From the IMG/VR virus record IMGVR_UViG_3300020048_000024, positions 95,890 to 159,889 of that record: DNA of 64,000 nt. One strand, written 5' to 3'. Made by a program: the position numbers and the translations under genes. Positions within the stretch are counted from its first letter, which is position 1. Each line of letters opens with the position of its first letter. The notes below the pieces were generated by a model. That model ran no database searches and had not been told where the DNA came from. It saw only the letters and a program-made list of their open reading frames with translations. Origin of the DNA: a virus. Below are positions 1-64,000 of this stretch, piece by piece.

Positions 1-2
1 GA

Positions 3-1877
3 TCACTTGATCAACTATACAATAAAGATTGGCGTAAGTTTTTAGAATACAATCGTCAAGATACAATGTTGTTGTTTAAGATTCATGACAAATTAGAGTT
101 TTTATATCTAGCTAACGATATTGCTCATCAGAATGGCGTATTGTTACCAACTGCCATGGGCAGTGTGGCTATGATTGATCAAGCAATTGTCAATGCAGCA
201 CATGCTCGTGGTTTTATAGTTCCATCAAAAACAAGAAGAGTAATGAATGATGAAGATGATGACGAAAAGGCAGCAGGTGCCTATGTTGCTGTGCCTAAGA
301 AAGGAATCCATGAATCGATCGGAGCAGTCGACCTTAAATCACTCTACCCGTCGAATATCCGTGCTCTTAACATGGCGCCAGAAACCATTATCGGCCAAAT
401 TAGACCACACATGACCGACAAGTACATTTCTGACCGTATGGCTGATTCTGTATCGGCCAAAGGAAAGAAAATCAAAGGAATGAAATTCGCAGAAGCTTGG
501 GACGGATTATTCGGAACTCTTGAATACACTGCTGTTATGAATCAAGAGCGTGGCACTATGCTAACTATTGATTGGGAACGTGGCGAGTCCGAAGAAGCAA
601 GCGCGGCAGAAATTTGGAAAATGATATTCGATTCTAATCAGCCATGGATGTTATCGGCTAATGGAACTATCTTTACTTATGAAAAAGAGGGTATTATTCC
701 AGGATTGTTAACTGAATGGTTCAATGAACGTATTGAGTTACAGAACCAAATGAAGTTAGCTGCTACTCCAGAAGAGCGAGAGTTTCTTGATAAACGTCAG
801 TTAGTTAGAAAGATTCTACTGAACTCTGCGTACGGCGCTTTGTTGAATCAACACAGCAGATTCTATGACATACGATTAGGACAAAGCACTACACTTGGTG
901 GTCGTTGTATTGTTAAGCATATGAGTGCTTTCTTAAACGAGGCAATTACTGGAGTGTCTGATCATAACGGAGATGCCATTATTTACGGTGACACTGACTC
1001 TTGTTATTTCTCAGCTTGGCCAACTTTGTCTAAAGATCCAGAGATGAAAGAACGCTGGAGCAAAGACATGGCGATTGAAGTATATGATGGTCTTAGTGAG
1101 CAGGTCAATGCATCATTCCCTCAATTTATGGAATCATCATTTCATGTGCCACGTAAGAACGGCAAGATTATTGAATGTAGCAGAGAGTTAGTTGCTGATC
1201 GTGGTATCTTCATGACTAAGAAACGCTATGCTGTAAATATCTACGACAAAGAAGGTAAACGTCTTGATGTGAACGGAAAGCGTGGTAAGATTAAAGCCAT
1301 GGGTCTTGATTTGAAACGAGCAGATACTCCAAAGTATGTTCAGCAATTCTTGTCTAGAATTCTTGATCTTGTACTAGAAGGAACTAATCGTGACATTATC
1401 ATTAAAGAGATTAGAGATTTTAAACATCTTTTATCTAAAAATGATCCATGGACTAAAGGTAGACCAATGGGCGTCAAGAAAATAACTTACTACGCTGAAT
1501 TACTAAAAAGAGAAGCACAATCTACCACTAGAAGAGTGACTAAGAAAGTAAGTCCGCCGGGTCATGTTAATGCTTCTATCAATTGGAATTTTCTACGTGA
1601 AATGAACGGAGACAAGTATTCACAAAAAATCGTGGATGGAATGAAGATTGTGGTTTGTCAACTTAGAGATAATCCACTTCAAATGACTTCTGTTGCTTAT
1701 CCAGTAGATCAGCTAAGATTGCCAACTTGGTTTAAAGATTTGCCATTTGATGAAGCGGCAATGATGCAATCGTTGGTTAATGATAAGATTGAGAATCTGA
1801 TTGGAGTTCTTAACTGGGACGTAGAAGCAGATAGTAATATTAACAGCACATTCTCTTCGCTGTTCTCATTCAGTTAA
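3..1877 (+). CDS. Family B DNA polymerase (T4 gp43-like), 5' end truncated by window edge
   Basis: PolB motifs DLKSLYPS, KILLNSAYG, YGDTDS, KKRYA; frame is open from position 3. Confidence 0.96.
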   Translation, partial: SLDQLYNKDWRKFLEYNRQDTMLLFKIHDKLEFLYLANDIAHQNGVLLPTAMGSVAMIDQAIVNAAHARGFIVPSKTRRVMNDEDDDEKAAGAYVAVPKKGIHESIGAVDLKSLYPSNIRALNMAPETIIGQIRPHMTDKYISDRMADSVSAKGKKIKGMKFAEAWDGLFGTLEYTAVMNQERGTMLTIDWERGESEEASAAEIWKMIFDSNQPWMLSANGTIFTYEKEGIIPGLLTEWFNERIELQNQMKLAATPEEREFLDKRQLVRKILLNSAYGALLNQHSRFYDIRLGQSTTLGGRCIVKHMSAFLNEAITGVSDHNGDAIIYGDTDSCYFSAWPTLSKDPEMKERWSKDMAIEVYDGLSEQVNASFPQFMESSFHVPRKNGKIIECSRELVADRGIFMTKKRYAVNIYDKEGKRLDVNGKRGKIKAMGLDLKRADTPKYVQQFLSRILDLVLEGTNRDIIIKEIRDFKHLLSKNDPWTKGRPMGVKKITYYAELLKREAQSTTRRVTKKVSPPGHVNASINWNFLREMNGDKYSQKIVDGMKIVVCQLRDNPLQMTSVAYPVDQLRLPTWFKDLPFDEAAMMQSLVNDKIENLIGVLNWDVEADSNINSTFSSLFSFS

Positions 1878-1891
1878 TGTGTCCAATAGCA

Positions 1892-1920
1892 TTGACTTAA
1901 CTCAATCATTGTAGTATTAT
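1892..1920 (+). promoter_or_regulatory. sigma70-type promoter
   Basis: TTGACT-17bp-TATTAT, then AAGGA SD before ATG 1941. Confidence 0.65.
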
Positions 1921-1940
1921 AACTTATATAAAGGAAAAAC

Positions 1941-2672
1941 ATGAAAGATAATTTAAATGACATTATTAGTCATACTTCTCAATTGGGATTTATTGATCTA
2001 ATCAAAGTCGTTGGAACTGATAAACAAACTGTAATTGCAGCTTTGGCAGAAGATAGATCAGTGATTGTAAGTGGAAAATTTAAAGTTCCGATGTTAGAAT
2101 TTGTCGGAACATTCGGAATGCCAAACTTGTCTAAACTTAAAACCATTCTTGGATTCGATGAGTATGACGAACACGCCACTCTCAGAGTCATTAGCGATAA
2201 TCCAGAATATCCAGGTGTTCCGACCGCAATTCACTTTGAAACAAAGACTGGAGATTTTGTCAATGATTATAGATTAATGACACAAAGCATCATCGAGGCC
2301 AAATCACCGGCAGTTTCGTTTGCTGGAGCAACATGGAATATCAAGTTTGAACCTAAGATTGCTAGTATTCAGAGATTACATAAGCAATTCAGTGCCAACA
2401 ATGAATCCACCACGTTTGTTACAAAAATGGACGGAACTGATCTTAGAATTCATTTCGGTGACATAAGTAGTCATAGTGCTAACTTTGTCTTTGAAAGCAA
2501 TGTAACCGGAACACTATCTAGATCATGGGCATGGCCTACAAAACAGTTTATCAGTGTTATGCAATGTGTTGGAGATAAAAAGATTTATATCTCTGATCAG
2601 GGCGCAATGAAAATCACTGTTGATAGTGGAATTGCTGAGTATGAATATTTGTTCCCAGCACAACAGCCATAA
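1941..2672 (+). CDS. Putative DNA polymerase sliding clamp (gp45-like)
   Basis: 243 aa, directly after polymerase, beta-rich two-domain pattern with FGMPNL and YRLM motifs. Confidence 0.6.
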   Translation: MKDNLNDIISHTSQLGFIDLIKVVGTDKQTVIAALAEDRSVIVSGKFKVPMLEFVGTFGMPNLSKLKTILGFDEYDEHATLRVISDNPEYPGVPTAIHFETKTGDFVNDYRLMTQSIIEAKSPAVSFAGATWNIKFEPKIASIQRLHKQFSANNESTTFVTKMDGTDLRIHFGDISSHSANFVFESNVTGTLSRSWAWPTKQFISVMQCVGDKKIYISDQGAMKITVDSGIAEYEYLFPAQQP

Positions 2673-2674
2673 CT

Positions 2675-3022
2675 ATGATTCAGAGCATAATCGGGACAAA
2701 CGATGTTCATGTGCTTAATAGCTGCTCTGGACCATACATTAGTGGTAATATTTCTGATCTGGGACCAGGAACGATAGGCGAACTCAGATTGATGGGCAAT
2801 ACTACGTATGTGTGGGTCAATGGCTATTGGACTCCCGTATTCAGCGTCTCATCAACCATTGAACTTTCTCCAGAAATTCAAAGCGTACTTTGCTGGGCTA
2901 GAATAGCAATGAAACGCGAGGAAGAATTAGACAAGCTGATTCAAGAATACCCAGCAGTAAAAACAGCCAAAGAGACTTTAGATATCGTGGTTGCTCTTAC
3001 TAAAGATCATAGCAAGGGCTAA
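2675..3022 (+). CDS. hypothetical phage protein
   Basis: ORF tightly packed in operon. Confidence 0.7.
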   Translation: MIQSIIGTNDVHVLNSCSGPYISGNISDLGPGTIGELRLMGNTTYVWVNGYWTPVFSVSSTIELSPEIQSVLCWARIAMKREEELDKLIQEYPAVKTAKETLDIVVALTKDHSKG

Positions 3023-3023
3023 A

Positions 3024-3368
3024 ATGGATCAGCACGAATATGCCATATTTGAGCGCAGAGTTAAAGCGGTCAACACAGCGACCAGAATGTGTTGGATTCC
3101 AGTGGATTTCAAAACATATACGATCAACGTTGGCATTCAAATAAAGAATGAGCAAGACGTAGAAAATCTAAGTATGTTGGACTTGTCCAAATCACTTGAC
3201 AATATTAGTCAAAATGTAGTACAATATAACATACTTGAACTAATAATGATTAGCGACAAACTTTACGGTGAAATCGTTAATTATTATACTACTCACAATG
3301 TCAATATCGAGATTGTGAATTTAAATCAACCGGTACTAAGTACCAATTATCTTAACCCGCCATTATAG
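3024..3368 (+). CDS. hypothetical protein
   Basis: ATG 1 nt after previous stop. Confidence 0.55.
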   Translation: MDQHEYAIFERRVKAVNTATRMCWIPVDFKTYTINVGIQIKNEQDVENLSMLDLSKSLDNISQNVVQYNILELIMISDKLYGEIVNYYTTHNVNIEIVNLNQPVLSTNYLNPPL

Positions 3369-3377
3369 GAGCTTATC

Positions 3378-3608
3378 ATGGCTAAAGTACAAATTCAATC
3401 AAACCCTCGTGTCAATCAAATTTTTGATGATTTGGAAAAATTCAAAGACTTTTGTATCAATTATGGATACAAATTTGACGAATCGTGTTTGTATAATATG
3501 CGTAATTATGCATATCAACAATACAGTAAGTGTATCGCACACAAAAATTTCAAAGATCAATGGGCAGAAGACGGTAAACGTTTTGCTCTGATTGCTGAAC
3601 GGTATTAA
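3378..3608 (+). CDS. hypothetical phage protein
   Basis: AGGAG SD upstream. Confidence 0.75.
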   Translation: MAKVQIQSNPRVNQIFDDLEKFKDFCINYGYKFDESCLYNMRNYAYQQYSKCIAHKNFKDQWAEDGKRFALIAERY

Positions 3609-3610
3609 TC

Positions 3611-3763
3611 ATGAAATCGTTGATTAGTCTTCTGTTACTTATAGCTTGGGTTGGCGGTATTATTATTGCTAAAGGATTCTGGTCAACTTTTTTCGCGGTT
3701 GTGTTCCCAGTATGGGGATACTACCTTTTTATTGAGCAATTTATAATTAAGTATCTATTATGA
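3611..3763 (+). CDS. small membrane protein (50 aa; not in ORF track)
   Basis: MKSLISLLLLIAWVGG...; two hydrophobic segments; ATGA overlap with uvsE. Confidence 0.65.
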   Translation: MKSLISLLLLIAWVGGIIIAKGFWSTFFAVVFPVWGYYLFIEQFIIKYLL

Positions 3764-4785
3764 ACAAAATTGGATTTGCTTGTAAATGGATTGATAATCC
3801 AAATCAAGTTGATGGCATCAAACCTAAAGATGATGCTAGAAAATATACAACTGGCACAACAACAATTGCATGGCTTGCCAGACAAACTCGTGATGTGGCA
3901 GAACAAAAACTGTGGGACTTGATGGTTCAAAACATCGAGGCAACACGCAAACTTGTAGTAAAGGTAGGAAATTTAGATGAACACTTACGTATGGTACGGC
4001 TTAGCAGCGATATCTTACCTGTTTACACTCATCACGATTGGAAGTATTTTTGGCACCGAAGTGATGTGTTATCGTATTGCGAACAACACTTCAGAGAGAT
4101 TGGAAGGATTGGGAGGGATCGCAATGTCCGCCTTAGTTTTCATCCTGGTCAATTTTGTGTGCTGGCAAGTGCTAGTGACAATATTATAGAAAACTCAATA
4201 GAGGAATTTGAATATCATGCAGACATGGCTAGATGGATGGGCTACGGTCAACAGTTCCAAGACTTCAAAATCAACGTTCACATCAGTGGCAAACGCGGAC
4301 CGCAAGGTATCCGTGAAGTATTGGGCAGACTGTCACCAGAAGCCCGTAACTGTATCACTATCGAAAACGAAGAAAATTCATGGGGATTAGATGATTGTCT
4401 TACTATTAGCGATATTGTTCCTATTGTGCTTGATATTCACCATAATTGGATACATACAGGTACATACATCGATTCAAACGATGTACGTGTTACTAGGGTT
4501 ATGGATAGCTGGCGCGGTGTGCGCCCTACTTGTCATTATTCAGTCAGTCGCGAAGATGTTCTCGTAAAGCATTGTGTCAATACGTTACCTGATCGTAATC
4601 TGTTAGTTGAGAATAAAATCAACAAGCAAAAATTACGCGCTCATAGTGATTTTTATTGGAATCATGCTTGTAGTGATTGGGCATTATCATTCAATGATAA
4701 CTTTGATATCATGATGGAGTCAAAAGGAAAAAATCTTGCATCATTCGAGGTATATGAATATGCTAAACAGAAAGGGATTTTTTAA
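3760..4785 (+). CDS. uvsE: UV damage endonuclease (UvsE/UVDE)
   Basis: IGFAC, RLSSD, RLSFHPGQF, IENEE, LDIHH, HSD and MMESK motifs of the UVDE TIM barrel. Confidence 0.92.
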   Translation: MNKIGFACKWIDNPNQVDGIKPKDDARKYTTGTTTIAWLARQTRDVAEQKLWDLMVQNIEATRKLVVKVGNLDEHLRMVRLSSDILPVYTHHDWKYFWHRSDVLSYCEQHFREIGRIGRDRNVRLSFHPGQFCVLASASDNIIENSIEEFEYHADMARWMGYGQQFQDFKINVHISGKRGPQGIREVLGRLSPEARNCITIENEENSWGLDDCLTISDIVPIVLDIHHNWIHTGTYIDSNDVRVTRVMDSWRGVRPTCHYSVSREDVLVKHCVNTLPDRNLLVENKINKQKLRAHSDFYWNHACSDWALSFNDNFDIMMESKGKNLASFEVYEYAKQKGIF

Positions 4786-5365
4786 TACTCCAATAACGTA
4801 ACATTGCCTGTCGTTTCTTTTCAAGAGCTTCGGGCGTATGTTTTCTTCCCTTATTAGATTTTCCGACTGCGGCAGTTATTAAACGACGATCATCATTAGT
4901 TGACCAGTTTTCTTTAATAGCAGACGTAAGTGATGATTGATGCTCTTCACTGCGAGTCTTGGATAAACCTTTAGTAGAGATACTGAGATTTTTTCTATGT
5001 TCTTCAGTTCTAGGAGGTTTTTTTCTTCCTACTTGAGATGCTCTCAATTTTTTCTTGGTATCATTCGAATGAGATCCGCCACCGCCAGTCTCGGGGATTC
5101 TGTTAGCCCAAATTTTGCTACCAAAATCATCAACCGCAGTTACTATATTAAATAGGCGACTATAGTATCTACCCCAATGGTTTCTTTGTTCTTTGTATTC
5201 AGTCTGTAGTAATATTTCTGTATCTAAATCATTTCCGAAAAGTTTTAGATGCTGTTTCCAATCTATTCCGGACCCTTTGTATTTAAATGGGTCTTTAGAT
5301 GTCTGACCAAGATATTTGAGACCTGTCTTTTTATGAGTCTTGATGTAGAGATAATAAATAATCAT
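4763..5365 (-). mobile_element. Free-standing GIY-YIG (Seg-like) homing endonuclease with NUMOD3-like repeats
   Basis: YYLYIKTHKKTGLKYLG...YKGSG N-terminus; basic repeats such as RTEEHRKNLS and GRKHTPE; antisense to neighbours; own ATAAATA late promoter. Confidence 0.85.
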
Positions 5366-5454
5366 GCTGATGCTCCTTGAAAGCGTTAGTGTAGTTGGAA
5401 TTGTCTAGATTCGCGAACTACGTGTTTATTTATCGAAAAACTTAAAATAATTAT

Positions 5455-5709
5455 ATGAACGAACTAAAAAAGTCTGATCTTAATTTGCCTATTAGTCCAT
5501 TCTTAGATAATGCTACTAATTGGTATCTTAGTACTCATACTAATCCTTACGATGATCATGACTTTCTTTATTCTAAATATCAAGATTGGATGAGTGAACA
5601 AGGAGTTGTCATTAAGAATCGTGGTCTGAGAAGTACAGATGATGGACGATTTTTAAATTTTGTAGACGAGCAATCAATGATTATCTTCATTTTACGATGG
5701 GGAAATTAG
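5455..5709 (+). CDS. small protein of the 'FxLRW' C-terminal family
   Basis: ends LNFVDEQSMIIFILRWGN. Confidence 0.75.
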   Translation: MNELKKSDLNLPISPFLDNATNWYLSTHTNPYDDHDFLYSKYQDWMSEQGVVIKNRGLRSTDDGRFLNFVDEQSMIIFILRWGN

Positions 5710-5720
5710 GCAAATAGAAC

Positions 5721-5743
5721 ATTTGTCTATAAATATAATCATG
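5721..5743 (+). repeat. 23-bp direct repeat, copy 1 (late promoter plus start codon)
   Basis: ATTTGTCTATAAATATAATCATG, identical at 6532-6554; contains T4 late consensus TATAAATA. Confidence 0.9.
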
Positions 5744-6493
5744 AAAAATATTATTATACTGTCTCAACCTAGAACAGGTAGCAACTTATTGTGTGAACTG
5801 TTGTTTTCTTATGGTTCGTTTAGAATTCTAAACGAACTTTTTATTCGCTTTCACGATATCAATGATGTTCCTCATACTAAATCATTAAGAGAACACGAAA
5901 TTACGGCGTTAATTGATCATTTTAAATTAAAAGATCGAAGTCTGACATCTTTGATAGAAACATTAAATAATAATCCCAGAGAGACATCAGAGATATTATC
6001 TCAAATAATTCCTCAATATAAAATTATTAAAATTCATGACTTTATGTTAAAGGATTTTGAACTAGATTTTATATTTGATGATCCAGAGACAAAATTTATT
6101 GTCTTAGAACGAGAGTCAAAAATATCTCAGTATGTAAGTCGGATTGTTGCGGATAAATTAGTTAAATGGACTCGTGTAGATACAAGTGACATCAAAGTAC
6201 ACGTTGATCCTGATAAATTTTTAAAGTTTAAAGAAGAATCTATAGATTGGTATAAAACCATTGAAACTAGATTAATCAACAACGGATATAATTATCTTAA
6301 ACTAAGTTATGAGAGTGATCTTGAACATATTGATTACGATGTGTTACTTCCAAAAATAAACAACTGGCTAGATCAAAACCAGATATCTTACCATAATAAT
6401 GGATATAAAATAAAGCATCATGTTAAACAAAATCGATCTACTCTAGAACACGTAATAGAAAATTTTAGTGAGATTAAGAGTCTTATATCTTAA
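5741..6493 (+). CDS. Sulfotransferase (Stf0-like P-loop family)
   Basis: 5'-PSB motif SQPRTGSNLL; 3'-PB-like LER...SQYVS; LSYE motif. Confidence 0.75.
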   Translation: MKNIIILSQPRTGSNLLCELLFSYGSFRILNELFIRFHDINDVPHTKSLREHEITALIDHFKLKDRSLTSLIETLNNNPRETSEILSQIIPQYKIIKIHDFMLKDFELDFIFDDPETKFIVLERESKISQYVSRIVADKLVKWTRVDTSDIKVHVDPDKFLKFKEESIDWYKTIETRLINNGYNYLKLSYESDLEHIDYDVLLPKINNWLDQNQISYHNNGYKIKHHVKQNRSTLEHVIENFSEIKSLIS

Positions 6494-6531
6494 CTAAATG
6501 TCATTCTCAAACAAAAATAGATAAAGATAAT

Positions 6532-6554
6532 ATTTGTCTATAAATATAATCATG
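6532..6554 (+). repeat. 23-bp direct repeat, copy 2
   Basis: identical to 5721-5743. Confidence 0.9.
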
Positions 6555-7019
6555 TTAAATAAACTTAAAAATCTATTCAAAAAGTCAGTTCCAGAAGCAG
6601 TGATAGAACCCGTTTTAGTCACGCCCAAAGAAAAGAAACCTAGAAAACCCAGAAAACCTAAAGAAATTGCTGTTCCAGTAAAAACAGAAAAGGAATTGGC
6701 CACTGAAATGGGTGAACCATATATATCTATTCTAAAAATAGAAGTGGATCCAAATAATATCAATGCTGGATCATTTGAATTAGATTGGAATTCTAAGTTT
6801 GTGGCCAACTTAGCTCGTGCCGGTTATCAAATGAAACCGGGCGAAACTGAAGATGTTATAGTTGATCGATGGTTCAAAGATGTTTGTCGTAATATCGTAC
6901 TAGAAATGTACGAACAAGAGCAAGCAGATCCAGAAAATAGAGAAGTGGATTTACTCAGAGAAGAGTTGCGCCATATTCGCTCTAAAGATATTGGAAACGG
7001 CCGAACAGAAGTCAGCTAA
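6552..7019 (+). CDS. conserved hypothetical phage protein
   Basis: late promoter upstream; GEPYI...FELDWN...DRWF motif. Confidence 0.8.
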   Translation: MLNKLKNLFKKSVPEAVIEPVLVTPKEKKPRKPRKPKEIAVPVKTEKELATEMGEPYISILKIEVDPNNINAGSFELDWNSKFVANLARAGYQMKPGETEDVIVDRWFKDVCRNIVLEMYEQEQADPENREVDLLREELRHIRSKDIGNGRTEVS

Positions 7020-7039
7020 CACAGACTTATCCAAATTCA

Positions 7040-7068
7040 TTGACAATAATGCTCTTTTATCTTATAAT
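7040..7068 (+). promoter_or_regulatory. sigma70-type promoter
   Basis: TTGACA-17bp-TATAAT, perfect consensus. Confidence 0.8.
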
Positions 7069-7099
7069 ATACGTATATTATAGATAAATAAGAGCCACA

Positions 7100-8125
7100 A
7101 TGAAATATATTTTGATCGATACTGCTAATTTGTTCTTCAAATCACGTCACTTTGCCAGTCGAGGAAGTGATGATTGGGAAAAAATTGGAATGGCCTTACA
7201 TCTTACACTTTCTGGTGTTCAAAGCATAGTCAGACGTTTTATTGGATCTGAGTCTTGTCACGTTATTTTTGCACTAGAGGGTCGTTCATGGCGTAAAGAC
7301 TTTTACAAGCCATATAAAGCTAATCGTGCTGTTAAGCGTGCAGCTCTGACAGAAAAAGAAGTAGAACAGGATCAAATGTTCTGGGATACCTATGATACAT
7401 TTACCAAATTTCTTGATGAAAAAACAAACGTATCAGTATTACGATGCCCTACTGCCGAGGCAGATGACATTATTGCACGATTTGTTCAAACTCATTCAGA
7501 AGATGAGCATTTCATTATTAGCAGCGATGGTGACTTTGCTCAACTGATTGCTCCTAATGTCAAACAATATAATTCAATGTCTGGTCATCTGATCACGCTT
7601 GAAGGATTCTATGATGACAAGGGTAAAGAAGTTAAAGATAAGAAAACCAAAGAGCATAAGAAACTAGAAGAACCACAGTATTTACTTTTTGAAAAGTGTA
7701 TGCGTGGCGACACTAGTGATAATGTATTCTCTGCTTATCCGGGAGTTAGAACCAAAGGCACAAAGAAATCTATCGGACTAATCGATGCCTATGCTGATCG
7801 AGAGCGTAAAGGATTCAACTGGAATAATATGATGCTACAGCGTTGGGTTGATCACAATGGAGTTGAGCATCGTGTAACAGATGACTATCAACGTAACGTT
7901 ACGTTATGTGATCTTACTGCTCAACCACAAGAAATTAAAGATGCGGTCGATCAATGTATTCAGGATCAAATCAGAGTAGTTCCCAAGACTGGAGTTGGAA
8001 TGAACTTGATGAAATTCGTAGCAAAATACGAATTGACTAAAATCAGTGAGCAGGTCGAACAGTATGCTAAGTGGATGAATTCCACATATGATGGCCCACT
8101 TAAGGAAAAAACGAATGAGCAATAA
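7100..8125 (+). CDS. rnh: T4-like RNase H / 5'-3' flap exonuclease
   Basis: LIDTANL, SWRK..YKANR, EADDII, SSDGDF, GDTSDN motifs. Confidence 0.92.
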   Translation: MKYILIDTANLFFKSRHFASRGSDDWEKIGMALHLTLSGVQSIVRRFIGSESCHVIFALEGRSWRKDFYKPYKANRAVKRAALTEKEVEQDQMFWDTYDTFTKFLDEKTNVSVLRCPTAEADDIIARFVQTHSEDEHFIISSDGDFAQLIAPNVKQYNSMSGHLITLEGFYDDKGKEVKDKKTKEHKKLEEPQYLLFEKCMRGDTSDNVFSAYPGVRTKGTKKSIGLIDAYADRERKGFNWNNMMLQRWVDHNGVEHRVTDDYQRNVTLCDLTAQPQEIKDAVDQCIQDQIRVVPKTGVGMNLMKFVAKYELTKISEQVEQYAKWMNSTYDGPLKEKTNEQ

Positions 8126-8137
8126 TAGGAAACTATC

Positions 8138-8530
8138 TTGATTAATTTTAAGTCAACTAGTTCTAAATATAATCCTAGAATTCCTCTAAAATCGGATCGT
8201 CCTAGATGTGAACATTCTAGTTGTAACGAAGCAAAAGTTATCTCTCACACATACAAGGATGGTAGTCCATCATATAGTCGATGGTGTCGATCACATTTTA
8301 ACGAACGATATTACAATGGTAAATCAGCAGTTAGAATTACAGCAGAAAAACTAGGACTACGCCCATCTGCTTATGTCGAACGAGCTGCCATCATTAGAGG
8401 ATTTTCTTCTAATGATGAATATACAAAATGGCGAAAACAAAATCCTTTGCCAAGTAGAGCAATTATCAATGAATCAACATCGATATTTCAGAAAATCAAA
8501 TCTAGATCAAAACTTAAGGAAACAGAATGA
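8138..8530 (+). CDS. hypothetical protein with Cys/His motif
   Basis: TTG start after AGGA; CxxxxC...CxxH. Confidence 0.6.
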   Translation: MINFKSTSSKYNPRIPLKSDRPRCEHSSCNEAKVISHTYKDGSPSYSRWCRSHFNERYYNGKSAVRITAEKLGLRPSAYVERAAIIRGFSSNDEYTKWRKQNPLPSRAIINESTSIFQKIKSRSKLKETE

Positions 8531-8682
8531 GTGACAAAGAAGAAATTGAATTAGAATTCACAGATGAAGAGCTATTAACATACATGAAAATGGCTCATAA
8601 ATTGGATATTACATTCAATGAGCTTATTGAACGAGCGATAAAATCAATGATTGAAAATTATAGACCAGAGGACAAATCATGA
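8527..8682 (+). CDS. small ribbon-helix-helix-like protein (51 aa; not in ORF track)
   Basis: MSDKEEIELEFTDEELL..MAHKLDITFNELIERAI; ATGA overlaps at both ends. Confidence 0.65.
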   Translation: MSDKEEIELEFTDEELLTYMKMAHKLDITFNELIERAIKSMIENYRPEDKS

Positions 8683-9125
8683 ATCTAATAGCAAAAACAA
8701 TTGTAAAGAATCAGCTTTGGGTCATTACAGATGGAAATCGTAAGATCGGTAACGTTGAGGCAGATCAAACTGGTTATAGTATTAAGATCGGTGGCGACAC
8801 TCGACACTATGCTGATACAAAATCAATCGAACAGATTTTTAAGGTAGAATTTGATAAACCAAAAAAGCTTGCCCAGATAGAAGAACTACCATACGCCGTT
8901 TGGCCCACTGAAGGTAAAACATATAACAATTTTTATGATGTAAAGCGTAAGTTACATGTTTACACACAATCACCAACTAGTTTATGCTATCACTGTGCTG
9001 GATATTTTCGTATCAACATGAACGGAACGTGGGAAACTATTTTTTGCCCGAAGTATATTTTTGTTCAACGATACGAATATCTTGGCCCATTTAATTCTAG
9101 TAGTGATGCTGATCTAGCTAAATAG
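8679..9125 (+). CDS. conserved hypothetical phage protein
   Basis: GAGG SD; FCPK...Y.GPF motif. Confidence 0.8.
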   Translation: MNLIAKTIVKNQLWVITDGNRKIGNVEADQTGYSIKIGGDTRHYADTKSIEQIFKVEFDKPKKLAQIEELPYAVWPTEGKTYNNFYDVKRKLHVYTQSPTSLCYHCAGYFRINMNGTWETIFCPKYIFVQRYEYLGPFNSSSDADLAK

Positions 9126-9132
9126 TACTACT

Positions 9133-9327
9133 ATGATTAATATAAAACGCTTTATAGATCGAGTTAGTAGCATGGATCAAAGTCCGGGTAAAAATCTTGT
9201 CTTGCCAGCTCAAGAGGCGAGACTCTTAAGAGACGAGATTGTTAAGTTGCTAGCTGATAAGGTAGAATCTTATCAAAATGCTCCTCAAGAGGTAATTCAG
9301 ATTGAGCTAGCAGGCGGTAAGTTTTAA
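9133..9327 (+). CDS. hypothetical protein
   Basis: TAAATA upstream; ends GGKF. Confidence 0.75.
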   Translation: MINIKRFIDRVSSMDQSPGKNLVLPAQEARLLRDEIVKLLADKVESYQNAPQEVIQIELAGGKF

Positions 9328-9617
9328 TGTCGAGAAATCAACCAAAAGTTCTATTAGAGATAGTAGATAAGCAAACATACAAAATTGATCAAGTTATTGA
9401 GGCTAATGGTATTTGGGCTGTATTCTATAGTGATCAGCCAATTAATCTTAAAAATCAACACTACTTGGACAGTAATTCAGTTCCAAAGTATAAGAAGACT
9501 AGTTTTTCAAATCCAGGACACGCTAGAAACTTATGTAGAAAATTGAATAGTCAATTCAAGACTGATAAGTTTGGAGTGGTATTCTTGAATCAGGGTCAAA
9601 AGGTTTATCCAGATTGA
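9327..9617 (+). CDS. conserved hypothetical phage protein
   Basis: PKYKKTSFSNPGHA motif; overlaps previous stop. Confidence 0.8.
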   Translation: MSRNQPKVLLEIVDKQTYKIDQVIEANGIWAVFYSDQPINLKNQHYLDSNSVPKYKKTSFSNPGHARNLCRKLNSQFKTDKFGVVFLNQGQKVYPD

Positions 9618-9626
9618 AATACAATC

Positions 9627-10049
9627 ATGACAACGTTCGTAACAGATAAAAAAACAATAATTAATGCAGTATTATTGTTGTTGCCAGAGGATGAGACGGA
9701 AACGTTAGATATCGCTATGAAAACGTGGTGGACTAATATCAGACGAACAGAAGGTTTGGGATTAACTGGTGGTTTGGGATTAACCGAGCATGGAGACAGC
9801 ATGTTTCAGCTTGCTAAATTAGAAAGTAGTGATTTTGAAATTACTCCTGACCCGACTATTGGTCTGTTATTCATGGCGATAATGATAAATCGAGAACTTA
9901 CTTGTCCTCATTTTTTATATTATGTAAAAAAGAAAAGATATATCAGATTATATGACAGTAGAATAGCAATGTTGATAGCATTAGAGGGTAGTATAAATCA
10001 ATACATATCAAAGATAGTAAATAGAAAAAAGGAAATTGACAATGACTGA
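9627..10049 (+). CDS. hypothetical protein
   Basis: operon-packed ORF. Confidence 0.75.
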   Translation: MTTFVTDKKTIINAVLLLLPEDETETLDIAMKTWWTNIRRTEGLGLTGGLGLTEHGDSMFQLAKLESSDFEITPDPTIGLLFMAIMINRELTCPHFLYYVKKKRYIRLYDSRIAMLIALEGSINQYISKIVNRKKEIDND

Positions 10050-10227
10050 ACCAAATCGTAATCCAAATCCATTTATTCGAGCAGCAATGGCAGCAAAAGA
10101 AGTCAGAGAACAAAAGTTTAATATTGATGGAGTTCAAGACAAAGTAGCTCAAGTTGGAAAAGCACCGAAGATAATGGCAATTCCAAGAGCAGTAAAAGTA
10201 CTACGTAAAGCTGGTCGTGGTAGATAA
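10042..10227 (+). CDS. small basic hypothetical protein
   Basis: AAGGA SD; ends RKAGRGR. Confidence 0.7.
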   Translation: MTEPNRNPNPFIRAAMAAKEVREQKFNIDGVQDKVAQVGKAPKIMAIPRAVKVLRKAGRGR

Positions 10228-10336
10228 TATATAATTATATTATGTTGCTATACAGCATAAGTAAGATTGAAGAACACAATTCTTCAATCATAATTTGAGA
10301 ATTACAATTTCTCATACACACATACAGGAGAAAATT

Positions 10337-10501
10337 ATGAAAATGTACACTATGTTACAACGGCTTGCGGAAATGTTTCCCAAGCAAGACTATCACACCA
10401 GACTAGAAAGATATCTATCATCAAAAAATATTAAATGCATATCGGACGTAGAACACTGGGCAAAGCAATTTGAACAACACTCTGATAAAGGATTAATATA
10501 A
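10337..10501 (+). CDS. small protein, DUF3563-like
   Basis: CAGGAG SD; LERYLS..I..ISDVE motif. Confidence 0.55.
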   Translation: MKMYTMLQRLAEMFPKQDYHTRLERYLSSKNIKCISDVEHWAKQFEQHSDKGLI

Positions 10502-10647
10502 TGAAATCGTCAATTAAAAAAGTAGCAGTGGCAGTTTACTCGTTTATCGAGCATATCGGAAGAGCCAGAGCGGCAGGAATATTTGCTAGATCGGGTAACT
10601 TCGAAGCAGCCAAAGCAATAATGATGTCAGACAAGAAACTAGCTTGA
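10501..10647 (+). CDS. small hypothetical protein (48 aa; not in ORF track)
   Basis: AAGGA SD; MKSSIKKVAVAVYSFIEHIGRARAAG... Confidence 0.65.
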   Translation: MKSSIKKVAVAVYSFIEHIGRARAAGIFARSGNFEAAKAIMMSDKKLA

Positions 10648-10733
10648 CCGAATTACTTGATTGTTTGTTAACAATCTAGTATACTTAGTACACATTGCGA
10701 AAGCAATGTCAGACATACACACAGGAGACTATT

Positions 10734-11000
10734 ATGTCATTTGAAACACCAAAACTACCAGAAGTTAAATTCAACAAGAACGGCTATGAAATTCGTACAG
10801 AAATCTTAGATATGGCCAAAAGCATGGTTAGTGAAGAATTTCACGCCAAGTTTTTAGGATGGGAAATGTCTACTGCCAAAGATGAAAAAACAGGCAAGTT
10901 AGTTACTACCGTTGGTATGCCAGAATTTCCAGGACTTGATAAAGTTTTGGAAACAGCCGAAAAAATGTATGCATTTGTTGACAGAGGCTCTAAGAAGTAA
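10734..11000 (+). CDS. conserved hypothetical phage protein
   Basis: CAGGAG SD; KNGYEIRTEIL..AK...AEKMY.FV. Confidence 0.8.
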   Translation: MSFETPKLPEVKFNKNGYEIRTEILDMAKSMVSEEFHAKFLGWEMSTAKDEKTGKLVTTVGMPEFPGLDKVLETAEKMYAFVDRGSKK

Positions 11001-11003
11001 TAC

Positions 11004-11294
11004 ATGAAAGAAATTCTATTCAATATAGTTGAATGGATTAGCCAAGATTTTAAAAGCAACAAAGTTCGTTGTGTTTTAGAAATCTTGGCTTGGTTTTTGA
11101 GTGTAACTTGTTCAGTCATTATGATGTTTACTGTGCCCACTCCTCCATTTCTTATATTATATCCAATGTTCATTGCTCAATGTATAATATTTGCATGGGC
11201 GTCCTACACTAGACGATCATTTGGAATGTTAGCCAATTATATGTTATTGAGTACTATCGATCTAGTTGCTCTTACTAGATTAGTCATGATGTAA
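11004..11294 (+). CDS. small integral membrane protein
   Basis: three hydrophobic segments. Confidence 0.75.
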   Translation: MKEILFNIVEWISQDFKSNKVRCVLEILAWFLSVTCSVIMMFTVPTPPFLILYPMFIAQCIIFAWASYTRRSFGMLANYMLLSTIDLVALTRLVMM

Positions 11295-11363
11295 TATATT
11301 TGAACTAAATATGTCATATGATTGTAACAATCATATTATACGAACTGAAAAACGGACAAAAAA

Positions 11364-11522
11364 ATGAGCAAAATTCGTTGTGTGCAGTGTCAGATCAATT
11401 TTAAGAATTACTTTACATTTTCTCAACACAATTGTGTCGTAAAAGAAGAAGAAATGTCATCAAAAGAGTTGTTGCGCCGTTACAACACTTCAAAAATACC
11501 CATTGACGATAAGTCCGACTAG
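11364..11522 (+). CDS. small C2HC zinc-finger protein (52 aa; not in ORF track)
   Basis: MSKIRCVQCQINF.....QHNC. Confidence 0.55.
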   Translation: MSKIRCVQCQINFKNYFTFSQHNCVVKEEEMSSKELLRRYNTSKIPIDDKSD

Positions 11523-11561
11523 TGATATAATATACACATACACTAGAGAAAAGGACAGAAA
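11470..11561 (+). promoter_or_regulatory. repeated early promoter cassette, copy A
   Basis: TGTTG-N8-CAACA (11470-11487); TTGACG-17-TATAAT; then ATACACATACACTAGAGAAAAGGA. Confidence 0.85.
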
Positions 11562-11693
11562 ATGCTTGCTATTGATACTCGGTCTAATCGTGTGGTTCGT
11601 GTAATTGGTCGTACTATTTTGAAGGATTTCTTAGTACGTTTGCCGTCTGGAACACGAGATTCTGTGCCTGTTGCTTACATTAAACTGTTGTAA
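11562..11693 (+). CDS. small early protein (43 aa; not in ORF track)
   Basis: MLAIDTRSNRVVRV...; lies between two promoter cassettes, with SD. Confidence 0.7.
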   Translation: MLAIDTRSNRVVRVIGRTILKDFLVRLPSGTRDSVPVAYIKLL

Positions 11694-11771
11694 AAATACA
11701 ACACTGTTATTTGACAATAAATCCACTTTACTGTACAATGTACACTTACACTAGAGAAAAAGGAACAGTAC
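11686..11771 (+). promoter_or_regulatory. repeated early promoter cassette, copy B
   Basis: TGTTG-N8-CAACA (11686-11703); TTGACA-17-TACAAT; TACACTAGAGAAAAAGGA. Confidence 0.85.
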
Positions 11772-11978
11772 ATGACTAAAGCACGCAAGCCCACTCATAT
11801 CAAAGCGTTGAACGTAGAACTCATGGAACTCTTTCGTCAGCACAAAGTAGGGTTGATCACTGACATTGAGTTTCTTCAATACTGTCAAGAGATTCAAGAC
11901 TCTTACGCTAAGTTAGATATGACTGGGCTGTACGATGGCAATGGTATTCGCTTCACTAGCAACCCTTTTGTTAAGTAA
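11772..11978 (+). CDS. hypothetical early protein
   Basis: strong promoter and SD. Confidence 0.75.
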   Translation: MTKARKPTHIKALNVELMELFRQHKVGLITDIEFLQYCQEIQDSYAKLDMTGLYDGNGIRFTSNPFVK

Positions 11979-11988
11979 GGAGTAGTTA

Positions 11989-12258
11989 ATGACTACAGCA
12001 ACTTATCAAGCTCTGACTGAGCAAGAGAAACGTGAAGTTAGTATGTTCGGCGTTACTGAGCAGGGCATGCGTCAAGCAGTCGAGTCTAGCTCTTCTTTTC
12101 GTTATGGCGAATTCGCTATGATCGCTGCCAGTATGATGAGCGATGCTCAAGAAATGATGGCTTACGAACAGCCAGACTTCAACACGATTGAAGATCAGCG
12201 TCAATTGCTGAATCGTGCTAAATGGGTATTGTTTGAATATGTCTTAAATAAGGATTAA
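11989..12258 (+). CDS. hypothetical early protein
   Basis: TAAGGAG SD. Confidence 0.8.
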   Translation: MTTATYQALTEQEKREVSMFGVTEQGMRQAVESSSSFRYGEFAMIAASMMSDAQEMMAYEQPDFNTIEDQRQLLNRAKWVLFEYVLNKD

Positions 12259-12259
12259 A

Positions 12260-12451
12260 ATGTTTGATCGTGAAAAAGCAATTGGCGTATTAGTTGAATT
12301 ATTGGTAGAAGATTTCAATCAAGGCGTATTGTGTTTAGACGATATGCTTATTGACGGTTATCGTGGCATTGGCGATCTTTCCGATGAGGAACTAATGGTA
12401 GAATTAGAAGATCGTGACGTTTCTTATTTACTCGGAGACAATGATGAATAA
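12260..12451 (+). CDS. acidic hypothetical protein
   Basis: AAGGA SD. Confidence 0.7.
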   Translation: MFDREKAIGVLVELLVEDFNQGVLCLDDMLIDGYRGIGDLSDEELMVELEDRDVSYLLGDNDE

Positions 12452-12608
12452 GCGTATTGTACTTACGATAGTGGTTGAAATTGACAAAGATGCTGATGTC
12501 AGCGACTTTATTCAAGAATTAGACTATAATATTACTCATCCGACCATTGTCGTTACCGACATGGAACTTGTTGATATCTCGGAAACTTACAGCGGAGATT
12601 TAAAATGA
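12441..12608 (+). CDS. acidic hypothetical protein
   Basis: GGAG SD; overlaps previous gene. Confidence 0.65.
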   Translation: MMNKRIVLTIVVEIDKDADVSDFIQELDYNITHPTIVVTDMELVDISETYSGDLK

Positions 12609-12826
12609 ATTGGAATTTAGAAGGCATGAAAGTCGAAGGCACTTACATGGGCGAATTCCCTGTAACTGGGAAAGTCGAATACAGTCGAGTAAAATACGGC
12701 GGAGAAGTCACTCATGGCGTTGTATTAGATACTCCAATCATGGTTTATGGTGCCTTGCGTGAGCGAGTTAATCTCGAACACAAATATATCGATCGCGTTA
12801 GTGACGATAATCGAGAATTTGCGTAA
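12605..12826 (+). CDS. hypothetical protein (beta-rich, SH3-like pattern)
   Basis: GGAG SD; SRVKYGG motif. Confidence 0.75.
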   Translation: MNWNLEGMKVEGTYMGEFPVTGKVEYSRVKYGGEVTHGVVLDTPIMVYGALRERVNLEHKYIDRVSDDNREFA

Positions 12827-13014
12827 TGGGCAAAGTCAAAGCGTGGTACATGGAATTAATCGAACAAAACCCCGAATGGGGGTTTGACCCGCCAGATTAT
12901 GAAATGGTCATTATGGACAATTCTGAATCGCGGCGCCCACTTACGGTGGAAGAAATTAATTTTATTATCACTGAAGCATCAAAAATGGATAAGTCCAGTT
13001 CAAAAAACTCTTGA
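12826..13014 (+). CDS. hypothetical protein
   Basis: TAATG overlap. Confidence 0.65.
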   Translation: MGKVKAWYMELIEQNPEWGFDPPDYEMVIMDNSESRRPLTVEEINFIITEASKMDKSSSKNS

Positions 13015-13039
13015 CTTTAAATCCATTATCAAGTATACT
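13011..13039 (+). promoter_or_regulatory. sigma70-type promoter
   Basis: TTGACT-17-TATACT. Confidence 0.6.
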
Positions 13040-13130
13040 ATAGTTTCAATGAAACATTGTGAGTATCATCTGGGTTCACAATTGTTTCTTATATATTCTC
13101 CAGATGTTTTAATCTTTAAGGAAATACAAA

Positions 13131-13568
13131 ATGGCTAAGCGTGATACTCTTTGGACTTGTGTCGGAATCACTAAACACGTTGGATCTAATAACTTAGAAG
13201 TTGTTAAGGTTCGATGTGGCGTGGATCTCACTCGTCGCATTAAATCGTCACAATCAAAGTCGTATGTTAAAAGCAAGGGCGAGAAATTGACCGAAGTTCG
13301 TACAGACTTTATCAATCTTCCCACTCCGATGCTACGTCTAGAGGCACTTCAGTTTGCTCTAGCTGCTTCTGAATTTCAATCGCCGGAAGATCAGGCATTG
13401 ATTCAGGAACAAATTGATACTCGTACTCCAAAAGCACCTCGTGTGCCAAAAGAAAAGAAAGAAAAAGTGGTCAAGGCTAAAAAAGCTACAGTATCACTGG
13501 ACTCTATCAAGACTCGCGGCAAACGAAAAGCATCAGTAGAAGATGTTTTGAACGCTGTTGCTGAATAA
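13131..13568 (+). CDS. basic hypothetical protein (possible nucleic-acid binding)
   Basis: TAAGGA SD; Lys-rich C-terminus. Confidence 0.8.
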   Translation: MAKRDTLWTCVGITKHVGSNNLEVVKVRCGVDLTRRIKSSQSKSYVKSKGEKLTEVRTDFINLPTPMLRLEALQFALAASEFQSPEDQALIQEQIDTRTPKAPRVPKEKKEKVVKAKKATVSLDSIKTRGKRKASVEDVLNAVAE

Positions 13569-13582
13569 GCGATAGCCTCGTC

Positions 13583-13618
13583 AATCGATGACTAGAATTT
13601 TACTAGTCATCGATTTTT
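13583..13618 (+). terminator. Rho-independent terminator
   Basis: AATCGATGACTAG/CTAGTCATCGATT stem followed by a T-run. Confidence 0.8.
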
Positions 13619-13649
13619 GCATGCAATGCCTGAAAAAGATAAGTACTAG

Positions 13650-14852
13650 ATGACTACTATATTAAACTGTTCATTCTGCACTAAACACAAAAATGCTGTT
13701 AAGAAATTAATAGTCAGTGAAAGCTCCGCGATCTGTAATAATTGTATAGATTTATGTACAGAATTGCTTATCAACGACAATGAAGATGACATAACCACTG
13801 AGTCTTCTAGCTCATTGTATCCGGATGATATCAAGCGATTTCTAGATGAATATATCGTTGGTCAAGATCATGCAAAGAAAATTATAAGTGTGGCTGTTGC
13901 CAATCACTATAAAAGAATCAATAATAAAAGTGACACTAACATACAAAAAAGTAATGTATTGATTGTTGGGCCAACTGGTTCTGGAAAAACATTGCTTGCC
14001 AAAACTGTAGCAAAATATCTGGACGTACCGTTTGTAATCGCGGACGCAACTTCACTTACTGAAGCTGGGTATGTCGGAGACGATGTTGAGTCAATGATTG
14101 GTAGACTAGTAGCAGCGGCTGGAGGAGACATTGAAAAAGCTCAACGTGGAATCGTATTCATTGACGAGATCGATAAAATTTCTAGAAAATCAGAAGGCGC
14201 ATCCATCACTCGTGACGTTAGCGGCGAAGGTGTTCAGCAAGCACTATTAAAATTGGTAGAAGGCACTGTCTGTAGAATTCCTCAAAGTGGAAGAAGAAAA
14301 AACCCCAGTCAAGAAATGCTAGAAGTAGATACTACTAATATTCTCTTTATCGCAGGCGGGGCATTCGTTGGATTAAAAGACATTGTTGCAAAAAGATTAG
14401 ATGGAAACAGCATAGGATTTGCTGCTAGAATGGCTGACAAATTGGTGATTACGAATTATCTAGAAAAATTGATGCCAGATGATCTGACCAAATACGGAAT
14501 GATTCCTGAATTTACAGGTAGATTTCCTAGTCTAGTCAATATCACTGAACTTAACAAAGAGCAACTTGTTAGCATACTGACTAGTGTGAAAAATAATTAT
14601 ATTCAGCAATATGTATATCTTCTTGGGCTAGATAATATTGAATTGACTTTTGGGCCAGACGCAATCGATCAAATAGCAGAAAATTGTCTGAAATTAAAAA
14701 CAGGCGCTAGAGGGCTGCACAGTGAAATAGAACGAGTACTTCTACCTCATATGTATGATGCTCAAAGTTATCAAAAGAGCAACATAACCGAGATAAATAT
14801 CAATAAAGAGTTAGTAGATAATCCAGTAGTAATAACAAAAGGTGAATTATGA
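13650..14852 (+). CDS. clpX: ATP-dependent Clp protease ATPase subunit ClpX
   Basis: C4 zinc finger CSFC..ICNNC; GPTGSGKT; TEAGYVG; FIDEIDK; [10 protein letters not shown]; IGF loop; GARGL. Confidence 0.97.
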
Positions 14853-15058
14853 AAGTAGTAATTAGAGATGGACAATCGTTTGAATCAAGTCTACGAAAGT
14901 TCAAAAACAAAGTCGCTGACAGCGGCTTGCTAGAAGAAGTTCGCGCTCGTCAAACTTACGAGAAGCCAACTACTGCTAGAAAAGTAAAAGCAGCAAAAGC
15001 CAAGAGTCGTTGGAAGAAATATCTTCGTAGTCAAGAATTGCCTAAAAAATTATACTAA
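14849..15058 (+). CDS. rpsU: 30S ribosomal protein bS21
   Basis: [12 protein letters not shown]...EVR.R..YEKPT signature. Confidence 0.92.
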
Positions 15059-15062
15059 TATC

Positions 15063-15644
15063 GTGATTATTGTTTATATACATGGTGCTAATGCCACTGG
15101 AAATAGTTTCAATTACATCAGACAGAAATTGAAGTATGATAACGAACTAGTATTAGAATACGACAGCAAAGATGGGTTTGACCATAATCTAGAATCAATG
15201 ATATCTCAATTAAAAGATTGTAAAGATATGTTTTTTATCTGTCACAGTCTTGGTGGCATCTACTCGGTTCATCTAAGTGACATTTTTTCTAATAATGTAC
15301 TGGGTGCAGTAACGTTGAGTACGCCGTACAATGGGGCAGAAATTGCAAATTACGCCAAGCATTTATTGCCGTTCAGTAAATTATTACGAGATATTGGAAC
15401 TAATAGTGCTCCAATTAAAGATTCTTTAAATATTTCAATAAAGCATCCGTGGACAAACATTGTAACCATACAGGGATCAAGTCCTTGGATGGTTAATCCA
15501 AACGATGGCGTAGTTACTATCAAGAGCATGACATGTCGAGATGATATGAATCTCATCGAAATAAAATCGAATCACTACGAAATCATGTTAAACGATGATG
15601 TCGTTGATATTATTAAAACAAAAATAAAAGAGACTACTAAATGA
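15063..15644 (+). CDS. alpha/beta hydrolase
   Basis: IHG oxyanion motif; HSLGG nucleophile; STP; NDGVV; NH. Confidence 0.85.
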   Translation: MIIVYIHGANATGNSFNYIRQKLKYDNELVLEYDSKDGFDHNLESMISQLKDCKDMFFICHSLGGIYSVHLSDIFSNNVLGAVTLSTPYNGAEIANYAKHLLPFSKLLRDIGTNSAPIKDSLNISIKHPWTNIVTIQGSSPWMVNPNDGVVTIKSMTCRDDMNLIEIKSNHYEIMLNDDVVDIIKTKIKETTK

Positions 15645-15850
15645 TTATTGATAAAGAAAAAATCAAAATTGCACATGATTACTTAGATAGTATCGGTGAG
15701 GGAATTTTTTTCACTGGTGGATGGACCGAAGTAAATAAGCTGAATGAGGTTAAGTCAATGTTATTTGAAGCACTAAACGAACCAATACCATGCAATTGCA
15801 TCGACTTTGAAAAATGTCAACTCAATGACAGATGTTGTAAAGAAGAATAA
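15641..15850 (+). CDS. hypothetical protein
   Basis: ATGA overlap; Cys-rich C-terminus. Confidence 0.6.
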   Translation: MIIDKEKIKIAHDYLDSIGEGIFFTGGWTEVNKLNEVKSMLFEALNEPIPCNCIDFEKCQLNDRCCKEE

Positions 15851-15851
15851 A

Positions 15852-16256
15852 ATGGCATATTCAGATAAAGTATTAGATCATTACGAAAATCCAAGAAATG
15901 TAGGATCATTTGCAAAAGATGATAATGAAGTTGGCACTGGTATGGTCGGGGCTCCCGCTTGCGGAGATGTTATGAAATTACAAATAAAGGTAGATAATGT
16001 TACGGGTCTTATTACTGATGCAAAATTTAAAACGTACGGATGCGGGTCAGCAATTGCAAGTTCATCACTCGTTACGGAGTGGGTCAAGGGCAAAACACTT
16101 GACGAGGCTGGAAAAATTAAAAATACGGAGATTGCCCAAGAACTAGCACTACCTCCAGTTAAAATACATTGTTCCATCCTTGCAGAAGACGCAATCAAAG
16201 CCGCTATAGCAGATTATAGGAAAAAACATGATGTTACCTCTGAAGTATTGGCCTGA
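15852..16256 (+). CDS. iscU: Fe-S cluster scaffold IscU
   Basis: MAYSDKVLDHYENPRNVG, APACGDVM, GCGSAIAS, LPPVKIHCS. Confidence 0.97.
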   Translation: MAYSDKVLDHYENPRNVGSFAKDDNEVGTGMVGAPACGDVMKLQIKVDNVTGLITDAKFKTYGCGSAIASSSLVTEWVKGKTLDEAGKIKNTEIAQELALPPVKIHCSILAEDAIKAAIADYRKKHDVTSEVLA

Positions 16257-16719
16257 TCCAGTGTTATTAAAGTCATGCGAACCGTGGGACTTTAATAATC
16301 CCCCAGTTCAAACCGATTTTTTAATGGCTGACATGATAGAGACCATGGCTAAAAGTGGTGGCATAGGATTAGCTGCCAATCAAGTTGGGATATCATATCG
16401 TGTTATAACAATGCACATACAGGAAACTGACGAATATATTACAATGTTCAATCCAGAAATCATATCAATCAGTGAGCATATGTATGTTGCTCGTGAAGGA
16501 TGTTTAAGTTTTCCGCGAGTAATGATTGACATTGAAAGACCAAAAACCGTAGAGGCAACTTGGATGAATAGAAATCAACAACTTCAAACTAGAATTTTCA
16601 GCGATATTGATGCTAAGTGTTTTTTACATGAAATCGATCACTTAAATGGAGTTACTTTTAAGGATCATATTAGTCAACTTAAATTTGACAGAGCAGTTAA
16701 AAAGGCAAAGAAAAAATGA
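16228..16719 (+). CDS. def: Peptide deformylase
   Basis: GIGLAANQ, EGCLS, HEIDHLNG. Confidence 0.95.
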   Translation: MMLPLKYWPDPVLLKSCEPWDFNNPPVQTDFLMADMIETMAKSGGIGLAANQVGISYRVITMHIQETDEYITMFNPEIISISEHMYVAREGCLSFPRVMIDIERPKTVEATWMNRNQQLQTRIFSDIDAKCFLHEIDHLNGVTFKDHISQLKFDRAVKKAKKK

Positions 16720-17522
16720 CAACCCGAATATTAGTAATGGGACTTCCTGGTTCCGGTAAAACAACGATTGCTTCTGCAATCAAAAATCATTTCTTAGACA
16801 TTAAAAACGAGGGCTATGGACTTTCGGTAGACTGGTTTAATGCTGATGAAGTTAGAAAGAAATTTAATGATTGGGATTTTAGTCAAACTGGCAGAATTCG
16901 TCAGAGTCATAGAATGGATCAATTAGCATCCGAATCTAAAGCTGATTATGTTATCTGTGATTTTGTCGCACCATTGGTAGAAATGCGTAATAATTTTAAA
17001 GCAGATTGGACTATCTGGATGGATACTATTGATCAAGGAAGATACGACGATACTAACAAGGCATTTATTCCACCTGAAGTTTATGATTTCCGTGTCACTG
17101 AACAGAATGCAGAAAAATGGTCTGTGTTCATTGTGGATCATATTCTCTCAAATACTCGTCGTTCAGTATTCGATTGGCGTAAAGAAACTGTCCAAATGTT
17201 GGGAAGATGGCAACCATGGCATGACGGTCATCGTGCATTATTTGAACGATTGTTAGAAAAGACTGGTCAAGTTATCATTCAGATTCGTGACGTACAGGGC
17301 TGGCAAGATAGTAATCCGTTCGGTTTAGAAGAAGTCAAGCAACGCATTAGACATGATTTAGATCCATTGTATCAAGGTCAGTACGAGATTCAAGTAGTAC
17401 CTAATATTGTTCACATTGGTTGGGGACGTGGAGTTGGCTATACATCAGGTGAAGAAACATTTGACGAAGAGATCACTAAAATTAGCGGCACTGATATTCG
17501 TAAACAAATGGGATTAAAATGA
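16716..17522 (+). CDS. APS-kinase (CysC)-like P-loop domain fused to HxGH nucleotidyltransferase domain
   Basis: GLPGSGKTT; NADEVR..DWDFS..GR; C-terminal GRWQPWHDGH, SNPF, ISGT.IR. Confidence 0.8.
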   Translation: MTTRILVMGLPGSGKTTIASAIKNHFLDIKNEGYGLSVDWFNADEVRKKFNDWDFSQTGRIRQSHRMDQLASESKADYVICDFVAPLVEMRNNFKADWTIWMDTIDQGRYDDTNKAFIPPEVYDFRVTEQNAEKWSVFIVDHILSNTRRSVFDWRKETVQMLGRWQPWHDGHRALFERLLEKTGQVIIQIRDVQGWQDSNPFGLEEVKQRIRHDLDPLYQGQYEIQVVPNIVHIGWGRGVGYTSGEETFDEEITKISGTDIRKQMGLK

Positions 17523-17845
17523 TTACGATAACCGAACGCGCCGCACAGAAGATCGTGAGTAATATCGCTAAGCGTGGTCGTGGTCAGGGTATCAAAGTCG
17601 GGGTAAAGACAACTGGATGCAGTGGTCTTGCGTATGTGCTGGAGTATTTAGATGAAGCACCGTGTACTTGGGATTGGGTTCAATACGAGCGTGACAATGC
17701 AAAAGTTTGGGTCAATCAAAAAGACTTGGTTTACATCGATGGTCTACAAATCGATTATGTGAAGAAAGGATTGAATGAAGGGTTTGATTTCACAAACCCC
17801 AACGAATCTGCTAGATGTGGATGTGGAGAATCTTTTACAATTTGA
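17519..17845 (+). CDS. iscA: A-type Fe-S carrier IscA
   Basis: TGCSGLAY, NPN...CGCGESF. Confidence 0.95.
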   Translation: MITITERAAQKIVSNIAKRGRGQGIKVGVKTTGCSGLAYVLEYLDEAPCTWDWVQYERDNAKVWVNQKDLVYIDGLQIDYVKKGLNEGFDFTNPNESARCGCGESFTI

Positions 17846-17855
17846 GTGATGCTGC

Positions 17856-17921
17856 ATAAATAGTAATGTAAGATGCCGAATGGTCGGGTCTTATAAGTCA
17901 TCTGCCTAACAGGAGAAAAAC
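17856..17921 (+). promoter_or_regulatory. late promoter plus structured 5' leader of hsp20
   Basis: ATAAATA at 17856; hairpin 17867-17895; AGGAG SD. Confidence 0.7.
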
Positions 17922-18359
17922 ATGACACGTACTCTTACATTACGCTCATTGGACATTCCGTCCATCGCCAAATTCGGAATTGGTTTTGAAAATTCATTCG
18001 CTGAATTACTCAGATTATCCGAACAACAAGCCAACACAAATTATCCACCATACAATGTAGTCAGACAAACTGACGATAAGTTTTACATTGAAATTGCCAC
18101 GGCTGGGTTTGCTCAAGGTGAAGTCAAAATTGAACTTGATGCTCAAGTATTGACAATCATTGGGCAAAAATTAGAAAATTCTACTGTAGAATATCTACAT
18201 CACGGAATATCTAATAGAAGCTTTGAAAGAAGTTTCAAGCTAGGTGAATACGTGGAAGTATCTGATGCTCATCACAAAGATGGAATTCTTACTATCTATC
18301 TAGAACGACATGTTCCGGAAGCTATGAAGCCGAAATCTATTGACATTAAGTATACTTGA
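17922..18359 (+). CDS. small heat shock protein (Hsp20/IbpA family)
   Basis: NYPPYN, AGF, YLHHGIS.RSF.RSF, DGILTI. Confidence 0.95.
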   Translation: MTRTLTLRSLDIPSIAKFGIGFENSFAELLRLSEQQANTNYPPYNVVRQTDDKFYIEIATAGFAQGEVKIELDAQVLTIIGQKLENSTVEYLHHGISNRSFERSFKLGEYVEVSDAHHKDGILTIYLERHVPEAMKPKSIDIKYT

Positions 18360-18403
18360 TAGTATAATAAATACTATTGTGAGTGGTAATATTATCACTC
18401 ACA
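18340..18403 (+). promoter_or_regulatory. sigma70 promoter, overlapping ATAAATA late motif, and leader hairpin before clpS
   Basis: TTGACA 18340-17-TATAAT 18363; ATAAATA; TGTGAGTG/CACTCACA hairpin. Confidence 0.6.
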
Positions 18404-18422
18404 TCAACACAAAGGAATCAAT

Positions 18423-18728
18423 ATGAGTAAAGCTGAGATCATTACTAAACTTAAACCAAATCTGAATATTTCAGAACCTTCGTTTTACAAAGTGTTCTAT
18501 ATCAATGACGAGGTAACTACAATGGAATTCGTAGTAGAGTCATTGGTTCAATATTTTGATCATAGCGAAGATTCTGCTATAACTCTAACCAATGATATTC
18601 ATGATGTAGGCAGCGCGGTAGTTGCTATTCTGCCGTATGAAATAGCAGAACAGCGTGGAATTGAAGTAACTATTGATGCTCGTAAACAGGGATTTCCGCT
18701 ACAAGTTAAGATTGAGGCAGCTGCCTAA
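18423..18728 (+). CDS. clpS: Clp protease adaptor ClpS
   Basis: YKV..INDEVTTMEFVV, IH..G...V, YEIAE, GFPL. Confidence 0.93.
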   Translation: MSKAEIITKLKPNLNISEPSFYKVFYINDEVTTMEFVVESLVQYFDHSEDSAITLTNDIHDVGSAVVAILPYEIAEQRGIEVTIDARKQGFPLQVKIEAAA

Positions 18729-19430
18729 TTACAGGTCTATCTTTTTTGGAAAGTATAACAATCCATTCACAACTGGATTGTTTACAAACTGTCTGTCATT
18801 TAGTTCAACATCAACTGTAAGATCATTAGTTCCAAATAGCCATTTTTTAATTTTACTGTTATTATCGAATAATAAGCTCAAACTTAAATTTAATTCAGTT
18901 GGCAAATCTACGTTCGGACTATTAAACCCAAAGTATTCTCCCGGAATACTATTGGTAATTATAACTACCTTTTTCACTTCGTCCATAGACTGAACTCTTT
19001 TTATACTTAGACTAAGATAGCTCAAATCATCGGATCTGTACTCATCTAGAAATTCTAAATCTTCGATACAAGTTATATTTTTTCTGTTACCATACCATCC
19101 ATTACACCCGATAAAAGCGATTCCGTTTAGTATTACTAAATGATTGTGTAAGTAAACAACATTACTTAATCGTTGACACATATTTTTTATTTCTTCTACT
19201 CGTATATTATAGTCTTCTAATCGAGTATGTTCTAAGCTCCCATCAATAAAAAAGACACCTCTGTAGCTATTACTAAGGTGTCCTAATGTATCTTCTAATA
19301 CTAATAAATCGTCGCTTACATTACCTGCCACTACACAAAATAAGCTAGTTGATTTTCCTTCCCAATCAAATATATCAGAATCAGTTAAATTCAAATCACT
19401 GATCAGATCAATGGAAAAATCGTCGTTCAT
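18729..19430 (-). CDS. degenerate calcineurin-like metallophosphoesterase fold protein
   Basis: ISDLNL, VAGNV, DGSLEH and NNP align with DxH, GD, GNHE and NP motifs, but with ligand substitutions. Confidence 0.65.
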   Translation of the reverse strand: MNDDFSIDLISDLNLTDSDIFDWEGKSTSLFCVVAGNVSDDLLVLEDTLGHLSNSYRGVFFIDGSLEHTRLEDYNIRVEEIKNMCQRLSNVVYLHNHLVILNGIAFIGCNGWYGNRKNITCIEDLEFLDEYRSDDLSYLSLSIKRVQSMDEVKKVVIITNSIPGEYFGFNSPNVDLPTELNLSLSLLFDNNSKIKKWLFGTNDLTVDVELNDRQFVNNPVVNGLLYFPKKIDL

Positions 19431-19798
19431 TTTGATGAAGTTGGTTTTTGTGCAGGTGTACGCTTAGGTGATGTTTGACCTTTTGGTTTAGCAGGCTGAG
19501 CAGCAACCGGTTTTGCTTTTGGTTTTGCTCTTTCTCTTGGTTTATTAGAAACTTTCGGAGCAGATCCATTTACGATTTTGAGTGATGGAGCGACTGATTT
19601 AGTGTTTACTTGTTCAGATACGCTAGACTCAATGGCTAAAGCTTTTTCAGGCACAACATCACCAACATCAACCGAAAAAACTTTTTGTTCCGGAACTTGA
19701 GCAGCCACTGGCGCTTCAACTTTATATGGGGCTTCTACTACGGGTGCTTGTGGTTTGCCAGTAAAGAATTCTTTAATTTTTGTAAAAATGGTTAACAT
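19427..19798 (-). CDS. Pro/Lys/Ala-rich hypothetical protein
   Basis: AGGAG SD; ATAAATA upstream; APYKVE motif. Confidence 0.75.
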   Translation of the reverse strand: MLTIFTKIKEFFTGKPQAPVVEAPYKVEAPVAAQVPEQKVFSVDVGDVVPEKALAIESSVSEQVNTKSVAPSLKIVNGSAPKVSNKPRERAKPKAKPVAAQPAKPKGQTSPKRTPAQKPTSSK

Positions 19799-19835
19799 TG
19801 TATTTCTCCTAGTCATATATTTATTACCTAATATG

Positions 19836-19864
19836 TTGACACGATATTTTTTCTATGATATACT
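19836..19864 (+). promoter_or_regulatory. sigma70-type promoter
   Basis: TTGACA-17-TATACT. Confidence 0.7.
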
Positions 19865-19901
19865 TGTATTTGAATAAATTATTATAAAATAAGGAACATA
19901 T

Positions 19902-20528
19902 ATGACCAATAGCGTTGCCGAAGAATTAGATAAAAATCCAGGGGATGCTCTTAAATCAAATGGAATTTATGTGTTTATGGATGAAGTAAATGCCGAAACT
20001 ATTAAGCCAGTAATTGAATGGATTTTATATGAAAATTATGTTTCCACTCAACGTAAAAAAGAATTACTATTAATGGTATGTAGCGATGGTGGAGATTTAT
20101 CTGCGGCATTTGCTCTTATCGATACCATGAAATCTAGCCAGATTCCAATCAAAACCGTAGGATTAGGTACTATTGCCAGTTGTGGATTGTTGATTTTTAT
20201 TGCCGGAACAAAAGGTCGACGTGTGTTAACTCCAAATACCAGTATACTTAGTCATCAATTTTCGGCCGGTTCAGAAGGAAAAGCTCATGATTTATTTGCC
20301 ACAGTCAAAGAGTTTGAGCTTACTCAAGTAAGAATGATCAATCATTATAAAGAATGTACTGGATTGTCCGAATCAATGATTAGAGAGAAGTTATTACCAG
20401 CACAAGATGTATGGCTAGATGGAGAAGCAGCACTAGAACTAAACATTTGTGATGCCATATCAGAATCCAATTCAAAAAATGAATTGTCGAAAAAATCAAA
20501 AAAATCAAAAACCGCTCTTCCAAAATAG
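19902..20528 (+). CDS. divergent ClpP-family serine protease
   Basis: CSDGG, IASCG (catalytic Ser), SHQ (His), DVWL...AL....D. Confidence 0.85.
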   Translation: MTNSVAEELDKNPGDALKSNGIYVFMDEVNAETIKPVIEWILYENYVSTQRKKELLLMVCSDGGDLSAAFALIDTMKSSQIPIKTVGLGTIASCGLLIFIAGTKGRRVLTPNTSILSHQFSAGSEGKAHDLFATVKEFELTQVRMINHYKECTGLSESMIREKLLPAQDVWLDGEAALELNICDAISESNSKNELSKKSKKSKTALPK

Positions 20529-20557
20529 TTGACTAATATATAAATTTATACTATAAT
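20529..20557 (+). promoter_or_regulatory. sigma70-type promoter
   Basis: TTGACT-17-TATAAT. Confidence 0.7.
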
Positions 20558-20582
20558 AGTAGTATATTATAAAGGTATTAAA

Positions 20583-21500
20583 ATGACAATGTTAGATCGT
20601 GCCCAAGGATGTCTACTAGGACTTGCAGTGGGCGATGCAGTTGGCACTACAGTAGAATTCAAAGATCGCGGCACTTTTCCCTTAATGACAGACATGGTGG
20701 GTGGTGGTCCATTTAGTCTTAAGTCAGGTCAATGGACTGATGATACTAGTATGGCGCTGTGTTTGGGATACAGCTTAGCGGAAAAAGGATTTGATCCACT
20801 TGATCAAATGACTCGTTATGTAGAATGGTATACAGATGGATATATGAGTTGTACTGGCCGATGTTTTGATATTGGCACGGCAACTAAAGGCGCACTTCGT
20901 CAGTTTCAAAAAGACTCATTAAAAAATCCAATTGCTGGATCTACTCACTTTATGGATGCTGGTAATGGATGCATTATGCGACTTGCCCCTGTGCCAATCA
21001 TGTATGCTCTTAATGCAGAGAAAGCAATCGAACTGAGTGGAACTCAATCTACTGTTACTCATGGATCAGATGAATGTGTAAAAGCATCACGTATGTTCGG
21101 AGAAATTCTTGTACGTGCCTTAAGCGAAATGAGTAAGGAAGAAATTTTACGACTTGATATCTCTGAGCCGACTAGCGAATTAAGATCATTAGAAAACATT
21201 GCTCGTGGTACATACTTTAACTCAACAGAAAAAGATATACGTGGAAGTGGTTACGTAGTCGAATCATTAGAAGCAGCATTGTGGTGTTTTTATACTACTG
21301 AAAATTTCAAAGATTGTATTTTGAAAGCTGCCAATTTGGGTGATGATGCTGATACTACAGCGGCAATTGCTGGACAAGTAGCAGGTGCATATTATGGTCT
21401 AGCTGGCATTCCCGTTGAGTGGGTAAAACGAGTATCGTGGAGAGATCGTATTCTAGAACTAGCAGCAGATTTGGTAAACAAACAAGAGGATGTAAAATAA
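20583..21500 (+). CDS. ADP-ribosylglycohydrolase (DraG/ARH family)
   Basis: GLAVGDAVG, WTDDT, FDIG, GNGCIMR, GDDADTT. Confidence 0.95.
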   Translation: MTMLDRAQGCLLGLAVGDAVGTTVEFKDRGTFPLMTDMVGGGPFSLKSGQWTDDTSMALCLGYSLAEKGFDPLDQMTRYVEWYTDGYMSCTGRCFDIGTATKGALRQFQKDSLKNPIAGSTHFMDAGNGCIMRLAPVPIMYALNAEKAIELSGTQSTVTHGSDECVKASRMFGEILVRALSEMSKEEILRLDISEPTSELRSLENIARGTYFNSTEKDIRGSGYVVESLEAALWCFYTTENFKDCILKAANLGDDADTTAAIAGQVAGAYYGLAGIPVEWVKRVSWRDRILELAADLVNKQEDVK

Positions 21501-21931
21501 TGTTCTGGAACAAAAAATTGGTAGATATCATCAAAACTGATACTCGTCTCGACGATATCAAAGCTCAAATGGACGAGATAAATCGTGTATATAAAAATCC
21601 TGAAAATGCCTATAGCGATATGACCTTAGATCGATGTCAGGATGCTATGGCATTAAATATCGTATCATCCTATTACACCAAGGCTCAACAGTTAGCACGA
21701 TTTACCAAAGACGTTCGTGACTTACGAGCTGTTGTAGAAGGCAACGGCGAATACTGGGGACAGTATCAAGTTAACTATGAAGAATGTCAACAACGATTGG
21801 CAAACTCAGAGCTACACTTAAAACTAGAAAAAGAAATGTATCAGAAAATCTACGAACGAAATCGTAAGTTAGAATCTGAAGTATATGTGTTAAAGCGTGA
21901 ATTAGAAATTTTAAAAACGGAGAAAGCATAA
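21500..21931 (+). CDS. coiled-coil hypothetical protein
   Basis: GAGG SD; TAATG overlap. Confidence 0.7.
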   Translation: MFWNKKLVDIIKTDTRLDDIKAQMDEINRVYKNPENAYSDMTLDRCQDAMALNIVSSYYTKAQQLARFTKDVRDLRAVVEGNGEYWGQYQVNYEECQQRLANSELHLKLEKEMYQKIYERNRKLESEVYVLKRELEILKTEKA

Positions 21932-22224
21932 TGTTTGGATTTAACCATAAAACATCCTATCTTCCTGCACCAACTGTCGAGGTTATCAAGGAGCAAAAGA
22001 TGGATACATCAGCATACTATACTATTGGGTTAACAACTGATGATCGTACTCAGATCACCTTCGGGCAAGATAGGCATGCCAAATCTAGTCTGACCATGAC
22101 AGATGATGCCGTGGCTCATATGATTAGACTGTTGGCAGTTAACATAGCCGACACTCACACGGTTACAGTGACACCGATAGTACAAAACAACGAGTCAGAA
22201 GAAACAACAGGAGAAGTAGAATGA
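21931..22224 (+). CDS. hypothetical protein (paralog of 59131-59355)
   Basis: Y..G.T.D.RT...SLTM....V..IRLL shared. Confidence 0.75.
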
Positions 22225-22811
22225 GTTTAGTACCAATGGTGGTAGAACAAACATCTCGTGGCGAACGTAGCTACGACATTTATAGTCGTTTGTTACGTGA
22301 TCGTATTATTATGCTACACGACGATGTTAATGAGCAAAGTGCATCTATTATCGTAGCTCAGTTATTGTTCTTGGAGAGTGAAGGAGACAAAGACATTCAC
22401 TTTTATATCAATAGTCCAGGCGGTAGCGTGACTGCTGGTATGAGCATTTATGATACCATGCAGTTTATCAAGTGCGACGTTAGCACAATCGTGATGGGTC
22501 AGGCATGTAGCATGGGATCATTATTGGCTCAAGCTGGCGCAGCAGGCAAGCGATTGATTCTTCCGTATGCCAGACATATGATTCATCAACCAAGTGGTGG
22601 TGCTCGTGGTCAAGCTACTGATATGGAAATTCAAGTTAAAGAGATTATTAAAATGAAACGAGAATTAACTCAGATTTATGTTAATCATAACTCAGTTAAC
22701 AAAACATACGATGAGTTATTAAAAGATATGGAACGTGATTTCTTTATGAGTGCTACTGAGGCCGTAGAATATGGTTTAGCAGATAAGGTTATTACAAAAC
22801 GAGGCGAGTAA
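22221..22811 (+). CDS. clpP: ATP-dependent Clp protease proteolytic subunit ClpP
   Basis: [36 protein letters not shown]. Confidence 0.97.
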
Positions 22812-22851
22812 TCATACTTGCTTTGATAAAAATAATAAACTAGGAAATAGC

Positions 22852-23592
22852 ATGTCTAATAATTCAGTAGTCAACGTAACTCTTACTAATTCTGGCTCAG
22901 GATACAAGTCTATTGCTTGGCCATTTTTGGTTGCCAAAAAGCATACATCAGAAAACCGAGTAGCTTACGACTTGTTAGCTGCCAGCGCACATTTATATCG
23001 AGTACATGGAAATAATCTAGAAAGATTTCAGGGTCTAGGACTTAATGACGGCGATGGTTTTAAAAATCAGCTCACTGATGAAGATTTTAAATTAGCTGAT
23101 GATATAGCAGATTATTTTAGTAAAATAATTGTATTAAAAGGTCTAAGAGGAGAGTCGTTAACTGAATTTCATCGTATGGTTGCTGACTTTCTAACTGATA
23201 GATGTAAATATGATAATGAAATGGCTGGCATGATATATCGTTTGCCAGAATATTATGATATGGATCAACAATTCTTAGAAATGAAAGATTTCTACTTCAA
23301 CGATCATGAACATGTATCTATATTACTATCTCGACATTCTAGAAAACTAGCTCCAATTACTAAGATTCTTAGAATTACAAGAGCATATAAGGTAGTTCAA
23401 TATTGGTTCAAGGATATAGAAACTGGAAACCCAGTGAATATAGATATCGATCTTAAAAATAAACTCACTCATTTATGGGATCATTTCTTTAAAACTTGTA
23501 AAGAAATTAGCATTGAGGGTGAATATTTTGACTGGACTCATCCATTGAAGTTACAATGTACTACTGTTAAAAATTGGGAATTAAAATTATGA
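22852..23592 (+). CDS. hypothetical protein
   Basis: 246-aa ORF with AGGA SD. Confidence 0.75.
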   Translation: MSNNSVVNVTLTNSGSGYKSIAWPFLVAKKHTSENRVAYDLLAASAHLYRVHGNNLERFQGLGLNDGDGFKNQLTDEDFKLADDIADYFSKIIVLKGLRGESLTEFHRMVADFLTDRCKYDNEMAGMIYRLPEYYDMDQQFLEMKDFYFNDHEHVSILLSRHSRKLAPITKILRITRAYKVVQYWFKDIETGNPVNIDIDLKNKLTHLWDHFFKTCKEISIEGEYFDWTHPLKLQCTTVKNWELKL

Positions 23593-23963
23593 CATTATTT
23601 TATCTATTAATCGCACTTCAACTTAAACATTTTATCATTGATTTTCCATTACAGACAAAATATCAATGGTCGAATAAAGGAACATATGGTCATTTAGGCG
23701 GTGTATTACACGCTGCTCTACATGGTCTAGGAACTTTTACTGTTTTGTTTTTGTTCACTGACGAGCTTACACTGGCTTGGTATATTGCCCTAGCTGATAT
23801 GTTTATTCATTATCACATTGATTGGGCGAAGATGAATATAAATAAAAGATTGGGTTGGGGTCCAACTACACATCCAGAGTTTTGGGTATTGTTAGGTCTA
23901 GATCAATTGTTACATCAACTAACTTATGTAGGAATGATTTTTGCATTGTATATCTATAAATGA
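23589..23963 (+). CDS. DUF3307-like membrane protein
   Basis: KH.I.DF.LQ, HY.IDW.K, LG.DQ.LH. Confidence 0.85.
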   Translation: MTLFYLLIALQLKHFIIDFPLQTKYQWSNKGTYGHLGGVLHAALHGLGTFTVLFLFTDELTLAWYIALADMFIHYHIDWAKMNINKRLGWGPTTHPEFWVLLGLDQLLHQLTYVGMIFALYIYK

Positions 23964-24235
23964 AATCAATTAAAGATTTTGTTAGGGAATATCTTAACAG
24001 TAGGGCTGAGCTTGGTAATTTATATAATCAACCTCATTCTTTGAAAGACTGGAACAAAATCTTAGAGTCTGGTGGCTATATCAGCGTTCAATTTCGAAAT
24101 ACAACCGACGGAACTCGTCAGATAGCACAATGGTGTTGTGAGAAGTTCGGAGCAGAACACTACTATTGGACAGGTGGGGTATTTTGGTTTGAAACAGAGA
24201 AAGCGGCAGTATTATTTGCACTGAGATGGGTATGA
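23960..24235 (+). CDS. 'FxLRW' family, array 1 member 1
   Basis: QWCCEKFG...FWFETEKAAVLFALRWV. Confidence 0.8.
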   Translation: MKSIKDFVREYLNSRAELGNLYNQPHSLKDWNKILESGGYISVQFRNTTDGTRQIAQWCCEKFGAEHYYWTGGVFWFETEKAAVLFALRWV

Positions 24236-24498
24236 TGACTGAATACGAATCACAACATAGTTACTGGCAGAAAGATCATGATGAGATCATAGCCGAAATG
24301 CAAGTAGAAAAAGCACAGTTAGAAAAATATCTTCATCGAATTAAAGTATCAGATGATGCATTATCTGATGCTGAATGGTTTGAACGATGGAACTGGTGTG
24401 GTAAGAATTTTGTCAAGGAAACTTATCGATATAGATTTGGATGTTTTCAATTTGAGCATGAACAAGATGCTGTATTATTTATATTGAGGTGGGTATGA
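24232..24498 (+). CDS. 'FxLRW' family, array 1 member 2
   Basis: ATGA overlap; NWCGKNF...FQFEHEQDAVLFILRWV. Confidence 0.8.
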   Translation: MMTEYESQHSYWQKDHDEIIAEMQVEKAQLEKYLHRIKVSDDALSDAEWFERWNWCGKNFVKETYRYRFGCFQFEHEQDAVLFILRWV

Positions 24499-24755
24499 CA
24501 GACTTTAAACTAAGGAAAGTTGTAGTTGGGGGCAAGCGCGCTCCCACTCACTCTAATTTTTGTATAGATTCTATAGAGAAAAATACTATCACTATAATTA
24601 GAGTTGGTGACGGTGACAGAAAATATATTGAAATGGAAGAATGGTTAACCAAACACGGTGCGACTAAGATTGGTTATTATAATGGTTATGAGTTTTGTCC
24701 GGTCTATAATGTCACCGACGAAATTAAAGTAATATTTGCACTGAGATGGGCATGA
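24495..24755 (+). CDS. 'FxLRW' family, array 1 member 3
   Basis: ATGA overlap; ends DEIKVIFALRWA. Confidence 0.8.
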   Translation: MTDFKLRKVVVGGKRAPTHSNFCIDSIEKNTITIIRVGDGDRKYIEMEEWLTKHGATKIGYYNGYEFCPVYNVTDEIKVIFALRWA

Positions 24756-24952
24756 TAAATCATATAGAATTTCCATATAAGATACAGGTACTACCCACTC
24801 ATCATGATGAAAGTTTATATCTTTCGTGGATCGATCATAGTATATGGTGTAAAAAACACATTGATCGCAAAACATTTGAGCATGGTGAGAGAGGGCAGTT
24901 TTATTTTAAGAATGAACAAGACGCAGTATTATTTGCATTGAGGTGGGCATGA
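24752..24952 (+). CDS. 'FxLRW' family, array 1 member 4
   Basis: ATGA overlap; IWCKKHI...FYFKNEQDAVLFALRWA. Confidence 0.8.
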   Translation: MINHIEFPYKIQVLPTHHDESLYLSWIDHSIWCKKHIDRKTFEHGERGQFYFKNEQDAVLFALRWA

Positions 24953-25155
24953 AATTGAATACGAAATTAAATACTAATAGATCGTCAGTTAAACGAGCCT
25001 TACAATGGCTAGAAAACGAGTTGTTTCTGTATACAGACGAGGAGCTATACTTAGAGTTTGAAAAAAGAATGAATTGTAAATTTTCAGAAGACAAAACTGA
25101 AATTACTTTCATTACTGAGAATTTAAAATATTGGTTTACTGCTAGATGGAAGTAG
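24949..25155 (+). CDS. 'FxLRW' family, array 1 member 5 (divergent)
   Basis: ATGA overlap; ITFITENLKYWFTARWK. Confidence 0.75.
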   Translation: MKLNTKLNTNRSSVKRALQWLENELFLYTDEELYLEFEKRMNCKFSEDKTEITFITENLKYWFTARWK

Positions 25156-25403
25156 AATATGATTTGTTTCCGTATACAAAACCAGTATTGAGTAAATTTC
25201 CATATTCTATCATAATGACGTATGAAAAGCTCGCACATATGCCAGAACTTGAGCCTAGATGTGAATGGCTTGATAAAACACTCAATACACGCTGGGGAGA
25301 GCAATATCTGTATCATCGTCGAATTAGTTTTGGAGTCAAACAAGTAGTTTGGTATTTTGTCAAAGAAGAAGATATGACGCTTTTTTCTCTAAGATGGATG
25401 TAA
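25146..25403 (+). CDS. 'FxLRW' family, array 1 member 6
   Basis: ends WYFVKEEDMTLFSLRWM. Confidence 0.75.
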   Translation: MEVEYDLFPYTKPVLSKFPYSIIMTYEKLAHMPELEPRCEWLDKTLNTRWGEQYLYHRRISFGVKQVVWYFVKEEDMTLFSLRWM

Positions 25404-25410
25404 ATAATGA

Positions 25411-25439
25411 TTGACAATTAATGATTATTTTGCTATAAT
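25411..25439 (+). promoter_or_regulatory. sigma70-type promoter
   Basis: TTGACA-17-TATAAT. Confidence 0.8.
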
Positions 25440-25467
25440 ATAGTTCACACTTAATTAAGGAAGTATA

Positions 25468-25593
25468 ATGAAAATTCAACATTCGTGGGAATATTGCTCA
25501 GAAGCAGTATTTATGAAGCGAGTATTTAAGCATAGTATGTATCAATTGGTCTCGGTGTTTGTTTTAATTGGAGTTATTGCTCTAAACTCTTAA
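25468..25593 (+). CDS. small protein with C-terminal TM helix (41 aa; not in ORF track)
   Basis: TAAGGA SD after consensus promoter. Confidence 0.55.
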   Translation: MKIQHSWEYCSEAVFMKRVFKHSMYQLVSVFVLIGVIALNS

Positions 25594-25650
25594 AAGTGTT
25601 GTATTTTTACAACACTTTTAGTTGACATTTAATAGCTTTTTTAGTATAAT
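25591..25650 (+). promoter_or_regulatory. palindrome plus sigma70 promoter (cassette variant)
   Basis: TAAAAGTGTTGT-N6-ACAACACTTTTA, then TTGACA-17-TATAAT. Confidence 0.8.
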
Positions 25651-25678
25651 ATTTATAATGAAAAGGATAAATACTATT

Positions 25679-25864
25679 ATGAAAATCAACGAAGTCGCTT
25701 ATAAAAACTCACAAGCTCTTTTCGAGGAACTCGACAAAGAAAATGATACTGGCATTGCCACCAGTGATTTAGTCAAGATTGTAGAAGCACATAATTCTAC
25801 AGAATGGACTGATAGCACTATGGAAGAAATGTACGCTCTTGAAGAACGTATATTAGCTGAATGA
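25679..25864 (+). CDS. small acidic protein, possible antitoxin partner
   Basis: ATAAATA 5 nt upstream; MKINE start; ATGA overlap with toxin-like ORF. Confidence 0.65.
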   Translation: MKINEVAYKNSQALFEELDKENDTGIATSDLVKIVEAHNSTEWTDSTMEEMYALEERILAE

Positions 25865-26292
25865 TTTTAGAACAATACAAGCCGTATAAACCGCCTACGA
25901 GCAAATCTGCCGAGGCTAAAGAACATGCCGTAATAAACAGGCATTGTCCCTTGTATTGGGAAACATATAGAAAATATAAAACTCATCCTACCGTAGTAGA
26001 TCGACTAAGAGAATTCAGAATTTTTAAATCTGAACATCCGAATGAAGTTTTCGGTAGCAAAGATTACCCAATGAATCGTAGACTTCCATTGGGTGTTGCT
26101 GTTCCGGGACTTCTTCACGCCGGCATTACCGATAATCTGTCACTTTTCTATACTATTAGTGGCTCAAATCCTATTATTTTAAAACAATACGGTATATTTT
26201 CTCATGACGAGGCTGGAATCGGGCAACCAGCCAATATGAATCGTCAACACAGTCTCGCTCAAAAATTTTCCAATCAAGTATTTACAGAGTAA
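25861..26292 (+). CDS. RelE/YafQ-like protein (putative mRNA interferase)
   Basis: KDYPM...GLLHA.I..NLSLFY...LKQYGIFSHDE parallels YafQ DHxL..G..ECHI..D.LLIY...L.L.R.GSHSE. Confidence 0.5.
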   Translation: MILEQYKPYKPPTSKSAEAKEHAVINRHCPLYWETYRKYKTHPTVVDRLREFRIFKSEHPNEVFGSKDYPMNRRLPLGVAVPGLLHAGITDNLSLFYTISGSNPIILKQYGIFSHDEAGIGQPANMNRQHSLAQKFSNQVFTE

Positions 26293-26298
26293 TAAATT

Positions 26299-27147
26299 AT
26301 GAAAGTTGCATTATGTTCGGACATCCATTTGGAGTTCGGTGATCTAGATATTAAAAATACAGAAAATGCAGATGTGTTATTGTTAGCTGGCGACATTATG
26401 ATCGCCAACGATATGTACGATTTCCCAGAACACGAAATTAAGCCAGAATGGAATAATATTCTACCTGATAGATATCATAAAGCTCAATCATTTCGTAGCT
26501 TTTTGAAACGATGTAGCGATGAATTTTCTCATGTACTATATGTAGCAGGAAATCATGAGTACTATCACGGCAAGTGGAATCAAACAATCGACACATTGAG
26601 AGCCGAGTGTGCTAAATTCCCCAACGTACATTTTATGGAAAACGATGTATTCGTTCTAGATGATGTGACGTTTATCGGCGGCACACTATGGACTGATTGT
26701 AATAAATCTCACCCATTGACCATTCGTGTTCTTGCAGATTCTATGAATGACTATCGTTTGATCAGAGTCGAAGATCGTGGTTTCGGGAAATTACATCCAA
26801 GTGATACAGTGGCGAAACATCGTAAGATGTTAGAAACTATTAAATCTACGGTAGATGGTAAATATGATCAAAAATTTGTAGTAGTGGGTCATCATCAACC
26901 AAGTAAACTAAGCGCACATCCACGTTATTTGGATGATCATCACATGGACGGAGGTTATAGTTCTGATCTGTCTGAGTTTATGTTGGATCGCCCACAAATC
27001 AAATTATGGGTCGGTGGACATACACATCATGACTTTGATTACATGATTGGGTCCACACGAGTTGTTTGTAATCCACGTGGATATGTTGGTTACGAACGAG
27101 TTTCTCAACAAGAAGATCCTTACTATCCCAAGATCATTGAAGTTTAA
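26299..27147 (+). CDS. calcineurin-like metallophosphoesterase
   Basis: SDIHLE, LAGDI, GNHEYY, GHH, GHTH, CNPRGY. Confidence 0.92.
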   Translation: MKVALCSDIHLEFGDLDIKNTENADVLLLAGDIMIANDMYDFPEHEIKPEWNNILPDRYHKAQSFRSFLKRCSDEFSHVLYVAGNHEYYHGKWNQTIDTLRAECAKFPNVHFMENDVFVLDDVTFIGGTLWTDCNKSHPLTIRVLADSMNDYRLIRVEDRGFGKLHPSDTVAKHRKMLETIKSTVDGKYDQKFVVVGHHQPSKLSAHPRYLDDHHMDGGYSSDLSEFMLDRPQIKLWVGGHTHHDFDYMIGSTRVVCNPRGYVGYERVSQQEDPYYPKIIEV

Positions 27148-27151
27148 TTAT

Positions 27152-27187
27152 AATGGACACACTCGTAAGATATGTGTCCATTTTTTA
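27152..27187 (+). terminator. Rho-independent terminator
   Basis: AATGGACACA/TGTGTCCATT stem plus T-run. Confidence 0.75.
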
Positions 27188-27216
27188 TTGACTGTAGTTA
27201 CTAATTATGTTATAAT
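27188..27216 (+). promoter_or_regulatory. sigma70-type promoter
   Basis: TTGACT-17-TATAAT. Confidence 0.75.
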
Positions 27217-27270
27217 AGTTACATGCTGTGACTTTTTAAAATCACAACTATTAACTTAAAGGAACTACAA

Positions 27271-27537
27271 ATGAAAGTAACTCAACAATCACGTTTAACA
27301 GAAGCACTCTTGAATGGCGAACAACTGACTGTCCCACAAATGACAGCTCGTTTTAATATTGCCAATCCAACCGCAGTTATCAGCAACATTCGTTTTGCCG
27401 GCTACGCAGTTTATGCTAACACTCGTAAGAACAGCAAAGGTCAATCAGTAACTCGTTATCGTATCGGTACCCCTACCCGCAAAGTGATCTCTGCTGGTTA
27501 TCGTGCTTTGGCCAACGGTTTGGTAGATTTAGAATAG
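27271..27537 (+). CDS. winged HTH-like DNA-binding protein
   Basis: LT..Q..ARF.IANP.A.IS..R..GY.VY...YRIGTP.R; AAGGA SD. Confidence 0.7.
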   Translation: MKVTQQSRLTEALLNGEQLTVPQMTARFNIANPTAVISNIRFAGYAVYANTRKNSKGQSVTRYRIGTPTRKVISAGYRALANGLVDLE

Positions 27538-27539
27538 TC

Positions 27540-27676
27540 TATACTAAGAATTCCACTTAGTATATTAATCGTGAAGAATTCCACTACGCGAACTTAGGAG
27601 TATTCCACTCTGAATCGGATGACACACTCAATGTCTTGAATAGTTTAAGCGACACTATGGTTCGACAAGTCGCTTA
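27540..27676. ncRNA. candidate structured RNA: three hairpins with (A/T)ATTCCA loops plus a fourth hairpin
   Basis: TATACTAAG-AATTCCA-CTTAGTATA; CGTGAAG-AATTCCA-CTACG; GGAG-TATTCCA-CTCT; TAAGCGAC..GTCGCTTA. Confidence 0.5.
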
Positions 27677-27703
27677 CTGAATAAAAATTAATGGAACTTA
27701 AAC

Positions 27704-27913
27704 ATGAAACATAGTCTTGTTAAATTTAAAGACGGTACATTCGGTGTCATGAAGAGATATATATGGCTTTCTCGGGAAGAATTTTTAGGCGTAGACAATC
27801 ATGAATGGTGGTCTATGCCTTATATGATAGTTAAATATTGCAAATTCAAAACTCAAGAAGAAGCTGAAGCTGCCATACTTTGTATAGACATTAGTTATAC
27901 GGTGATTAAATGA
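27704..27913 (+). CDS. hypothetical protein
   Basis: ORF; GGA SD. Confidence 0.7.
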   Translation: MKHSLVKFKDGTFGVMKRYIWLSREEFLGVDNHEWWSMPYMIVKYCKFKTQEEAEAAILCIDISYTVIK

Positions 27914-28140
27914 ACGAACGAATTCGAGAACTTGCTGACAAGGCTACTACAAAATTCTTTAACGAAGACGGTAGCGGATTTCGTACATTCAGTCGTGAAA
28001 AGTTTGCAGAGTTGATTGTTCTGGAATGTGCAGGAGTTTGTTTAGAAAGAGCATCTCAATATCAAGTCAATCATCTTATAACTGATGAAGCGATATTTTG
28101 TTCGATTCGGATTAAACAACATTTCGGAGTAGAAGAATGA
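27910..28140 (+). CDS. hypothetical protein (paralog of 57792-58001)
   Basis: MNERI.EL...EKFA..I..ECA..C...IK..FGVEE. Confidence 0.8.
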   Translation: MNERIRELADKATTKFFNEDGSGFRTFSREKFAELIVLECAGVCLERASQYQVNHLITDEAIFCSIRIKQHFGVEE

Positions 28141-28436
28141 AAAGATTTACAGCATATAGAAAGAGTATCTCCGAGAGAGATACACACAATCATTTTCAGA
28201 AAAATGAAGATCATGAGCCTCAGTTTGAGGGCGTAATTTGGACTGATGGTACAGTTACTCTTAGATGGTTAACTACTTGTTCTTCTCATTCTGTGTGGAG
28301 CAATATCGAGGACTGTCTTAATATTCACGGTCATCCAGAATATGGAACTGAAATTATCTGGCATGATAGTGATCCACCAGAAGCATGGAACAAACAATTA
28401 TTAAACGCTTTGAGTATCGAGAACAATAAAAAATGA
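28137..28436 (+). CDS. hypothetical phage protein
   Basis: EGV.WTDG...LRW...S.S.W...IHGH motif. Confidence 0.75.
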   Translation: MKRFTAYRKSISERDTHNHFQKNEDHEPQFEGVIWTDGTVTLRWLTTCSSHSVWSNIEDCLNIHGHPEYGTEIIWHDSDPPEAWNKQLLNALSIENNKK

Positions 28437-28699
28437 GTTCATTTTATGGTGGTTTGAATGGTGACGGATTCTTCGGTGAAGAATATCGTGATGATTGGGA
28501 ACAGGGTGAGTGGAGCAGTGGCCGAAGTCGCTGGCGTTCCAATCAGACATTTTATAATCACAGTGTATCTAGATCAATCAAGTGTAGGATTTGTGGATGT
28601 GAGAATTTAAAGTGGTTAAAAACTTCAAATGGTTGGAGAACATCATACAGTAGTGGGCTGTTAGCAGGTAAAGTACACGCTTGTGGAGGCGAAATATGA
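28433..28699 (+). CDS. zinc-ribbon hypothetical protein
   Basis: CRICG..L.W....GW...HAC. Confidence 0.7.
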   Translation: MSSFYGGLNGDGFFGEEYRDDWEQGEWSSGRSRWRSNQTFYNHSVSRSIKCRICGCENLKWLKTSNGWRTSYSSGLLAGKVHACGGEI

Positions 28700-28974
28700 A
28701 CGAACAAACTAGAGAGGCACTACTCATTCTACAAGAAGAATGTAGTGAAGTGATTCAAGCTACCAGTAAATGCTTTAGATTTGGCATTAATGGTATGTAT
28801 TTACAAGAGTCTAACAGAGATAGACTTGAACAAGAACTAGGCGATGTATTGGCAATGATTGACATTTTAACTAGTCAATTTGAAATTTCATCTGATAGAC
28901 TATTAGAAGCCAAAAAACGTAAATTCAAAAAGCTCAGTCAATGGAGCACACTCGATCTTAAAGATATGGAATAA
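28696..28974 (+). CDS. MazG-like nucleotide pyrophosphohydrolase
   Basis: QEECSEVIQA.SK..RFG, LEQELGDV. Confidence 0.85.
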   Translation: MNEQTREALLILQEECSEVIQATSKCFRFGINGMYLQESNRDRLEQELGDVLAMIDILTSQFEISSDRLLEAKKRKFKKLSQWSTLDLKDME

Positions 28975-28976
28975 TC

Positions 28977-29291
28977 ATGGAAATTTTATTATTAGTACTT
29001 TGTGCTGTTGCTTCATTCGCAGCAGGTTGGTATAGTAATCAACATGTTATGTTAGGTGCACTCACTGAGATGATTCAAGAAAACATTGTAGTATTGACAT
29101 ATGAGGTAGAATCAGATCAACATTTTCTATATTATAAAGAAGATGGATCATTTGCAAGTCAGGGAAATACATTAGAAGAAGTAGCAATCAACTTCAATCG
29201 TGATAACAAGGGCATTATCGGTCGAGTTATTCCTAGCACAGGAGCAGAATTCTTCATCGTAGATGGCATCATTGAGTCTGGAGTAGAATGA
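28977..29291 (+). CDS. membrane-anchored hypothetical protein
   Basis: N-terminal TM helix; F..QG.TLEE motif. Confidence 0.75.
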   Translation: MEILLLVLCAVASFAAGWYSNQHVMLGALTEMIQENIVVLTYEVESDQHFLYYKEDGSFASQGNTLEEVAINFNRDNKGIIGRVIPSTGAEFFIVDGIIESGVE

Positions 29292-29374
29292 TGAGCCTAG
29301 GCTCAACGGCGCTAGGTTCAACTGTACAGTATTTGCCAGCCTATGAAATGTGGGCAAGTTTCGCCAGTGAAGAC

Positions 29375-29578
29375 ATGATTATGCAGTATCACACTATTAC
29401 ACAAGAGCAACTCGAAGAATTTCAATATTACTATATATTTGATGTATTAAAAGGTTATAGATACGGCGAGGCATTTTGTAGAAAATTTAATATTTCTAAT
29501 GCCAGTCCACTATACTATTTTAAAGGTCAAGAAACTTGTGATCGCTGGATTCGAGACAACTATTTGGTGAAAGAATGA
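29375..29578 (+). CDS. hypothetical protein (start uncertain)
   Basis: RYGEAFC.KF motif; ATGA overlap with next gene. Confidence 0.65.
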   Translation: MIMQYHTITQEQLEEFQYYYIFDVLKGYRYGEAFCRKFNISNASPLYYFKGQETCDRWIRDNYLVKE

Positions 29579-30084
29579 AAGATAAATTTGTAGATTTGTA
29601 TATGAAACTGGCTCAAGATGTTAGCCAATTGAGCTACGCACGTAGACTTAAAGTAGGCACAGTTATCGTCAAAGATAATATAGTAACATATGGGTATAAT
29701 GGTACACCAAGTGGATGGGATAATAACTGTGAGTTTCATGAGTATGCGGACAAATATGAAAAATATGATGTTGTTAGCTTTGATTTTCCGTTAAACGACT
29801 CTGATCCGTTATCTGATGATGGATATGGTAGAGATACATGGTATCGATTAAAAACAAAACCAGAAGTATTGCATTCAGAGGCAAACGCTTTAATGAAAAT
29901 TGCTAAGTCTACCATTAACAGCGAGGGTGCAACACTATTTTGTACACATTCATCGTGTATTGATTGTGCTAAGATGATTTATCAAGCAGGCATTTTTACA
30001 GTATATTACAGAGATGAATACAAAAGTACTGATGGTATAGAGTTTCTTGAAAAAAGCGGAGTTGATGTTAAACGATACAAATAG
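29575..30084 (+). CDS. dCMP deaminase
   Basis: KVG.VIVKD, GYNGTP, HSEANA, CIDCAK. Confidence 0.92.
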   Translation: MKDKFVDLYMKLAQDVSQLSYARRLKVGTVIVKDNIVTYGYNGTPSGWDNNCEFHEYADKYEKYDVVSFDFPLNDSDPLSDDGYGRDTWYRLKTKPEVLHSEANALMKIAKSTINSEGATLFCTHSSCIDCAKMIYQAGIFTVYYRDEYKSTDGIEFLEKSGVDVKRYK

Positions 30085-30286
30085 TATTTCACTGTACATA
30101 AGTTTTGGTGAACTAAAGAATGTAATTAGTTGGTGTCAAAATAATTGTCAATCTGATTGGACGTTTGATTATGACGGGCATTCATCAGAAGAACTTCTTC
30201 GAACTCCGGACTCACATGGTAGTAACTATGCATTCAAATTCGATAATGAAGAAGATGTGACATTGTTTATATTAAAATGGAAATAA
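30065..30286 (+). CDS. 'FxLRW' family member
   Basis: SWCQNNC..DW...FKFDNEEDVTLFILKWK. Confidence 0.75.
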   Translation: MLNDTNSISLYISFGELKNVISWCQNNCQSDWTFDYDGHSSEELLRTPDSHGSNYAFKFDNEEDVTLFILKWK

Positions 30287-30310
30287 AAAGGGAACTTAGT
30301 TCCCTTTTTT
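30285..30310. terminator. bidirectional terminator
   Basis: AAAAAGGGAAC-TTA-GTTCCCTTTTTT between convergent genes. Confidence 0.85.
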
Positions 30311-30319
30311 ATTGACTGT

Positions 30320-32197
30320 TTACTTAGTTTCGGTAAATTCAGCATCTACTACTGGCTCATCTTTTGGGGCATTTTCTTTTGCCATCTTCTTTTCCATTAA
30401 CGGTCCAATCGCGGCGTACAATTCATCTACTGACTTAGTAATTGCTTCTGAATCTTCACCTGTAAGCTTAGATTCAACTGATTCGATTGCTGTATTGATA
30501 GCAGTCTTCTCATCTTCGCTCAACGACTCACCATGCTCTTTCAGATCACGCTTGAATTCATGAACTGCGCTTTCAGCACGATTACGAGCTTCGATCAATG
30601 TTCTAGTTTGTTTATCGCTTTCAGCATTTTCTTCAGCTTCACGTATCATTTTTTCAATCTCAGCTTCGCTTAGACCAGAATTCGATTTAATGGTGATCTT
30701 ATTCTCTTTGCCTGTAGCTTTGTCTGCTGCTTTGATATGCATAATACCATTGGCATCGATATCAAATGACACTTCAATTTGAGGTGCTCCTCGTCTTGCT
30801 GGTGGAATACCCTCAAGATTAAACTCACCCAATTGTTTATTGTACTGAACCAATTCACGTTCGCCCTGAAAAGCCTTGATAGTTACAGCCGGTTGATTAT
30901 CTTCAGCAGTAGAGAATACTTGACTTGCCTTGGTAGGAATAGTTGTATTCTTCTGAATAAGCTTAGTCATTACGCCACCCATTGTTTCGATACCTAACGA
31001 CAGCGGTGTCACGTCTAGTAGTAACACATCAGTACGATCACCAGCAAGCACTGCGCCTTGTATGGCAGCACCAGCAGCTACCGCCTCATCTGGGTTAACA
31101 TCTTTACGAGGAGTTTTGTTGAAAAGCTTCTCTACAGCTTCCTGTACCTTAGGCATACGAGTCTGTCCACCGACTAAAATAACTTCGTCGATATCACTTG
31201 CTGATAATTTTGCATCTTTCAATGCAACTTTACAGGGCTCAATGCTACGAGCAATCAAATCTTCTACCATGCTCTCAAGCTTAGAACGTGTGATAATGAT
31301 GTTCATATGACGTGGACCACTAGCATCGGCAGTGATATATGGAAGATTAACCGCAGTTTGTTGAGCAGAAGACAATTCAATCTTAGCTTTTTCTGCTGCA
31401 TCTTTAAGTCTTTGAAGTGCTAATACGTCATTCTTCAAATCAACGCCGCTATCTTTCTTAAATTCTTCAACTAAGTGATCCATAATACGTTGGTCAAAAT
31501 CTTCTCCGCCTAAGAATGTATCACCGTTGGTACTTAATACTTCGATTTGTTTATCGCCTTCGACATTCGCGATTTCAATGATTGACACGTCGAATGTACC
31601 ACCACCCAAGTCGTAAACAGCAATTTTCCTATCAGCTTTATCATTTTTATCGACCCCATACGCAAGAGCAGCAGCAGTAGGTTCATTAATAATGCGAAGT
31701 ACTTCCAAGCCTGCGATTTTACCAGCATCCTTAGTTGCTTGTCTTTGACTGTCGTTAAAGTACGCAGGAACTGTGATAACTGCTTGAGTAACTTCATGCC
31801 CTAAATAATCCTCTGCTGTCTTTTTCATTTTTCTAAGAACTTCAGCACTAATTTGTGGTGGCGCTAGTTCTTTGTCATCTACACGAACCCATGCATCGCC
31901 ATTCTTAGCTTCCATGATTGTAAATGGCATCATATCGATGTCTTTTTGCACTGCCTGTTCTTTAAATTTACGACCAATCAGTCTTTTAGCTGCATAAATT
32001 GTATTTTTTGGATTGGTTACTGCTTGGCGCTTAGCACTAGCACCGACTAAAATTTCGTCGTTAGTGTATGCGATGATTGATGGTGTTGTACGAGTGCCTT
32101 CGCTATTTTCTAGAACTTTGGCAACTCCGTTTTCTACGATTGCAACTGCTGAGTTGGTGGTTCCCAAGTCAATACCTATTACTGATGATTTGCTCAT
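30320..32197 (-). CDS. dnaK: Hsp70 chaperone DnaK
   Basis: [40 protein letters not shown]-terminal VVDAEF. Confidence 0.98.
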
Positions 32198-32263
32198 GAT
32201 TATCTCCTTTAAGTAAGCAAGAATGTACGTAGACCTCTATCGAGCATCTACATAATTATTTAT
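32198..32263 (-). promoter_or_regulatory. late promoter plus structured 5' leader of dnaK
   Basis: ATAAATA (32257-32263); hairpin TGTAGA-TG-CTC-GATA-GAG-G-TCTACG; AAGGAG SD. Confidence 0.7.
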
Positions 32264-32307
32264 CATTGTTACTAATTGTTTTGAATTTATCTTATTAAGA
32301 CAAAATG

Positions 32308-32314
32308 ATAAATA
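32308..32314 (+). promoter_or_regulatory. late promoter motif ATAAATA (also at 25667, 37995, 42137, 48605, 48830, 49667, 50175 and minus 54342-54348)
   Basis: matches core of T4 late consensus TATAAATA; recurs before late-type genes. Confidence 0.75.
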
Positions 32315-32320
32315 CTAATT

Positions 32321-34357
32321 ATGAAGATAACCGACATCATTTCTGAAAGTTCTAATAAAAGTACATGGGAACATTATCCATTAGATAAAGACACCATTAC
32401 TGGCTGGGGAAAATCACCCCGTGGCGGTCCTGGTGGATTTAAACCATCTAAATGGCAAGATAGAATGAGATGGGATCAAAATGATAAACAAGATTGGGAA
32501 AAATCATTTCCCAAAGACAAGCCAAAAGAAGTAGACGAGGGCGGAATATATAATCCTAATGGTAAAACATTTAGAGGGTCTGGTAACCCAATGCCACAGT
32601 TTGATCCCAACGATGCAATGATGCAAGGGGATTATGATCAGCTCAATACAGTTACTGCAACTGATCAAGGTGGAATTGATAAAGTTGAAAGTGATATTGA
32701 TAAAAATCGTCTTAAAGATATTATTCGTTCAGGTATGAAAATTTTAACTCCAGAAGAAAGAGAAGTATTAAATCTTAGATATTGGCACGATCTTGATCAT
32801 AATAAAGTTGGCAAAAAAATAGGATTAAATACGGACAAGGTTTGGAAAATAGAAGCTAAAGCACTAAGAAAATTACATGATCAGTCTAATGCTCCTGAAA
32901 TACGTCGATATATGGACCCGACTTTTAAACCTAAGCCGGCACCAATGGCCATCGGCAATGTAGTAAAATCTTTATCAACCACCAATGGACCTAAAGTTGG
33001 TTCATACTATGAAATGGGATTTAAGGATGCTATAAATGGCACAAAGTCAATGACTCGTCATAATGCTATGTCATCTGACGAAACTTGGGATCAACGCAGT
33101 CAATATGACGCAGGATATGAGTCTGGAAAAAGAAAAATAAAAAGCAGCAAAGTCAGAGAATCACTCAGCCCATTTAACGATGATCACAGTGAACTAGATC
33201 AATATGTCAAAGAAGAATTCAACAGAGAATTAGATGAAGTAAAATTCGATCCAAGTCGTCGTGGCTTCTTAAAGAAAGCTGGAGCTGTTGCTGCTAGTGC
33301 TGCTATGCCTAAGGGATTAGCCGGCGCTGCTATGAAAGCTGTTACGCCCTCTGCTACCAGTATAATATCAGTTCCTTTTGCTGGATTATCTGCAATAGAT
33401 TTAGATGATATTATTAATCTTCTTGATAGCGCAGAAGCAAAGAACATGAGACCCGGTCATGATCCATATGATCTAGATATTATGAAATCCATAGCCCAAG
33501 ATGCTGCTCGTGAGAGTTGGGGAAATGCATGGTTTATGAATGGAAATTCTGCTAAATCTTTTATTGATGCAGTTGAGCTAGGCAGAAAGAATGGTATGTC
33601 TGATGTAGATATTATAGATATTCTTAAGTCTACAGCCACTAATCTATATGCAGATGAACTGGAGCAACTAAAACCTGAAGATAAGAGAGAAGTACAATCA
33701 CGATCATTGAGAAATCCAAACATACCAAAAAATTCAGAATTAGCTTCCAGTGACGCTGACTTAGAAAAAGTAAGCTCGGATTGGGCAAAGCACTCATTAA
33801 ACCCATTAAATAAAACATCAGATACACCCTCTAGATTGAGTTCATTGGCTCGTGCTGCCGGAGCACAAATTGGCCGCACTATGTCAAACGTAGGCAAGGC
33901 AACAGCCAATACGATACTAAATCAACCAGCTAAAGACATGGGTAAAATTGAACCTACAATGTCACCAATAGCATTACCGGCTCCTACTAAGTCTGGTTTT
34001 AAAATACCACCAATTTTTAAATCATCGGTCAGACAAGCTGCAAAACAATATGTTGATAAAAACGTCGATGATGTAAAATCACACGTATCTAATTTTTATA
34101 ACAACCCAGATGAGCCATCAATTTTTACTGACAAACCATCAGTCAGACAAGCTGCAAAACAATATGTTGATAAAAACGTTGATGATGTAAAATCACACGT
34201 ATCTAATTTTTATAACAACTCAGATGAATCACCGACTTCTACCGTAAATCCCGGTATGCAAATTCCTAAACAAAAGTCAAAAGTATCAGTGTCTAAAAAA
34301 GACGATGAAGACGATAAAGAACTTGAAAGATTGAAAGAAATGATTAGAAGATCATAA
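32321..34357 (+). CDS. modular putative internal head protein: sigma70 region-4-like domain, internal Tat-like signal, repeats
   Basis: leader MKITDIISE; LTPEEREVL.LRY...IEAKALRKL; SRRGFLKKAGAVAASAA. Confidence 0.75.
   Translation: MKITDIISESSNKSTWEHYPLDKDTITGWGKSPRGGPGGFKPSKWQDRMRWDQNDKQDWEKSFPKDKPKEVDEGGIYNPNGKTFRGSGNPMPQFDPNDAMMQGDYDQLNTVTATDQGGIDKVESDIDKNRLKDIIRSGMKILTPEEREVLNLRYWHDLDHNKVGKKIGLNTDKVWKIEAKALRKLHDQSNAPEIRRYMDPTFKPKPAPMAIGNVVKSLSTTNGPKVGSYYEMGFKDAINGTKSMTRHNAMSSDETWDQRSQYDAGYESGKRKIKSSKVRESLSPFNDDHSELDQYVKEEFNRELDEVKFDPSRRGFLKKAGAVAASAAMPKGLAGAAMKAVTPSATSIISVPFAGLSAIDLDDIINLLDSAEAKNMRPGHDPYDLDIMKSIAQDAARESWGNAWFMNGNSAKSFIDAVELGRKNGMSDVDIIDILKSTATNLYADELEQLKPEDKREVQSRSLRNPNIPKNSELASSDADLEKVSSDWAKHSLNPLNKTSDTPSRLSSLARAAGAQIGRTMSNVGKATANTILNQPAKDMGKIEPTMSPIALPAPTKSGFKIPPIFKSSVRQAAKQYVDKNVDDVKSHVSNFYNNPDEPSIFTDKPSVRQAAKQYVDKNVDDVKSHVSNFYNNSDESPTSTVNPGMQIPKQKSKVSVSKKDDEDDKELERLKEMIRRS
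34023..34227 (+). repeat. internal direct repeat (about 90 bp, period 114 bp)
   Basis: SVRQAAKQYVDKNVDDVKSHVSNFYNN[P/S]DE twice, near-identical DNA. Confidence 0.9.
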
Positions 34358-34993
34358 ATGAAATCACATGAATTTATCTTGAAAGAAACACAACTAGATG
34401 AACTAATTAGTATTAGACCTCAGTTGAAAAAGAAAATAAACCCGACTCAACCTATAGGTGCGCCGGGAAAACGTGGCGGTGATTGGTTTGATATATTAAT
34501 TGGATATGGATTCGGTCCTATAGGCAATGGTGCGTTCGGGACAGTGTGGGATCATCCTAAATTTTCTTATGTACTCAAAATTTTTAAATCTAACGACGAA
34601 GCTTACAGAAGTTGGGTTAAAGTTTGTATGAATCATAAAAATAATCCGCATTTCCCTAAATTCGTTAGTACTAAAGTATGGTCGGTTACTCCCATAGTAT
34701 CGGCAATTAGAATGGAAAAATTAAGTCCATATTCAAGCGGAGACTACATAGGATTTTCGACAGTAATAAATAGACTTTCTATTTCAGATATAGTCAACCC
34801 AAATTACGAATGGAATGATGCTTATGGAAAGCCCTCACAATGGGATGAATACTGCTCTACCCACCCATTATGGATTCCAGCTCTAAAAATAACAGATGAA
34901 TTTATAACTTCTTATGGATATGCAAAAGATATACACACGGGAAATTTTATGATGCGTGGCGATGATATTGTTATAACTGATCCGGTGGTATAA
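34358..34993 (+). CDS. protein kinase, T7 gp0.7-like
   Basis: GNGAFGTVWDHP..YVLKI, MEKL, DIHTGNFM, ITDPV; leader MKSHEFILKE. Confidence 0.85.
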   Translation: MKSHEFILKETQLDELISIRPQLKKKINPTQPIGAPGKRGGDWFDILIGYGFGPIGNGAFGTVWDHPKFSYVLKIFKSNDEAYRSWVKVCMNHKNNPHFPKFVSTKVWSVTPIVSAIRMEKLSPYSSGDYIGFSTVINRLSISDIVNPNYEWNDAYGKPSQWDEYCSTHPLWIPALKITDEFITSYGYAKDIHTGNFMMRGDDIVITDPVV

Positions 34994-34997
34994 AAAT

Positions 34998-35390
34998 ATG
35001 AGAGCAAAAGAATTCATCGTAGAAGATTTTTCAAAAGATACTGAGGCAGAACAAGTATCTAAAGCGATGCCTGCTACTTATGCCATTTCTAAATTACCAA
35101 ATAGTGATTTTTATAAACAATATAGATTCGGAGTAGCAATTGCTGCTGCTCGTAGCGAAGAAGCTAGAAAAAGCGAACCAGCTCCAACAATGGCGCCGGC
35201 GTCTATATGGGGTGAAAATGAAATCGTAGTAAGTTATGATTCTACTACGGCTGATGTTATTGACGCGGCTCTCAAAATAGTTGGATTAGCTCCAAAAGAT
35301 AAAAAATTAATTAGCACTAAAAAAAGCGAAGAAATGCCAACGGTGAATTATCAAAGCCCAGTTCAAGGATTTAAAGGATACGAGAGATAA
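34998..35390 (+). CDS. hypothetical protein with capsid-targeting-like leader
   Basis: MRAKEFIVE. Confidence 0.75.
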   Translation: MRAKEFIVEDFSKDTEAEQVSKAMPATYAISKLPNSDFYKQYRFGVAIAAARSEEARKSEPAPTMAPASIWGENEIVVSYDSTTADVIDAALKIVGLAPKDKKLISTKKSEEMPTVNYQSPVQGFKGYER

Positions 35391-35391
35391 A

Positions 35392-36045
35392 ATGTTTATA
35401 AACGAAATAACAGAATCTAGTCAAAATATATCACGAGGAATTCGTAGAGGACTAGTAGCATATAAAGATGATCGTAAAACTCAACTAGAAAAGCTTGCTG
35501 TAAAAAAAGCAATCAAGCATTGTCCCTATTATTTTGCATACGGTATGAATACCGATACAAAAAATATGATGGTACGAACTGGTGATAGCACTGATATGGG
35601 AGCAGCAACTTTACCCAGATTTCAGCTAGAGTTTAAAACTTACTGTGATGTGGTTCCTAGTAGTCAAAATGATGTCGTTGGAGTATTATGGGAAATGTCT
35701 GCTAATGGCCTACATCTATTAGATCAACGAGAAGGATATCCTACATTCTACGATAGAAAAGTTATGAGAATTAGAGGTCAAGATGGTATAACTTATCCAG
35801 CATGGGTATATTATATGACTGCTTCGTACTCAAAAGATGGACTCAAGCCCCCACCAAATAGTTATTGGGAAACAGTAAATAGAGGGTACAATGAACATGG
35901 GATTCCTACTGGTCAATTAGACGAAGCTTATAACAGAGCTTGGGACGAGTACGAAGAAAAGAATTACTATAAGCAATTAGACCTAAAAAAACAACAATCA
36001 AAATACAACGATCAATATGAGGATGATTACGATGGATATCTTTGA
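35392..36045 (+). CDS. gamma-glutamylcyclotransferase (GGCT/AIG2-like)
   Basis: YFAYGMN, V.GVLW, LDQREGYP..Y, AWVYYM, P...Y...V..GY; leader MFINEITE. Confidence 0.88.
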   Translation: MFINEITESSQNISRGIRRGLVAYKDDRKTQLEKLAVKKAIKHCPYYFAYGMNTDTKNMMVRTGDSTDMGAATLPRFQLEFKTYCDVVPSSQNDVVGVLWEMSANGLHLLDQREGYPTFYDRKVMRIRGQDGITYPAWVYYMTASYSKDGLKPPPNSYWETVNRGYNEHGIPTGQLDEAYNRAWDEYEEKNYYKQLDLKKQQSKYNDQYEDDYDGYL

Positions 36046-36370
36046 TATAATTAAAACAATAGAAAAAGATTGGGCAATTATAGTGGCAGTATTTGCTTTT
36101 GGTGGATTTTGGTGGCAAGGTAAAGCTTGGTTCGAAAAAATGTCTAAAACACTAGACGCTGTTGGAAAAGTTCACGACGATCAAAATGAAACAATGGCTG
36201 AACAAAATTCAATGTTAGATAAAATATTATTTAAAACTGAAAATTTAGAAATTAGAACTTCTAAAATAGAAGAATCAGTTGAACAAATTCACGATAAAGT
36301 TCATGAACAGGAGATCAAGTTAGCTGTTTTAGAAACTTCACATAATCGTGCTAGAACAGGTAAAATGTAA
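36032..36370 (+). CDS. TM plus coiled-coil protein (possible holin-like)
   Basis: N-terminal TM helix; heptad repeats; GAGG SD. Confidence 0.65.
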   Translation: MDIFDIIKTIEKDWAIIVAVFAFGGFWWQGKAWFEKMSKTLDAVGKVHDDQNETMAEQNSMLDKILFKTENLEIRTSKIEESVEQIHDKVHEQEIKLAVLETSHNRARTGKM

Positions 36371-36372
36371 AA

Positions 36373-37251
36373 ATGAAAATTAACGAAATTGTTACCGAGG
36401 CAGTTAAACAAAGATTGGATCCTAAGTGCTGGAAAGGTAAGCATAAAGAGGGCACTAAGATCAAAGGTGGTGTTCGAGTTAATAATTGTGTACCAAATGA
36501 AAGTCTACAGGAATTTGCTTCAAGCGACAAAGATAGAGGCGATGATGGAGGAGATGAAGGATTCCCACGCAGACAGCCAAAGTTCAAACAAGGAGATGTA
36601 GTTTGGATCGAAGCAAACCCACCCAAGCATCGTAGTCATTTTGCTAGTAATTGCCCTGCCATTGTTATTGATTGTAGTCCTAAAGAAAGCGACCATGATG
36701 ACATAGTTTACCCAAGTCTTGATAAACACATGAATTCTGATGACATTGAATACTGGGTCAATAGTGCTCGTGAAGAAGCGGCTCGACAGCCTGAATATGG
36801 CTTGATAGCATTGCAAAGAGGAGATGTGTATAAAAGTTGGTGGTATAACGAGGATAATCTGATATTGATTCCAAAAGGAACTGATCCTGTTAAATTGTGC
36901 AGCAAGGGCGATACTGAATCTTATGATCAATTACCAGCTAAAGTTAAATCTTTATTAAATAGAGGATTAGGTCATGAAGATGTGACAGAAACCGCGGCTT
37001 GGCAAAAGAAGGCTGGAAAGAACAAGACAGGTGGTCTAAATCAAAAAGGTGTTGATTCATATCGTAAAGAACATCCAGGAAGTAAACTACAAACAGCAGT
37101 AACTACCAAGCCAAGTAAACTAAAGCCCGGTAGCAAAGATGCAAAACGTCGCAAAAGTTTTTGTGCTAGAATGTCTGGAGTTAAAGGGCCAATGAAAAAA
37201 GATGGTAAACCTACTCGAAAAGCACTAGCGTTAAGAAAGTGGAATTGTTAA
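36373..37251 (+). CDS. composite basic protein: CWKG..NCVP motif plus DUF6321-like C-terminal domain
   Basis: leader MKINEIVTE; AAWQ..GKN..GGLN.KG..SYR...PGSKL..RRKSFCARM..LRKWNC. Confidence 0.7.
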   Translation: MKINEIVTEAVKQRLDPKCWKGKHKEGTKIKGGVRVNNCVPNESLQEFASSDKDRGDDGGDEGFPRRQPKFKQGDVVWIEANPPKHRSHFASNCPAIVIDCSPKESDHDDIVYPSLDKHMNSDDIEYWVNSAREEAARQPEYGLIALQRGDVYKSWWYNEDNLILIPKGTDPVKLCSKGDTESYDQLPAKVKSLLNRGLGHEDVTETAAWQKKAGKNKTGGLNQKGVDSYRKEHPGSKLQTAVTTKPSKLKPGSKDAKRRKSFCARMSGVKGPMKKDGKPTRKALALRKWNC

Positions 37252-37268
37252 TAAATGAAGTCGATTAA

Positions 37269-38012
37269 GTGAGATCAGAAGAATTTATTGTAGAAGGATT
37301 CAAGCATAATCTAGCAGCGGCAACAATGCTGGGATTAAGTTCATTGAGTAATCCCACTGCTAATCTACAGCCAGCAGAAGTTATGCCAGTTCAATCTACT
37401 CAGACAGTTGGTAAATCATTACCGCTTGGAAAAAATGGAGTAAGTAACGAAGAAATTGCAGCTACAAGAGCATTATTACAAACACCCACTGCTAAAATGT
37501 TGTATAGAGAAGCGATAAAAGCTGGCATTAAAGGCACAGAATTGGCACAATTTTTGGCACAATGTGCTCATGAATCAAGAGACTTTCAAGATATCAAAGA
37601 ACGAGGCGGCACGTCATATTTTATGAAGCTATATGATAAGCAATATAGTCCACAAACTGCTGCTGATCTGGGTAATACTAAAAATGGTGATGGAGCAAAG
37701 TATTTTGGACGCGGATATATTCAATTATCAGGAAGAGAAAATTACACTAGAGCGAGTAAGGCACTGGGATTAGACCTAGTGAATCATCCTGAGTTAGTAG
37801 AAAGACCAGAAATTGCTGCTAAAACTTCAATTTGGTTTTGGCAAAACCGAGTGATAAAACGGTCAACTGATTTTAGTAATACTGCTGCTATGACTAAACC
37901 AATTAATAAAGGACTTCGTGATTTAGAAAAACGTCATGCCAAGTTTCTTGGATTTGATTATGTTATCAATGATAAAAGTAATGTAAAAGAACAGATAAAT
38001 AAAAGATCATGA
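37269..38012 (+). CDS. glycoside hydrolase family 19 (chitinase-like muramidase)
   Basis: AQFLAQCAHES, LGNT..GDG..Y.GRG.IQL.GR.NY, WFW, T..IN.G; leader MRSEEFIVE. Confidence 0.9.
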   Translation: MRSEEFIVEGFKHNLAAATMLGLSSLSNPTANLQPAEVMPVQSTQTVGKSLPLGKNGVSNEEIAATRALLQTPTAKMLYREAIKAGIKGTELAQFLAQCAHESRDFQDIKERGGTSYFMKLYDKQYSPQTAADLGNTKNGDGAKYFGRGYIQLSGRENYTRASKALGLDLVNHPELVERPEIAAKTSIWFWQNRVIKRSTDFSNTAAMTKPINKGLRDLEKRHAKFLGFDYVINDKSNVKEQINKRS

Positions 38013-39940
38013 GATACACTGATTTTAAAGCTATTATTAATGAAGTAGCAATGAACCCTACTGCTTATGCTCAGAGTATTGAGCAAGCACAGCAACATGG
38101 CGTCAAGATTGGTTTTGAATTTGAAGTATGTGTGCCTAGTGCTGTCTTTACGAGCAAAGAATCTAAGATCAAAACTATAAATTACAACTTAGTTGACGAA
38201 TTACTTTATGATGCAGACACAATAATAGATATGTCTCTTTATCAATATACTTCTGGAGATTCTGATCTGAGAAAGTTTGATAGCTTGTTTACTCCAAAGC
38301 CTAGAAAAAGTAAATATCCTAATCTTACTACTGCATTCAACACACTTTTAGAAAAAAGAGTCGAGCGAGCAAAAGAGCTATTTTATAAAATTCCCGAAGA
38401 TGTACGAGAAGAGTATATACCAGTTGCAAAAGCTAGACTTAGAAGATATACCGACGTCAACGATCAAAGAAATCCTCTGATGTTTGTACGAATACTTGCC
38501 CATTTGTTGTTGATAAATTCCAGAAGAGAAGCAAACCGACCATATAAAGATGCTCTAGAAGAGATGACTCAGCTTAGTTTTCATCAGTTAGATGTTCTTA
38601 GAGAAATGTTTCCTGAAACAAGTGTAGATAGAATTTTGGCTAGTATGTCAAAATATTTTGACTACGATCCGGAAAAAGTATATAATGAATATGATTTAGC
38701 TGAACATCTAGATGATGATGAAGATGATTATGAAGATTATCCGGGATACAGTAAAGCTAGCAAAGCTGTTGCTACTGCATTACGATCTACGATGAATAAA
38801 AAAGTTGTAATATTTGATGAATATCATGAAGATGATAAAAGACTAGATCGTTGGTACATTGAACCAGATGGTAGCTTGAGTCCAAACGAGCAGGAAGATG
38901 CTTGTGTCGAAATAGTAGGCCCACCACAAAAAGCTGCCAAAGCACTTGATTCATTAAAGCGATTCTTTGAAATGGCTCAACAGTTAAATCTTTATACTAA
39001 TCGTTCGACTGGTCTACATATCAATGTTAGTATTCCAAAAAATATTGATGTACTAAAGTTAGCTGTATTCACTGGTGACCAATATGTGCTAAAGCAGTAT
39101 GAAAGATTAGAAAATAACTACTCTCGTAGCGTCATGAGAGATTTAAGTGGTAATTATAATATGTCACCTGATTCGTCTAATTCGGTCGCTTTCAGTCAAG
39201 AAAAAACAGGCTCTGGTAAAAATGTATTTGGTCAAAAGAAATTTTCAAAAAATATTGAATTAGATCAGATTCAAGATATTGCTGATCGTATAAGCAATTC
39301 TCATACTGCTAGTATCAGCAATGAAAATGAAAATTATATTAGTTTTAGACATGTCGGCGGTGATTATTTAAAAGATCATCAAGGTATCGTCAATGTAGTA
39401 GGACGTTTTGTTCGCGCCATGATTATCGCTAGTGATCCAAATGCCTATCGTAATGAGTATCTAGCTGCAGTGGCCAAGTTAGCCGCTCCTGCTATGGCAT
39501 CAACTGGCTTTGATGCAGAAATTCTTAGAATTAAACAAGAAGGTCTTTCAATAATCACTGTGTATCTTTATAAAGATGGTCGTACTAATTTTAAAACATT
39601 ATTATCTAGAGCAGGTTATCAAGCTTCTCAGAATATTATAATTGGATCAATAGAGACCAATAGTGAAGAAGCTTATAACGTAATGGGAGCAAACGCACGT
39701 AACGAAAGTATGAAATTAAGATTAGCCGATTCGCCTATTACTAAATTTGCCAAGGTTGTTATACGACCAACAAATTTTACAGCAAGTGAGTATTATAGAC
39801 AACGAGTTGGTGGAGCATTAGGATACGTAGGAGACGGATATTCTCTTGAGATACTTGATAAATTACCACCTACCGATCCTTATGTGCAACAAGTTATCTT
39901 GCAGATGCGAAGAGATCGTTTTAAAAATAAGAAAAATTAA
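38009..39940 (+). CDS. putative amidoligase (COOH-NH2 ligase, GS fold), paralog 1
   Basis: GFEFE, WYIEPDGSL, EIVGPP, STGLHINVS, YISFRHVGGDY. Confidence 0.8.
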   Translation: MRYTDFKAIINEVAMNPTAYAQSIEQAQQHGVKIGFEFEVCVPSAVFTSKESKIKTINYNLVDELLYDADTIIDMSLYQYTSGDSDLRKFDSLFTPKPRKSKYPNLTTAFNTLLEKRVERAKELFYKIPEDVREEYIPVAKARLRRYTDVNDQRNPLMFVRILAHLLLINSRREANRPYKDALEEMTQLSFHQLDVLREMFPETSVDRILASMSKYFDYDPEKVYNEYDLAEHLDDDEDDYEDYPGYSKASKAVATALRSTMNKKVVIFDEYHEDDKRLDRWYIEPDGSLSPNEQEDACVEIVGPPQKAAKALDSLKRFFEMAQQLNLYTNRSTGLHINVSIPKNIDVLKLAVFTGDQYVLKQYERLENNYSRSVMRDLSGNYNMSPDSSNSVAFSQEKTGSGKNVFGQKKFSKNIELDQIQDIADRISNSHTASISNENENYISFRHVGGDYLKDHQGIVNVVGRFVRAMIIASDPNAYRNEYLAAVAKLAAPAMASTGFDAEILRIKQEGLSIITVYLYKDGRTNFKTLLSRAGYQASQNIIIGSIETNSEEAYNVMGANARNESMKLRLADSPITKFAKVVIRPTNFTASEYYRQRVGGALGYVGDGYSLEILDKLPPTDPYVQQVILQMRRDRFKNKKN

Positions 39941-42106
39941 ATGAGAGCTACTGAATTCACAACTTCAAACATTGACAATCAATTACTACCTATTAATGAA
40001 GTAGCAATGAACCCTACTGCTTATGCTCAGAGTATTGAGACAGGAGAATCATCTGGCGTTCTTATTGGATTTGAATTTGAAGTATGTGTACCTCAAGCTG
40101 CTATTAAATCATATCATGAAGCTGAAAGAGCAGCAGCATATTCAGCAGCACTAGCTGTCCCACAGTTGCCAGTTACTGCTCAACGAGTAGGACGTATTAT
40201 TAAACAAAATCCATCATCACTATGGCGCGGGTCGCAGGGTGACGATATGATAAAGTTTGATAGATATTTTACCCCAATCGACACTGCTAATTATCCTAGT
40301 ATGACTGCGGCCAAAAAATCTACTTTAGATAAAAGAGTTGAAACTACTAAAGAGATTATAAGTCAGTTACCAGCAGATTTATTACCAGGATTTAAAAGAC
40401 TTTCACGAGCTAAGATACAACGTAGAATTAGAACTAATAATTATGGGTATGAATTAAGTCCGGAACAGAAAGAATTAGAGGTGTTGGCCGATATCGCAGC
40501 AAGATACTATAAACATGTTCGAACTGATCCTCAGTATCATGCTTCAAGAGGACTTGAGAATCGATCTGATTCGTGGCGACGAGAGCATCGTGCTTCTAAT
40601 TATAATTCAGATGAGGCTGTAGCCAATAGAGCACTAGATGAGTTAATTAATAATCTTTGGGGTTTGAATGGCGATGTTAGAGTAAGTGAAATATTTAGAA
40701 TGATGTGGCCTGATGTATCTGAAGTCTTTAGATCCGAAGATAATGTAGTTTCAGCAGTGATGCATAATATTAATGGTTTATTTACATATGATCCACTAGA
40801 GGTATATAATGCATATTCTCTAGCAGATATTGATCCAGATGTTCCAAATGCACTACGACCAAATATGTCTAGAAATCCACCGAGTGATTTTCAAGGATAT
40901 AGAGGAGCAGCATTAGTATTAAATTCTTCACTTAAAAAGACAATGAATTCCGAGGTTATTGTATATGATCGCTATCATCAAGAAACTAAAGACATGACTA
41001 GCTGGTACATTGAACCAGATGGTAGCTTGAGACCCAATGGCTTTGATGGCGCTGCAGAGATAGTAGGACCACCTGAATCACCAAAAGCAGCTCTTACTTC
41101 TTTACGAAAATTCTTTACTATGGCTAGCGAATTAAAACTCTATACCAGCAAAAGAAATAACACTGGCTTGCATATTAACGTTAGTATTCCCAAAGAATTA
41201 GATGTACTTAAATTAGCAGTTATGTTAGGTGATGAATATATACTAAAGAAATTTGATCGTGAAAATAATAATTATGCCAAAAGTGTAATGAACTATCTAA
41301 AAACGCCCAACTCCGAAAATGTCGCTAGCACTGTATCGTCTGATATTAAAACTGCTTACGGTAGTACAGAATCTAAAATCAATTTGGATTTGTTGAAACA
41401 AATTGCAGAACGTATATCAGGTGATCACTTTTCCAGTATAAATTGGACTGGAAAATATATTAGCTTTAGACATGCAGGTGGTGACTATTTAAAAGATTAT
41501 AACGAAATATTAAATGTAGTAGGGCGTTTTGTGCGAGCTATGGTCATTGCTAGTGACCCCACAGCTTATCGTAATGAATACTTAAAAGCAGTAGTAAAGT
41601 TAGTAAATCAACGTCAACCTGTTGTACTCTCAGATAATGCTAGATATATTAAATATATTAAAGAAAATGGACTTGTTGTAAAAACAATTGACATGTATCT
41701 AAAGAAAGATAGCTTTAATAATCCATCTATACAAAATTTTCAAACAGTACTGTCTATAGATTACAAACTTGTACCAGAAGTCAACTATTCAATAACTACT
41801 AGTAGCGAACTAGCTCAACAAAAACTAATTACAAAAAGTAGTAGTAGTGGACGCGCTCGTGTATTAATGTCAGATCCAGAAAAGTCTCCCGTTCAACAGT
41901 TTGCTCATTGTGAAATTATTCCGTATACAATGGATATGGCTCAAGTTGAGCGCCAAAATGAATATCGAGGCGTACATGTTCAATACACTTTTGGAGGAGC
42001 AATAGCTGCTGGATATAAATATATTGCCGTTAAGGTAATTCCAGCCACTGATCCTCGTGCAATTAAATTTATGCGTGCATTGAGAACAACACAGCCAAGA
42101 TACTAG
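39941..42106 (+). CDS. putative amidoligase, paralog 2
   Basis: same motif set; longest insert. Confidence 0.8.
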   Translation: MRATEFTTSNIDNQLLPINEVAMNPTAYAQSIETGESSGVLIGFEFEVCVPQAAIKSYHEAERAAAYSAALAVPQLPVTAQRVGRIIKQNPSSLWRGSQGDDMIKFDRYFTPIDTANYPSMTAAKKSTLDKRVETTKEIISQLPADLLPGFKRLSRAKIQRRIRTNNYGYELSPEQKELEVLADIAARYYKHVRTDPQYHASRGLENRSDSWRREHRASNYNSDEAVANRALDELINNLWGLNGDVRVSEIFRMMWPDVSEVFRSEDNVVSAVMHNINGLFTYDPLEVYNAYSLADIDPDVPNALRPNMSRNPPSDFQGYRGAALVLNSSLKKTMNSEVIVYDRYHQETKDMTSWYIEPDGSLRPNGFDGAAEIVGPPESPKAALTSLRKFFTMASELKLYTSKRNNTGLHINVSIPKELDVLKLAVMLGDEYILKKFDRENNNYAKSVMNYLKTPNSENVASTVSSDIKTAYGSTESKINLDLLKQIAERISGDHFSSINWTGKYISFRHAGGDYLKDYNEILNVVGRFVRAMVIASDPTAYRNEYLKAVVKLVNQRQPVVLSDNARYIKYIKENGLVVKTIDMYLKKDSFNNPSIQNFQTVLSIDYKLVPEVNYSITTSSELAQQKLITKSSSSGRARVLMSDPEKSPVQQFAHCEIIPYTMDMAQVERQNEYRGVHVQYTFGGAIAAGYKYIAVKVIPATDPRAIKFMRALRTTQPRY

Positions 42107-42150
42107 ATTTCAAATAACTAAGTAGTAGCGAAAAAGATAAATACATTATC

Positions 42151-44163
42151 ATGAGATACTTAGACTTCAAATCATCACAGTTAAACGAAATTGCAATGAA
42201 TCCTACGGCATTCAAGCAAAGTATGTCCAATTCCGATCAAGTTAAGGTTGGATTCGAATTTGAATGTATTGTACCAGAAGCATCATTGAATGCGTGGAAA
42301 CAATCTTTAAATGATTCACAAAAAACAAAAGAAGAAATAATAGCTGATATTAAAACAAAGAATATTAAGGAATTTCGTCAACTAATTCCTGGACTAATTG
42401 ACATGAATAATTTTTTCTTTCAGTATATTACGCCAAAAGACTCTACTGATGGTGTTTTAAAATTATATCGTCAAGATTTTTTTTCTACTAAATTTTATAA
42501 AGAGTTAAGCAAAACTCTTAGCGCACAGCTTAGAAAGACAAAACGTCAATACGCCGATAATGGATACTCTCCAACTGAAATAAAAAATCAGATTCAACGA
42601 ACTAAAGATGAAGTCAAAAGAATTTTCAATGATAAATTACAAGTTGATTTATCATCTAGATCAAAAAGAAAATTAACATATGACGAAATTACTATGATAT
42701 CTTATGCATTATATACTGATTCAAATTGGGCTGCAGTTGAACAAACTTCTAGAATTTTAAGACACTGGATTGATCAGAATGCAGGTGTGTCAAGTGATTC
42801 ATTTACCCAATGGGTAATGGAAACTTACGGCACTGATAATATGGGTGAGCTATTAGCAACTAAATGGAAATTTGCTGCTGGTGGAACTACTAAGTTATTA
42901 AATTATATACGAAATAGAGATTCTAATAGAATTAGCAATGGATATAGTGGTACCAGCAAGATGATGAAAGCTGTATTTGAGCCAATATTTGGAGAAATGG
43001 TAGTATTCAATAACTATCATCAAGAAACAAAAAAACTAGATCGTTGGTATATTGAACCAGATGGTAGCTTAGGAGGTCAGGGAAATGATCAGGGTCTAGA
43101 GATAGTAGGACCACCTGAACCAGCTCCGATAGCATTGTCTACGTTGAGTAAATTTTTCACTACAGCAAAACAATACAACATATATACTAATAGTAGTACT
43201 GGATTACATATTAATGTAAGCGTTCCAGATAAATTAGATGTGCTTAAATTAGCACTAATTCTAGGTGACGAATACGTTTTAAATTTATTTGGACGAGGCC
43301 CAGGAACTCCAGGATCACGTTATGCTCGTAGTGTAATTATTAATCTCAAAAAAGAAGTACAGTCTCGCTCAAATCGTACTCAAGAAGAAATGATGAAGAT
43401 GCTTCCAAAAATAGCACAAAATATTTCTTCAGATCACTTTGCTAGTATAAACTTTAACGGAAAATATGTTAGTTTTAGATCAGCTGGAAATGATTATCTT
43501 AATAATCCTGAGGGAATAATTAACACACTAGGTCGTTTTGTTAGAGCAATGATTATTGCTAGTGATCCAACTGCTTACAAAGAAGAGTATTTGAAAAAAT
43601 TATATCAACTTACCTATGTACCTACTACTACACCAAATGCATGGCAAGCTATCATGAAATATAGAGAAACTGGAGTTTCTGCTATTAGAATTAATTGTGT
43701 TACTCTAGATACAGAAAAAGGCTTCAGTAAAAATTCTATCATTGAACGAGCAATTCGTCGAGGGTTGATTAATACTGATGGATGGTCTGCACCAATGTAC
43801 GTTGCAGATCCATCACAGTGGACTAACAATGTTGACATTCAGATATTGCTAGGAAACGAAGATATTAAGAGTGAGATGCTTGCTGGGACCAACGGATTTG
43901 GTCCAGAGACAACAGAAAAACTTGTAAATACTCCAGCAAATCAATATTATTCAATTATGATTTATCCAAAAACAGTATTGGCTGCTAATAATTTTGCAAA
44001 ATCTGAAATTCATAGTCGTGCATTTAATGCCGCTGGTGACTCTAGTATTCCATTTTACGGTAGAGTATTTAAAGTTAACATATCTAGTGGTGATGGAAAA
44101 TTATTCTCTGATATTATATCTAGTATGGCTAAAAGTGCAAAATCAACTACGGATAATACATAG
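42151..44163 (+). CDS. putative amidoligase, paralog 3
   Basis: same motif set; own ATAAATA promoter. Confidence 0.8.
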   Translation: MRYLDFKSSQLNEIAMNPTAFKQSMSNSDQVKVGFEFECIVPEASLNAWKQSLNDSQKTKEEIIADIKTKNIKEFRQLIPGLIDMNNFFFQYITPKDSTDGVLKLYRQDFFSTKFYKELSKTLSAQLRKTKRQYADNGYSPTEIKNQIQRTKDEVKRIFNDKLQVDLSSRSKRKLTYDEITMISYALYTDSNWAAVEQTSRILRHWIDQNAGVSSDSFTQWVMETYGTDNMGELLATKWKFAAGGTTKLLNYIRNRDSNRISNGYSGTSKMMKAVFEPIFGEMVVFNNYHQETKKLDRWYIEPDGSLGGQGNDQGLEIVGPPEPAPIALSTLSKFFTTAKQYNIYTNSSTGLHINVSVPDKLDVLKLALILGDEYVLNLFGRGPGTPGSRYARSVIINLKKEVQSRSNRTQEEMMKMLPKIAQNISSDHFASINFNGKYVSFRSAGNDYLNNPEGIINTLGRFVRAMIIASDPTAYKEEYLKKLYQLTYVPTTTPNAWQAIMKYRETGVSAIRINCVTLDTEKGFSKNSIIERAIRRGLINTDGWSAPMYVADPSQWTNNVDIQILLGNEDIKSEMLAGTNGFGPETTEKLVNTPANQYYSIMIYPKTVLAANNFAKSEIHSRAFNAAGDSSIPFYGRVFKVNISSGDGKLFSDIISSMAKSAKSTTDNT

Positions 44164-46106
44164 TGAGATACTCAGATTTAAAATCTACTGTAGTAGAAGT
44201 AGCGATGAATCCTACTGCGTATGCTCAATCAATGAAGCAGGCAGATGAAGTTAAAATTGGATTTGAATTTGAAGTATGTGTTCCTCAATATCGTATTGCT
44301 GATGCGCCCGAACTTGTAAAAACAATAACGGCAGAAACTGTTCAAGATATTATTACATATAATGACATGTTAATATCTAGTGGATTCGACGAGTATATAA
44401 GTCCAACAGTGTTTGACAAACTATTTAAATTTAAGGCTCCTAGCAAATATAGCAACATGACAGAAGTACTTGATGATTTACGAAAACAAGCATTGCCACA
44501 AATTTTAAAACTTTTTCATGAAATACCAGAGAACAAACGAGTAGAGGCAATTAAAGAAGCTAAAGATATTATGACGCGCAGCAATAGACGTAATTCTTGG
44601 AAATCATATGGATCTAAAGAATTGTATTTTGCTTATCTATTTGGGTATGAAATATATCTTCATAGTGGTCGTAGTGATACTCTTAAACGTATTGGATTAA
44701 ATATTCGTAATTTAGCAGATATTAGATGGTCGGAATTGCTCAATACAGCATTTGAATCTAACAATCTTTCAAACGAACAAAATATTCAGGATAATCTGAC
44801 AACGTATTTTACATTTGATCCTGATACAGTATATAATACTCTAAATTTAGCTGAATATAAAGCAGATGAAGATGATTATGATTATGATGATGATAATGAT
44901 TATGGATATGACTATTTGGGTGCAGTTAAAGTATTAAAACCAGCATTAGAAAAAACAATGAATTCTGAAGTAACTGTATTTTCAAGTTATCATCAAAGAA
45001 CTAAAAATATGACTAGCTGGTACATTGAACCAGATGGTAGTTTAAATACCAAAGAGTATGATGATGGTGCTGCTGAAATAGTAGGACCACCACAACCCGC
45101 AGCTAAAGCACTTGAAACACTAGCAAAATTTTATAGTATGGCTAAAAAATTACATCTGTATACTAATGATTCTACTGGATTACATATAAACATTAGTATC
45201 CCACAAAATATTGATGTATTAAAACTAGCTGTATTTTCTGGAGATCAGTATGTGCTACAACAGTTTAACAGACTGGATAATAATTATGCTGCAAGTGTTA
45301 TTCGTGGTTTAAAGACTGGTAATGACTGGCATCCTAGTGGATATCCTGGAATTACACCAAGAGCAGCAAATGATGAAGGATTGACAAAGCTAAAAATTAA
45401 ATCAATCGAGGATCTTGCTAAATCATTAACAAACAGACATACAGCTAGTATTACTAATAACGGAAAGTATATAAGTTTTCGTCAAGTTGGCGGAAATTAT
45501 CTAAATGATTATGATCAAGTTCTGAATGTAGTTGGAAGATTTGTTCGGGCTATTATTATTGCCAGTGATCCCAACGCTTATCGTAAAGAATATCTTGCTG
45601 AATTGGGTAAGATGATTATGCCAACATCTGATAATAGTATTGATTTACAAATTGAGCAACTAAGAAAAGAAGGAATGAAAGTAACTGTTGGTTGCATGTA
45701 CGTTAGTAGCTTTAGTATCGGTAGAAGCAGAGCTATGAAATGGGAAACTTTAATAAGAAATATATTTTTTGATCCGCAAGAGTACTCAAACACTGTTACA
45801 CTTTTAAGTCTAGACAAGAATAGCGAAGAAGCTAAATTAAAATTGTCTTTTACTAGAAGTGATATTAGTGCTGCTAAACAAAGACAATTACAAGCTGCGG
45901 ATGTTAAAAACTTTGCAAAGTTTGTCGTTCCAACAGATCAGATTCTTAAGTCAATGTCAAATTTGTTCGATCGGGTGCATACCAATTCAATTGGTTCTGA
46001 GGGCCAATGGGAAAGATTTACACTCACTAACACAGTTTTACCTTCAACTGATCCAATAGTTCAAAAGTTAATATTAAGTTTAAGAAAACAAAAATTAGGA
46101 AAATAA
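44163..46106 (+). CDS. putative amidoligase, paralog 4
   Basis: same motif set; GTG start overlapping previous stop. Confidence 0.8.
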   Translation: MRYSDLKSTVVEVAMNPTAYAQSMKQADEVKIGFEFEVCVPQYRIADAPELVKTITAETVQDIITYNDMLISSGFDEYISPTVFDKLFKFKAPSKYSNMTEVLDDLRKQALPQILKLFHEIPENKRVEAIKEAKDIMTRSNRRNSWKSYGSKELYFAYLFGYEIYLHSGRSDTLKRIGLNIRNLADIRWSELLNTAFESNNLSNEQNIQDNLTTYFTFDPDTVYNTLNLAEYKADEDDYDYDDDNDYGYDYLGAVKVLKPALEKTMNSEVTVFSSYHQRTKNMTSWYIEPDGSLNTKEYDDGAAEIVGPPQPAAKALETLAKFYSMAKKLHLYTNDSTGLHINISIPQNIDVLKLAVFSGDQYVLQQFNRLDNNYAASVIRGLKTGNDWHPSGYPGITPRAANDEGLTKLKIKSIEDLAKSLTNRHTASITNNGKYISFRQVGGNYLNDYDQVLNVVGRFVRAIIIASDPNAYRKEYLAELGKMIMPTSDNSIDLQIEQLRKEGMKVTVGCMYVSSFSIGRSRAMKWETLIRNIFFDPQEYSNTVTLLSLDKNSEEAKLKLSFTRSDISAAKQRQLQAADVKNFAKFVVPTDQILKSMSNLFDRVHTNSIGSEGQWERFTLTNTVLPSTDPIVQKLILSLRKQKLGK

Positions 46107-46107
46107 T

Positions 46108-47556
46108 ATGAGATTAAAGGAATTCACGACAGAAAGTTTACAAACCGTTCATGAAGTGGCGATGAATCCTACTGCCTTTGCTCAATCAATGGAGCAGGGC
46201 GAATCTGAAGGCGTTAAGATTGGATTTGAATTTGAGATATGTATTCCTTATTCTTTTTGGTCAACTCAAAATGGTAATGATGAATTCATTAATAATGATG
46301 AAGACAATGACTACGAAGATGACGATGGAACTGATTTTGAATATGATGACAACGATGACAGTGATTACGAGTACTACGATAGAAAGTACGATGCGGCAAG
46401 TAATAAATTAAAATCTGTACTTAAAAGCAAAATGGGCTCTAAAGTCGTAGTATTCAATGAATATCATCAATATACAAAATCACTAGATCGTTGGTATATT
46501 GAACCAGATGGAAGTTTATCTCCTAATGAGCGTGAAGATGCTGCTCTTGAAGTAGTAGGCCCACCTGAACCTCCTAGCAAAGCACTAGACTCACTTAAAA
46601 AGTTTTTTGGAATTGCTGAACAATATAAATTTTATAGTAATAATTCAACCGGTCTACATATCAATGTCAGTTTACCCAAAGACCTGGATGTGTTAAAATT
46701 GGCTGTATTCACCGGCGATCAATATATACTTAAAAAATTCGGTCGTGAAAACAATGGCTATGCTAGTGGTGTTATGAAAAGTCTGACTAGTTCTGATTTT
46801 TCTTCAGCAGTTACTAAACCGAATATGTCAACTGAAATTAAATTAGCGACAGTACAAAAAATTGCTAGAGATATTAGTAGAAGTCATACTGCTAGTATTA
46901 GCTTTAATGGAAACTATGTAAGTTTTAGACACACAGGTGGCGACTATTTAAAAGATCATCAAGATATTGTTAATGTAGTAGGACGTTTTGTACGAGCAAT
47001 GGTCATTGCTTGTGATCCCACAGCATATCGTAATGAGTATCTAGCTGCTGTAGCTAAACTAGTGGCCCCAGCTATGGATAGTACTTCGCTTGAAGCAACA
47101 ATTGAAAAAATAAAAAAAGAAGGTTTGCCATCTGCTAGTATTTGTTTATATTCAAAAGATCATACTCCTACAATAGATGACTTAAATAAAACAACAACAC
47201 CTAGAACTAGAGTTAATTTATTTGTCAGTGAGCTATGTGATATACAATTAGTTAAATCTGGTGATTATGCCAAAACTAAATTAATTGCAAATTCAAGACC
47301 AAATGGTAGTGCTAGCAATGCAATGAGTACGGCTGAGCCTGATAAATTTTCTACTTTTATGGCAATACCAACTAAACTTCAGTCTATCTTATCGATCAAT
47401 CAATATCGTGGTAAGAAAGTTTTAATCTGGGCAGATAATGGAAATCAAGGATTTTATTATGTAAGAGTAGTTAATCTTCCACCTACTGATCCCAGTGTGC
47501 AAGCGGTATTAGTAAAATTACGTAGAGAAGCAATTAGACAAAGAACTGGACAATAA
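46108..47556 (+). CDS. putative amidoligase, paralog 5 (insert reduced to acidic linker)
   Basis: same motif set; D/E/Y-rich insert of about 45 aa. Confidence 0.8.
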   Translation: MRLKEFTTESLQTVHEVAMNPTAFAQSMEQGESEGVKIGFEFEICIPYSFWSTQNGNDEFINNDEDNDYEDDDGTDFEYDDNDDSDYEYYDRKYDAASNKLKSVLKSKMGSKVVVFNEYHQYTKSLDRWYIEPDGSLSPNEREDAALEVVGPPEPPSKALDSLKKFFGIAEQYKFYSNNSTGLHINVSLPKDLDVLKLAVFTGDQYILKKFGRENNGYASGVMKSLTSSDFSSAVTKPNMSTEIKLATVQKIARDISRSHTASISFNGNYVSFRHTGGDYLKDHQDIVNVVGRFVRAMVIACDPTAYRNEYLAAVAKLVAPAMDSTSLEATIEKIKKEGLPSASICLYSKDHTPTIDDLNKTTTPRTRVNLFVSELCDIQLVKSGDYAKTKLIANSRPNGSASNAMSTAEPDKFSTFMAIPTKLQSILSINQYRGKKVLIWADNGNQGFYYVRVVNLPPTDPSVQAVLVKLRREAIRQRTGQ

Positions 47557-47574
47557 TCAATTTGTCCAAAATGT

Positions 47575-47603
47575 TTGACTCTATACTACTACTGTAGTAT
47601 TAT
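47575..47603 (+). promoter_or_regulatory. sigma70-type promoter
   Basis: TTGACT-17-TATTAT. Confidence 0.55.
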
Positions 47604-47609
47604 AACAAC

Positions 47610-47792
47610 ATGACTAAAAATTCTGACAACTCAACATATGAAGTAATTACACAGATTGATCCTGAAACTGGAGACACTGTAATTCCATTACCTCCAGAAC
47701 TGTTACAAAGAATGGGATGGAAAGAAGGTGACGAATTAGATTTCAACTATGACAAAGAAGGAAGACTAGTAGTTACTAAGCGTGGTGGATAA
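47610..47792 (+). CDS. AbrB/MazE/SpoVT-like DNA-binding protein
   Basis: GD.VIPLP.ELL..MGWKEGDEL.F......LVV. Confidence 0.8.
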   Translation: MTKNSDNSTYEVITQIDPETGDTVIPLPPELLQRMGWKEGDELDFNYDKEGRLVVTKRGG

Positions 47793-48166
47793 TGAATACA
47801 ATAAATTCTAATACACTTACCATAGGAGCAGGTCTTGGTGGAAGTTCTGGGCAATCTCTTATCGCTTCAACCATTGGCCCGACATGGTCTAGTTCCACTA
47901 TGTCTGATCCCGGACTTTTTGTCAAAGGAAACGCTGAGATCACGGGCACATTAACAGTTGGTGGGCAAGAAATCACCAAAACAATTACCAAAACAATCGA
48001 CGAACGATTATCTGCCATTGAAGAACGACTGTGTATTCTTAGAATCGATGAAAAATTGGCCGACCGTTGGGAAGAATTGGGTAAATTACGTAAACAGTAT
48101 CGTGAATTGGAACAAGAATGCTGGGAAAAGGACGAAATAGTCCGAATTCTCAAAGGTATACCTTGA
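47792..48166 (+). CDS. hypothetical protein
   Basis: ERL..IEERL.IL...LE..WEEL coiled-coil. Confidence 0.75.
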   Translation: MNTINSNTLTIGAGLGGSSGQSLIASTIGPTWSSSTMSDPGLFVKGNAEITGTLTVGGQEITKTITKTIDERLSAIEERLCILRIDEKLADRWEELGKLRKQYRELEQECWEKDEIVRILKGIP

Positions 48167-48191
48167 CAAATAATACAGACTGTGCTACAAT
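48163..48191 (+). promoter_or_regulatory. sigma70-type promoter
   Basis: TTGACA-17-TACAAT. Confidence 0.7.
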
Positions 48192-48209
48192 GTACTATAA
48201 TCTACTATT

Positions 48210-48602
48210 ATGGTATATACTATGACAATGCACTTGACACACTTCACTACTACTGGCAAACGTAAAGGTAAGTTTAAGTACGCTTCGGCAGAAGCCAAGC
48301 GTGTGGCAGAACAGCTAGAGCAAGACTGGAAAGCACTAAAGATATCTTATAGTGCTCCATCTGTCAAAAAGCCCATCAAAAATGCCAGAACACTTGGAAA
48401 AAGTTTACCCACTATTCCACAACGTGGCACATTATTGTCGGCACCATCGCTCAATTCTGGAGTTGGAACTGCCGTAAAAGCAGATATTCCGATATATACT
48501 GGCAACAAAATGATTGGTATTGGTGTCTTACACAAGTCTAATGCTGTACCTGTTTTTTCAGATGAAGAAGCGGTAGAAATTTCTAAAATGCGTAGAGGCT
48601 AA
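48210..48602 (+). CDS. conserved hypothetical protein of T4-like phages
   Basis: YTG..MIGIG.LHKSNAVPV...MRR. Confidence 0.8.
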   Translation: MVYTMTMHLTHFTTTGKRKGKFKYASAEAKRVAEQLEQDWKALKISYSAPSVKKPIKNARTLGKSLPTIPQRGTLLSAPSLNSGVGTAVKADIPIYTGNKMIGIGVLHKSNAVPVFSDEEAVEISKMRRG

Positions 48603-48617
48603 CGATAAATAAACTAT

Positions 48618-48833
48618 ATGGCCAAAGAAGAAGCAATTAAAATAGACGGCACGGTAACAGAACTGTTACCAAATGCTATGTTCAGAGTACAACTACCAAA
48701 CGAAAAACTTATAATAGGTATTATCTCTGGAAAAATGCGTCAGCATGGGATTAAAATACTAATGGGCGACATTGTAGAAGTAGAATTTTCTCCCTATGAT
48801 CTAACTCGCGGAAGAATAACTCGTCGCAGATAA
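48618..48833 (+). CDS. infA: translation initiation factor IF-1
   Basis: MAKEE.I...[12 protein letters not shown]....ISGKMR...[18 protein letters not shown]. Confidence 0.96.
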
Positions 48834-48841
48834 ATACTATC

Positions 48842-49666
48842 ATGCGAATTCAAGAGTTACTTACCGAATCTACTTATCATAAACTACCTGCTATAAAGAC
48901 AGTATTTGAGGCTGATTGGGATAATGAACCAATCAAGCATTACACTGACGATGAGCAACGCGAGATACATAGAAGTGAGGAACTCCCATATACTAGTGTA
49001 GATAGTAGTATTAACAAATATACTACAAATCAAGGTAAGCATTGGAATAATTTCTTACATCGTCACTATCGTGGTCGCTCTACAAACACAGATCACAGTA
49101 GATACGCCAATCATGTAATATCAACTGATGCGGCTTTGACTAAAAATACTCTTAAAAAAGACTATGTGCTATACACTGGACTAAATGAAAGTCCAGTATT
49201 GGCATTTGAATTATACAATCAGCCAACTGATAAACCATTGACTGTTCATTTACCTGCGTATACTAGTACTACAACTTCGTGGAGAGTGGCGGTTAGATTT
49301 GCACACAATTATCTTAGTAGTAAAGAGACCGATGCTCATTATGGCGGCAAACCTGTAGAAAAATATGATCGTACTCGTCATGAATTATTAGATATTAATG
49401 GAGAAAAAATAAAAGAACTCCCTGATAATCCTAATAAACGATCAATTGACATATTACGAATTTTTGTACCAGCCGGAACCACTGGCGGAAGCGTAAGAGA
49501 TATGTCATATAATTCAGAAGAATTTGAAGTACTACTACCGCGAGGGCTGAATGTAATAATCAGTCCAAAACCTCATGTAATGTATCAATTCGGAGCAGAC
49601 ATATATGTTTGGAATGCAAAAGTCGTGGGTCACGATCCGCAACCAGTTGAACTTATCAAAGCATAG
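48842..49666 (+). CDS. ADP-ribosyltransferase (R-S-E / VIP2 / Alt-like)
   Basis: INKYT..WN.FL, LYTGL (Arg position is Thr), YTSTT, EFEVLLPRG; leader MRIQELLTE. Confidence 0.8.
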   Translation: MRIQELLTESTYHKLPAIKTVFEADWDNEPIKHYTDDEQREIHRSEELPYTSVDSSINKYTTNQGKHWNNFLHRHYRGRSTNTDHSRYANHVISTDAALTKNTLKKDYVLYTGLNESPVLAFELYNQPTDKPLTVHLPAYTSTTTSWRVAVRFAHNYLSSKETDAHYGGKPVEKYDRTRHELLDINGEKIKELPDNPNKRSIDILRIFVPAGTTGGSVRDMSYNSEEFEVLLPRGLNVIISPKPHVMYQFGADIYVWNAKVVGHDPQPVELIKA

Positions 49667-49678
49667 ATAAATACTATC

Positions 49679-50143
49679 ATGCAAATTCGAGAAATCATAA
49701 CAGAGGTTTTTAATAGTCAGCCCTATCCATTAAAAGTGGAACCTGATCCCAGTCGTTATGAACAGCATCTTAGTGCAGTTACCGACGACGGAAGACCAAT
49801 TGACATATTCTTAAACTATCATTGGCCAGCCGACAAAAAATCAAGATATATAGGAGTGGTATTTGAGGTAGACAAATCACATCAAATCACTGGAAAAGGC
49901 GATGCTCTTAGAATTTTAAACACTGTACTGTACGCTGTCACTGCAGAAGCCAATGAATTAGAACCTGCTTATATTGCTTTAGCGGCAGATTCGCTACACT
50001 ACGACAGTTATCGTGCATTGGCTAGAAGATTTGGAGGTCAATATAAATTACTTCCAACGAATAAAATTCCAGACATGTTTTTACAACATCTAAGACCTGA
50101 TCAAGATGCAAGTTCATTGTTTATACTAAAAAGAGATAATTAA
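49679..50143 (+). CDS. hypothetical protein with capsid-targeting-like leader
   Basis: MQIREIITE; ITGKGDA.RI..TV motif; late promoter. Confidence 0.75.
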   Translation: MQIREIITEVFNSQPYPLKVEPDPSRYEQHLSAVTDDGRPIDIFLNYHWPADKKSRYIGVVFEVDKSHQITGKGDALRILNTVLYAVTAEANELEPAYIALAADSLHYDSYRALARRFGGQYKLLPTNKIPDMFLQHLRPDQDASSLFILKRDN

Positions 50144-50200
50144 TAAATCATCAAAAAAAACAAAGCTAATATTGATAAATAATAGACAGAGGATAAAACA

Positions 50201-52345
50201 ATGTCTATACCAGGTCAAATACCAATTAACATAGGTGCGCCAAACAATCCAGCAAATTCGGATAGTTTATATACGGCGTTCAACACTATACAAGATAACT
50301 TTACTCAGCTTTTTAGTGTAAGTAGCCCAATTACCTCATTATCAGCCGGAAATGGTATTACTGTTAGTAATACTACCTCATCATCATATTTGGTAACTAA
50401 CTCTGGTGTAATAAGTTTGACTGCTGGTAATAATATTATTATTACTGCTGTAGGTGGCTCTCCAAGTAGCAACGGAGCACTAGTCATTAGTAGCACTAGT
50501 ACCGCTAACGGTTCTGGAACCGTTAGTAGCATAGGAGTAACTTCTAATTCTATCACTGTGAGTAATAGTCCAATTACCACTAGCGGAAATATAGTATTAG
50601 AATTAGTAACTATTCCCGATGTAGACGGAAGCTATCAAAATGCAAACATAACCGTTGATCAATTCGGTAGAATAATTTCTGCAGTTAGCGGAGTGTCCAG
50701 CGGCACTGTAACTAGCATATCAGCAATTGCCGGAAATGGAATTTCTGTAAGTGGTAGCCCAATAACAACTAGCGGAACATTAACTATTAACAATACAGGG
50801 GTAACCAGTATTGTTGCTGGTTCTGGAATATCAATTAGTCAAGCAACTGGAGCAGTAACTATCACTAATACCGGAGGAGGTAGTGGGGGTGGAACTGTTA
50901 CTAGAGTCGGAGTTATTAGTAATAGTTTAAGTGTTAGCGGTAGCCCAATAGTAAGTAGTGGGAACATTACAGTTGAATTACCGGCAAACGTAGTACTTAA
51001 TACATTAACTGCAAATAGTATCATTGGAAATCAAGTACAAATAAATGCTGCTAACAGTAATGTTGGAATTCAATTAACCACATCAACTAATAATGCTACT
51101 CAAACTGGAATAGTTATTAGAAAGTCTAGAGGAACAATATCAGCTCCATCTGCTATTATATCCACTGGAGATTCATTACTAACAGTACAGTCACAGGGAT
51201 ATACTTCATACGGAGTATATCAATCTGCTGGATCAATGTACGTTGTATCCAACGGAACGGCTACAACTAGTAGTTCATATATTCCCAGTGATGTGATTAT
51301 TAGCTCTACTAGTTCCACGTATCAACATTCAATGAGTCTTCTTGCAACTGGTACTCTACTTATTCCCGGAAGATTGGCACAAACATTGTTCGGTAATATA
51401 TATAATGCCAGCTCTACCTCAACTGGTCGAGCAAGAGGATCTAACTCAACTACTATAGGCAATATACAAGTGGGTGATTATATATCAAGAGTGACTTCTT
51501 TTGGATATACAACAAATGGAACTACTTCTTTTGGAAATATTCCCGGATTTAGTTACTCTGGAGAAACTGGATTTATAGCAGTTGCTATTCCTACTGGCAC
51601 TCAACCAATTCCTAGCGATTTTGTTGTTAAGACTACATCTACGACTTATGCTACTAATACACTGACATTTAGTAATACGGGTAATTTAACCGTATCTGGA
51701 AATATTTTTGCTACAAATAGCAATGTCACTATTTCAAATGCAGCTAGCTTTACAGGAACTACAGTCTCGGTGACTGGCAATATAACTGGTGATAACAGTA
51801 ATGTCACTATTTCAAATGCAGCTAGTTTCACTGGTAACATTATATCTGTCGTGGGTAATATAACTGGTGGTAACAGCAATGTAACTATATCAACTGCAAC
51901 TAGCTTTACTGGTAACATAGTTTCGATAACTGGTAACATAACTGCTGGAAACAGTAATGTTACTATTTCAAGTGCAACTAGTTTCACTGGTAACATTATA
52001 TCTGTCGTGGGCAACATAACTGCTGGTAACAGCAATGTCACTATTTCAAACGCAGCTAGCTTTACAGGAACTATTATTTCCGTAATCGGTAATATTACTG
52101 GCGGAAATGCTAATCTAGGTAATATAGCAACTGCTAATTATTTTGCCGGAACATTAACTACTAATGCTCAACCTAATGTTACTAGCGTTGGAACATTAAC
52201 GTCATTGAACGTAACTGGAAATGCTAATGTCGGTGGACTTGAATTCAATACCGCAAATGCTACTCCAAATACCACAGCGACTATTAGTCATACTATTCCT
52301 ATTGTAGTCAATGGAATCGCGTATAAGATTATGTTAACCTCATAG
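50201..52345 (+). CDS. tail-fiber / baseplate-associated structural protein
   Basis: N-terminal INIG..NN...D.L..AF..I..NF..LF; G/S/T/N-rich; VDQFGRI; beta repeats. Confidence 0.8.
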   Translation: MSIPGQIPINIGAPNNPANSDSLYTAFNTIQDNFTQLFSVSSPITSLSAGNGITVSNTTSSSYLVTNSGVISLTAGNNIIITAVGGSPSSNGALVISSTSTANGSGTVSSIGVTSNSITVSNSPITTSGNIVLELVTIPDVDGSYQNANITVDQFGRIISAVSGVSSGTVTSISAIAGNGISVSGSPITTSGTLTINNTGVTSIVAGSGISISQATGAVTITNTGGGSGGGTVTRVGVISNSLSVSGSPIVSSGNITVELPANVVLNTLTANSIIGNQVQINAANSNVGIQLTTSTNNATQTGIVIRKSRGTISAPSAIISTGDSLLTVQSQGYTSYGVYQSAGSMYVVSNGTATTSSSYIPSDVIISSTSSTYQHSMSLLATGTLLIPGRLAQTLFGNIYNASSTSTGRARGSNSTTIGNIQVGDYISRVTSFGYTTNGTTSFGNIPGFSYSGETGFIAVAIPTGTQPIPSDFVVKTTSTTYATNTLTFSNTGNLTVSGNIFATNSNVTISNAASFTGTTVSVTGNITGDNSNVTISNAASFTGNIISVVGNITGGNSNVTISTATSFTGNIVSITGNITAGNSNVTISSATSFTGNIISVVGNITAGNSNVTISNAASFTGTIISVIGNITGGNANLGNIATANYFAGTLTTNAQPNVTSVGTLTSLNVTGNANVGGLEFNTANATPNTTATISHTIPIVVNGIAYKIMLTS
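51719..52105 (+). repeat. five 78-bp (26-aa) tandem repeats in fiber gene
   Basis: SNVTIS.A.SFTG...SV.GNIT.GN x5. Confidence 0.85.
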
Positions 52346-52346
52346 T

Positions 52347-52377
52347 AAAAAAGCCATCATATGATGGCTTTGTTTTT
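52347..52377. terminator. bidirectional terminator at strand switch
   Basis: AAAAAAGCCATCATATGATGGCTTTGTTTTT. Confidence 0.8.
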
Positions 52378-54334
52378 ACTTCTGTTTGAGATGATTTGTT
52401 ATTTCAACTTCTTCGTATTCGGTTAATAGATCAGCATCATATTCACCTGAATCAACTTTTTGTATTAAGAATTGAATATAAGGGACATATTGAGCATATG
52501 TTCCGTTATTATTCTTGTCAATAATCATCCATTTAGTTCCATTAAACTTGAATACTGAATGAGGCATAGTATCTACTCTAATATACATATCTCCCACTCT
52601 TGCAAAATCAGGGAATTTAGCGCCAAACATAATACGATTAATTGGATCATTAGGGCTTAATAGTAATCCAGGTCGAAGTTGACGAAGAGCTTCTATGCTC
52701 ATAGATTTACCATCAAAGTTTACATATCCTTCAGAAGGATGATGTAGATTTGATTTTTCAGTCACGCCATCTGTTACAATCTCAGATTCAGAAATGACAA
52801 TATCATCTTTTGTTGTCGATTCGTCAATCAACTCAACTTTGCCAGATTCTTTCGGTAGTAATTCAATTGATATGTTTGTATCCGATCCTTCTGACGATAG
52901 TACTGGGCCGTCGTAATTTGCGGTTAATTCATCAACCATCACCGCTAACTCGTCTGCCCTCGCCATTTCTACACTGTGGGCTAAAAACAGTTTTTCGCGC
53001 TCATCTTCGATCTCTTCTAAAACTTTGTTTAATAGTTCGGTATCTTCACGAAGTTTATTATTTTCATCTACTAATTTATTTACCATTTCATGCTGAGTTT
53101 CATCGTAGGTTTTCTGTACGATATCAACTACTTTTTCTGGCTCAGATTCCTCAATTGGATCTTTTGGCTTAGGTAATCGTTGACGAATCCATTTCATGCT
53201 TTCAGCGGCGGCCAATAACATCATAACTGCCAATGGGTCAAATACAGCTACAATCAGCACGATTACCCAACGAACTGCACGTTCTAGCATATTCTTGTCA
53301 GAATTATCTCCATATATTAAGTCTGCAATATACTTGATCGGTCCAACTTCTACTTCTAATTTTCTATATTCAACTTCTAATGTATATTTCTTTTGTGTCA
53401 ATGTTTCTATTTCAGCATTAGCAGATTTAATTTTTTCTTGCTGTTCATTTACTAATGTTTCTACTGATGAAGTGTCGCCCTTACCCAGTTGATTACGTAG
53501 ACGATCAATAAGCTTATTACTTTCTGCTATCTGAGTTTCTACACCTTTTCTGATTCTAAGAATTTCATCTCTAGCAGACTTGATAGTTGAATTAGTATTG
53601 GCTTCTTCTAGCTTTAATACTGCTGCTGTTCGTTCACTAGTACGAGTATTTTTCCACGTAGTAACTGCTCTAGCAGTACCTGGACCCCAGTCTCCATCAG
53701 CTTTTATACCAACAAGTGACTGAACACGATCAACTTCCTTAGCATCTTGATACTGTTGTAATTGAGTTAATTGTTGATCTATCTTAGTTATTTGATCTTG
53801 ATAAATCTTAGTTTGAGCATCTACAATTCTCTGCTGATCATCAATGGCAGGTTGTACACGAGAATAAGCACTGTCTATTCGTTGTTGCTCTTGATTGATT
53901 TGACTTTGTACGTTAGCATCAGCTCCAGTTCCATTTGTTTCTAGTGTCTTGGCTTTAGCTTCTGCTGATTTTACAATGTCGGTTTGACGTTGTAGTTCTA
54001 CAGTGATTCGTTGTATTTGAGCAGCATTTTCTTGTCCAGCACCTACTTGCTCAATGTGAGCTTTACTTAAATAGCCAAAGACTCCCATGCTAGTAAGAAA
54101 CATCAAGACAAGTACAGCAGATACAAGACAAATCTTCATTACTAATTTAGTTTGGTTCCAAAATTCATGTAACCAAGCAGTTATAGTTAACTTGGATGTT
54201 CCAAGTATTACACCCATAATGATAATAGAAATAGGTGCACCAGCAAAGATTGCTGCTAGTCCAGCAATAGAGTAGAATTCTGCAATAGCACTAAGACAAA
54301 GTGCCACGCCGAGCATGAGATAGGTTAAGAACAT
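52376..54334 (-). CDS. membrane-anchored coiled-coil protein with peptidoglycan-binding motif
   Basis: three N-terminal TM helices; TSMG.FG.LSKAH; VQSLVGIKADGDWGPGT; EVGPIKYIA; FDPLA. Confidence 0.8.
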   Translation of the reverse strand: MFLTYLMLGVALCLSAIAEFYSIAGLAAIFAGAPISIIIMGVILGTSKLTITAWLHEFWNQTKLVMKICLVSAVLVLMFLTSMGVFGYLSKAHIEQVGAGQENAAQIQRITVELQRQTDIVKSAEAKAKTLETNGTGADANVQSQINQEQQRIDSAYSRVQPAIDDQQRIVDAQTKIYQDQITKIDQQLTQLQQYQDAKEVDRVQSLVGIKADGDWGPGTARAVTTWKNTRTSERTAAVLKLEEANTNSTIKSARDEILRIRKGVETQIAESNKLIDRLRNQLGKGDTSSVETLVNEQQEKIKSANAEIETLTQKKYTLEVEYRKLEVEVGPIKYIADLIYGDNSDKNMLERAVRWVIVLIVAVFDPLAVMMLLAAAESMKWIRQRLPKPKDPIEESEPEKVVDIVQKTYDETQHEMVNKLVDENNKLREDTELLNKVLEEIEDEREKLFLAHSVEMARADELAVMVDELTANYDGPVLSSEGSDTNISIELLPKESGKVELIDESTTKDDIVISESEIVTDGVTEKSNLHHPSEGYVNFDGKSMSIEALRQLRPGLLLSPNDPINRIMFGAKFPDFARVGDMYIRVDTMPHSVFKFNGTKWMIIDKNNNGTYAQYVPYIQFLIQKVDSGEYDADLLTEYEEVEITNHLKQK

Positions 54335-54352
54335 TGTATAATATTTATCACT

Positions 54353-54580
54353 TTATGATCTAGTTTCTGGGAAGAACAAATGTCGAAAGAAAGAGATAAA
54401 CTCTTTTTCTGACATTAACATACGTTTTGGTATAGAATCAACTGCAAATTTAACTTCGTAAGTAACCCACCAACCAACCTCATCGTTGTCGCGAAGTTTC
54501 ACGTCGATGATGGTGATAGATCGATTATCTTCGAAAGTAAAAGATTTGCCAATATAAGGATGAACAGATGATTCCATCAT
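54353..54580 (-). CDS. hypothetical protein
   Basis: operon-packed ORF. Confidence 0.7.
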   Translation of the reverse strand: MMESSVHPYIGKSFTFEDNRSITIIDVKLRDNDEVGWWVTYEVKFAVDSIPKRMLMSEKEFISFFRHLFFPETRS

Positions 54581-54837
54581 GAATAAGCATCATTGGGCCA
54601 AGATGTTTCATGAGTAGATATAGGTTTATCAAACAATGGATCTTTATGTGAGATCATTGACTCAAATTTTTCAAACAAATCTTCGAATTTCATTTGATAT
54701 AATGTTTCTAATCCAATCAGCGCATTAGCTAATTGGTCTGGTGTTAATGAATCTGCTCTATTAGAAATAGTTTTGATATCATCAACTACGTGCCAGCAAT
54801 TCATGATTGCTTGTTCTAGTTCAAATCTGTCTGTCAT
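54577..54837 (-). CDS. hypothetical phage protein
   Basis: DRFELEQ.IM.CW.V.DD motif. Confidence 0.8.
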   Translation of the reverse strand: MTDRFELEQAIMNCWHVVDDIKTISNRADSLTPDQLANALIGLETLYQMKFEDLFEKFESMISHKDPLFDKPISTHETSWPNDAYS

Positions 54838-55067
54838 TATTTAATCCTTTTAGTTTCAATTACACCGTTACAATCAAAGTATCCTACCCGATTCGTGCCT
54901 TTTGGGCCGCCTACGTATTCACACCCTGTGCTTAACTCTACTTGTTTAACTTCTCGTTGCCATTCTCGAATATTATTGACGCCGTAAACGATTAAGGCGA
55001 TAATGACAACTATACTAGTTATCATCGCTATTGACCAACCAGGACTGACATCCCAATAAGCTCTCAT
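54837..55067 (-). CDS. small membrane protein
   Basis: AGGAG SD; one TM helix. Confidence 0.7.
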   Translation of the reverse strand: MRAYWDVSPGWSIAMITSIVVIIALIVYGVNNIREWQREVKQVELSTGCEYVGGPKGTNRVGYFDCNGVIETKRIK

Positions 55068-56419
55068 TCTTTTTCTCCTGTAAATGAATCACGAAAACGT
55101 ACAAATTCTGGAAATCGTAATGAATATGTACCTGTTTTATCTTGACTAATACTATCAGCTTCTACTTCAATAATTCTACCTATCAACGACTCACGAGCAT
55201 CCCAATATTCTTGACGTTCTACGTCTGAAAATCCTCCTCCAACATCGCTTCTGATAAATTTATCATCATCTTTGCCCTCACACACAAACGATCCAAGTCG
55301 ATCATAATTCTTCCCAGTACTTTTGCCTAGTTCAGCGCCGACAATCGTAAGATCAACTGTGATTTTAGGTTTCCACTTCATCCAAAATTTATTACGTTTA
55401 CATTCATACGGAGCACCTAGATTCTTAATCATAATACCCTCGTAGCCATCTTTTACACAATTTTGAGCATATTTTTTCATCTTAGTTCTACCACTGTCTG
55501 TATCTAAATCAACCATAATATGTTCTACTCTTTTAACATTAGGAATACATGAATCAATAATAGAATTAAATTTATCTAGAAGGTCTAATCGTTTGTACAA
55601 TTGAGGATTCCAATGACCACGTTTTAGCTCGTCAAACGGAATAATATCAAATACATGAAACACAGTGTCAGCGGCTAATTTTTGACCATCTTTCTTATGA
55701 ACCGCTCTCATCAATTGATTAAATGATTTTCCGACTACTTCTCCATCTAGAAAAAAATCAGAATGTCCAATAAGTTTATGAATATTTTCTAATTGATGTC
55801 CAATTTGAACTTCAATATGTTCAAAATTAGTAAATAATTTACCATTACGACTAAATGATTCAACATATGGGCTAAACGTCATTGGGTCCCATACACAGTG
55901 CATTAGTACACGAACCCCATCCAATTTAGGTTCTAGACGCATTTTTCCCTTCATTTCTGGTCGTCCTTCGCAGTTTGTTGCTAGTTGACAAGCAAATACT
56001 GGAATTTCATATTTTGTATTTTTACAGACTTTGTTAAATGTCTTGTCAGAAATTCCACTACGTAAATCTTTGCGTAATACAGCTACACACATTAGATTCC
56101 ATTCTTCGCTATCAAATTTCAAACTCATTGCTATAATGGCATCACGAGCTGCGTGTCCAGTAAGTAGTCTAAGACGAAGTTTATCCAATAATAAGATAAA
56201 CTCAGCCCAAGAATTTTCTTGACCGACTATATCAGTAGTTTCTTGAATCTGTTTAACCCCAAATGTAATCATTGGATCGTAGCATCGATTGACTAGAGTA
56301 AGAAATGTGTCAGCATTATGGTCGCCAAGAATGGCTAATTCATATGCTTGTTTAAACACATCTTCTTTGTGAAGTTTAGAGTTTGATTCGTTTAATTTTT
56401 TAATCCATCCAGCAGACAT
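55064..56419 (-). CDS. ATP-dependent DNA ligase (gp30-like)
   Basis: EPKLDGVR, FSRNGK, LDGEV, VFDII, GYEGIMIK, WMKWK, SLRFP. Confidence 0.96.
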   Translation of the reverse strand: MSAGWIKKLNESNSKLHKEDVFKQAYELAILGDHNADTFLTLVNRCYDPMITFGVKQIQETTDIVGQENSWAEFILLLDKLRLRLLTGHAARDAIIAMSLKFDSEEWNLMCVAVLRKDLRSGISDKTFNKVCKNTKYEIPVFACQLATNCEGRPEMKGKMRLEPKLDGVRVLMHCVWDPMTFSPYVESFSRNGKLFTNFEHIEVQIGHQLENIHKLIGHSDFFLDGEVVGKSFNQLMRAVHKKDGQKLAADTVFHVFDIIPFDELKRGHWNPQLYKRLDLLDKFNSIIDSCIPNVKRVEHIMVDLDTDSGRTKMKKYAQNCVKDGYEGIMIKNLGAPYECKRNKFWMKWKPKITVDLTIVGAELGKSTGKNYDRLGSFVCEGKDDDKFIRSDVGGGFSDVERQEYWDARESLIGRIIEVEADSISQDKTGTYSLRFPEFVRFRDSFTGEKE

Positions 56420-56441
56420 ATTAATCCTTTTATTATTATGC

Positions 56442-56470
56442 ATTATACTATAATAATCTTTTATTGTCAA
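56442..56470 (-). promoter_or_regulatory. sigma70-type promoter for ligase
   Basis: TTGACA-17-TATAAT on minus strand. Confidence 0.75.
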
Positions 56471-56569
56471 TTACTTTGGATAAATACAATATATATTTTC
56501 AATGAGTAATTATCATTGATAAATATTTATGAGTCGTAATTGACTCTTTACACAAAAAGGATAATTAAA

Positions 56570-56728
56570 TTGAAGAACATTACTCTAAATCTACCGGTTG
56601 ATGCCGTTAACGCTATTTTGCAAACTCTAGGTCAATTGCCAACATCGTCTGGTGCTTGGGTATTACTAGTTGAAATTAAAAAACAATTGGACGAACAGCA
56701 AGTTTCTGACGCTCCAGCAGAGGAATAA
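56570..56728 (+). CDS. small hypothetical protein (fiber-assembly-like)
   Basis: TTG start after AAGGA; VN.IL..LG.LP motif; ATAAATA upstream. Confidence 0.6.
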   Translation: MKNITLNLPVDAVNAILQTLGQLPTSSGAWVLLVEIKKQLDEQQVSDAPAEE

Positions 56729-56730
56729 TT

Positions 56731-57042
56731 ATGAAAATGACTATTACTTCATTGTCAGTAATGCCAGAACCGTTTCAGGATACTGTTACAATGTCAGGTT
56801 TCACAATTAGCGACACTCAAGATGGTTTAACTGGGTCAGTAAGTTACTCAGTAAATTTGTTGCCAGTTCCCGCTGATGATCCAAATTTCACTCCTTATGC
56901 TCAAGTGACTGAGCCTATGGCAATCGAATGGACTGTTGCTGCATTAGGTCCTGATCGTGTTGCTAGCATGGAAGCTGAAGTTCAGGCTCAGATCGATGCA
57001 CAAAAGATCGTAACTCCAGAGTCAACTCCACTTCCTTGGTAA
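56731..57042 (+). CDS. hypothetical protein, tail-fiber-associated type
   Basis: FTPY..VTE...I.W...ALG...P.PW; GAGGA SD. Confidence 0.75.
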   Translation: MKMTITSLSVMPEPFQDTVTMSGFTISDTQDGLTGSVSYSVNLLPVPADDPNFTPYAQVTEPMAIEWTVAALGPDRVASMEAEVQAQIDAQKIVTPESTPLPW

Positions 57043-57068
57043 GATTAATGATAGAGCTATAATTTGTT

Positions 57069-57374
57069 TTAAAGTGATACTACTTTAATTGTAGCTCTAT
57101 CTTTTAAATCTTTGACAAAACTTTCGTATACTCCGGAAGTGTATCCACTCATTCCTACTGAGTTCTTTCCACAGCGATAGACGCTACCACTATGATTATG
57201 AATCTCATAGTGAGTATCAGCATCAACAATCTTAGTGATACCTGAACTTAATTTCCAACTATCACTACCCAAGTAGCCACCGTACCAACTGGCTAATACT
57301 TTTCGATTAGCTTCTTCACTATCTTTTTCTTTAAATTCCAACACAACCCATAAATCTGGTGTATATGTACTCAT
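57069..57374 (-). CDS. conserved hypothetical phage protein
   Basis: YTPD.WV...KVLA.WYGGY..SDSWKL.SGI...SGS.Y.C. Confidence 0.8.
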   Translation of the reverse strand: MSTYTPDLWVVLEFKEKDSEEANRKVLASWYGGYLGSDSWKLSSGITKIVDADTHYEIHNHSGSVYRCGKNSVGMSGYTSGVYESFVKDLKDRATIKVVSL

Positions 57375-57375
57375 T

Positions 57376-57795
57376 TTAGTTCTCACTTTTAAATGTTGTT
57401 TCGCGTTCTGCTTGATGTTCGTCACACAATGTAACGATCCATCCACTTTGACGTAGTGATCCTGGTTTACCACAAGTTTCACAAATACGACCACTCATAC
57501 TTTCAGCAAACCAAATCATACCGTCAATCAGTCTGTCGCCCCCACTAGTGTAGAATCTTAATGTACCGAATTTTTCTTTAACTTGCTCTGCTACTAGTTG
57601 TGGAATTGGATTTGTTTCTGTACTATTATGATCAATATAATTTTGTATATTTCTACACAGTGTATCAATCAAATCATACCAACCATCACCGACTGACATA
57701 CCCCAATACATACATGATTCTGTCATATCTTTATCACGATTGACAAAAATCTTGGGATACGTTTCACTCAGTTGTTTGTCTAGTTCTGCTTTCAT
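57376..57795 (-). CDS. conserved hypothetical phage protein with Zn motif
   Basis: GDGW..LI, QVKEKFG.LRFY, CE.CG..G...W..TLC..H. Confidence 0.85.
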   Translation of the reverse strand: MKAELDKQLSETYPKIFVNRDKDMTESCMYWGMSVGDGWYDLIDTLCRNIQNYIDHNSTETNPIPQLVAEQVKEKFGTLRFYTSGGDRLIDGMIWFAESMSGRICETCGKPGSLRQSGWIVTLCDEHQAERETTFKSEN

Positions 57796-58001
57796 TCTTC
57801 AACTCCAAAGTCTTTTTTAATCCACATGGCACAGTCTTTAGCTAGAGCACCATCTCCCGAGAGTCCTGCACATTTAACCGCCATTTCTAAACAAATATTA
57901 GCACACTCATTGGCAATTGCTTTGGCAAACTTTTCTGAATCCAAATGCCAAATTTGATTATCCCAACATTGTCTTTGTAATTCGTTAATCTTCTCGTTCA
58001 T
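57792..58001 (-). CDS. hypothetical protein (paralog of 27910-28140)
   Basis: EKFA..I..ECA..C...IK..FGVEE. Confidence 0.75.
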   Translation of the reverse strand: MNEKINELQRQCWDNQIWHLDSEKFAKAIANECANICLEMAVKCAGLSGDGALAKDCAMWIKKDFGVEE

Positions 58002-58015
58002 AGTGTCTTTCATGA

Positions 58016-58234
58016 CTACCACTCACTCTCATAATCTTGTTCGTAAGTTTCGCTCATGTCAATAATATTTTCAAGACTGCCTCCACGTCTGATGTATGAT
58101 TTGCCACCATCAGTAAAGATAGCACCACATTTACACCAAACAAAGTCGTGTCCATGTGTACTTTCAATAATGTCCAAACACTTGGCACATTGACATTTGT
58201 TTACCACTACTACAGTTTTTGTTCTAGTTACCAT
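58016..58234 (-). CDS. small zinc-binding phage protein
   Basis: C..C.D.IES...HDF..C.CG....DGG..Y.RR. Confidence 0.8.
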   Translation of the reverse strand: MVTRTKTVVVVNKCQCAKCLDIIESTHGHDFVWCKCGAIFTDGGKSYIRRGGSLENIIDMSETYEQDYESEW

Positions 58235-58428
58235 GTTGAATAATCCGTTATGTTTACTGTTGTGTCATGGTCTGAAATATTCTTAAATATATCAAACTTG
58301 ACACATATTTGTGTGCCAATCCCTGACGAAGAATCTGTTGCAATTGCAAACCATTCTGTGTCTGGAAACTTTGCAGCAAGTTCTGCCAATTGTAGCACTT
58401 GTTTGCGACTTAGTGTAATATCACTCAT
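58228..58428 (-). CDS. hypothetical protein
   Basis: SSGIG...ITDY..W. Confidence 0.75.
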   Translation of the reverse strand: MSDITLSRKQVLQLAELAAKFPDTEWFAIATDSSSGIGTQICVKFDIFKNISDHDTTVNITDYSTW

Positions 58429-58523
58429 GTTATTCTCAATGTAAAAAGATGCTAGAACATACATTCTAACATCTTATTGATTAATTGTCAATGATATAGT
58501 AACTATATCATGATATTTTCTTA

Positions 58524-58808
58524 TTAAGAACCTGACTTGGTATCTTGATCTTGCCATGAATTAGAATTATAATCCCATGCACGACGATCATAAATATCCA
58601 CCGAGAACCCAAAACCAAATACTCGTAATTCAATGGTCGGGCCATCTGATGTGCTGCAATTTAGTTCAAAATTAAACAATGTTTGTGGCACTCGATCAAC
58701 ATTTATCTCGATTAATTTATTCCCACTTAAAACTCCATTGTAATTATAGTAATTAGAATAGACTCCTTTTGAAAAAGGATTAGCAATAGATAGTGTCATT
58801 TTTAACAT
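58524..58808 (-). CDS. hypothetical protein
   Basis: AAGGA SD; YD.R.WD motif. Confidence 0.75.
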   Translation of the reverse strand: MLKMTLSIANPFSKGVYSNYYNYNGVLSGNKLIEINVDRVPQTLFNFELNCSTSDGPTIELRVFGFGFSVDIYDRRAWDYNSNSWQDQDTKSGS

Positions 58809-58817
58809 ATTATTTCC

Positions 58818-59141
58818 TTAATTTTTAAAACGGGATAATTCCCAAATTGATGTTTCTAAAATGCCTTCTAGATCAGGGCACAGTTCTTTGAATTTCACTG
58901 TACTGACAATAGTATAACCCTTGAGCTGCTTGTGATTTATAATATCAGTCATGTTTCGTTCATTGTCTTGAAAATGCTTGATACGCATTTTCTTGTCACT
59001 TTTGCCCTCGAACGATACGTATGTATAATTACTGTCACCATTCAATCCATCATATCCATTCTTGTGCATCTCAATTACGCCCCATACTAGAGTATGATTT
59101 TTCTCTGGTTTAGTTCCGATCCATAGATATTTAATTTCCAT
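58818..59141 (-). CDS. WGR-like hypothetical protein
   Basis: VWG...K..KGY pattern. Confidence 0.6.
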   Translation of the reverse strand: MEIKYLWIGTKPEKNHTLVWGVIEMHKNGYDGLNGDSNYTYVSFEGKSDKKMRIKHFQDNERNMTDIINHKQLKGYTIVSTVKFKELCPDLEGILETSIWELSRFKN

Positions 59142-59355
59142 TATGTTCACATTCGTCTACTGGCATATCTAATGTAGCCTCTAATAATCTGATTAATTTA
59201 CGAACGTTATTTCCATCCATAGTCAAACTCATTGTAGTATTATTTACAACCATACTAAGCACAGTTCGACCATCATCAGTGGCACCCACGAAATAATTTC
59301 CACCACCCTCTTGAGGTCGAACTTCATCAACATCAATTGGTTTTTTTCGAAACAT
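59131..59355 (-). CDS. hypothetical protein (paralog of 21931-22224)
   Basis: AAGGAG SD; shared motif. Confidence 0.75.
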   Translation of the reverse strand: MFRKKPIDVDEVRPQEGGGNYFVGATDDGRTVLSMVVNNTTMSLTMDGNNVRKLIRLLEATLDMPVDECEHNGN

Positions 59356-59509
59356 CAGAATCTCCTTTAAGTTCAGTCATTGTAACAAATGTACAATTGC
59401 TATACATTTGTTCAAATTTATTACCGGCAGATTGATTAGTTTCTGCCGTTATTACTACGATTTTTTCTTTAAGAAAAGCATCTAAATAGCGTATCTCATA
59501 AGTTTTCAT
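59333..59509 (-). CDS. small hypothetical protein
   Basis: follows a TTGACT-17-TATAAT promoter near 59517-59545. Confidence 0.6.
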   Translation of the reverse strand: MKTYEIRYLDAFLKEKIVVITAETNQSAGNKFEQMYSNCTFVTMTELKGDSDVSKKTN

Positions 59510-59559
59510 AATAATATTATACATCAATTTTATATTATAGTCAATTAGAATGGATGAAT

Positions 59560-59715
59560 TCATTTATTTTGAAAACGAAATTCACGCTTCAGCCACCATT
59601 TATAGGTATTCCAATATTCAGTTGGCGATTTTGCATGATCACGATATGCCTCACATTCTTCTTTATGTCGATACCACATTTCTTGTACCCAAAGTCTAAA
59701 ATTGCTTGATTTCAT
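59560..59715 (-). CDS. small conserved hypothetical protein
   Basis: AAGGA SD; FR.WV...W...EYW..YKWWLKREF. Confidence 0.75.
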   Translation of the reverse strand: MKSSNFRLWVQEMWYRHKEECEAYRDHAKSPTEYWNTYKWWLKREFRFQNK

Positions 59716-59725
59716 AATTTTCCTT

Positions 59726-59989
59726 TTATGCCCATCTAAGAGCAAATAATGTGGCCACGCTTTCTTCCGCACATATACTCACCGTAAGATAATAAGTTAC
59801 GATAGCATTGGGACCTCTTGTACTTGTCTGTTCACCTTTCCATACATATGAAATGTTGTTTTTATTCAACCAATCATACACTTGATCCGCAAAAATTCTT
59901 AATGACTCATACTCACTACCCGCTCCTCGTGCTGTGTATTCAGTACAAGAATTCTGAATTATACTGCCTCTGCTTATAGTATAAGACAT
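59726..59989 (-). CDS. 'FxLRW' family, array 2
   Basis: ends EESVATLFALRWA. Confidence 0.8.
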   Translation of the reverse strand: MSYTISRGSIIQNSCTEYTARGAGSEYESLRIFADQVYDWLNKNNISYVWKGEQTSTRGPNAIVTYYLTVSICAEESVATLFALRWA

Positions 59990-59990
59990 A

Positions 59991-60194
59991 TTATGCCCAT
60001 CTTAGAGCAAATAGTACCGCATCTTGTTCTGAACCAAAGTGATAGCACATAGAATCATAACGTGATATGAACATAGGGTTTTTCTCTCCATTTGGCGTCA
60101 GTACAGATAGCCCTTCAAAACTGGGACAATTTTTCTCTGCCCACTTACAAGGATCACCGGAATACACTCGGTTGGGCGACAATTTGATTATCAT
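59991..60194 (-). CDS. 'FxLRW' family, array 2
   Basis: KWAEKNC...FGSEQDAVLFALRWA. Confidence 0.8.
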   Translation of the reverse strand: MIIKLSPNRVYSGDPCKWAEKNCPSFEGLSVLTPNGEKNPMFISRYDSMCYHFGSEQDAVLFALRWA

Positions 60195-60424
60195 TATGCC
60201 CATCTCAGTGCAAATAGTACCGCATCTTGTTCTTCTTTAAAATAGAAATAATATTCAGAATTTGATAGACCGTTATCACGATCATACGAAAAATCCCAAC
60301 ACCATCGCCCGAACCAATATTTACTATCACTATATCCAAACTTATCAGTACACCATGATCGTACCTCGTTAACATCAGCCGAATATTGATTGATTGCAAT
60401 CGAATGGTTAAATTCTGATTTCAT
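60194..60424 (-). CDS. 'FxLRW' family, array 2
   Basis: SWCTDKFG..RW...FYFKEEQDAVLFALRWA. Confidence 0.8.
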   Translation of the reverse strand: MKSEFNHSIAINQYSADVNEVRSWCTDKFGYSDSKYWFGRWCWDFSYDRDNGLSNSEYYFYFKEEQDAVLFALRWA

Positions 60425-60651
60425 GCCCATCTCAATAAAAATAATAGATAATCTCTTTCGTCTCTAAATCTAAAAACCCATCCGTTAATATACCATCTAG
60501 ACCAAGCATCTGGAGTTAAAGTATTAGGCCCAAATTGTTGTTCGCACCAGCATTTCTCATCATTCATGTTTGGCCATATATCGCCAGTATAAACAGATAA
60601 TACATCATATTCATACCACACACGATCAAAGTTATATTTTCCAGTTTTCAT
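60421..60651 (-). CDS. 'FxLRW' family, array 2
   Basis: CWCEQQFG..RW...FRFRDERDYLLFLLRWA. Confidence 0.8.
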   Translation of the reverse strand: MKTGKYNFDRVWYEYDVLSVYTGDIWPNMNDEKCWCEQQFGPNTLTPDAWSRWYINGWVFRFRDERDYLLFLLRWA

Positions 60652-60938
60652 GCCCATCTCAATAAGAACATTGTAAACCCACTCTCATTCTTGAATCTGA
60701 TACTTGATGTCGTGTTTCTGTGTTTGTATCTGCCATCAAATGATTTGAGTTCTTGATCAAATATTTGATGTAATCGTCTAGTAGTCCCTGTTGTTTGCTC
60801 ACCAGTTCCAAGACGAAACTCAAGATCATACAGTGTATGACAATGTTCCTCAAATTTTCTCCACCATTGATTGTGCGAATCATCAGGAGTCCACCAAGTT
60901 GGAACATCTACTGAATAGTATTTCGGTTCTTCGATCAC
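60648..60938 (-). CDS. 'FxLRW' family, array 2
   Basis: ends IRFKNESGFTMFLLRWA; GTG start. Confidence 0.75.
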   Translation of the reverse strand: MIEEPKYYSVDVPTWWTPDDSHNQWWRKFEEHCHTLYDLEFRLGTGEQTTGTTRRLHQIFDQELKSFDGRYKHRNTTSSIRFKNESGFTMFLLRWA

Positions 60939-61153
60939 ACTCACCTCAGTGCAAATAACACAGCATTCTCTTCATGTTTTACTCCAAACTTTATTAGACC
61001 GATCATAACCATGAGCCCTCAATTGGTTGCGAAAATCTCTGGTTGATTTATAAAATGTCCACCGGCTCAATATCTTGCGATGTAGTTTACGAAATAGTTT
61101 GATCATTTTTTAAATTTCACATAATGTAGGTTGGTACAGAGTAGATTGGTCAT
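60935..61153 (-). pseudogene. interrupted 'FxLRW' family slot (four in-frame TGA), or remnant containing a nested 44-aa ORF at 60972-61106
   Basis: MTNLLCTNLHYVKFKK*SNYFVNYIARY*AGG...TN*GLMV...HEENAVLFALR*V*. Confidence 0.55.
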
Positions 61154-61362
61154 GCCCATCTCAGTGCAAATAACACGGCATCTTCTTCACGCTCAAATTC
61201 AAACTGACCCTGTGTATAATAAAGCCACGTGGCAGTCTCGCCGCCACGATTATCAAAATGTTCGTGACACCAATCTATGGCGTCACACGAGTAAACAGGC
61301 CAACGATCTATACTGATTAGTGTCCAATTCTCAATGGGCGGACGATAAGGTTGAGATATCAT
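61150..61362 (-). CDS. 'FxLRW' family, array 2
   Basis: DWCHEHF...TW...FEFEREEDAVLFALRWA. Confidence 0.8.
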   Translation of the reverse strand: MISQPYRPPIENWTLISIDRWPVYSCDAIDWCHEHFDNRGGETATWLYYTQGQFEFEREEDAVLFALRWA

Positions 61363-61721
61363 TATACAGGCATCACAAATTCATCAACGTGCCGACACTT
61401 GGCACGAAACTTGAATCCGCTACAGCTACATGACACACGAGAGTTATTTTTCTCAATAGTGTATACTGACCCACTTGACGATTTTACTTGCCAACTATTA
61501 GCAGTATTTACTAATTTTGGTTCTACATATCCAAATGTATTTTTAACTTCTTTAAATTTGCGACGACGAATATCGAACGGAAGTGGTTTCTTGAACATTT
61601 CAAGTTTCTTTTTGCCAGCACGAATATAACCCAACATCTTATCTTTGCTATCTACTACTAGATAGGTATGATTGGGAATATCGGTTGCCCATTCGGTAAC
61701 TTCTTTCAAAAATTTACTCAT
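61362..61721 (-). CDS. SWIM zinc-finger protein
   Basis: SSG..Y.I......CSC.GF.FR..CRH. Confidence 0.8.
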   Translation of the reverse strand: MSKFLKEVTEWATDIPNHTYLVVDSKDKMLGYIRAGKKKLEMFKKPLPFDIRRRKFKEVKNTFGYVEPKLVNTANSWQVKSSSGSVYTIEKNNSRVSCSCSGFKFRAKCRHVDEFVMPV

Positions 61722-62134
61722 TTTGTTTTCTCAGCAATGTCTTTATAACCAGCCCATGACGGATGAATTCCATCGGGTTGTAATCGTGTAATAGGCAGAA
61801 CTGTGTCGCCGTAGTATTGAGCAAGATCAGTCACGATCTCTTGAATTTTTTCAATAGACACGCCACCTGCTGGATTATTACCTGCCGGCAATACCCAGAA
61901 TACATTCTTGGCCCCCACCCGTTGACGCATTTCAAAAAGCTCATCATAGGTTTTTACGCCCTTGTGATCGTTTGAGCCAAGCGAGATAATAACTGTATCG
62001 GCATAAAAACTGCCAGAATACATTCGATTAAACTGCCACGAATTAATTCCACCCTTGCCCTGTAGCTGGCATTCAGGCATGAACATTTTAGTGCCGACGG
62101 CAATTGAATCGCCAACAATCAAACATTCTAACAT
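61718..62134 (-). CDS. SGNH/GDSL hydrolase
   Basis: VGDSIA, SLGSND, DGIHP. Confidence 0.88.
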   Translation of the reverse strand: MLECLIVGDSIAVGTKMFMPECQLQGKGGINSWQFNRMYSGSFYADTVIISLGSNDHKGVKTYDELFEMRQRVGAKNVFWVLPAGNNPAGGVSIEKIQEIVTDLAQYYGDTVLPITRLQPDGIHPSWAGYKDIAEKTK

Positions 62135-62455
62135 TTACATACTCCAGTATGATTCAGAACTGGGTGAGCAAAAAGAAGGCGTATCATAGCGTTCTTGAAA
62201 TTCGTCGCCGCTCAGAATATTTTTACGAGTTACATAAGTTTCGTGTAATTCAACACGATAACCTTTACGATCAGAATATGTAGAGTGACTGATTAGAGCC
62301 ACATGAGCGTCTGCCGACTTTCGTGATACTACTACTGACAAATCGTATTTTTCGACCATATGTTCGCCAGATTTGCGACGAGCATCACGCTTGTAAATTT
62401 CAATCGTGAATTGTTTTTCGTCTTCTGGGAAAAATGCTGGATAGTTTCGTAACAT
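62135..62455 (-). CDS. hypothetical phage protein
   Basis: ends DTP..CSPSSESYWSM. Confidence 0.8.
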   Translation of the reverse strand: MLRNYPAFFPEDEKQFTIEIYKRDARRKSGEHMVEKYDLSVVVSRKSADAHVALISHSTYSDRKGYRVELHETYVTRKNILSGDEFQERYDTPSFCSPSSESYWSM

Positions 62456-62643
62456 TATACGGATTCCGTTTGTTCTAATTTGAGAATTTCTTTAGCCACG
62501 GTATTCAAAACCACGTACATGGCAGTTAGCATGGCAGGTTCGGTGGATAACATTGAGTGAGCGTATTCAAATGCCTCATCAAGTGAGTCACGATTAGCAA
62601 ACAAATTACAACGAATTTTACTGGCAAGTTGTTCTTTGGTCAT
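62455..62643 (-). CDS. hypothetical protein
   Basis: TAAGGA SD. Confidence 0.75.
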   Translation of the reverse strand: MTKEQLASKIRCNLFANRDSLDEAFEYAHSMLSTEPAMLTAMYVVLNTVAKEILKLEQTESV

Positions 62644-62659
62644 TTTAAATTTTCCTTAA

Positions 62660-62926
62660 TTATTCAAAGTATACTGAAAAGCGATTAGCAAATTGCTTAA
62701 CACAATCTTGCATCCGTTGATTACGAAAGCGACGATCAAGTGGGTTATTACGAGGGCCGCGATAACGAATACGAACTTTTTTGTCTTGTGCTTTGAAATA
62801 GGCACGAACTTGTGGCAAATATTCAATGGGAATATTCTTGTATGTAGCAAGTTCGCCTGTAGCTGGACAAGCAACTAAAATTGACTCAACAAAACGAGTA
62901 GCTTCTGAGCTTAAATTGATTTTCAT
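62660..62926 (-). CDS. basic early protein (paralog of 63022-63315)
   Basis: ATYKNIPI..LP.VRAYFKAQ...R.RGPR...KQFANRFSVYF. Confidence 0.8.
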   Translation of the reverse strand: MKINLSSEATRFVESILVACPATGELATYKNIPIEYLPQVRAYFKAQDKKVRIRYRGPRNNPLDRRFRNQRMQDCVKQFANRFSVYFE

Positions 62927-62933
62927 ATTTGCT

Positions 62934-63012
62934 TCCTTTTCTCTAGTGTATGTGTATATTATACAGGAATATGGATTTTTTGTCAAGAAATAGTGTTGTT
63001 TTTAAGCAACAC
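62934..63012 (-). promoter_or_regulatory. repeated early promoter cassette, copy C
   Basis: TGTTG-N8-CAACA; TTGACA-17-TATAAT; ATACACATACACTAGAGAAAAGGA. Confidence 0.9.
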
Positions 63013-63021
63013 TGTTGTATT

Positions 63022-63315
63022 TTACACAAAATACACTGAAAAACGATTAGCAAATTGCTTATTAGTATTCCATAATTGATCAGGGCGAGGGCCGCGAAAA
63101 CGAACACGAATTTTTTGATTCTGTGCTTTGAAATAGGCACGAACAAACGGCAAAACATCGATTGGAATGTTCTTGTATGTGGCACGTTCATCACGATCAC
63201 CCAGACAAACACGTAAAATCGACTCAACGTAGCGAAGACTAGATGGCATGCCAGATGAAATCAACTCAACAAAATGCTTAGTATTGGCGGCTTGCAAACT
63301 TGAAATAACGTTCAT
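63022..63315 (-). CDS. basic early protein (paralog of 62660-62926)
   Basis: shared motifs; own promoter cassette. Confidence 0.8.
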   Translation of the reverse strand: MNVISSLQAANTKHFVELISSGMPSSLRYVESILRVCLGDRDERATYKNIPIDVLPFVRAYFKAQNQKIRVRFRGPRPDQLWNTNKQFANRFSVYFV

Positions 63316-63323
63316 ATTCTCTG

Positions 63324-63401
63324 TCCTTTTCTCTAGTGTATGTGTATATTATACAGGAAATTGGATTTATTGTCAATAAAAAGTGTTGTTTTTACACAAC
63401 A
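63324..63401 (-). promoter_or_regulatory. repeated early promoter cassette, copy D
   Basis: same layout as copy C. Confidence 0.9.
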
Positions 63402-63404
63402 GAT

Positions 63405-63638
63405 TCAATTCAATGAAATATCAAGATTAGCACCTTCGGGACCAACTTCAAAGTCAATAATTCCCATGTATTCACAGTAGGGAGCGAGATCGTCTTCCGA
63501 ATCATAACCGTTGTCAGCCGCAAGTTGACATTCAGCCAATCGAGCCTCAGCTAATTTTAAAGTTGGGTAACAGCCTAGAATCTTATCACCGGAATTGCCC
63601 AGACCATTGTCGCCCATAACCATATAAATTTTAGACAT
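63405..63638 (-). CDS. acidic early hypothetical protein
   Basis: AAGGAG SD in cassette. Confidence 0.75.
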   Translation of the reverse strand: MSKIYMVMGDNGLGNSGDKILGCYPTLKLAEARLAECQLAADNGYDSEDDLAPYCEYMGIIDFEVGPEGANLDISLN

Positions 63639-63645
63639 TTACTGC

Positions 63646-63723
63646 TCCTTTTCTCTAGTGTATGTGTATATTATACAGGAATATGGATTTGTTGTCAATA
63701 AAAAGTGTTGTTTTTAAGCAACA
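63646..63723 (-). promoter_or_regulatory. repeated early promoter cassette, copy E
   Basis: same layout as copy C. Confidence 0.9.
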
Positions 63724-63938
63724 AGTGAAACACGCATTGCTTTGAGATTGCTATCGCTAGCACAAAGCCGAACACTTTTGAGTTCATACATATCTGAAAT
63801 TTGTACTAAACATTCAACATCAATCCATGGCGTAACTTTATCATTAGCAGCAGGGCTAAGAACGATGTTTTTAATAGTGCCACGCTTGACGCCAGCGGCT
63901 GATTCCCAACGTACTTTAGTGCCAATTGATAAATTCAT
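63714..63938 (-). CDS. early hypothetical protein (SH3-like pattern)
   Basis: MNLSIGTKVRW.SAAG...GTI; cassette SD. Confidence 0.75.
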   Translation of the reverse strand: MNLSIGTKVRWESAAGVKRGTIKNIVLSPAANDKVTPWIDVECLVQISDMYELKSVRLCASDSNLKAMRVSLVA

Positions 63939-63945
63939 GTTTACT

Positions 63946-64000
63946 TCCTTTTCTCTAGTGTATGTGTATATTATACAGGAATATGGATTTATTGTCAATA
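63946..64000 (-). promoter_or_regulatory. repeated early promoter cassette, copy F (truncated by window edge)
   Basis: TTGACA-17-TATAAT-ATACACATACACTAGAGAAAAGGA. Confidence 0.9.

Follow-up and report, generated by a model that had tools for sequence, protein, structure and literature searches.

Genes of the Late Block

The analyzed window comprises 64,000 nucleotides and is part of a 160-kb contig from an uncultured, giant, T4-like phage of freshwater origin. The genome of this T4-related jumbo phage is about 350 kb, and its nearest cultured relatives are the Rak2-like / Atu_ph07 / PA5oct jumbo phages, with portal proteins about 50% identical. In positions 32321–50143 of the window, 13 of the 18 genes begin with a leader of the form M-[KR]-x-x-[ED]-[FIL], closing in an [ILV]-x-E site; all the N-termini quoted for these 13 genes in the preliminary description of this DNA were found in the sequence. 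The genes described below are all located on the plus strand, and a gene for DnaK adjoins the block in divergent orientation.

The first gene (32321..34357, leader MKITDIISE) encodes a 678-aa protein with Sigma70 region 4 at aa 139–185 (Pfam Sigma70_r4, 1.6e-8; PHROG label sigma factor). Only region 4 is present, and the protein is therefore not a whole sigma factor. It contains an internal Tat-like signal, RELDE/VKFDPSRRGFLKK, at aa 302–336 (TAT_signal 0.005, below the cut-off), and this internal segment aligns to the N-terminus of the contig's 77956–78504 protein; a polyprotein is possible. The gene at 34358..34993 (MKSHEFILKE) encodes a T7 gp0.7-type protein kinase of 211 aa (phrog_15752, E 9.7e-13) with the motifs GNGAFGTV..VLK and DIHTGN. 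A paralogue of this kinase found elsewhere on the contig is 42% identical and has the leader MKSHEFLPE. For the 130-aa protein encoded at 34998..35390, whose leader MRAKEFIVE is the nearest of the block leaders to T4 MKTYQEFIAE, no family was found in family searches including Pfam and PHROG.

A gamma-glutamyl(amine) cyclotransferase (GGCT) of 217 aa is encoded at 35392..36045 (MFINEITE; Pfam GGACT 1.7e-15). Its orthologues begin with MKITDILTE/AGEQPIYYFAYGML, and some of them are fused to amidoligases. The next gene (36017..36370), for a membrane and coiled-coil protein of 117 aa, has no leader and is kept in relatives. The 292-aa protein encoded at 36373..37251 (MKINEIVTE) combines a Cys-bearing KQRLDPKCWKG module with a basic C-terminal DUF6321 (Pfam 1.9e-20), and its modules reappear in other leader proteins. 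A GH19 muramidase of 247 aa (37269..38012, GTG start; Pfam Glyco_hydro_19 7.4e-17) begins with RSEEFIVE, after which comes a hydrophobic stretch resembling a Sec signal, and its orthologues have the leader together with an RRGFL Tat signal. Export signals occur after the leader in the GH19 protein and in the C-terminal half of the 32321 protein, where export from the producing cell could be an alternative meaning.

Five amidoligase paralogues follow: 38009..39940 (643 aa, leader MRYTDFKAIINE/VAMNPTAYAQS; Pfam Amidoligase_2 2.5e-5), 39941..42106 (721 aa, MRATEF..PINE, in full MRATEFTTSNIDNQLLPINE/VAMNP), 42151..44163 (670 aa, MRYLDFKSSQLNE/IAMNP), 44163..46106 (647 aa, GTG start, RYSDLKSTVVE/VAMNP), and 46108..47556 (482 aa, MRLKEFTTE..VHE/VAMNP). 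The last of these lacks the variable insert and was assigned by alignment to its paralogues, its Pfam Amidoligase_2 match (9e-4) being below the cut-off. According to an AF2 model, the first 12 residues of the 38009 protein are disordered (pLDDT <50) and the fold starts from residue 13, which coincides with the predicted cut after the leader; 30 homologues all have E12. The ten best matches in a structural search with this model (VIA-align wide) all belong to the glutamine-synthetase family (Z 9.0–6.9), with YbdK-like and PafA/Dop matches further down the list. The fold of the five paralogues is that of the GS-fold amidoligases (glutamine synthetase, gamma-glutamyl-amine synthetases, YbdK, and the Pup ligase PafA), and the catalytic motifs are invariant. 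The phage paralogues are confined to phages and differ from these enzymes in having, besides the N-terminal tag, a variable insert (about 200 residues) and an additional domain of about 150 residues at the C-terminus. As ATP-dependent enzymes, the amidoligases could work in the producing cell instead of the next host.

Three small genes without the leader break up the block at 47610..48602: an AbrB/MazE-like gene (47610–47792) and the genes 47792–48166 and 48210–48602. An IF-1 homologue, also without the leader (gene 48618–48833; Pfam eIF-1a 1e-22), forms with its upstream GATAAATA box the feature 48604..48833; these four genes and the 36017 gene are the five leader-free genes of the block. 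The feature 48829..49666 consists of a GATAAATA box and, 5 nt downstream, the gene 48842–49666 (MRIQELLTE) for a 274-aa ADP-ribosyltransferase (Pfam ADPrib_exo_Tox 1.5e-12), whose residues R77, S142, and E227-x-E229 show no or almost no variation among 24 homologues. The last feature (49666..50143) has a box likewise 5 nt before the ATG and the gene 49679–50143 (MQIREIITE), encoding a 154-aa protein of no known family. The cargo labels of the preliminary description, namely kinase (PHROG 15752), ADP-ribosyltransferase, GGACT, GH19, Sigma70_r4, and five amidoligase paralogues, all hold.

Distribution and Timing of the Leader

The leader is 8–20 residues long and stands on at least nine unrelated families. 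At internal Met positions, the strict pattern was found in 7 of 836 cases on the contig and in 50 of 4758 (1.05%) in related loci; at p = 0.0105, 13 leaders in 19 would occur by chance with P ~5e-22. The codons used for the leader vary (GAA/GAG/GAC/GAT and TTT/TTC/ATC/ATA/ATT/TTA). Because the codons differ among leaders, it is the peptide and not the DNA that is conserved. At least eight further genes with the same leader were found on the contig outside the block, and the leader set, which had been described as an arsenal for the block 32321–50143, is not confined to it but is genome-wide and clade-wide. In 45 related loci, the leader was found on 178 of 835 ORFs (21%), as against the 1.05% of internal Met positions, an approximately 20-fold enrichment. 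It is retained in 99 of 120 amidoligase homologues (34–56% identity), in which the Glu of the cleavage site is invariant despite its variable distance from Met, in 38 of 50 ADP-ribosyltransferase homologues, and in orthologues of the GGCT, GH19, and kinase proteins.

With the transcription units of the contig classed by our own heuristic, the leader was found in 17 of 58 genes of late units, 0 of 60 of early, 0 of 10 of mixed, and 4 of 63 of unclassed units (late vs. early, Fisher 1.4e-6). Equal frequency of the motif in early genes, which would have spoken against the preliminary description, was therefore not found. The 41 late-unit genes without the leader include the capsid, portal, and fibre genes. 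The GATAAATA box is present in 15 copies vs. 6.7 expected, a number reached in none of 100 shuffles. Copies are located 5–7 nt upstream of the ATG of 32321 (box 32307..32314, plus strand, 6 nt before the first ATG of the block), 38009 (37994..38001, plus strand, 7 nt), 42151 (42136..42143, plus strand, 7 nt), 48618, 48842, and 49679. The exact T4 late-promoter box TATAAATA was tested for enrichment and was not enriched; the late promoters described earlier ahead of several leader genes do exist, but as late-promoter-like GATAAATA boxes and not as T4's TATAAATA. Being cistrons that are leaderless or depend on translational coupling, the tagged genes could be under some constraint in their first codons, and the SD of the downstream cistrons is weak or absent.

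A T4-type head module was found on the contig, including genes for the portal, a small core protein, a protease, a scaffold, and a gp23-like capsid protein, as was a gene for a gp55-type late sigma factor. The gp21 homologue to be sought elsewhere in the genome according to the preliminary description is this prohead protease, which matches T4 gp21 (5jbl) at E 8e-15.

Leader Proteins in Virions of Relatives

Evidence on virions comes from the published proteomes of Atu_ph07 and PA5oct, relatives of the source phage. In both, tagged proteins are found among the virion proteins, including Atu_ph07 gp196, an amidoligase homologue (tblastn 5e-18; start MRWQDISSKKLTE) detected with 14 peptides. The leader takes the variant form M[RK]WxQL[TN]E in Atu_ph07. 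Among Atu_ph07 gp23–76, 14 of 14 leader proteins are in the virion vs. 16 of 40 others (P 4.5e-5) when Gln is allowed at position 5, and 5 of 5 (P 0.045) with Asp/Glu only. This virion also contains an array of 11 tagged paralogues, each about 30 kDa. In PA5oct, 9 of 18 motif proteins are in the virion list, half being undetected, vs. 93 of 461 proteins overall (20% base rate; P 0.004), in a list that includes obvious non-structural enzymes. The Rak2-like / Atu_ph07 / PA5oct virion proteomes contain 93–131 proteins, mostly without known function, and the published accounts available to us mention neither a leader common to several proteins nor a CTS or processing.

Interpretation of the Shared N-Terminus

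The shared N-terminus is likely a T4-type capsid-targeting propeptide, by which late-made proteins would be packaged, cleaved, and likely ejected with the DNA. Late transcription from GATAAATA promoters, recognized by the gp55-type sigma factor, would yield the 13 block proteins, which the leader of 8–20 residues would bring into the scaffolding core as the prohead assembles. The gp21-type protease of the phage would then cut after the Glu of [ILV]-x-E, and the mature enzymes would remain in the head beside the DNA, most likely to exit with it at the next infection. We infer packaging and cleavage in the source phage, ejection, and host targets. Because a head-loading tag is present on 13 neighbouring late genes, a ready-made enzyme kit is, judging from the sequence, probably carried inside the capsid of the source phage. 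If so, the kinase, the R-S-E ADP-ribosyltransferase, the five diversified amidoligases, the GGCT, the GH19 hydrolase, and the sigma-region-4 protein would be there before the phage genes are read. The interpretation in the preliminary description is supported in part, by the sequence and by the virions of relatives; injected into the host, the proteins may further act as a post-translational-modification kit ahead of phage gene expression.

It is rather improbable that the leader loads the prohead but that the proteins work or stay there, as inner-body, DNA-condensing, or head-modifying proteins during maturation and not as effectors in the next host. The radiation-sensitive protein mass seen inside the heads of 121Q and phAPEC6, two Rak2-like phages (PMC7247149), the very basic DUF6321 tail of the 36373 protein, and the 11-member array of tagged paralogues in the Atu_ph07 virion would fit such a role. 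The invariance of the catalytic motifs in both the amidoligases and the ADP-ribosyltransferase argues against it, as does the requirement of these enzymes and the kinase for ATP or NAD, neither of which is supplied by a DNA-filled head; moreover, T4 Alt and internal proteins leave the head (PMC5694885).

We regard as unlikely that the N-terminus is not a packaging signal at all but a DnaK/ClpXP recognition tag, or a peptide or codon context favouring initiation on leaderless, re-initiated cistrons. The divergent DnaK gene beside the block would agree with a recognition tag, and the N-terminal sequences of the window ORFs 13650–14852 and 22221–22811 suggest ClpX and ClpP to us; the annotated PA5oct record has ClpX, ClpP, and ClpA genes. 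An initiation context would be in line with the GATAAATA box abutting the ATG and with downstream cistrons having a weak SD or none. The explanation is opposed by the 41 late-unit genes, capsid, portal, and fibre genes included, that do without the leader, and by conservation at the level of residues despite varied codons. Nor does it agree with an invariant Glu at variable distance from Met, with tagged homologues physically present in the virions of two relatives, or with the nearness of the leader to the experimentally defined T4 CTS. Homology left over from duplicated genes, or coincidence given an A+T-rich genome, in either case without a common function, is very improbable: the five amidoligases are paralogues and there are two kinase paralogues, but the leader stands on at least nine unrelated families, is kept by the separate homologues of these proteins in other phages, and shows an enrichment of about 20-fold relative to internal Met positions. 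This explanation is already contradicted by the tests run.

Comparison with Known Systems

The mechanism proposed for the capsid-targeting propeptide is itself the known T4 principle; what is new here is the clade in which it is met, its scale, and a cargo of enzymes, some with export signals behind the tag. According to the T4 record, MKTYQEFIAE is the N-terminus of both IPII and IPIII, and MKTFKEFTSTTTPVSTITE (MKTFKEFTS..ITE) that of IPI. This bears out the likeness drawn previously to the T4 capsid-targeting sequence (CTS), the propeptide that prohead protease gp21 removes in T4; MRAKEFIVE and MRATEFTTS..INE of the block may be compared with these. T-even internal proteins are diverse and have only the CTS in common (PMC3012670). 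Alt, the T4 ADP-ribosyltransferase, is packaged, cleaved, and, like the internal proteins, ejected (PMC5694885). [quoted passage not shown] Unlike that of T4, the leader is one residue shorter and in a different register; its second residue is Arg/Lys and its fifth Asp/Glu. On 160 kb, the tagged genes number at least 21, in contrast to a handful in T4; the cargo consists mostly of enzymes (GS-fold amidoligases, GGCT, T7-type kinase, GH19, and M78 peptidase) and not of small nuclease inhibitors, and some tags precede Tat or Sec signals.

Unidentified protein is present inside the heads of Rak2-like phages (PMC7247149). The ejection or inner-body proteins of the phiKZ-like jumbo phages phiKZ and SPN3US are comparable in that many proteins, for example the virion RNA polymerase and other enzymes, are internal to the head, where a gp21-related protease cuts them at x-x-E sites, and are ejected; their propeptides, however, are mostly longer than 100 residues and have no common short tag (PMC5694885). 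Kinship of phiKZ-like phages to the source clade is limited to the protease and the capsid fold. Polyvalent proteins and MuF-type toxins, cited in Iyer et al. (2021, PMC7824862), similarly deliver ART, GNAT, and nucleotide-targeting domains with the DNA, pre-empting host defence. Those are single giant multidomain proteins or head-protein fusions, whereas the proteins of the source phage are encoded by separate genes, each with its own predicted cleavable tag.

Occurrence of the N-Terminal Leader

A short N-terminal leader of the form M-[KR]-x-x-[ED]-[FIL], ending in [ILV]-x-E, was found in 13 of the 18 genes of the putative late-gene block (window 32321–50143). All 13 N-termini quoted in the preliminary description were recovered from the sequence, and the proteins carrying them belong to at least nine families. 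The five block genes that do not encode the leader, designated here as elsewhere by their start positions, are 36017 (a membrane/coiled-coil protein), 47610 (AbrB-like), 47792, 48210, and 48618 (an IF-1 homologue). Beyond the block, the leader was found in at least eight more genes of the contig, including those for a second kinase paralogue, an M78/IrrE-type peptidase, and a Tat-signal protein. In 12 of the 13 leaders, Glu is found at P1 and I, L, or V at P3, in agreement with the cleavage rule of the T4 prohead protease gp21; the remaining one, that of the amidoligase 46108, has T at P3.

Conservation of the Leader in Related Phages

Of 8000 candidates scored, at least 565 are homologues of the first amidoligase of the block (38009) at E ≤ 0.001; the contigs encoding them reach 378 kb. 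Among the best 120 of these homologues, 99 start with M-x3-[DE]-[FILVM], and the remainder are mostly near variants. In an alignment of 30 amidoligase homologues (34–57% identity), the Glu preceding [AV][AP]MNP is invariant despite the variable length of the leader. In the AlphaFold model of 38009, residues 1–12 are disordered and the fold begins at residue 13.

A search for related loci with a single amidoligase as the query returned no relative, and the search with an alignment as the query returned 45 related IMG/VR loci. In these loci the leader was found in 178 of 835 ORFs (21%), with the consensus M-[RK]-[AIL]-x-[ED]-[FIL]-[LIT]-x-E; in almost half of the cases, x-E ends at residue 9. 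Orthologues of the gamma-glutamylcyclotransferase-like protein (GGCT, 35392) start with MKITDILTE/AGEQPIYYFAYGML, and the sole kinase orthologue found starts with MRAQEFITE. The leader was also found in all seven GH19 relatives and in 38 of 50 homologues of the ADP-ribosyltransferase (ART, 48842), many of which are fused to NUDIX or GNAT domains. Because the leader precedes differing first domains, for example in GGCT-amidoligase fusions, it behaves like a portable module.

Predicted Late Expression and Translation Signals

Several leader genes had been described as lying behind late promoters. Boxes are indeed present 5′ of block gene starts, the box here being GATAAATA; enrichment of the exact T4 box, TATAAATA, was looked for and none was seen. 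In total, 15 copies of GATAAATA were observed vs. 6.7 expected, a number reached in none of the shuffles, and seven copies are located immediately 5′ of gene starts within the block or at its end. The anticipated excess of the leader in late over early genes was likewise found when transcription units were classed by the closest upstream box (GATAAATA for late, TTGACA-N-TAnnnT for early). Under this heuristic of our own, leader genes account for 17/58 genes in late units, 0/60 in early, 0/10 in mixed, and 4/63 in unclassed units (late vs. early, Fisher 1.4e-6). Judged from these counts, the GATAAATA boxes, and a gp55-type sigma factor encoded on the contig, the leader genes would be expressed late, together with the head genes.

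The intervals from GATAAATA box to ATG are located at window 32307–32320, 37994–38008, 42136–42150, 48604–48617, 48829–48841, and 49666–49678. The gap between the end of the box and the ATG is just 5–7 nt, with no Shine-Dalgarno sequence in between. If the spacing is that of T4 late promoters, late mRNAs starting from these boxes would be leaderless or nearly so. Downstream cistrons touch the previous stop codon (TAAATG, ATGA, TAGTG) and their Shine-Dalgarno sequences are weak or absent, which suggests re-initiation.

Several further features were observed in and around the block. The IF-1 homologue (48618–48833; Pfam eIF-1a 1e-22) is located mid-block behind a GATAAATA box and is kept in two related loci (L022 and L051); to tie it to leaderless late translation would be only a guess. 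Genes 47610–47792 and 48210–48602 have sigma-70-like −35/−10 boxes, with the −10 box just 6–8 nt 5′ of the ATG, and are possibly leaderless early transcripts inside the late region. A full DnaK (30320–32197, minus strand; Pfam HSP70 4e-259) adjoins the block in divergent orientation and is preceded, at a distance of 59 nt, by a GATAAATA box of its own. Elsewhere on the plus strand, we take by eye the N-terminus of the product of 13650–14852 to be ClpX-like and that of 22221–22811 to be ClpP-like.

Related Phages and the Head Module

The contig has a length of 159,889 bp, a G+C content of 36%, and a CheckV completeness of 45%, which implies a genome of about 350 kb. Sequencing runs containing its DNA come from freshwater or aquatic metagenomes. 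A megablast search of 7.7 kb against phage records gave zero matches. By portal protein, the closest cultured phages, each with about 50% identity, are Sinorhizobium phage Phosso, Agrobacterium phage Atu_ph07, and the Pseudomonas PA5oct group, all of them Rak2-like jumbo phages distant from T4. Two features of the contig outside the window were also recorded: an open-ended ORF of giant size (more than 2989 aa) on the minus strand of bases 1–9000, which extends past the contig start, and a run of 10 N within the major capsid gene (11508–11517).

A head module of T4 type was found on the contig, with the order portal, 73-aa core protein, 321-aa protein, homing endonuclease, protease, 365-aa scaffold-like protein, and major capsid protein. 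The gp21 homologue that had been sought elsewhere in the genome is this protease (contig 13401–14039, minus strand; phrog_207, 2.6e-58; T4 gp21, PDB 5jbl, E 8e-15). For the major capsid protein, matches to T4 gp23 structures were at about 1e-35. A late sigma factor of 313 aa, encoded next to gp46/47-like genes, matches gp55 families in PHROGs (phrog_12791, 2e-77; phrog_234, 8e-23), in contrast to Pfam, where no match was found.

Leader Proteins in the Virions of Related Phages

An amidoligase homologue of Atu_ph07 (tblastn 5e-18) is encoded two genes from the portal and starts with MRWQDISSKKLTE. Gene order and molecular weights assign it to gp196, for which 14 unique peptides were detected in the virion (Table S5, Attai et al., 2018, PMC6102473). 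The same list contains gp199, gp205, and gp206 (Table S5, PMC6102473), whose N-termini resemble that of gp196. Among Atu_ph07 gp23–76, 14 proteins start with M[KR]xx[DEQ][FILV], and all 14 are virion proteins vs. 16/40 of the others (P 4.5e-5); with Asp or Glu alone at position 5, the count is 5/5 (P 0.045). Among the 14 are the products gp53–gp63 (L059, 39484–50592), a paralogue array in which all start with M[RK]WxQL[TN]E and nine (gp55–62) are about 30 kDa. Every one of them was detected in the virion, and their common N-terminus was not remarked on in that paper (Attai et al., 2018, PMC6102473).

For PA5oct, proteins flagged ESI-MS/MS in the GenBank record were taken as the virion set, a noisy list, as ribonucleotide reductase and DNA ligase are among its entries. 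Of the 18 proteins with the motif at the annotated start, 9 are flagged vs. 93/461 overall (P 0.004); with a basic second residue in addition, 7/11 are flagged (P 0.002).

Enzymes of the Block

The labels given to the cargo in the preliminary description, namely a kinase, an ADP-ribosyltransferase, five amidoligases, a GGCT, and a GH19 enzyme, were borne out by profile matches and alignments. Common to the five amidoligase paralogues (38009–47556; 31–50% identity to the first) are the tag, a GFEFE strand, the catalytic core, and a C-terminal domain that varies among them; they align with invariant GxExE, EIVGPP, and GLHINVS blocks. All but 46108 also have an insert of about 200 residues, which varies as well. 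The first, 38009, matches Pfam Amidoligase_2 (PF12224) at 24.7 bits (cut-off 22), and the last, 46108, stays under this cut-off at 19.6 bits. All ten top structural ranks of the amidoligase model belong to the glutamine-synthetase family (Z 9.0–6.9, VIA-align wide); with Foldseek, the whole model had no significant match in the PDB.

The ART, 48842, scores 47.7 bits for ADPrib_exo_Tox (cut-off 23.4). In the family alignment of its R-S-E residues, R77 is nearly invariant, and S142/T143 (Ser-Thr-Ser) and E227 and E229 (Glu-x-Glu) are invariant; the Thr placed at the catalytic Arg position by a phmmer alignment to C3 was therefore rejected. A tblastn search of phage records with the ART gave no match. 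The T7 gp0.7-type kinase, 34358, matches phrog_15752 (9.7e-13) and has no match in Pfam; a Gly-rich loop with Lys and a catalytic loop can be read in its sequence. The GGCT, 35392, scores 58.1 bits for GGACT (cut-off 22.8), and 37269 scores 62.4 bits for GH19 (cut-off 25.5). The sigma4-containing cargo protein was also confirmed: region 4 was found in the 678-aa protein 32321, and region 2 was not found in Pfam or PHROG, so that 32321 is a sigma4-domain protein and no sigma factor. Pfam and PHROG searches identified no family for 34998, 49679, or the N-terminal part of 36373, and an ESM Atlas search of 49679 and 34998 gave no usable lead.

A 30-residue Cys-containing module (KQRLDPKCWKGKHKEGTKIKGGVRVNNC) and a basic DUF6321 tail were found in the product of 36373–37251 and in L017, L024, L039, and L043. 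Their positions vary, and the proteins, most of them tagged, otherwise differ from one another, which suggests module shuffling among cargo proteins.

Leaders Combined with Export Signals

In the 32321 protein, an internal RELDE/VKFDPSRRGFLKK segment aligns to the tagged N-terminus of the Tat-signal protein encoded elsewhere on the contig; 32321 may thus be a polyprotein. Residues 302–336 comprise the RELDE/VKFDPSRRGFLKKAGAVAASAAMP segment, and residues 311–336 comprise S-R-R-x-F-L-K and a hydrophobic stretch, scoring 17.1 bits for the Pfam Tat family, under the cut-off of 22.7. The paralogous N-terminal Tat copy elsewhere on the contig attains the Pfam cut-off. Read in this way, 32321 is possibly cut by the protease so that an export signal would come to lie at the start of its second half. 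In three GH19 orthologues, a twin-arginine signal (MRSYEFISEIDRRGFLGALGAG..) comes directly after the tag: L028:17012–17656, L024:4636–5277, and L040:15688–16362. The GH19 protein of the window (37269–38012) has a Sec-like hydrophobic stretch where these orthologues have the Tat signal.

Possible Role of the Leader

The leader is probably a capsid-targeting propeptide of the T4 type, carried here by a large enzyme cargo. Of the two halves of this explanation, packaging has the better support; ejection of the cargo and its action in the next host would follow by analogy with T4. The cargo might instead be packaged and act inside the head, a reading that has the packaging half in common with ours and that we consider unlikely. 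The late boxes and abutting cistrons would also suit a tag for some other late function, or for the translation of leaderless or coupled cistrons. Although classed as late, the genes for capsid, portal, and fibre are untagged, so the leader is no general late-gene trait, and such a role seems quite improbable.

At internal Met, M-x3-[DE]-[FILVM]-x1-3-E was found at 7/836 positions on the contig, and the leader pattern set at 1.05% of positions in the related loci. With a fit of about 1%, the observed 13/19 is far past the chance expectation (P ~5e-22), and codons differ at each conserved leader position, so that it is the peptide that is under selection. Chance or residual homology is hardly credible as the source of the leader.

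The capsid-targeting reading might be extended to a two-step delivery code, although we regard this as doubtful. Where the tag stands by itself, as on the kinase, the ART, the amidoligases, and the GGCT, the protein would act in the cytoplasm of the new host. Where cleavage by the head protease exposes a Tat or Sec signal behind the tag, as for GH19 and for the 32321 polyprotein in its C-terminal half, the protein would pass through the host export machinery to the envelope. The five diversified amidoligases of glutamine-synthetase fold and the GGCT would then form an injected system, akin to Pup ligation, by which gamma-glutamyl-type marks are written onto host proteins or metabolites and erased from them.

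Should the tag function as its T4 counterpart does, the injected protein payload of uncultured jumbo phages can be read directly from sequence: here a kinase, an ADP-ribosyltransferase, an amidoligase family with at least 565 tagged members, a GGCT, and wall hydrolases. These would point to host-takeover or anti-defence enzymes acting ahead of transcription. They would also name candidates for the internal head protein of Rak2-like phages; an internal protein mass is seen in the heads of 121Q and phAPEC6 (PMC7247149). A tag of 8–9 residues might, moreover, be a means of bringing foreign proteins into the heads of jumbo phages.

Comparison with the T4 Capsid-Targeting Sequence

The mechanism is textbook T4 biology. 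In T4, the capsid-targeting sequence (CTS) brings proteins onto the core and is later cut off the internal proteins (IPs) and Alt by gp21 (PMC5694885). The internal proteins of T-even phages are diverse, and the CTS is their sole common part (PMC3012670). No paper describing a CTS-like tag in the Rak2/Atu_ph07/PA5oct group was found. What is new is the scale, together with the families of enzymes and the tags paired with export signals; the surprise lies in scale and cargo rather than in mechanism. The start MKTYQEFIAE, ascribed in the preliminary description to the T4 internal proteins, is found in the T4 record for IPII and IPIII (MKTYQEFIAE/A); IPI starts with MKTFKEFTSTTTPVSTITE/A. Both forms have counterparts in the window: the short form of IPII and IPIII resembles the leaders MRAKEFIVE/D and RSEEFIVE/G, and the long form of IPI resembles the leader MRATEFTTSNIDNQLLPINE/V.

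Follow-up and report, generated by a model that had tools for sequence, protein, structure and literature searches.

The window analysed here is a 64,000-nucleotide stretch of viral DNA (IMG/VR record IMGVR_UViG_3300020048_000024, positions 95,890 to 159,889). Between positions 38009 and 47556 it carries five consecutive amidoligase-like open reading frames, all on the + strand, of 643, 721, 670, 647 and 482 aa. The array and its surroundings contain the following features (a slash within a motif marks the predicted cut).

32321..50143, + strand: leader-rich block of some 15 genes, with the leader M..[DE][FIL]..[ILV]xE on 12-13 of them
35392..36045, + strand: GGACT/AIG2-like gamma-glutamyl cyclotransferase gene, leader MFINEITE/S, 2 kb upstream of the array
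37994..38001, + strand: GATAAATA, T4 late promoter-like, 7 nt before the ATG of paralog 1; putative promoter
38009..39940, + strand: paralog 1 (P0001), 643 aa; leader 1-12, N-terminal helix and GFEFE strand to 44, helical insert 45-246, GS-fold core 247-485, C-terminal domain 486-643
38009..38044, + strand: leader of paralog 1 (MRYTDFKAIINE), ending at the predicted gp21-type site I-N-E/V
38141..38746, + strand: helical insert domain of paralog 1 (residues 45-246), predicted to fold alone with confidence (pLDDT 88.5)
39941..42106, + strand: paralog 2 (P0002), 721 aa; leader residues 1-20, longest insert of the array (53-319)
42136-42143, + strand: second copy of GATAAATA, 7 nt before paralog 3; putative promoter
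42151..44163, + strand: paralog 3 (P0003), 670 aa; C-terminal domain without P.TDP
44163..46106, + strand: paralog 4 (P0004), 647 aa; GTG start
46108..47556, + strand: paralog 5 (P0005), 482 aa; a 45-residue acidic, Tyr-rich linker replaces the insert
39941-40000, 42151-42189, 44163-44198 and 46108-46155, + strand: leaders of paralogs 2-5, equivalent to that of paralog 1

All five proteins are built alike: a short leader is followed by [VLI]xE, [VI]AMNPTA and GFEFE, then by an insert, the conserved core and lastly a C-terminal domain. The core motifs (WYIEPDGSL, E[IV]VGPP, TGLHIN[VI]S, Y[IV]SFR and GRFVRA..IA.DP.AY..EYL) are present in the translations and in alignment A1, and P.TDP lies close to the C-terminus in every paralog except the third. 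An earlier note, made from the sequence, had placed the five genes at exactly these coordinates, with these motifs and with the P.TDP end in four of them. Whole-protein identity to paralog 1 is 31-50% (A1), core identity over the ten paralog pairs is 44-59%, and BLASTP between the cores gives E values of 1e-67 to 1e-101; the likeness among the five far exceeds chance. Their reading frames are intact both in this phage and in a sister phage. Within the contig AMNPTA is found in these five genes only; across the wider family it is conserved, and it is therefore part of the domain and not of the leader.

At the sequence level the match to Amidoligase_2 (PF12224) appears weak but consistent. P0001 alone passes the Pfam cut-off of 22 bits (24.7 bits), P0005 scores 19.6 bits, and the search with paralogs 2-4 gave no PF12224 match. 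A six-frame search reached 25.6 bits, and matches at E <= 0.01 were obtained for 28 of 35 close relatives, the best of them at 1.7e-8. In the AF2 model of P0005 the core has a pLDDT of about 90, and the best structural matches to residues 17-320 are glutamine synthetase (GS), gamma-glutamylcysteine synthetase, YbdK and PafA/Dop (Z 9.7 to 5.1). VIA-align placed glutamine synthetases in all of its first ten ranks (Z 7.6-9.7; alignments of 155-201 residues). The best of them, 2ojw_A, reached Z 9.7 over 162 residues at an rmsd of 3.1, and YbdK, PafA, Dop and GCS ranked below. Foldseek also returned a GS first (probability 0.98), and the ESM Atlas models nearest to the core are viral PF12224 clusters. 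Together with the motif alignment to canonical amidoligases, Pfam and the modelled structure indicate that the core is a glutamine-synthetase-fold amidoligase, as previously proposed. Membership of glutamine synthetase proper was rejected at the sequence level, only the fold being shared: a profile of alignment A2 run against all PDB sequences gave no GS match at E <= 1 and no sequence-level similarity to any solved chain, and the Pfam search of the paralogs matched no GS family. Unlike GS-type ligases, the array proteins also appear to lack the GS N-terminal domain and have Ser at the E-x-R Glu. The chemistry expected in common with those ligases would be ATP-dependent formation of an acyl-phosphate and then of an amide bond.

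The active-site region is conserved in an unusual form. In an alignment with the canonical Bacillus phage protein, the GFEFE of all five paralogs matches IGIEIEF, i.e. the G-x-E-x-E strand with its two metal-binding Glu. Comparison with canonical proteins and relatives bears out two substitutions already noticed in the sequence: TGLHIN[VI]S retains the first His of H-x-H and has Asn for the second, and Y[IV]SFR retains the Arg of E-F-R and has Ser for the Glu. The Glu of the canonical E-x-R motif is a metal ligand in GS. Since this ligand is replaced by Ser and the second His by Asn, catalysis may be altered or lost. Ser is found at this position in 187 of 195 relatives, and SFR together with HxN in 180 of them. 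HxN or HxS also occurs in the wider jumbo-phage clade (Atu_ph07, RsoM2USA, P0125, P0236), and EFR is present in Atu_ph07, RsoM2USA and canonical amidoligases. SFR and HxN mark a subclade of over 1800 sequence clusters (1871 at 50% identity), almost all from metagenomic jumbo phages. The subclade is absent from PHROGs, and we found no discussion of it in those jumbo-phage and polyvalent-protein surveys that we could read. Invariant or nearly so are GFEFE, IEPDGS, E[IV]VGPP, the His, SFR and GRFVRA; in A2 (35 sequences) the other catalytic-type positions, namely E-x-E, two further Glu, the His and two Arg, are invariant.

The core is under purifying selection: its dN/dS against the sister phage is 0.19, the lowest of the protein parts. 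The paralogs are ancient and not a recent expansion. The sister phage carries the same five-gene array, down to the GTG start and leader of paralog 4 (orthologue P0075), and other phages keep one P0001-type and one P0002-type copy. The core of paralog 3 groups with the cores of long polyvalent proteins. Relatives are also found as modules of multidomain proteins of 1000-2900 aa, with SLT, LysM, nucleotidyltransferase and other domains; such giant SLT/LysM proteins are typical of ejected virion proteins.

The inserts of paralogs 1-4 are 202-267 residues long and the linker of paralog 5, described beforehand as acidic and of about 45 aa, has 45 residues with 42% Asp+Glu. The earlier note had also proposed swappable, hypervariable inserts, and this part is not supported. 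Homology is detectable among the inserts of paralogs 1, 2 and 4 (E 1e-12 to 6e-4), which are therefore divergent rather than unrelated; that of paralog 3 belongs to a different, minor homology cluster. Most inserts of relatives (127 of 156) fall into one BLAST-linked cluster. Orthologous inserts of the sister phage are collinear, with 66-92% identity for paralogs 1-4 and 43% for the acidic linker of paralog 5. Their mean dN/dS of 0.56 is higher than that of the core, yet below 1. The inserts are mostly one homologous, fast-evolving helical domain. Comparison of the paralog 1 insert model with known folds gave no convincing match. The helical insert and the C-terminal domain change more rapidly than the core and are therefore likely the parts that set specificity or bind partners. 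The earlier note's suggestion was that the inserts might bind targets and that the proteins might, for example, tag or neutralise host defence proteins.

The leaders, among them MRYTDFKAIINE and MRLKEFTTESLQTVHE, resemble those of T4 IPII/IPIII (MKTYQEFIAE) and Alt (MELITELFDE), a resemblance of short motifs only. The pattern M..[DE][FIL]..[ILV]xE is found in 12 of 15 block ORFs, against 6 of 110 elsewhere (Fisher p = 4e-10), and about eight of the neighbouring genes that carry it are non-homologous to the ligases. Of 162 distinct sites of the family, 161 have Glu at P1 and 158 an aliphatic residue at P3, the context being [VLI]-x-E followed by [VA][AP]MNP; 26 of the 162 are internal, at domain junctions of fusion proteins. 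The leader and site have low confidence in the AF2 model of P0005, which makes them compatible with a linear motif. In T4, gp21 cuts after L-x-E or I-x-E, and the N-terminal ten residues are enough for targeting (PMC9026906). The contig encodes a gp21-like protease (Peptidase_S77, G000:C1:13542-13985, 89.8 bits) and a gp23-type capsid protein (11088-11978). From the likeness to T4, the protease-type site, the gp21-like protease and a distant homologue found in virions, we infer, as the earlier note did, that the leader is capsid-targeting-like. The [VLI]xE could alternatively cap the first helix of the domain.

Besides the five ligases, the leader-rich block encodes a sigma region-4-like protein, a kinase-like protein, the GGACT, a DUF6321 protein, a GH19 lysozyme and an ADP-ribosyltransferase. 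The linkage to gamma-glutamyl cyclotransferases (GGCT) that the earlier note had named for the family is found here: GGACT also adjoins the array in sister contigs, and at least six relatives (P0031, P0072, P0076, P0079, P0111, P0116) are N-terminal GGCT-ligase fusions. Given these fusions, GGACT is likely a functional partner of the ligases.

The only homologues in isolated phages are gp196 of Agrobacterium phage Atu_ph07 (AUZ94978) and gp26 of Ralstonia phage RsoM2USA (AVH84955), with core identities of 30-32%. Atu_ph07 gp196, whose gene adjoins the portal gene, was found in virions by mass spectrometry (14 peptides, 30% coverage). It has about 31% core identity and a similar leader (LTE/LKMN); it is a distant homologue with EFR, not SFR. 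These virions were PEG-purified only and the same protein list has 112 extra proteins, including a topoisomerase subunit, so that contamination is possible. Like the array proteins, gp196 and gp26 have a leader, an L-x-E/LKM[ND] start and HxN or HxS; unlike them, they are single-copy proteins of 500-523 aa with EFR and with other inserts and C-terminal parts.

How does the array compare with known systems? Amidoligase_2 proteins have the same GS-like core, with the G-x-E-x-E, E..SPP, His and x-F-R strands in the same order, are linked to gamma-glutamyl cyclotransferase genes and are common in phages. Iyer, Abhiman, Burroughs and Aravind are said to have described this COOH-NH2 ligase family in 2009 in Mol Biosyst, and its association with GGCT and phages is reportedly already old. 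The canonical form, exemplified in phages by gp40 of Bacillus phage 055SW001, has about 290 aa, HxH and EFR, whereas the array proteins have HxN and SFR, a helical insert of 200-270 residues after the first strand, a C-terminal domain of 160-190 residues, a head-targeting-like leader and up to five tandem paralogs. With T4 IPI-III and Alt the array shares a leader of ~10-20 residues (M-[KR]-x-x-[DE]-[FIL]...) that ends in [ILV]-x-E before a small residue, and the phage shares with T4 a gp21-type protease and a gp23-type capsid protein, with an Alt-like ART in the leader block. Yet, the array cargoes show no sequence relationship to the T4 IPs and, at 55-83 kDa, far exceed them in size, and about 13 genes with a putative targeting and cleavage leader stand in the block. 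The concept of co-delivered effector batteries is that of polyvalent proteins (Iyer et al. 2017, PMC5512222), a paper that does not mention amidoligases; here, in contrast, every module is a gene by itself and has its own leader. The searchable literature fits the earlier note's remark that no such system is known to have been described, old as the amidoligase-GGCT-phage association is.

We propose that these are ancient jumbo-phage amidoligase paralogs which are packaged into the head, trimmed by a gp21-type protease, ejected and ligate amides in the host, and we give this reading a probability of about 0.55. The proteins would be expressed late, and the leader of 12-20 residues would direct them to the prohead core during its assembly, the role that the capsid-targeting sequence plays for IPI-III and Alt in T4. 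The gp21-like protease would then cleave after the invariant Glu of [VLI]-x-E, leaving [VI]AMNPTA as the mature N-terminus, and the ligases would be ejected with the DNA, accompanied by products of neighbouring genes: the kinase-like protein, the ADP-ribosyltransferase, the lysozyme and GGACT. Once inside the host, the ligases would couple, at the expense of ATP, a carboxylate, most likely glutamyl or another acidic one, to an amine of host proteins, peptides or small molecules. Each paralog might have a different substrate or perform a successive step, and GGACT may reverse or trim gamma-glutamyl amides. One might speculate further that, in T4-like jumbo phages, up to five distinct ATP-dependent amide ligases and GGACT form an injected writer/eraser system that gives host proteins or metabolites a hitherto undescribed modification of amino-acyl or gamma-glutamyl type within the first seconds of infection, each paralog having its own target, chosen by its fast-evolving insert and C-terminal domain; we hold this version only tentatively and would sooner expect it to be wrong.

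The ligases might instead stay in the cytoplasm as late enzymes, an assembly line that builds a peptide or gamma-glutamyl metabolite or modifies phage proteins, with GGACT in the same pathway and the shared N-terminus serving translation initiation or regulation. Linked distinct peptide ligases often perform successive ligations (PMC4431377), the genes are closely spaced in a single orientation, and the co-occurrence of old lineages (P0001-type and P0002-type elsewhere) suggests non-redundant, possibly sequential roles. Yet, an assembly line is compatible with packaging, and it is only lack of packaging that rivals our proposal. Against that part stand the presence of the same leader on non-homologous proteins with packaged T4 counterparts (Alt-like ART, lysozyme), the protease-type site that ends every leader and is conserved even at internal domain junctions, and the homologue found in virions; we regard unpackaged enzymes as rather unlikely. 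The paralogs could also be pseudo-enzymes, bulk internal head or ejection proteins devoid of ligase chemistry, in which the GS fold serves as a scaffold or, in a decoy or inhibitor, as a module for binding. The subclade-wide loss of the metal-binding Glu and second His fits this, as do the large non-catalytic additions (insert, C-terminal domain, acidic tracts) and the head mass that five copies would provide. But the remaining catalytic-type positions do not vary in A2, the SFR and HxN pair is near-universal among relatives, the core is constrained, and the Ser is itself invariant, which points to an adapted rather than a decayed active site; the GGCT linkage and fusions also argue for chemistry. 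We thus find pseudo-enzymes distinctly improbable. In contigs from viral metagenomes, Pfam domains of amidoligases and amidotransferases are found together with thymidine-hypermodification genes (PMC8989533), and the array might accordingly attach amino acids or polyamines to modified pyrimidines. This is very hard to credit: no such genes were seen beside the array, its neighbours are of host-takeover type with head-targeting-like leaders, and a search of the contig, some 45% of the genome, for GATase_6 (PF13522, the sole GAT family searched) gave no match.

We found no substrate in the literature for any Amidoligase_2 protein, widespread though they are in phages. If the paralogs are packaged and injected as we propose, ATP-dependent amide ligation would be a new chemistry among the proteins that phages deliver ready-made, a short list of known activities that includes ADP-ribosylation (Alt), anti-restriction (IPI) and virion RNA polymerases. 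The leader followed by [VLI]xE is a simple sequence rule. It singles out about 13 genes of one block in a T4-like jumbo phage as predicted genes of packaged effectors, and could allow the ejected proteome of uncultured relatives to be read directly from sequence.

The five amidoligase-like genes lie next to each other exactly where the earlier note placed them, and translation together with an alignment of the five paralogs (A1) confirms all the motifs that it quoted.

38009-39940, plus strand: paralog 1, intact ORF
39941-42106, plus strand: paralog 2, intact ORF
42151-44163, plus strand: paralog 3, intact ORF
44163-46106, plus strand: paralog 4, ORF with a GTG start
46108-47556, plus strand: paralog 5, intact ORF

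Over the whole protein the other paralogs are 31-50% identical to paralog 1 (A1), and the five cores are 44-59% identical in pairwise comparisons (BLASTP E 1e-67 to 1e-101). A sixth copy was sought across the whole contig (159,889 bp) and none was found. Paralog 5 has a Tyr-rich linker of 45 residues, 42% of them Asp or Glu, in place of the insert of 202-267 residues carried by the others. Strongly acidic, Tyr-rich tracts directly precede the catalytic core at 38700-38750, 44870-44915 and 46255-46390 of the window (e.g. DDDEDDYEDY, EDDYDYDDDNDYGYDY and all 45 residues of the paralog 5 linker), and the family consensus retains D..DDY at this position. Conceivable roles are those of a linker, a pseudo-substrate or a DNA mimic.

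Sequence profiles recognise these proteins only weakly. Pfam Amidoligase_2 (PF12224, cut-off 22 bits) matches paralog 1 at 24.7 bits and paralog 5 at 19.6 bits, matches none of the other three, and is found in 28 of 35 close relatives. PHROGs holds no family for any of the five, NCBIfam gave nothing meaningful, and a profile search against PDB sequences returned no relative. We modelled paralog 5 (P0005) with AlphaFold2 from a 35-sequence alignment (A2; core pLDDT about 90) and compared it with 48,161 PDB representatives using VIA-align. The ten top matches are all glutamine synthetases (GS), the best being 2ojw_A (Z 9.7, rmsd 3.1 over 162 aligned residues, model residues 21-300), and YbdK, PafA, Dop and gamma-glutamylcysteine synthetases rank lower. 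Foldseek agrees weakly with the GS assignment, and the closest ESM Atlas models are viral clusters with PF12224 on 94-100% of their members. Hence the core does model as the GS fold that had been proposed for it. The family is large: an exhaustive phmmer search found 1871 clusters at E <= 1e-3 and 1374 at E <= 1e-10, counted as representatives at 50% identity.

The active-site motifs were aligned with those of a canonical member and of homologues from two jumbo phages, as follows.

Bacillus phage 055SW001 gp40 (canonical): IEIEF, LELVSPP, HVHH, EFR
Atu_ph07 gp196: FEFEV, HINIG, EFR
RsoM2USA gp26: FEAEV, HVSVS, EFR
The five paralogs: GFEFE, E[IV]VGPP, LHIN[VI]S, SFR

All five indeed have SFR for EFR and HxN for HxH. 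Since HxN or HxS is also present in Atu_ph07 and RsoM2USA, this change is common to a wider jumbo-phage clade. The subclade of the five paralogs is marked by Ser for Glu, and SFR and HxN occur together in 180 of the 195 members examined. In GS itself, the E-x-R motif provides a ligand of the second metal site through its Glu and binds phosphate or substrate through its Arg. The Ser of SFR is invariant in A2, as are the remaining catalytic-type residues, and the lowest dN/dS (0.19) is found in the core; by these criteria the active site may be adapted rather than dead.

The leader is a variable N-terminus of 10-20 residues, M-[KR]-x-x-[DE]-[FL]..., whose last residues are [VLI]-x-E. Among distinct sites of the family, P1 is Glu in 161 of 162 and P3 is Val, Leu or Ile in 158, and 26 of the 162 are internal domain junctions of larger proteins. 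The AMNPTA that follows occurs within the contig solely in the five paralogs. It is conserved family-wide, even inside fusion proteins, and therefore belongs to the domain rather than to the leader; in the P0005 model the first helix begins directly after it, and the leader stretch has pLDDT <50, as expected of a linear motif. The earlier note had likened the leader to a capsid-targeting sequence (CTS), and the comparison with T4 is in keeping with this. The leaders resemble the N-termini of the T4 internal head proteins IPII and IPIII (MKTYQEFIAE|A) and Alt (MELITELFDE) and end at a site of the type cut by the prohead protease gp21. IPIII of T4 needs no more than its first ten residues to be packaged, and the cleavage by T4 gp21 falls after L/I-x-E (PMC9026906). 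A prohead protease of the gp21 type is encoded on the contig (Peptidase_S77, 89.8 bits). The ligases carry, as read from their sequence, a T4-CTS-like leader and gp21-type site in a phage that encodes the protease.

The leader is not restricted to the ligases. It is found in 12 of the 15 ORFs of the block 32321-50143 versus 6 of 110 in the rest of the contig (Fisher p = 4e-10). A T4 CTS-like N-terminus with [ILV]xE as its end is present in some 13 of these 15 consecutive plus-strand genes. Besides the ligases, we noted the following.

Sigma region-4-like protein of 678 aa, leader MKITDIISE
Kinase-like protein, leader MKSHEFILKE
Gene at 34998: no family found, leader MRAKEFIVE
GGACT cyclotransferase, leader MFINEITE
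DUF6321 protein, leader MKINEIVTE
37269-38012: GH19 lysozyme/chitinase between the DUF6321 gene and the first ligase, leader MRSEEFIVE
48842-49666: ADP-ribosyltransferase (ADPrib_exo_Tox), leader MRIQELLTE
Gene at 49679: 154-aa protein, no family found, leader MQIREIITE

Several of these genes are homologous to known families of host-modifying enzymes (ADP-ribosyltransferase, kinase-like, GH19 lysozyme). The leader of the ADP-ribosyltransferase resembles that of T4 Alt, of which this protein is likely an analogue. The block looks like a predicted arsenal of ejected proteins. Directly upstream, on the minus strand, is a full-length Hsp70/DnaK homologue (30320-32197, 861 bits). Further leader-bearing genes occur upstream in the contig (G000:C1), e.g. 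at 73457-74704 and 77956-78504, both on the minus strand. In the sister phage contig L094 the GH19 gene is missing from this position and the DUF6321 gene abuts the first ligase. After its leader, the DUF6321 protein has a small Cys-bearing module (KQRLDPKCWKGKHKEGTKIKGGVRVNNCVPNE, 36373-36520); a nearly identical module makes up the N-terminal extension in two amidoligase relatives (P0040 and P0036), which suggests that small modules are shuffled among leader-bearing proteins. A putative late-promoter-like GATAAATA, similar to the T4 late promoter TATAAATA, occurs at 32307-32314, 37994-38001, 42136-42143, 48829-48836 and 49666-49673, in each case with just 5-7 nt left to the start codon (ATG) of the gene that follows (genes at 32321, 38009, 42151, 48842 and 49679). 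Transcripts starting there may hence be nearly leaderless, and none of these five genes has a clear Shine-Dalgarno sequence.

A major capsid protein of the T4 gp23 type is likewise encoded on the contig, of which the window forms the final 64 kb. From the CheckV completeness estimate of about 45%, the whole genome should measure around 350 kb. When the 9.5 kb array was compared by Megablast with 50,697 phage records, no match appeared. At the protein level, isolated phages have only single homologous genes, in RsoM2USA (344 kb) and Atu_ph07 (490 kb), both T4-related jumbo phages, with 30-32% identity across the core. Relatives are plentiful in metagenomes, several of them on contigs of 338-354 kb. 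The Atu_ph07 homologue, gp196 (AUZ94978, 57.9 kDa), is encoded next to the portal gene and was listed by its authors merely as a hypothetical protein (PMC6102473). Published ESI-MS/MS of virions identified it from 14 peptides covering 30.2% of its sequence, compared with 20 peptides for the portal (supplement of PMC6102473). Two points call for caution: the virions had been purified with PEG and the list includes 112 unexpected proteins, among them a topoisomerase subunit (PMC6102473), and gp196 is, unlike the five paralogs, a distant, EFR-type member. The proteomics of RsoM2USA covers the ten strongest bands only and is uninformative here.

The earlier note described the inserts as hypervariable and swappable, and this did not hold. 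Inserts of paralogs 1, 2 and 4 are homologous to one another (BLAST E 1e-12 to 6e-4); that of paralog 3 has no similarity to them detectable by BLAST and belongs to a four-member cluster. Among 162 stand-alone relatives, one BLAST-linked cluster takes in 127 of 156 inserts and another 148 of the 162 C-terminal domains. L094 (171,681 bp) has the same array (651, 719, 672, 635 and 472 aa), collinear and almost free of indels, with orthologues 90-96% identical in the core, 66-92% in the inserts and 85-96% in the C-terminal domain; the acidic linker of paralog 5 is 43% identical. Pooled Nei-Gojobori dN/dS against L094 is 0.19 in the core, 0.56 in the insert and 0.61 in the C-terminal domain. Strong purifying selection thus acts on the GS-fold amidoligase core. 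A mean of 0.56 does not show diversifying selection on whole inserts. The inserts are a single old domain, fast-evolving under weaker constraint, neither swapped between close relatives nor a set of unrelated cassettes. Modelled alone, the paralog 1 insert is confidently all-helical (pLDDT 88.5, pTM 0.83), with no useful look-alike by features in the ESM Atlas and no Foldseek match. Its resemblance to 8y6v_G (Z 7.2 over 81 residues, 12% identity) is under the trust level of VIA-align for helical domains and was rejected as homology. This is chain G of a PhiKZ capsid reconstruction, a curious hit given that the parent protein is itself predicted to be located in the head of a jumbo phage. The C-terminal domain within the P0005 model gave weak RRM-like matches only (Z about 5).

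Related viral contigs carry one to four copies within 20 kb of a family member, and five are found only on the sister contig. In a core phylogeny (FastTree, 193 cores) the five paralogs do not form a clade. The closest partner of each is its L094 orthologue, followed by proteins from other phages, and paralog 3 falls with cores of multidomain proteins of 1000-1500 aa; on this tree a lineage-specific expansion is rejected. As several other large contigs retain one paralog-1-type and one paralog-2-type copy, the paralogy goes back far and has been kept up, which speaks for roles that are not redundant. Conserved segments are 66-85% identical in nucleotides between paralogs, with a longest shared word of 49 nt (paralogs 1 and 2, AMNPTA region), excluding large recent gene conversion tracts; a short tract is possible. 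Against L094 (1917-11419), dS varies several-fold among segments of one gene (paralog 2, for instance, has 0.39 for its insert and 0.10 for its C-terminal domain), which hints at homologous, mosaic recombination between related phage lineages.

How might these ligases work? We give a probability of roughly 0.55 to the following scheme. The five proteins would be synthesised late, targeted by the leader to the prohead core, cleaved to mature forms starting [VI]AMNPTA..., and ejected together with the DNA. They would then use ATP to ligate a carboxylate to an amine group carried by host molecules, with specificity set by the insert and the C-terminal domain, and GGACT might reverse or trim the product. 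The suggested association with gamma-glutamyl cyclotransferases (GGCT) is borne out by genomic linkage, the GGACT gene lying near the array, and by fusion of GGCT/AIG2 domains to some relatives. Other relatives lie within giant proteins with SLT, LysM and nucleotidyltransferase-type domains, some of which carry a second, more canonical Amidoligase_2 domain.

Ligases of a cytoplasmic assembly line, which would stay out of the head, are a distinctly less probable reading. Packaged pseudo-enzymes seem slightly less probable still. The departure of SFR and HxN from the canonical motifs speaks for them, the invariant catalytic-type residues, which suggest an adapted site, against them. Amidoligase domains co-occur elsewhere with pathways of DNA base hypermodification (PMC8989533), but nothing noted on this contig points to such a role and we regard it as very improbable.

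Packaged, ejected ligases remain our preferred reading, and the interest of the SFR/HxN ligases is real but unproven. The Amidoligase_2 family, its GS fold and its association with GGCT in phages were reportedly already known from Iyer et al. 2009. Judging from the searchable literature, what is new is a large SFR/HxN subclade of jumbo phages with an insert and a C-terminal domain, the conserved multi-paralog arrays of these ligases, their predicted head-targeting leader and cleavage site, and the detection of a family member, Atu_ph07 gp196, in virions.
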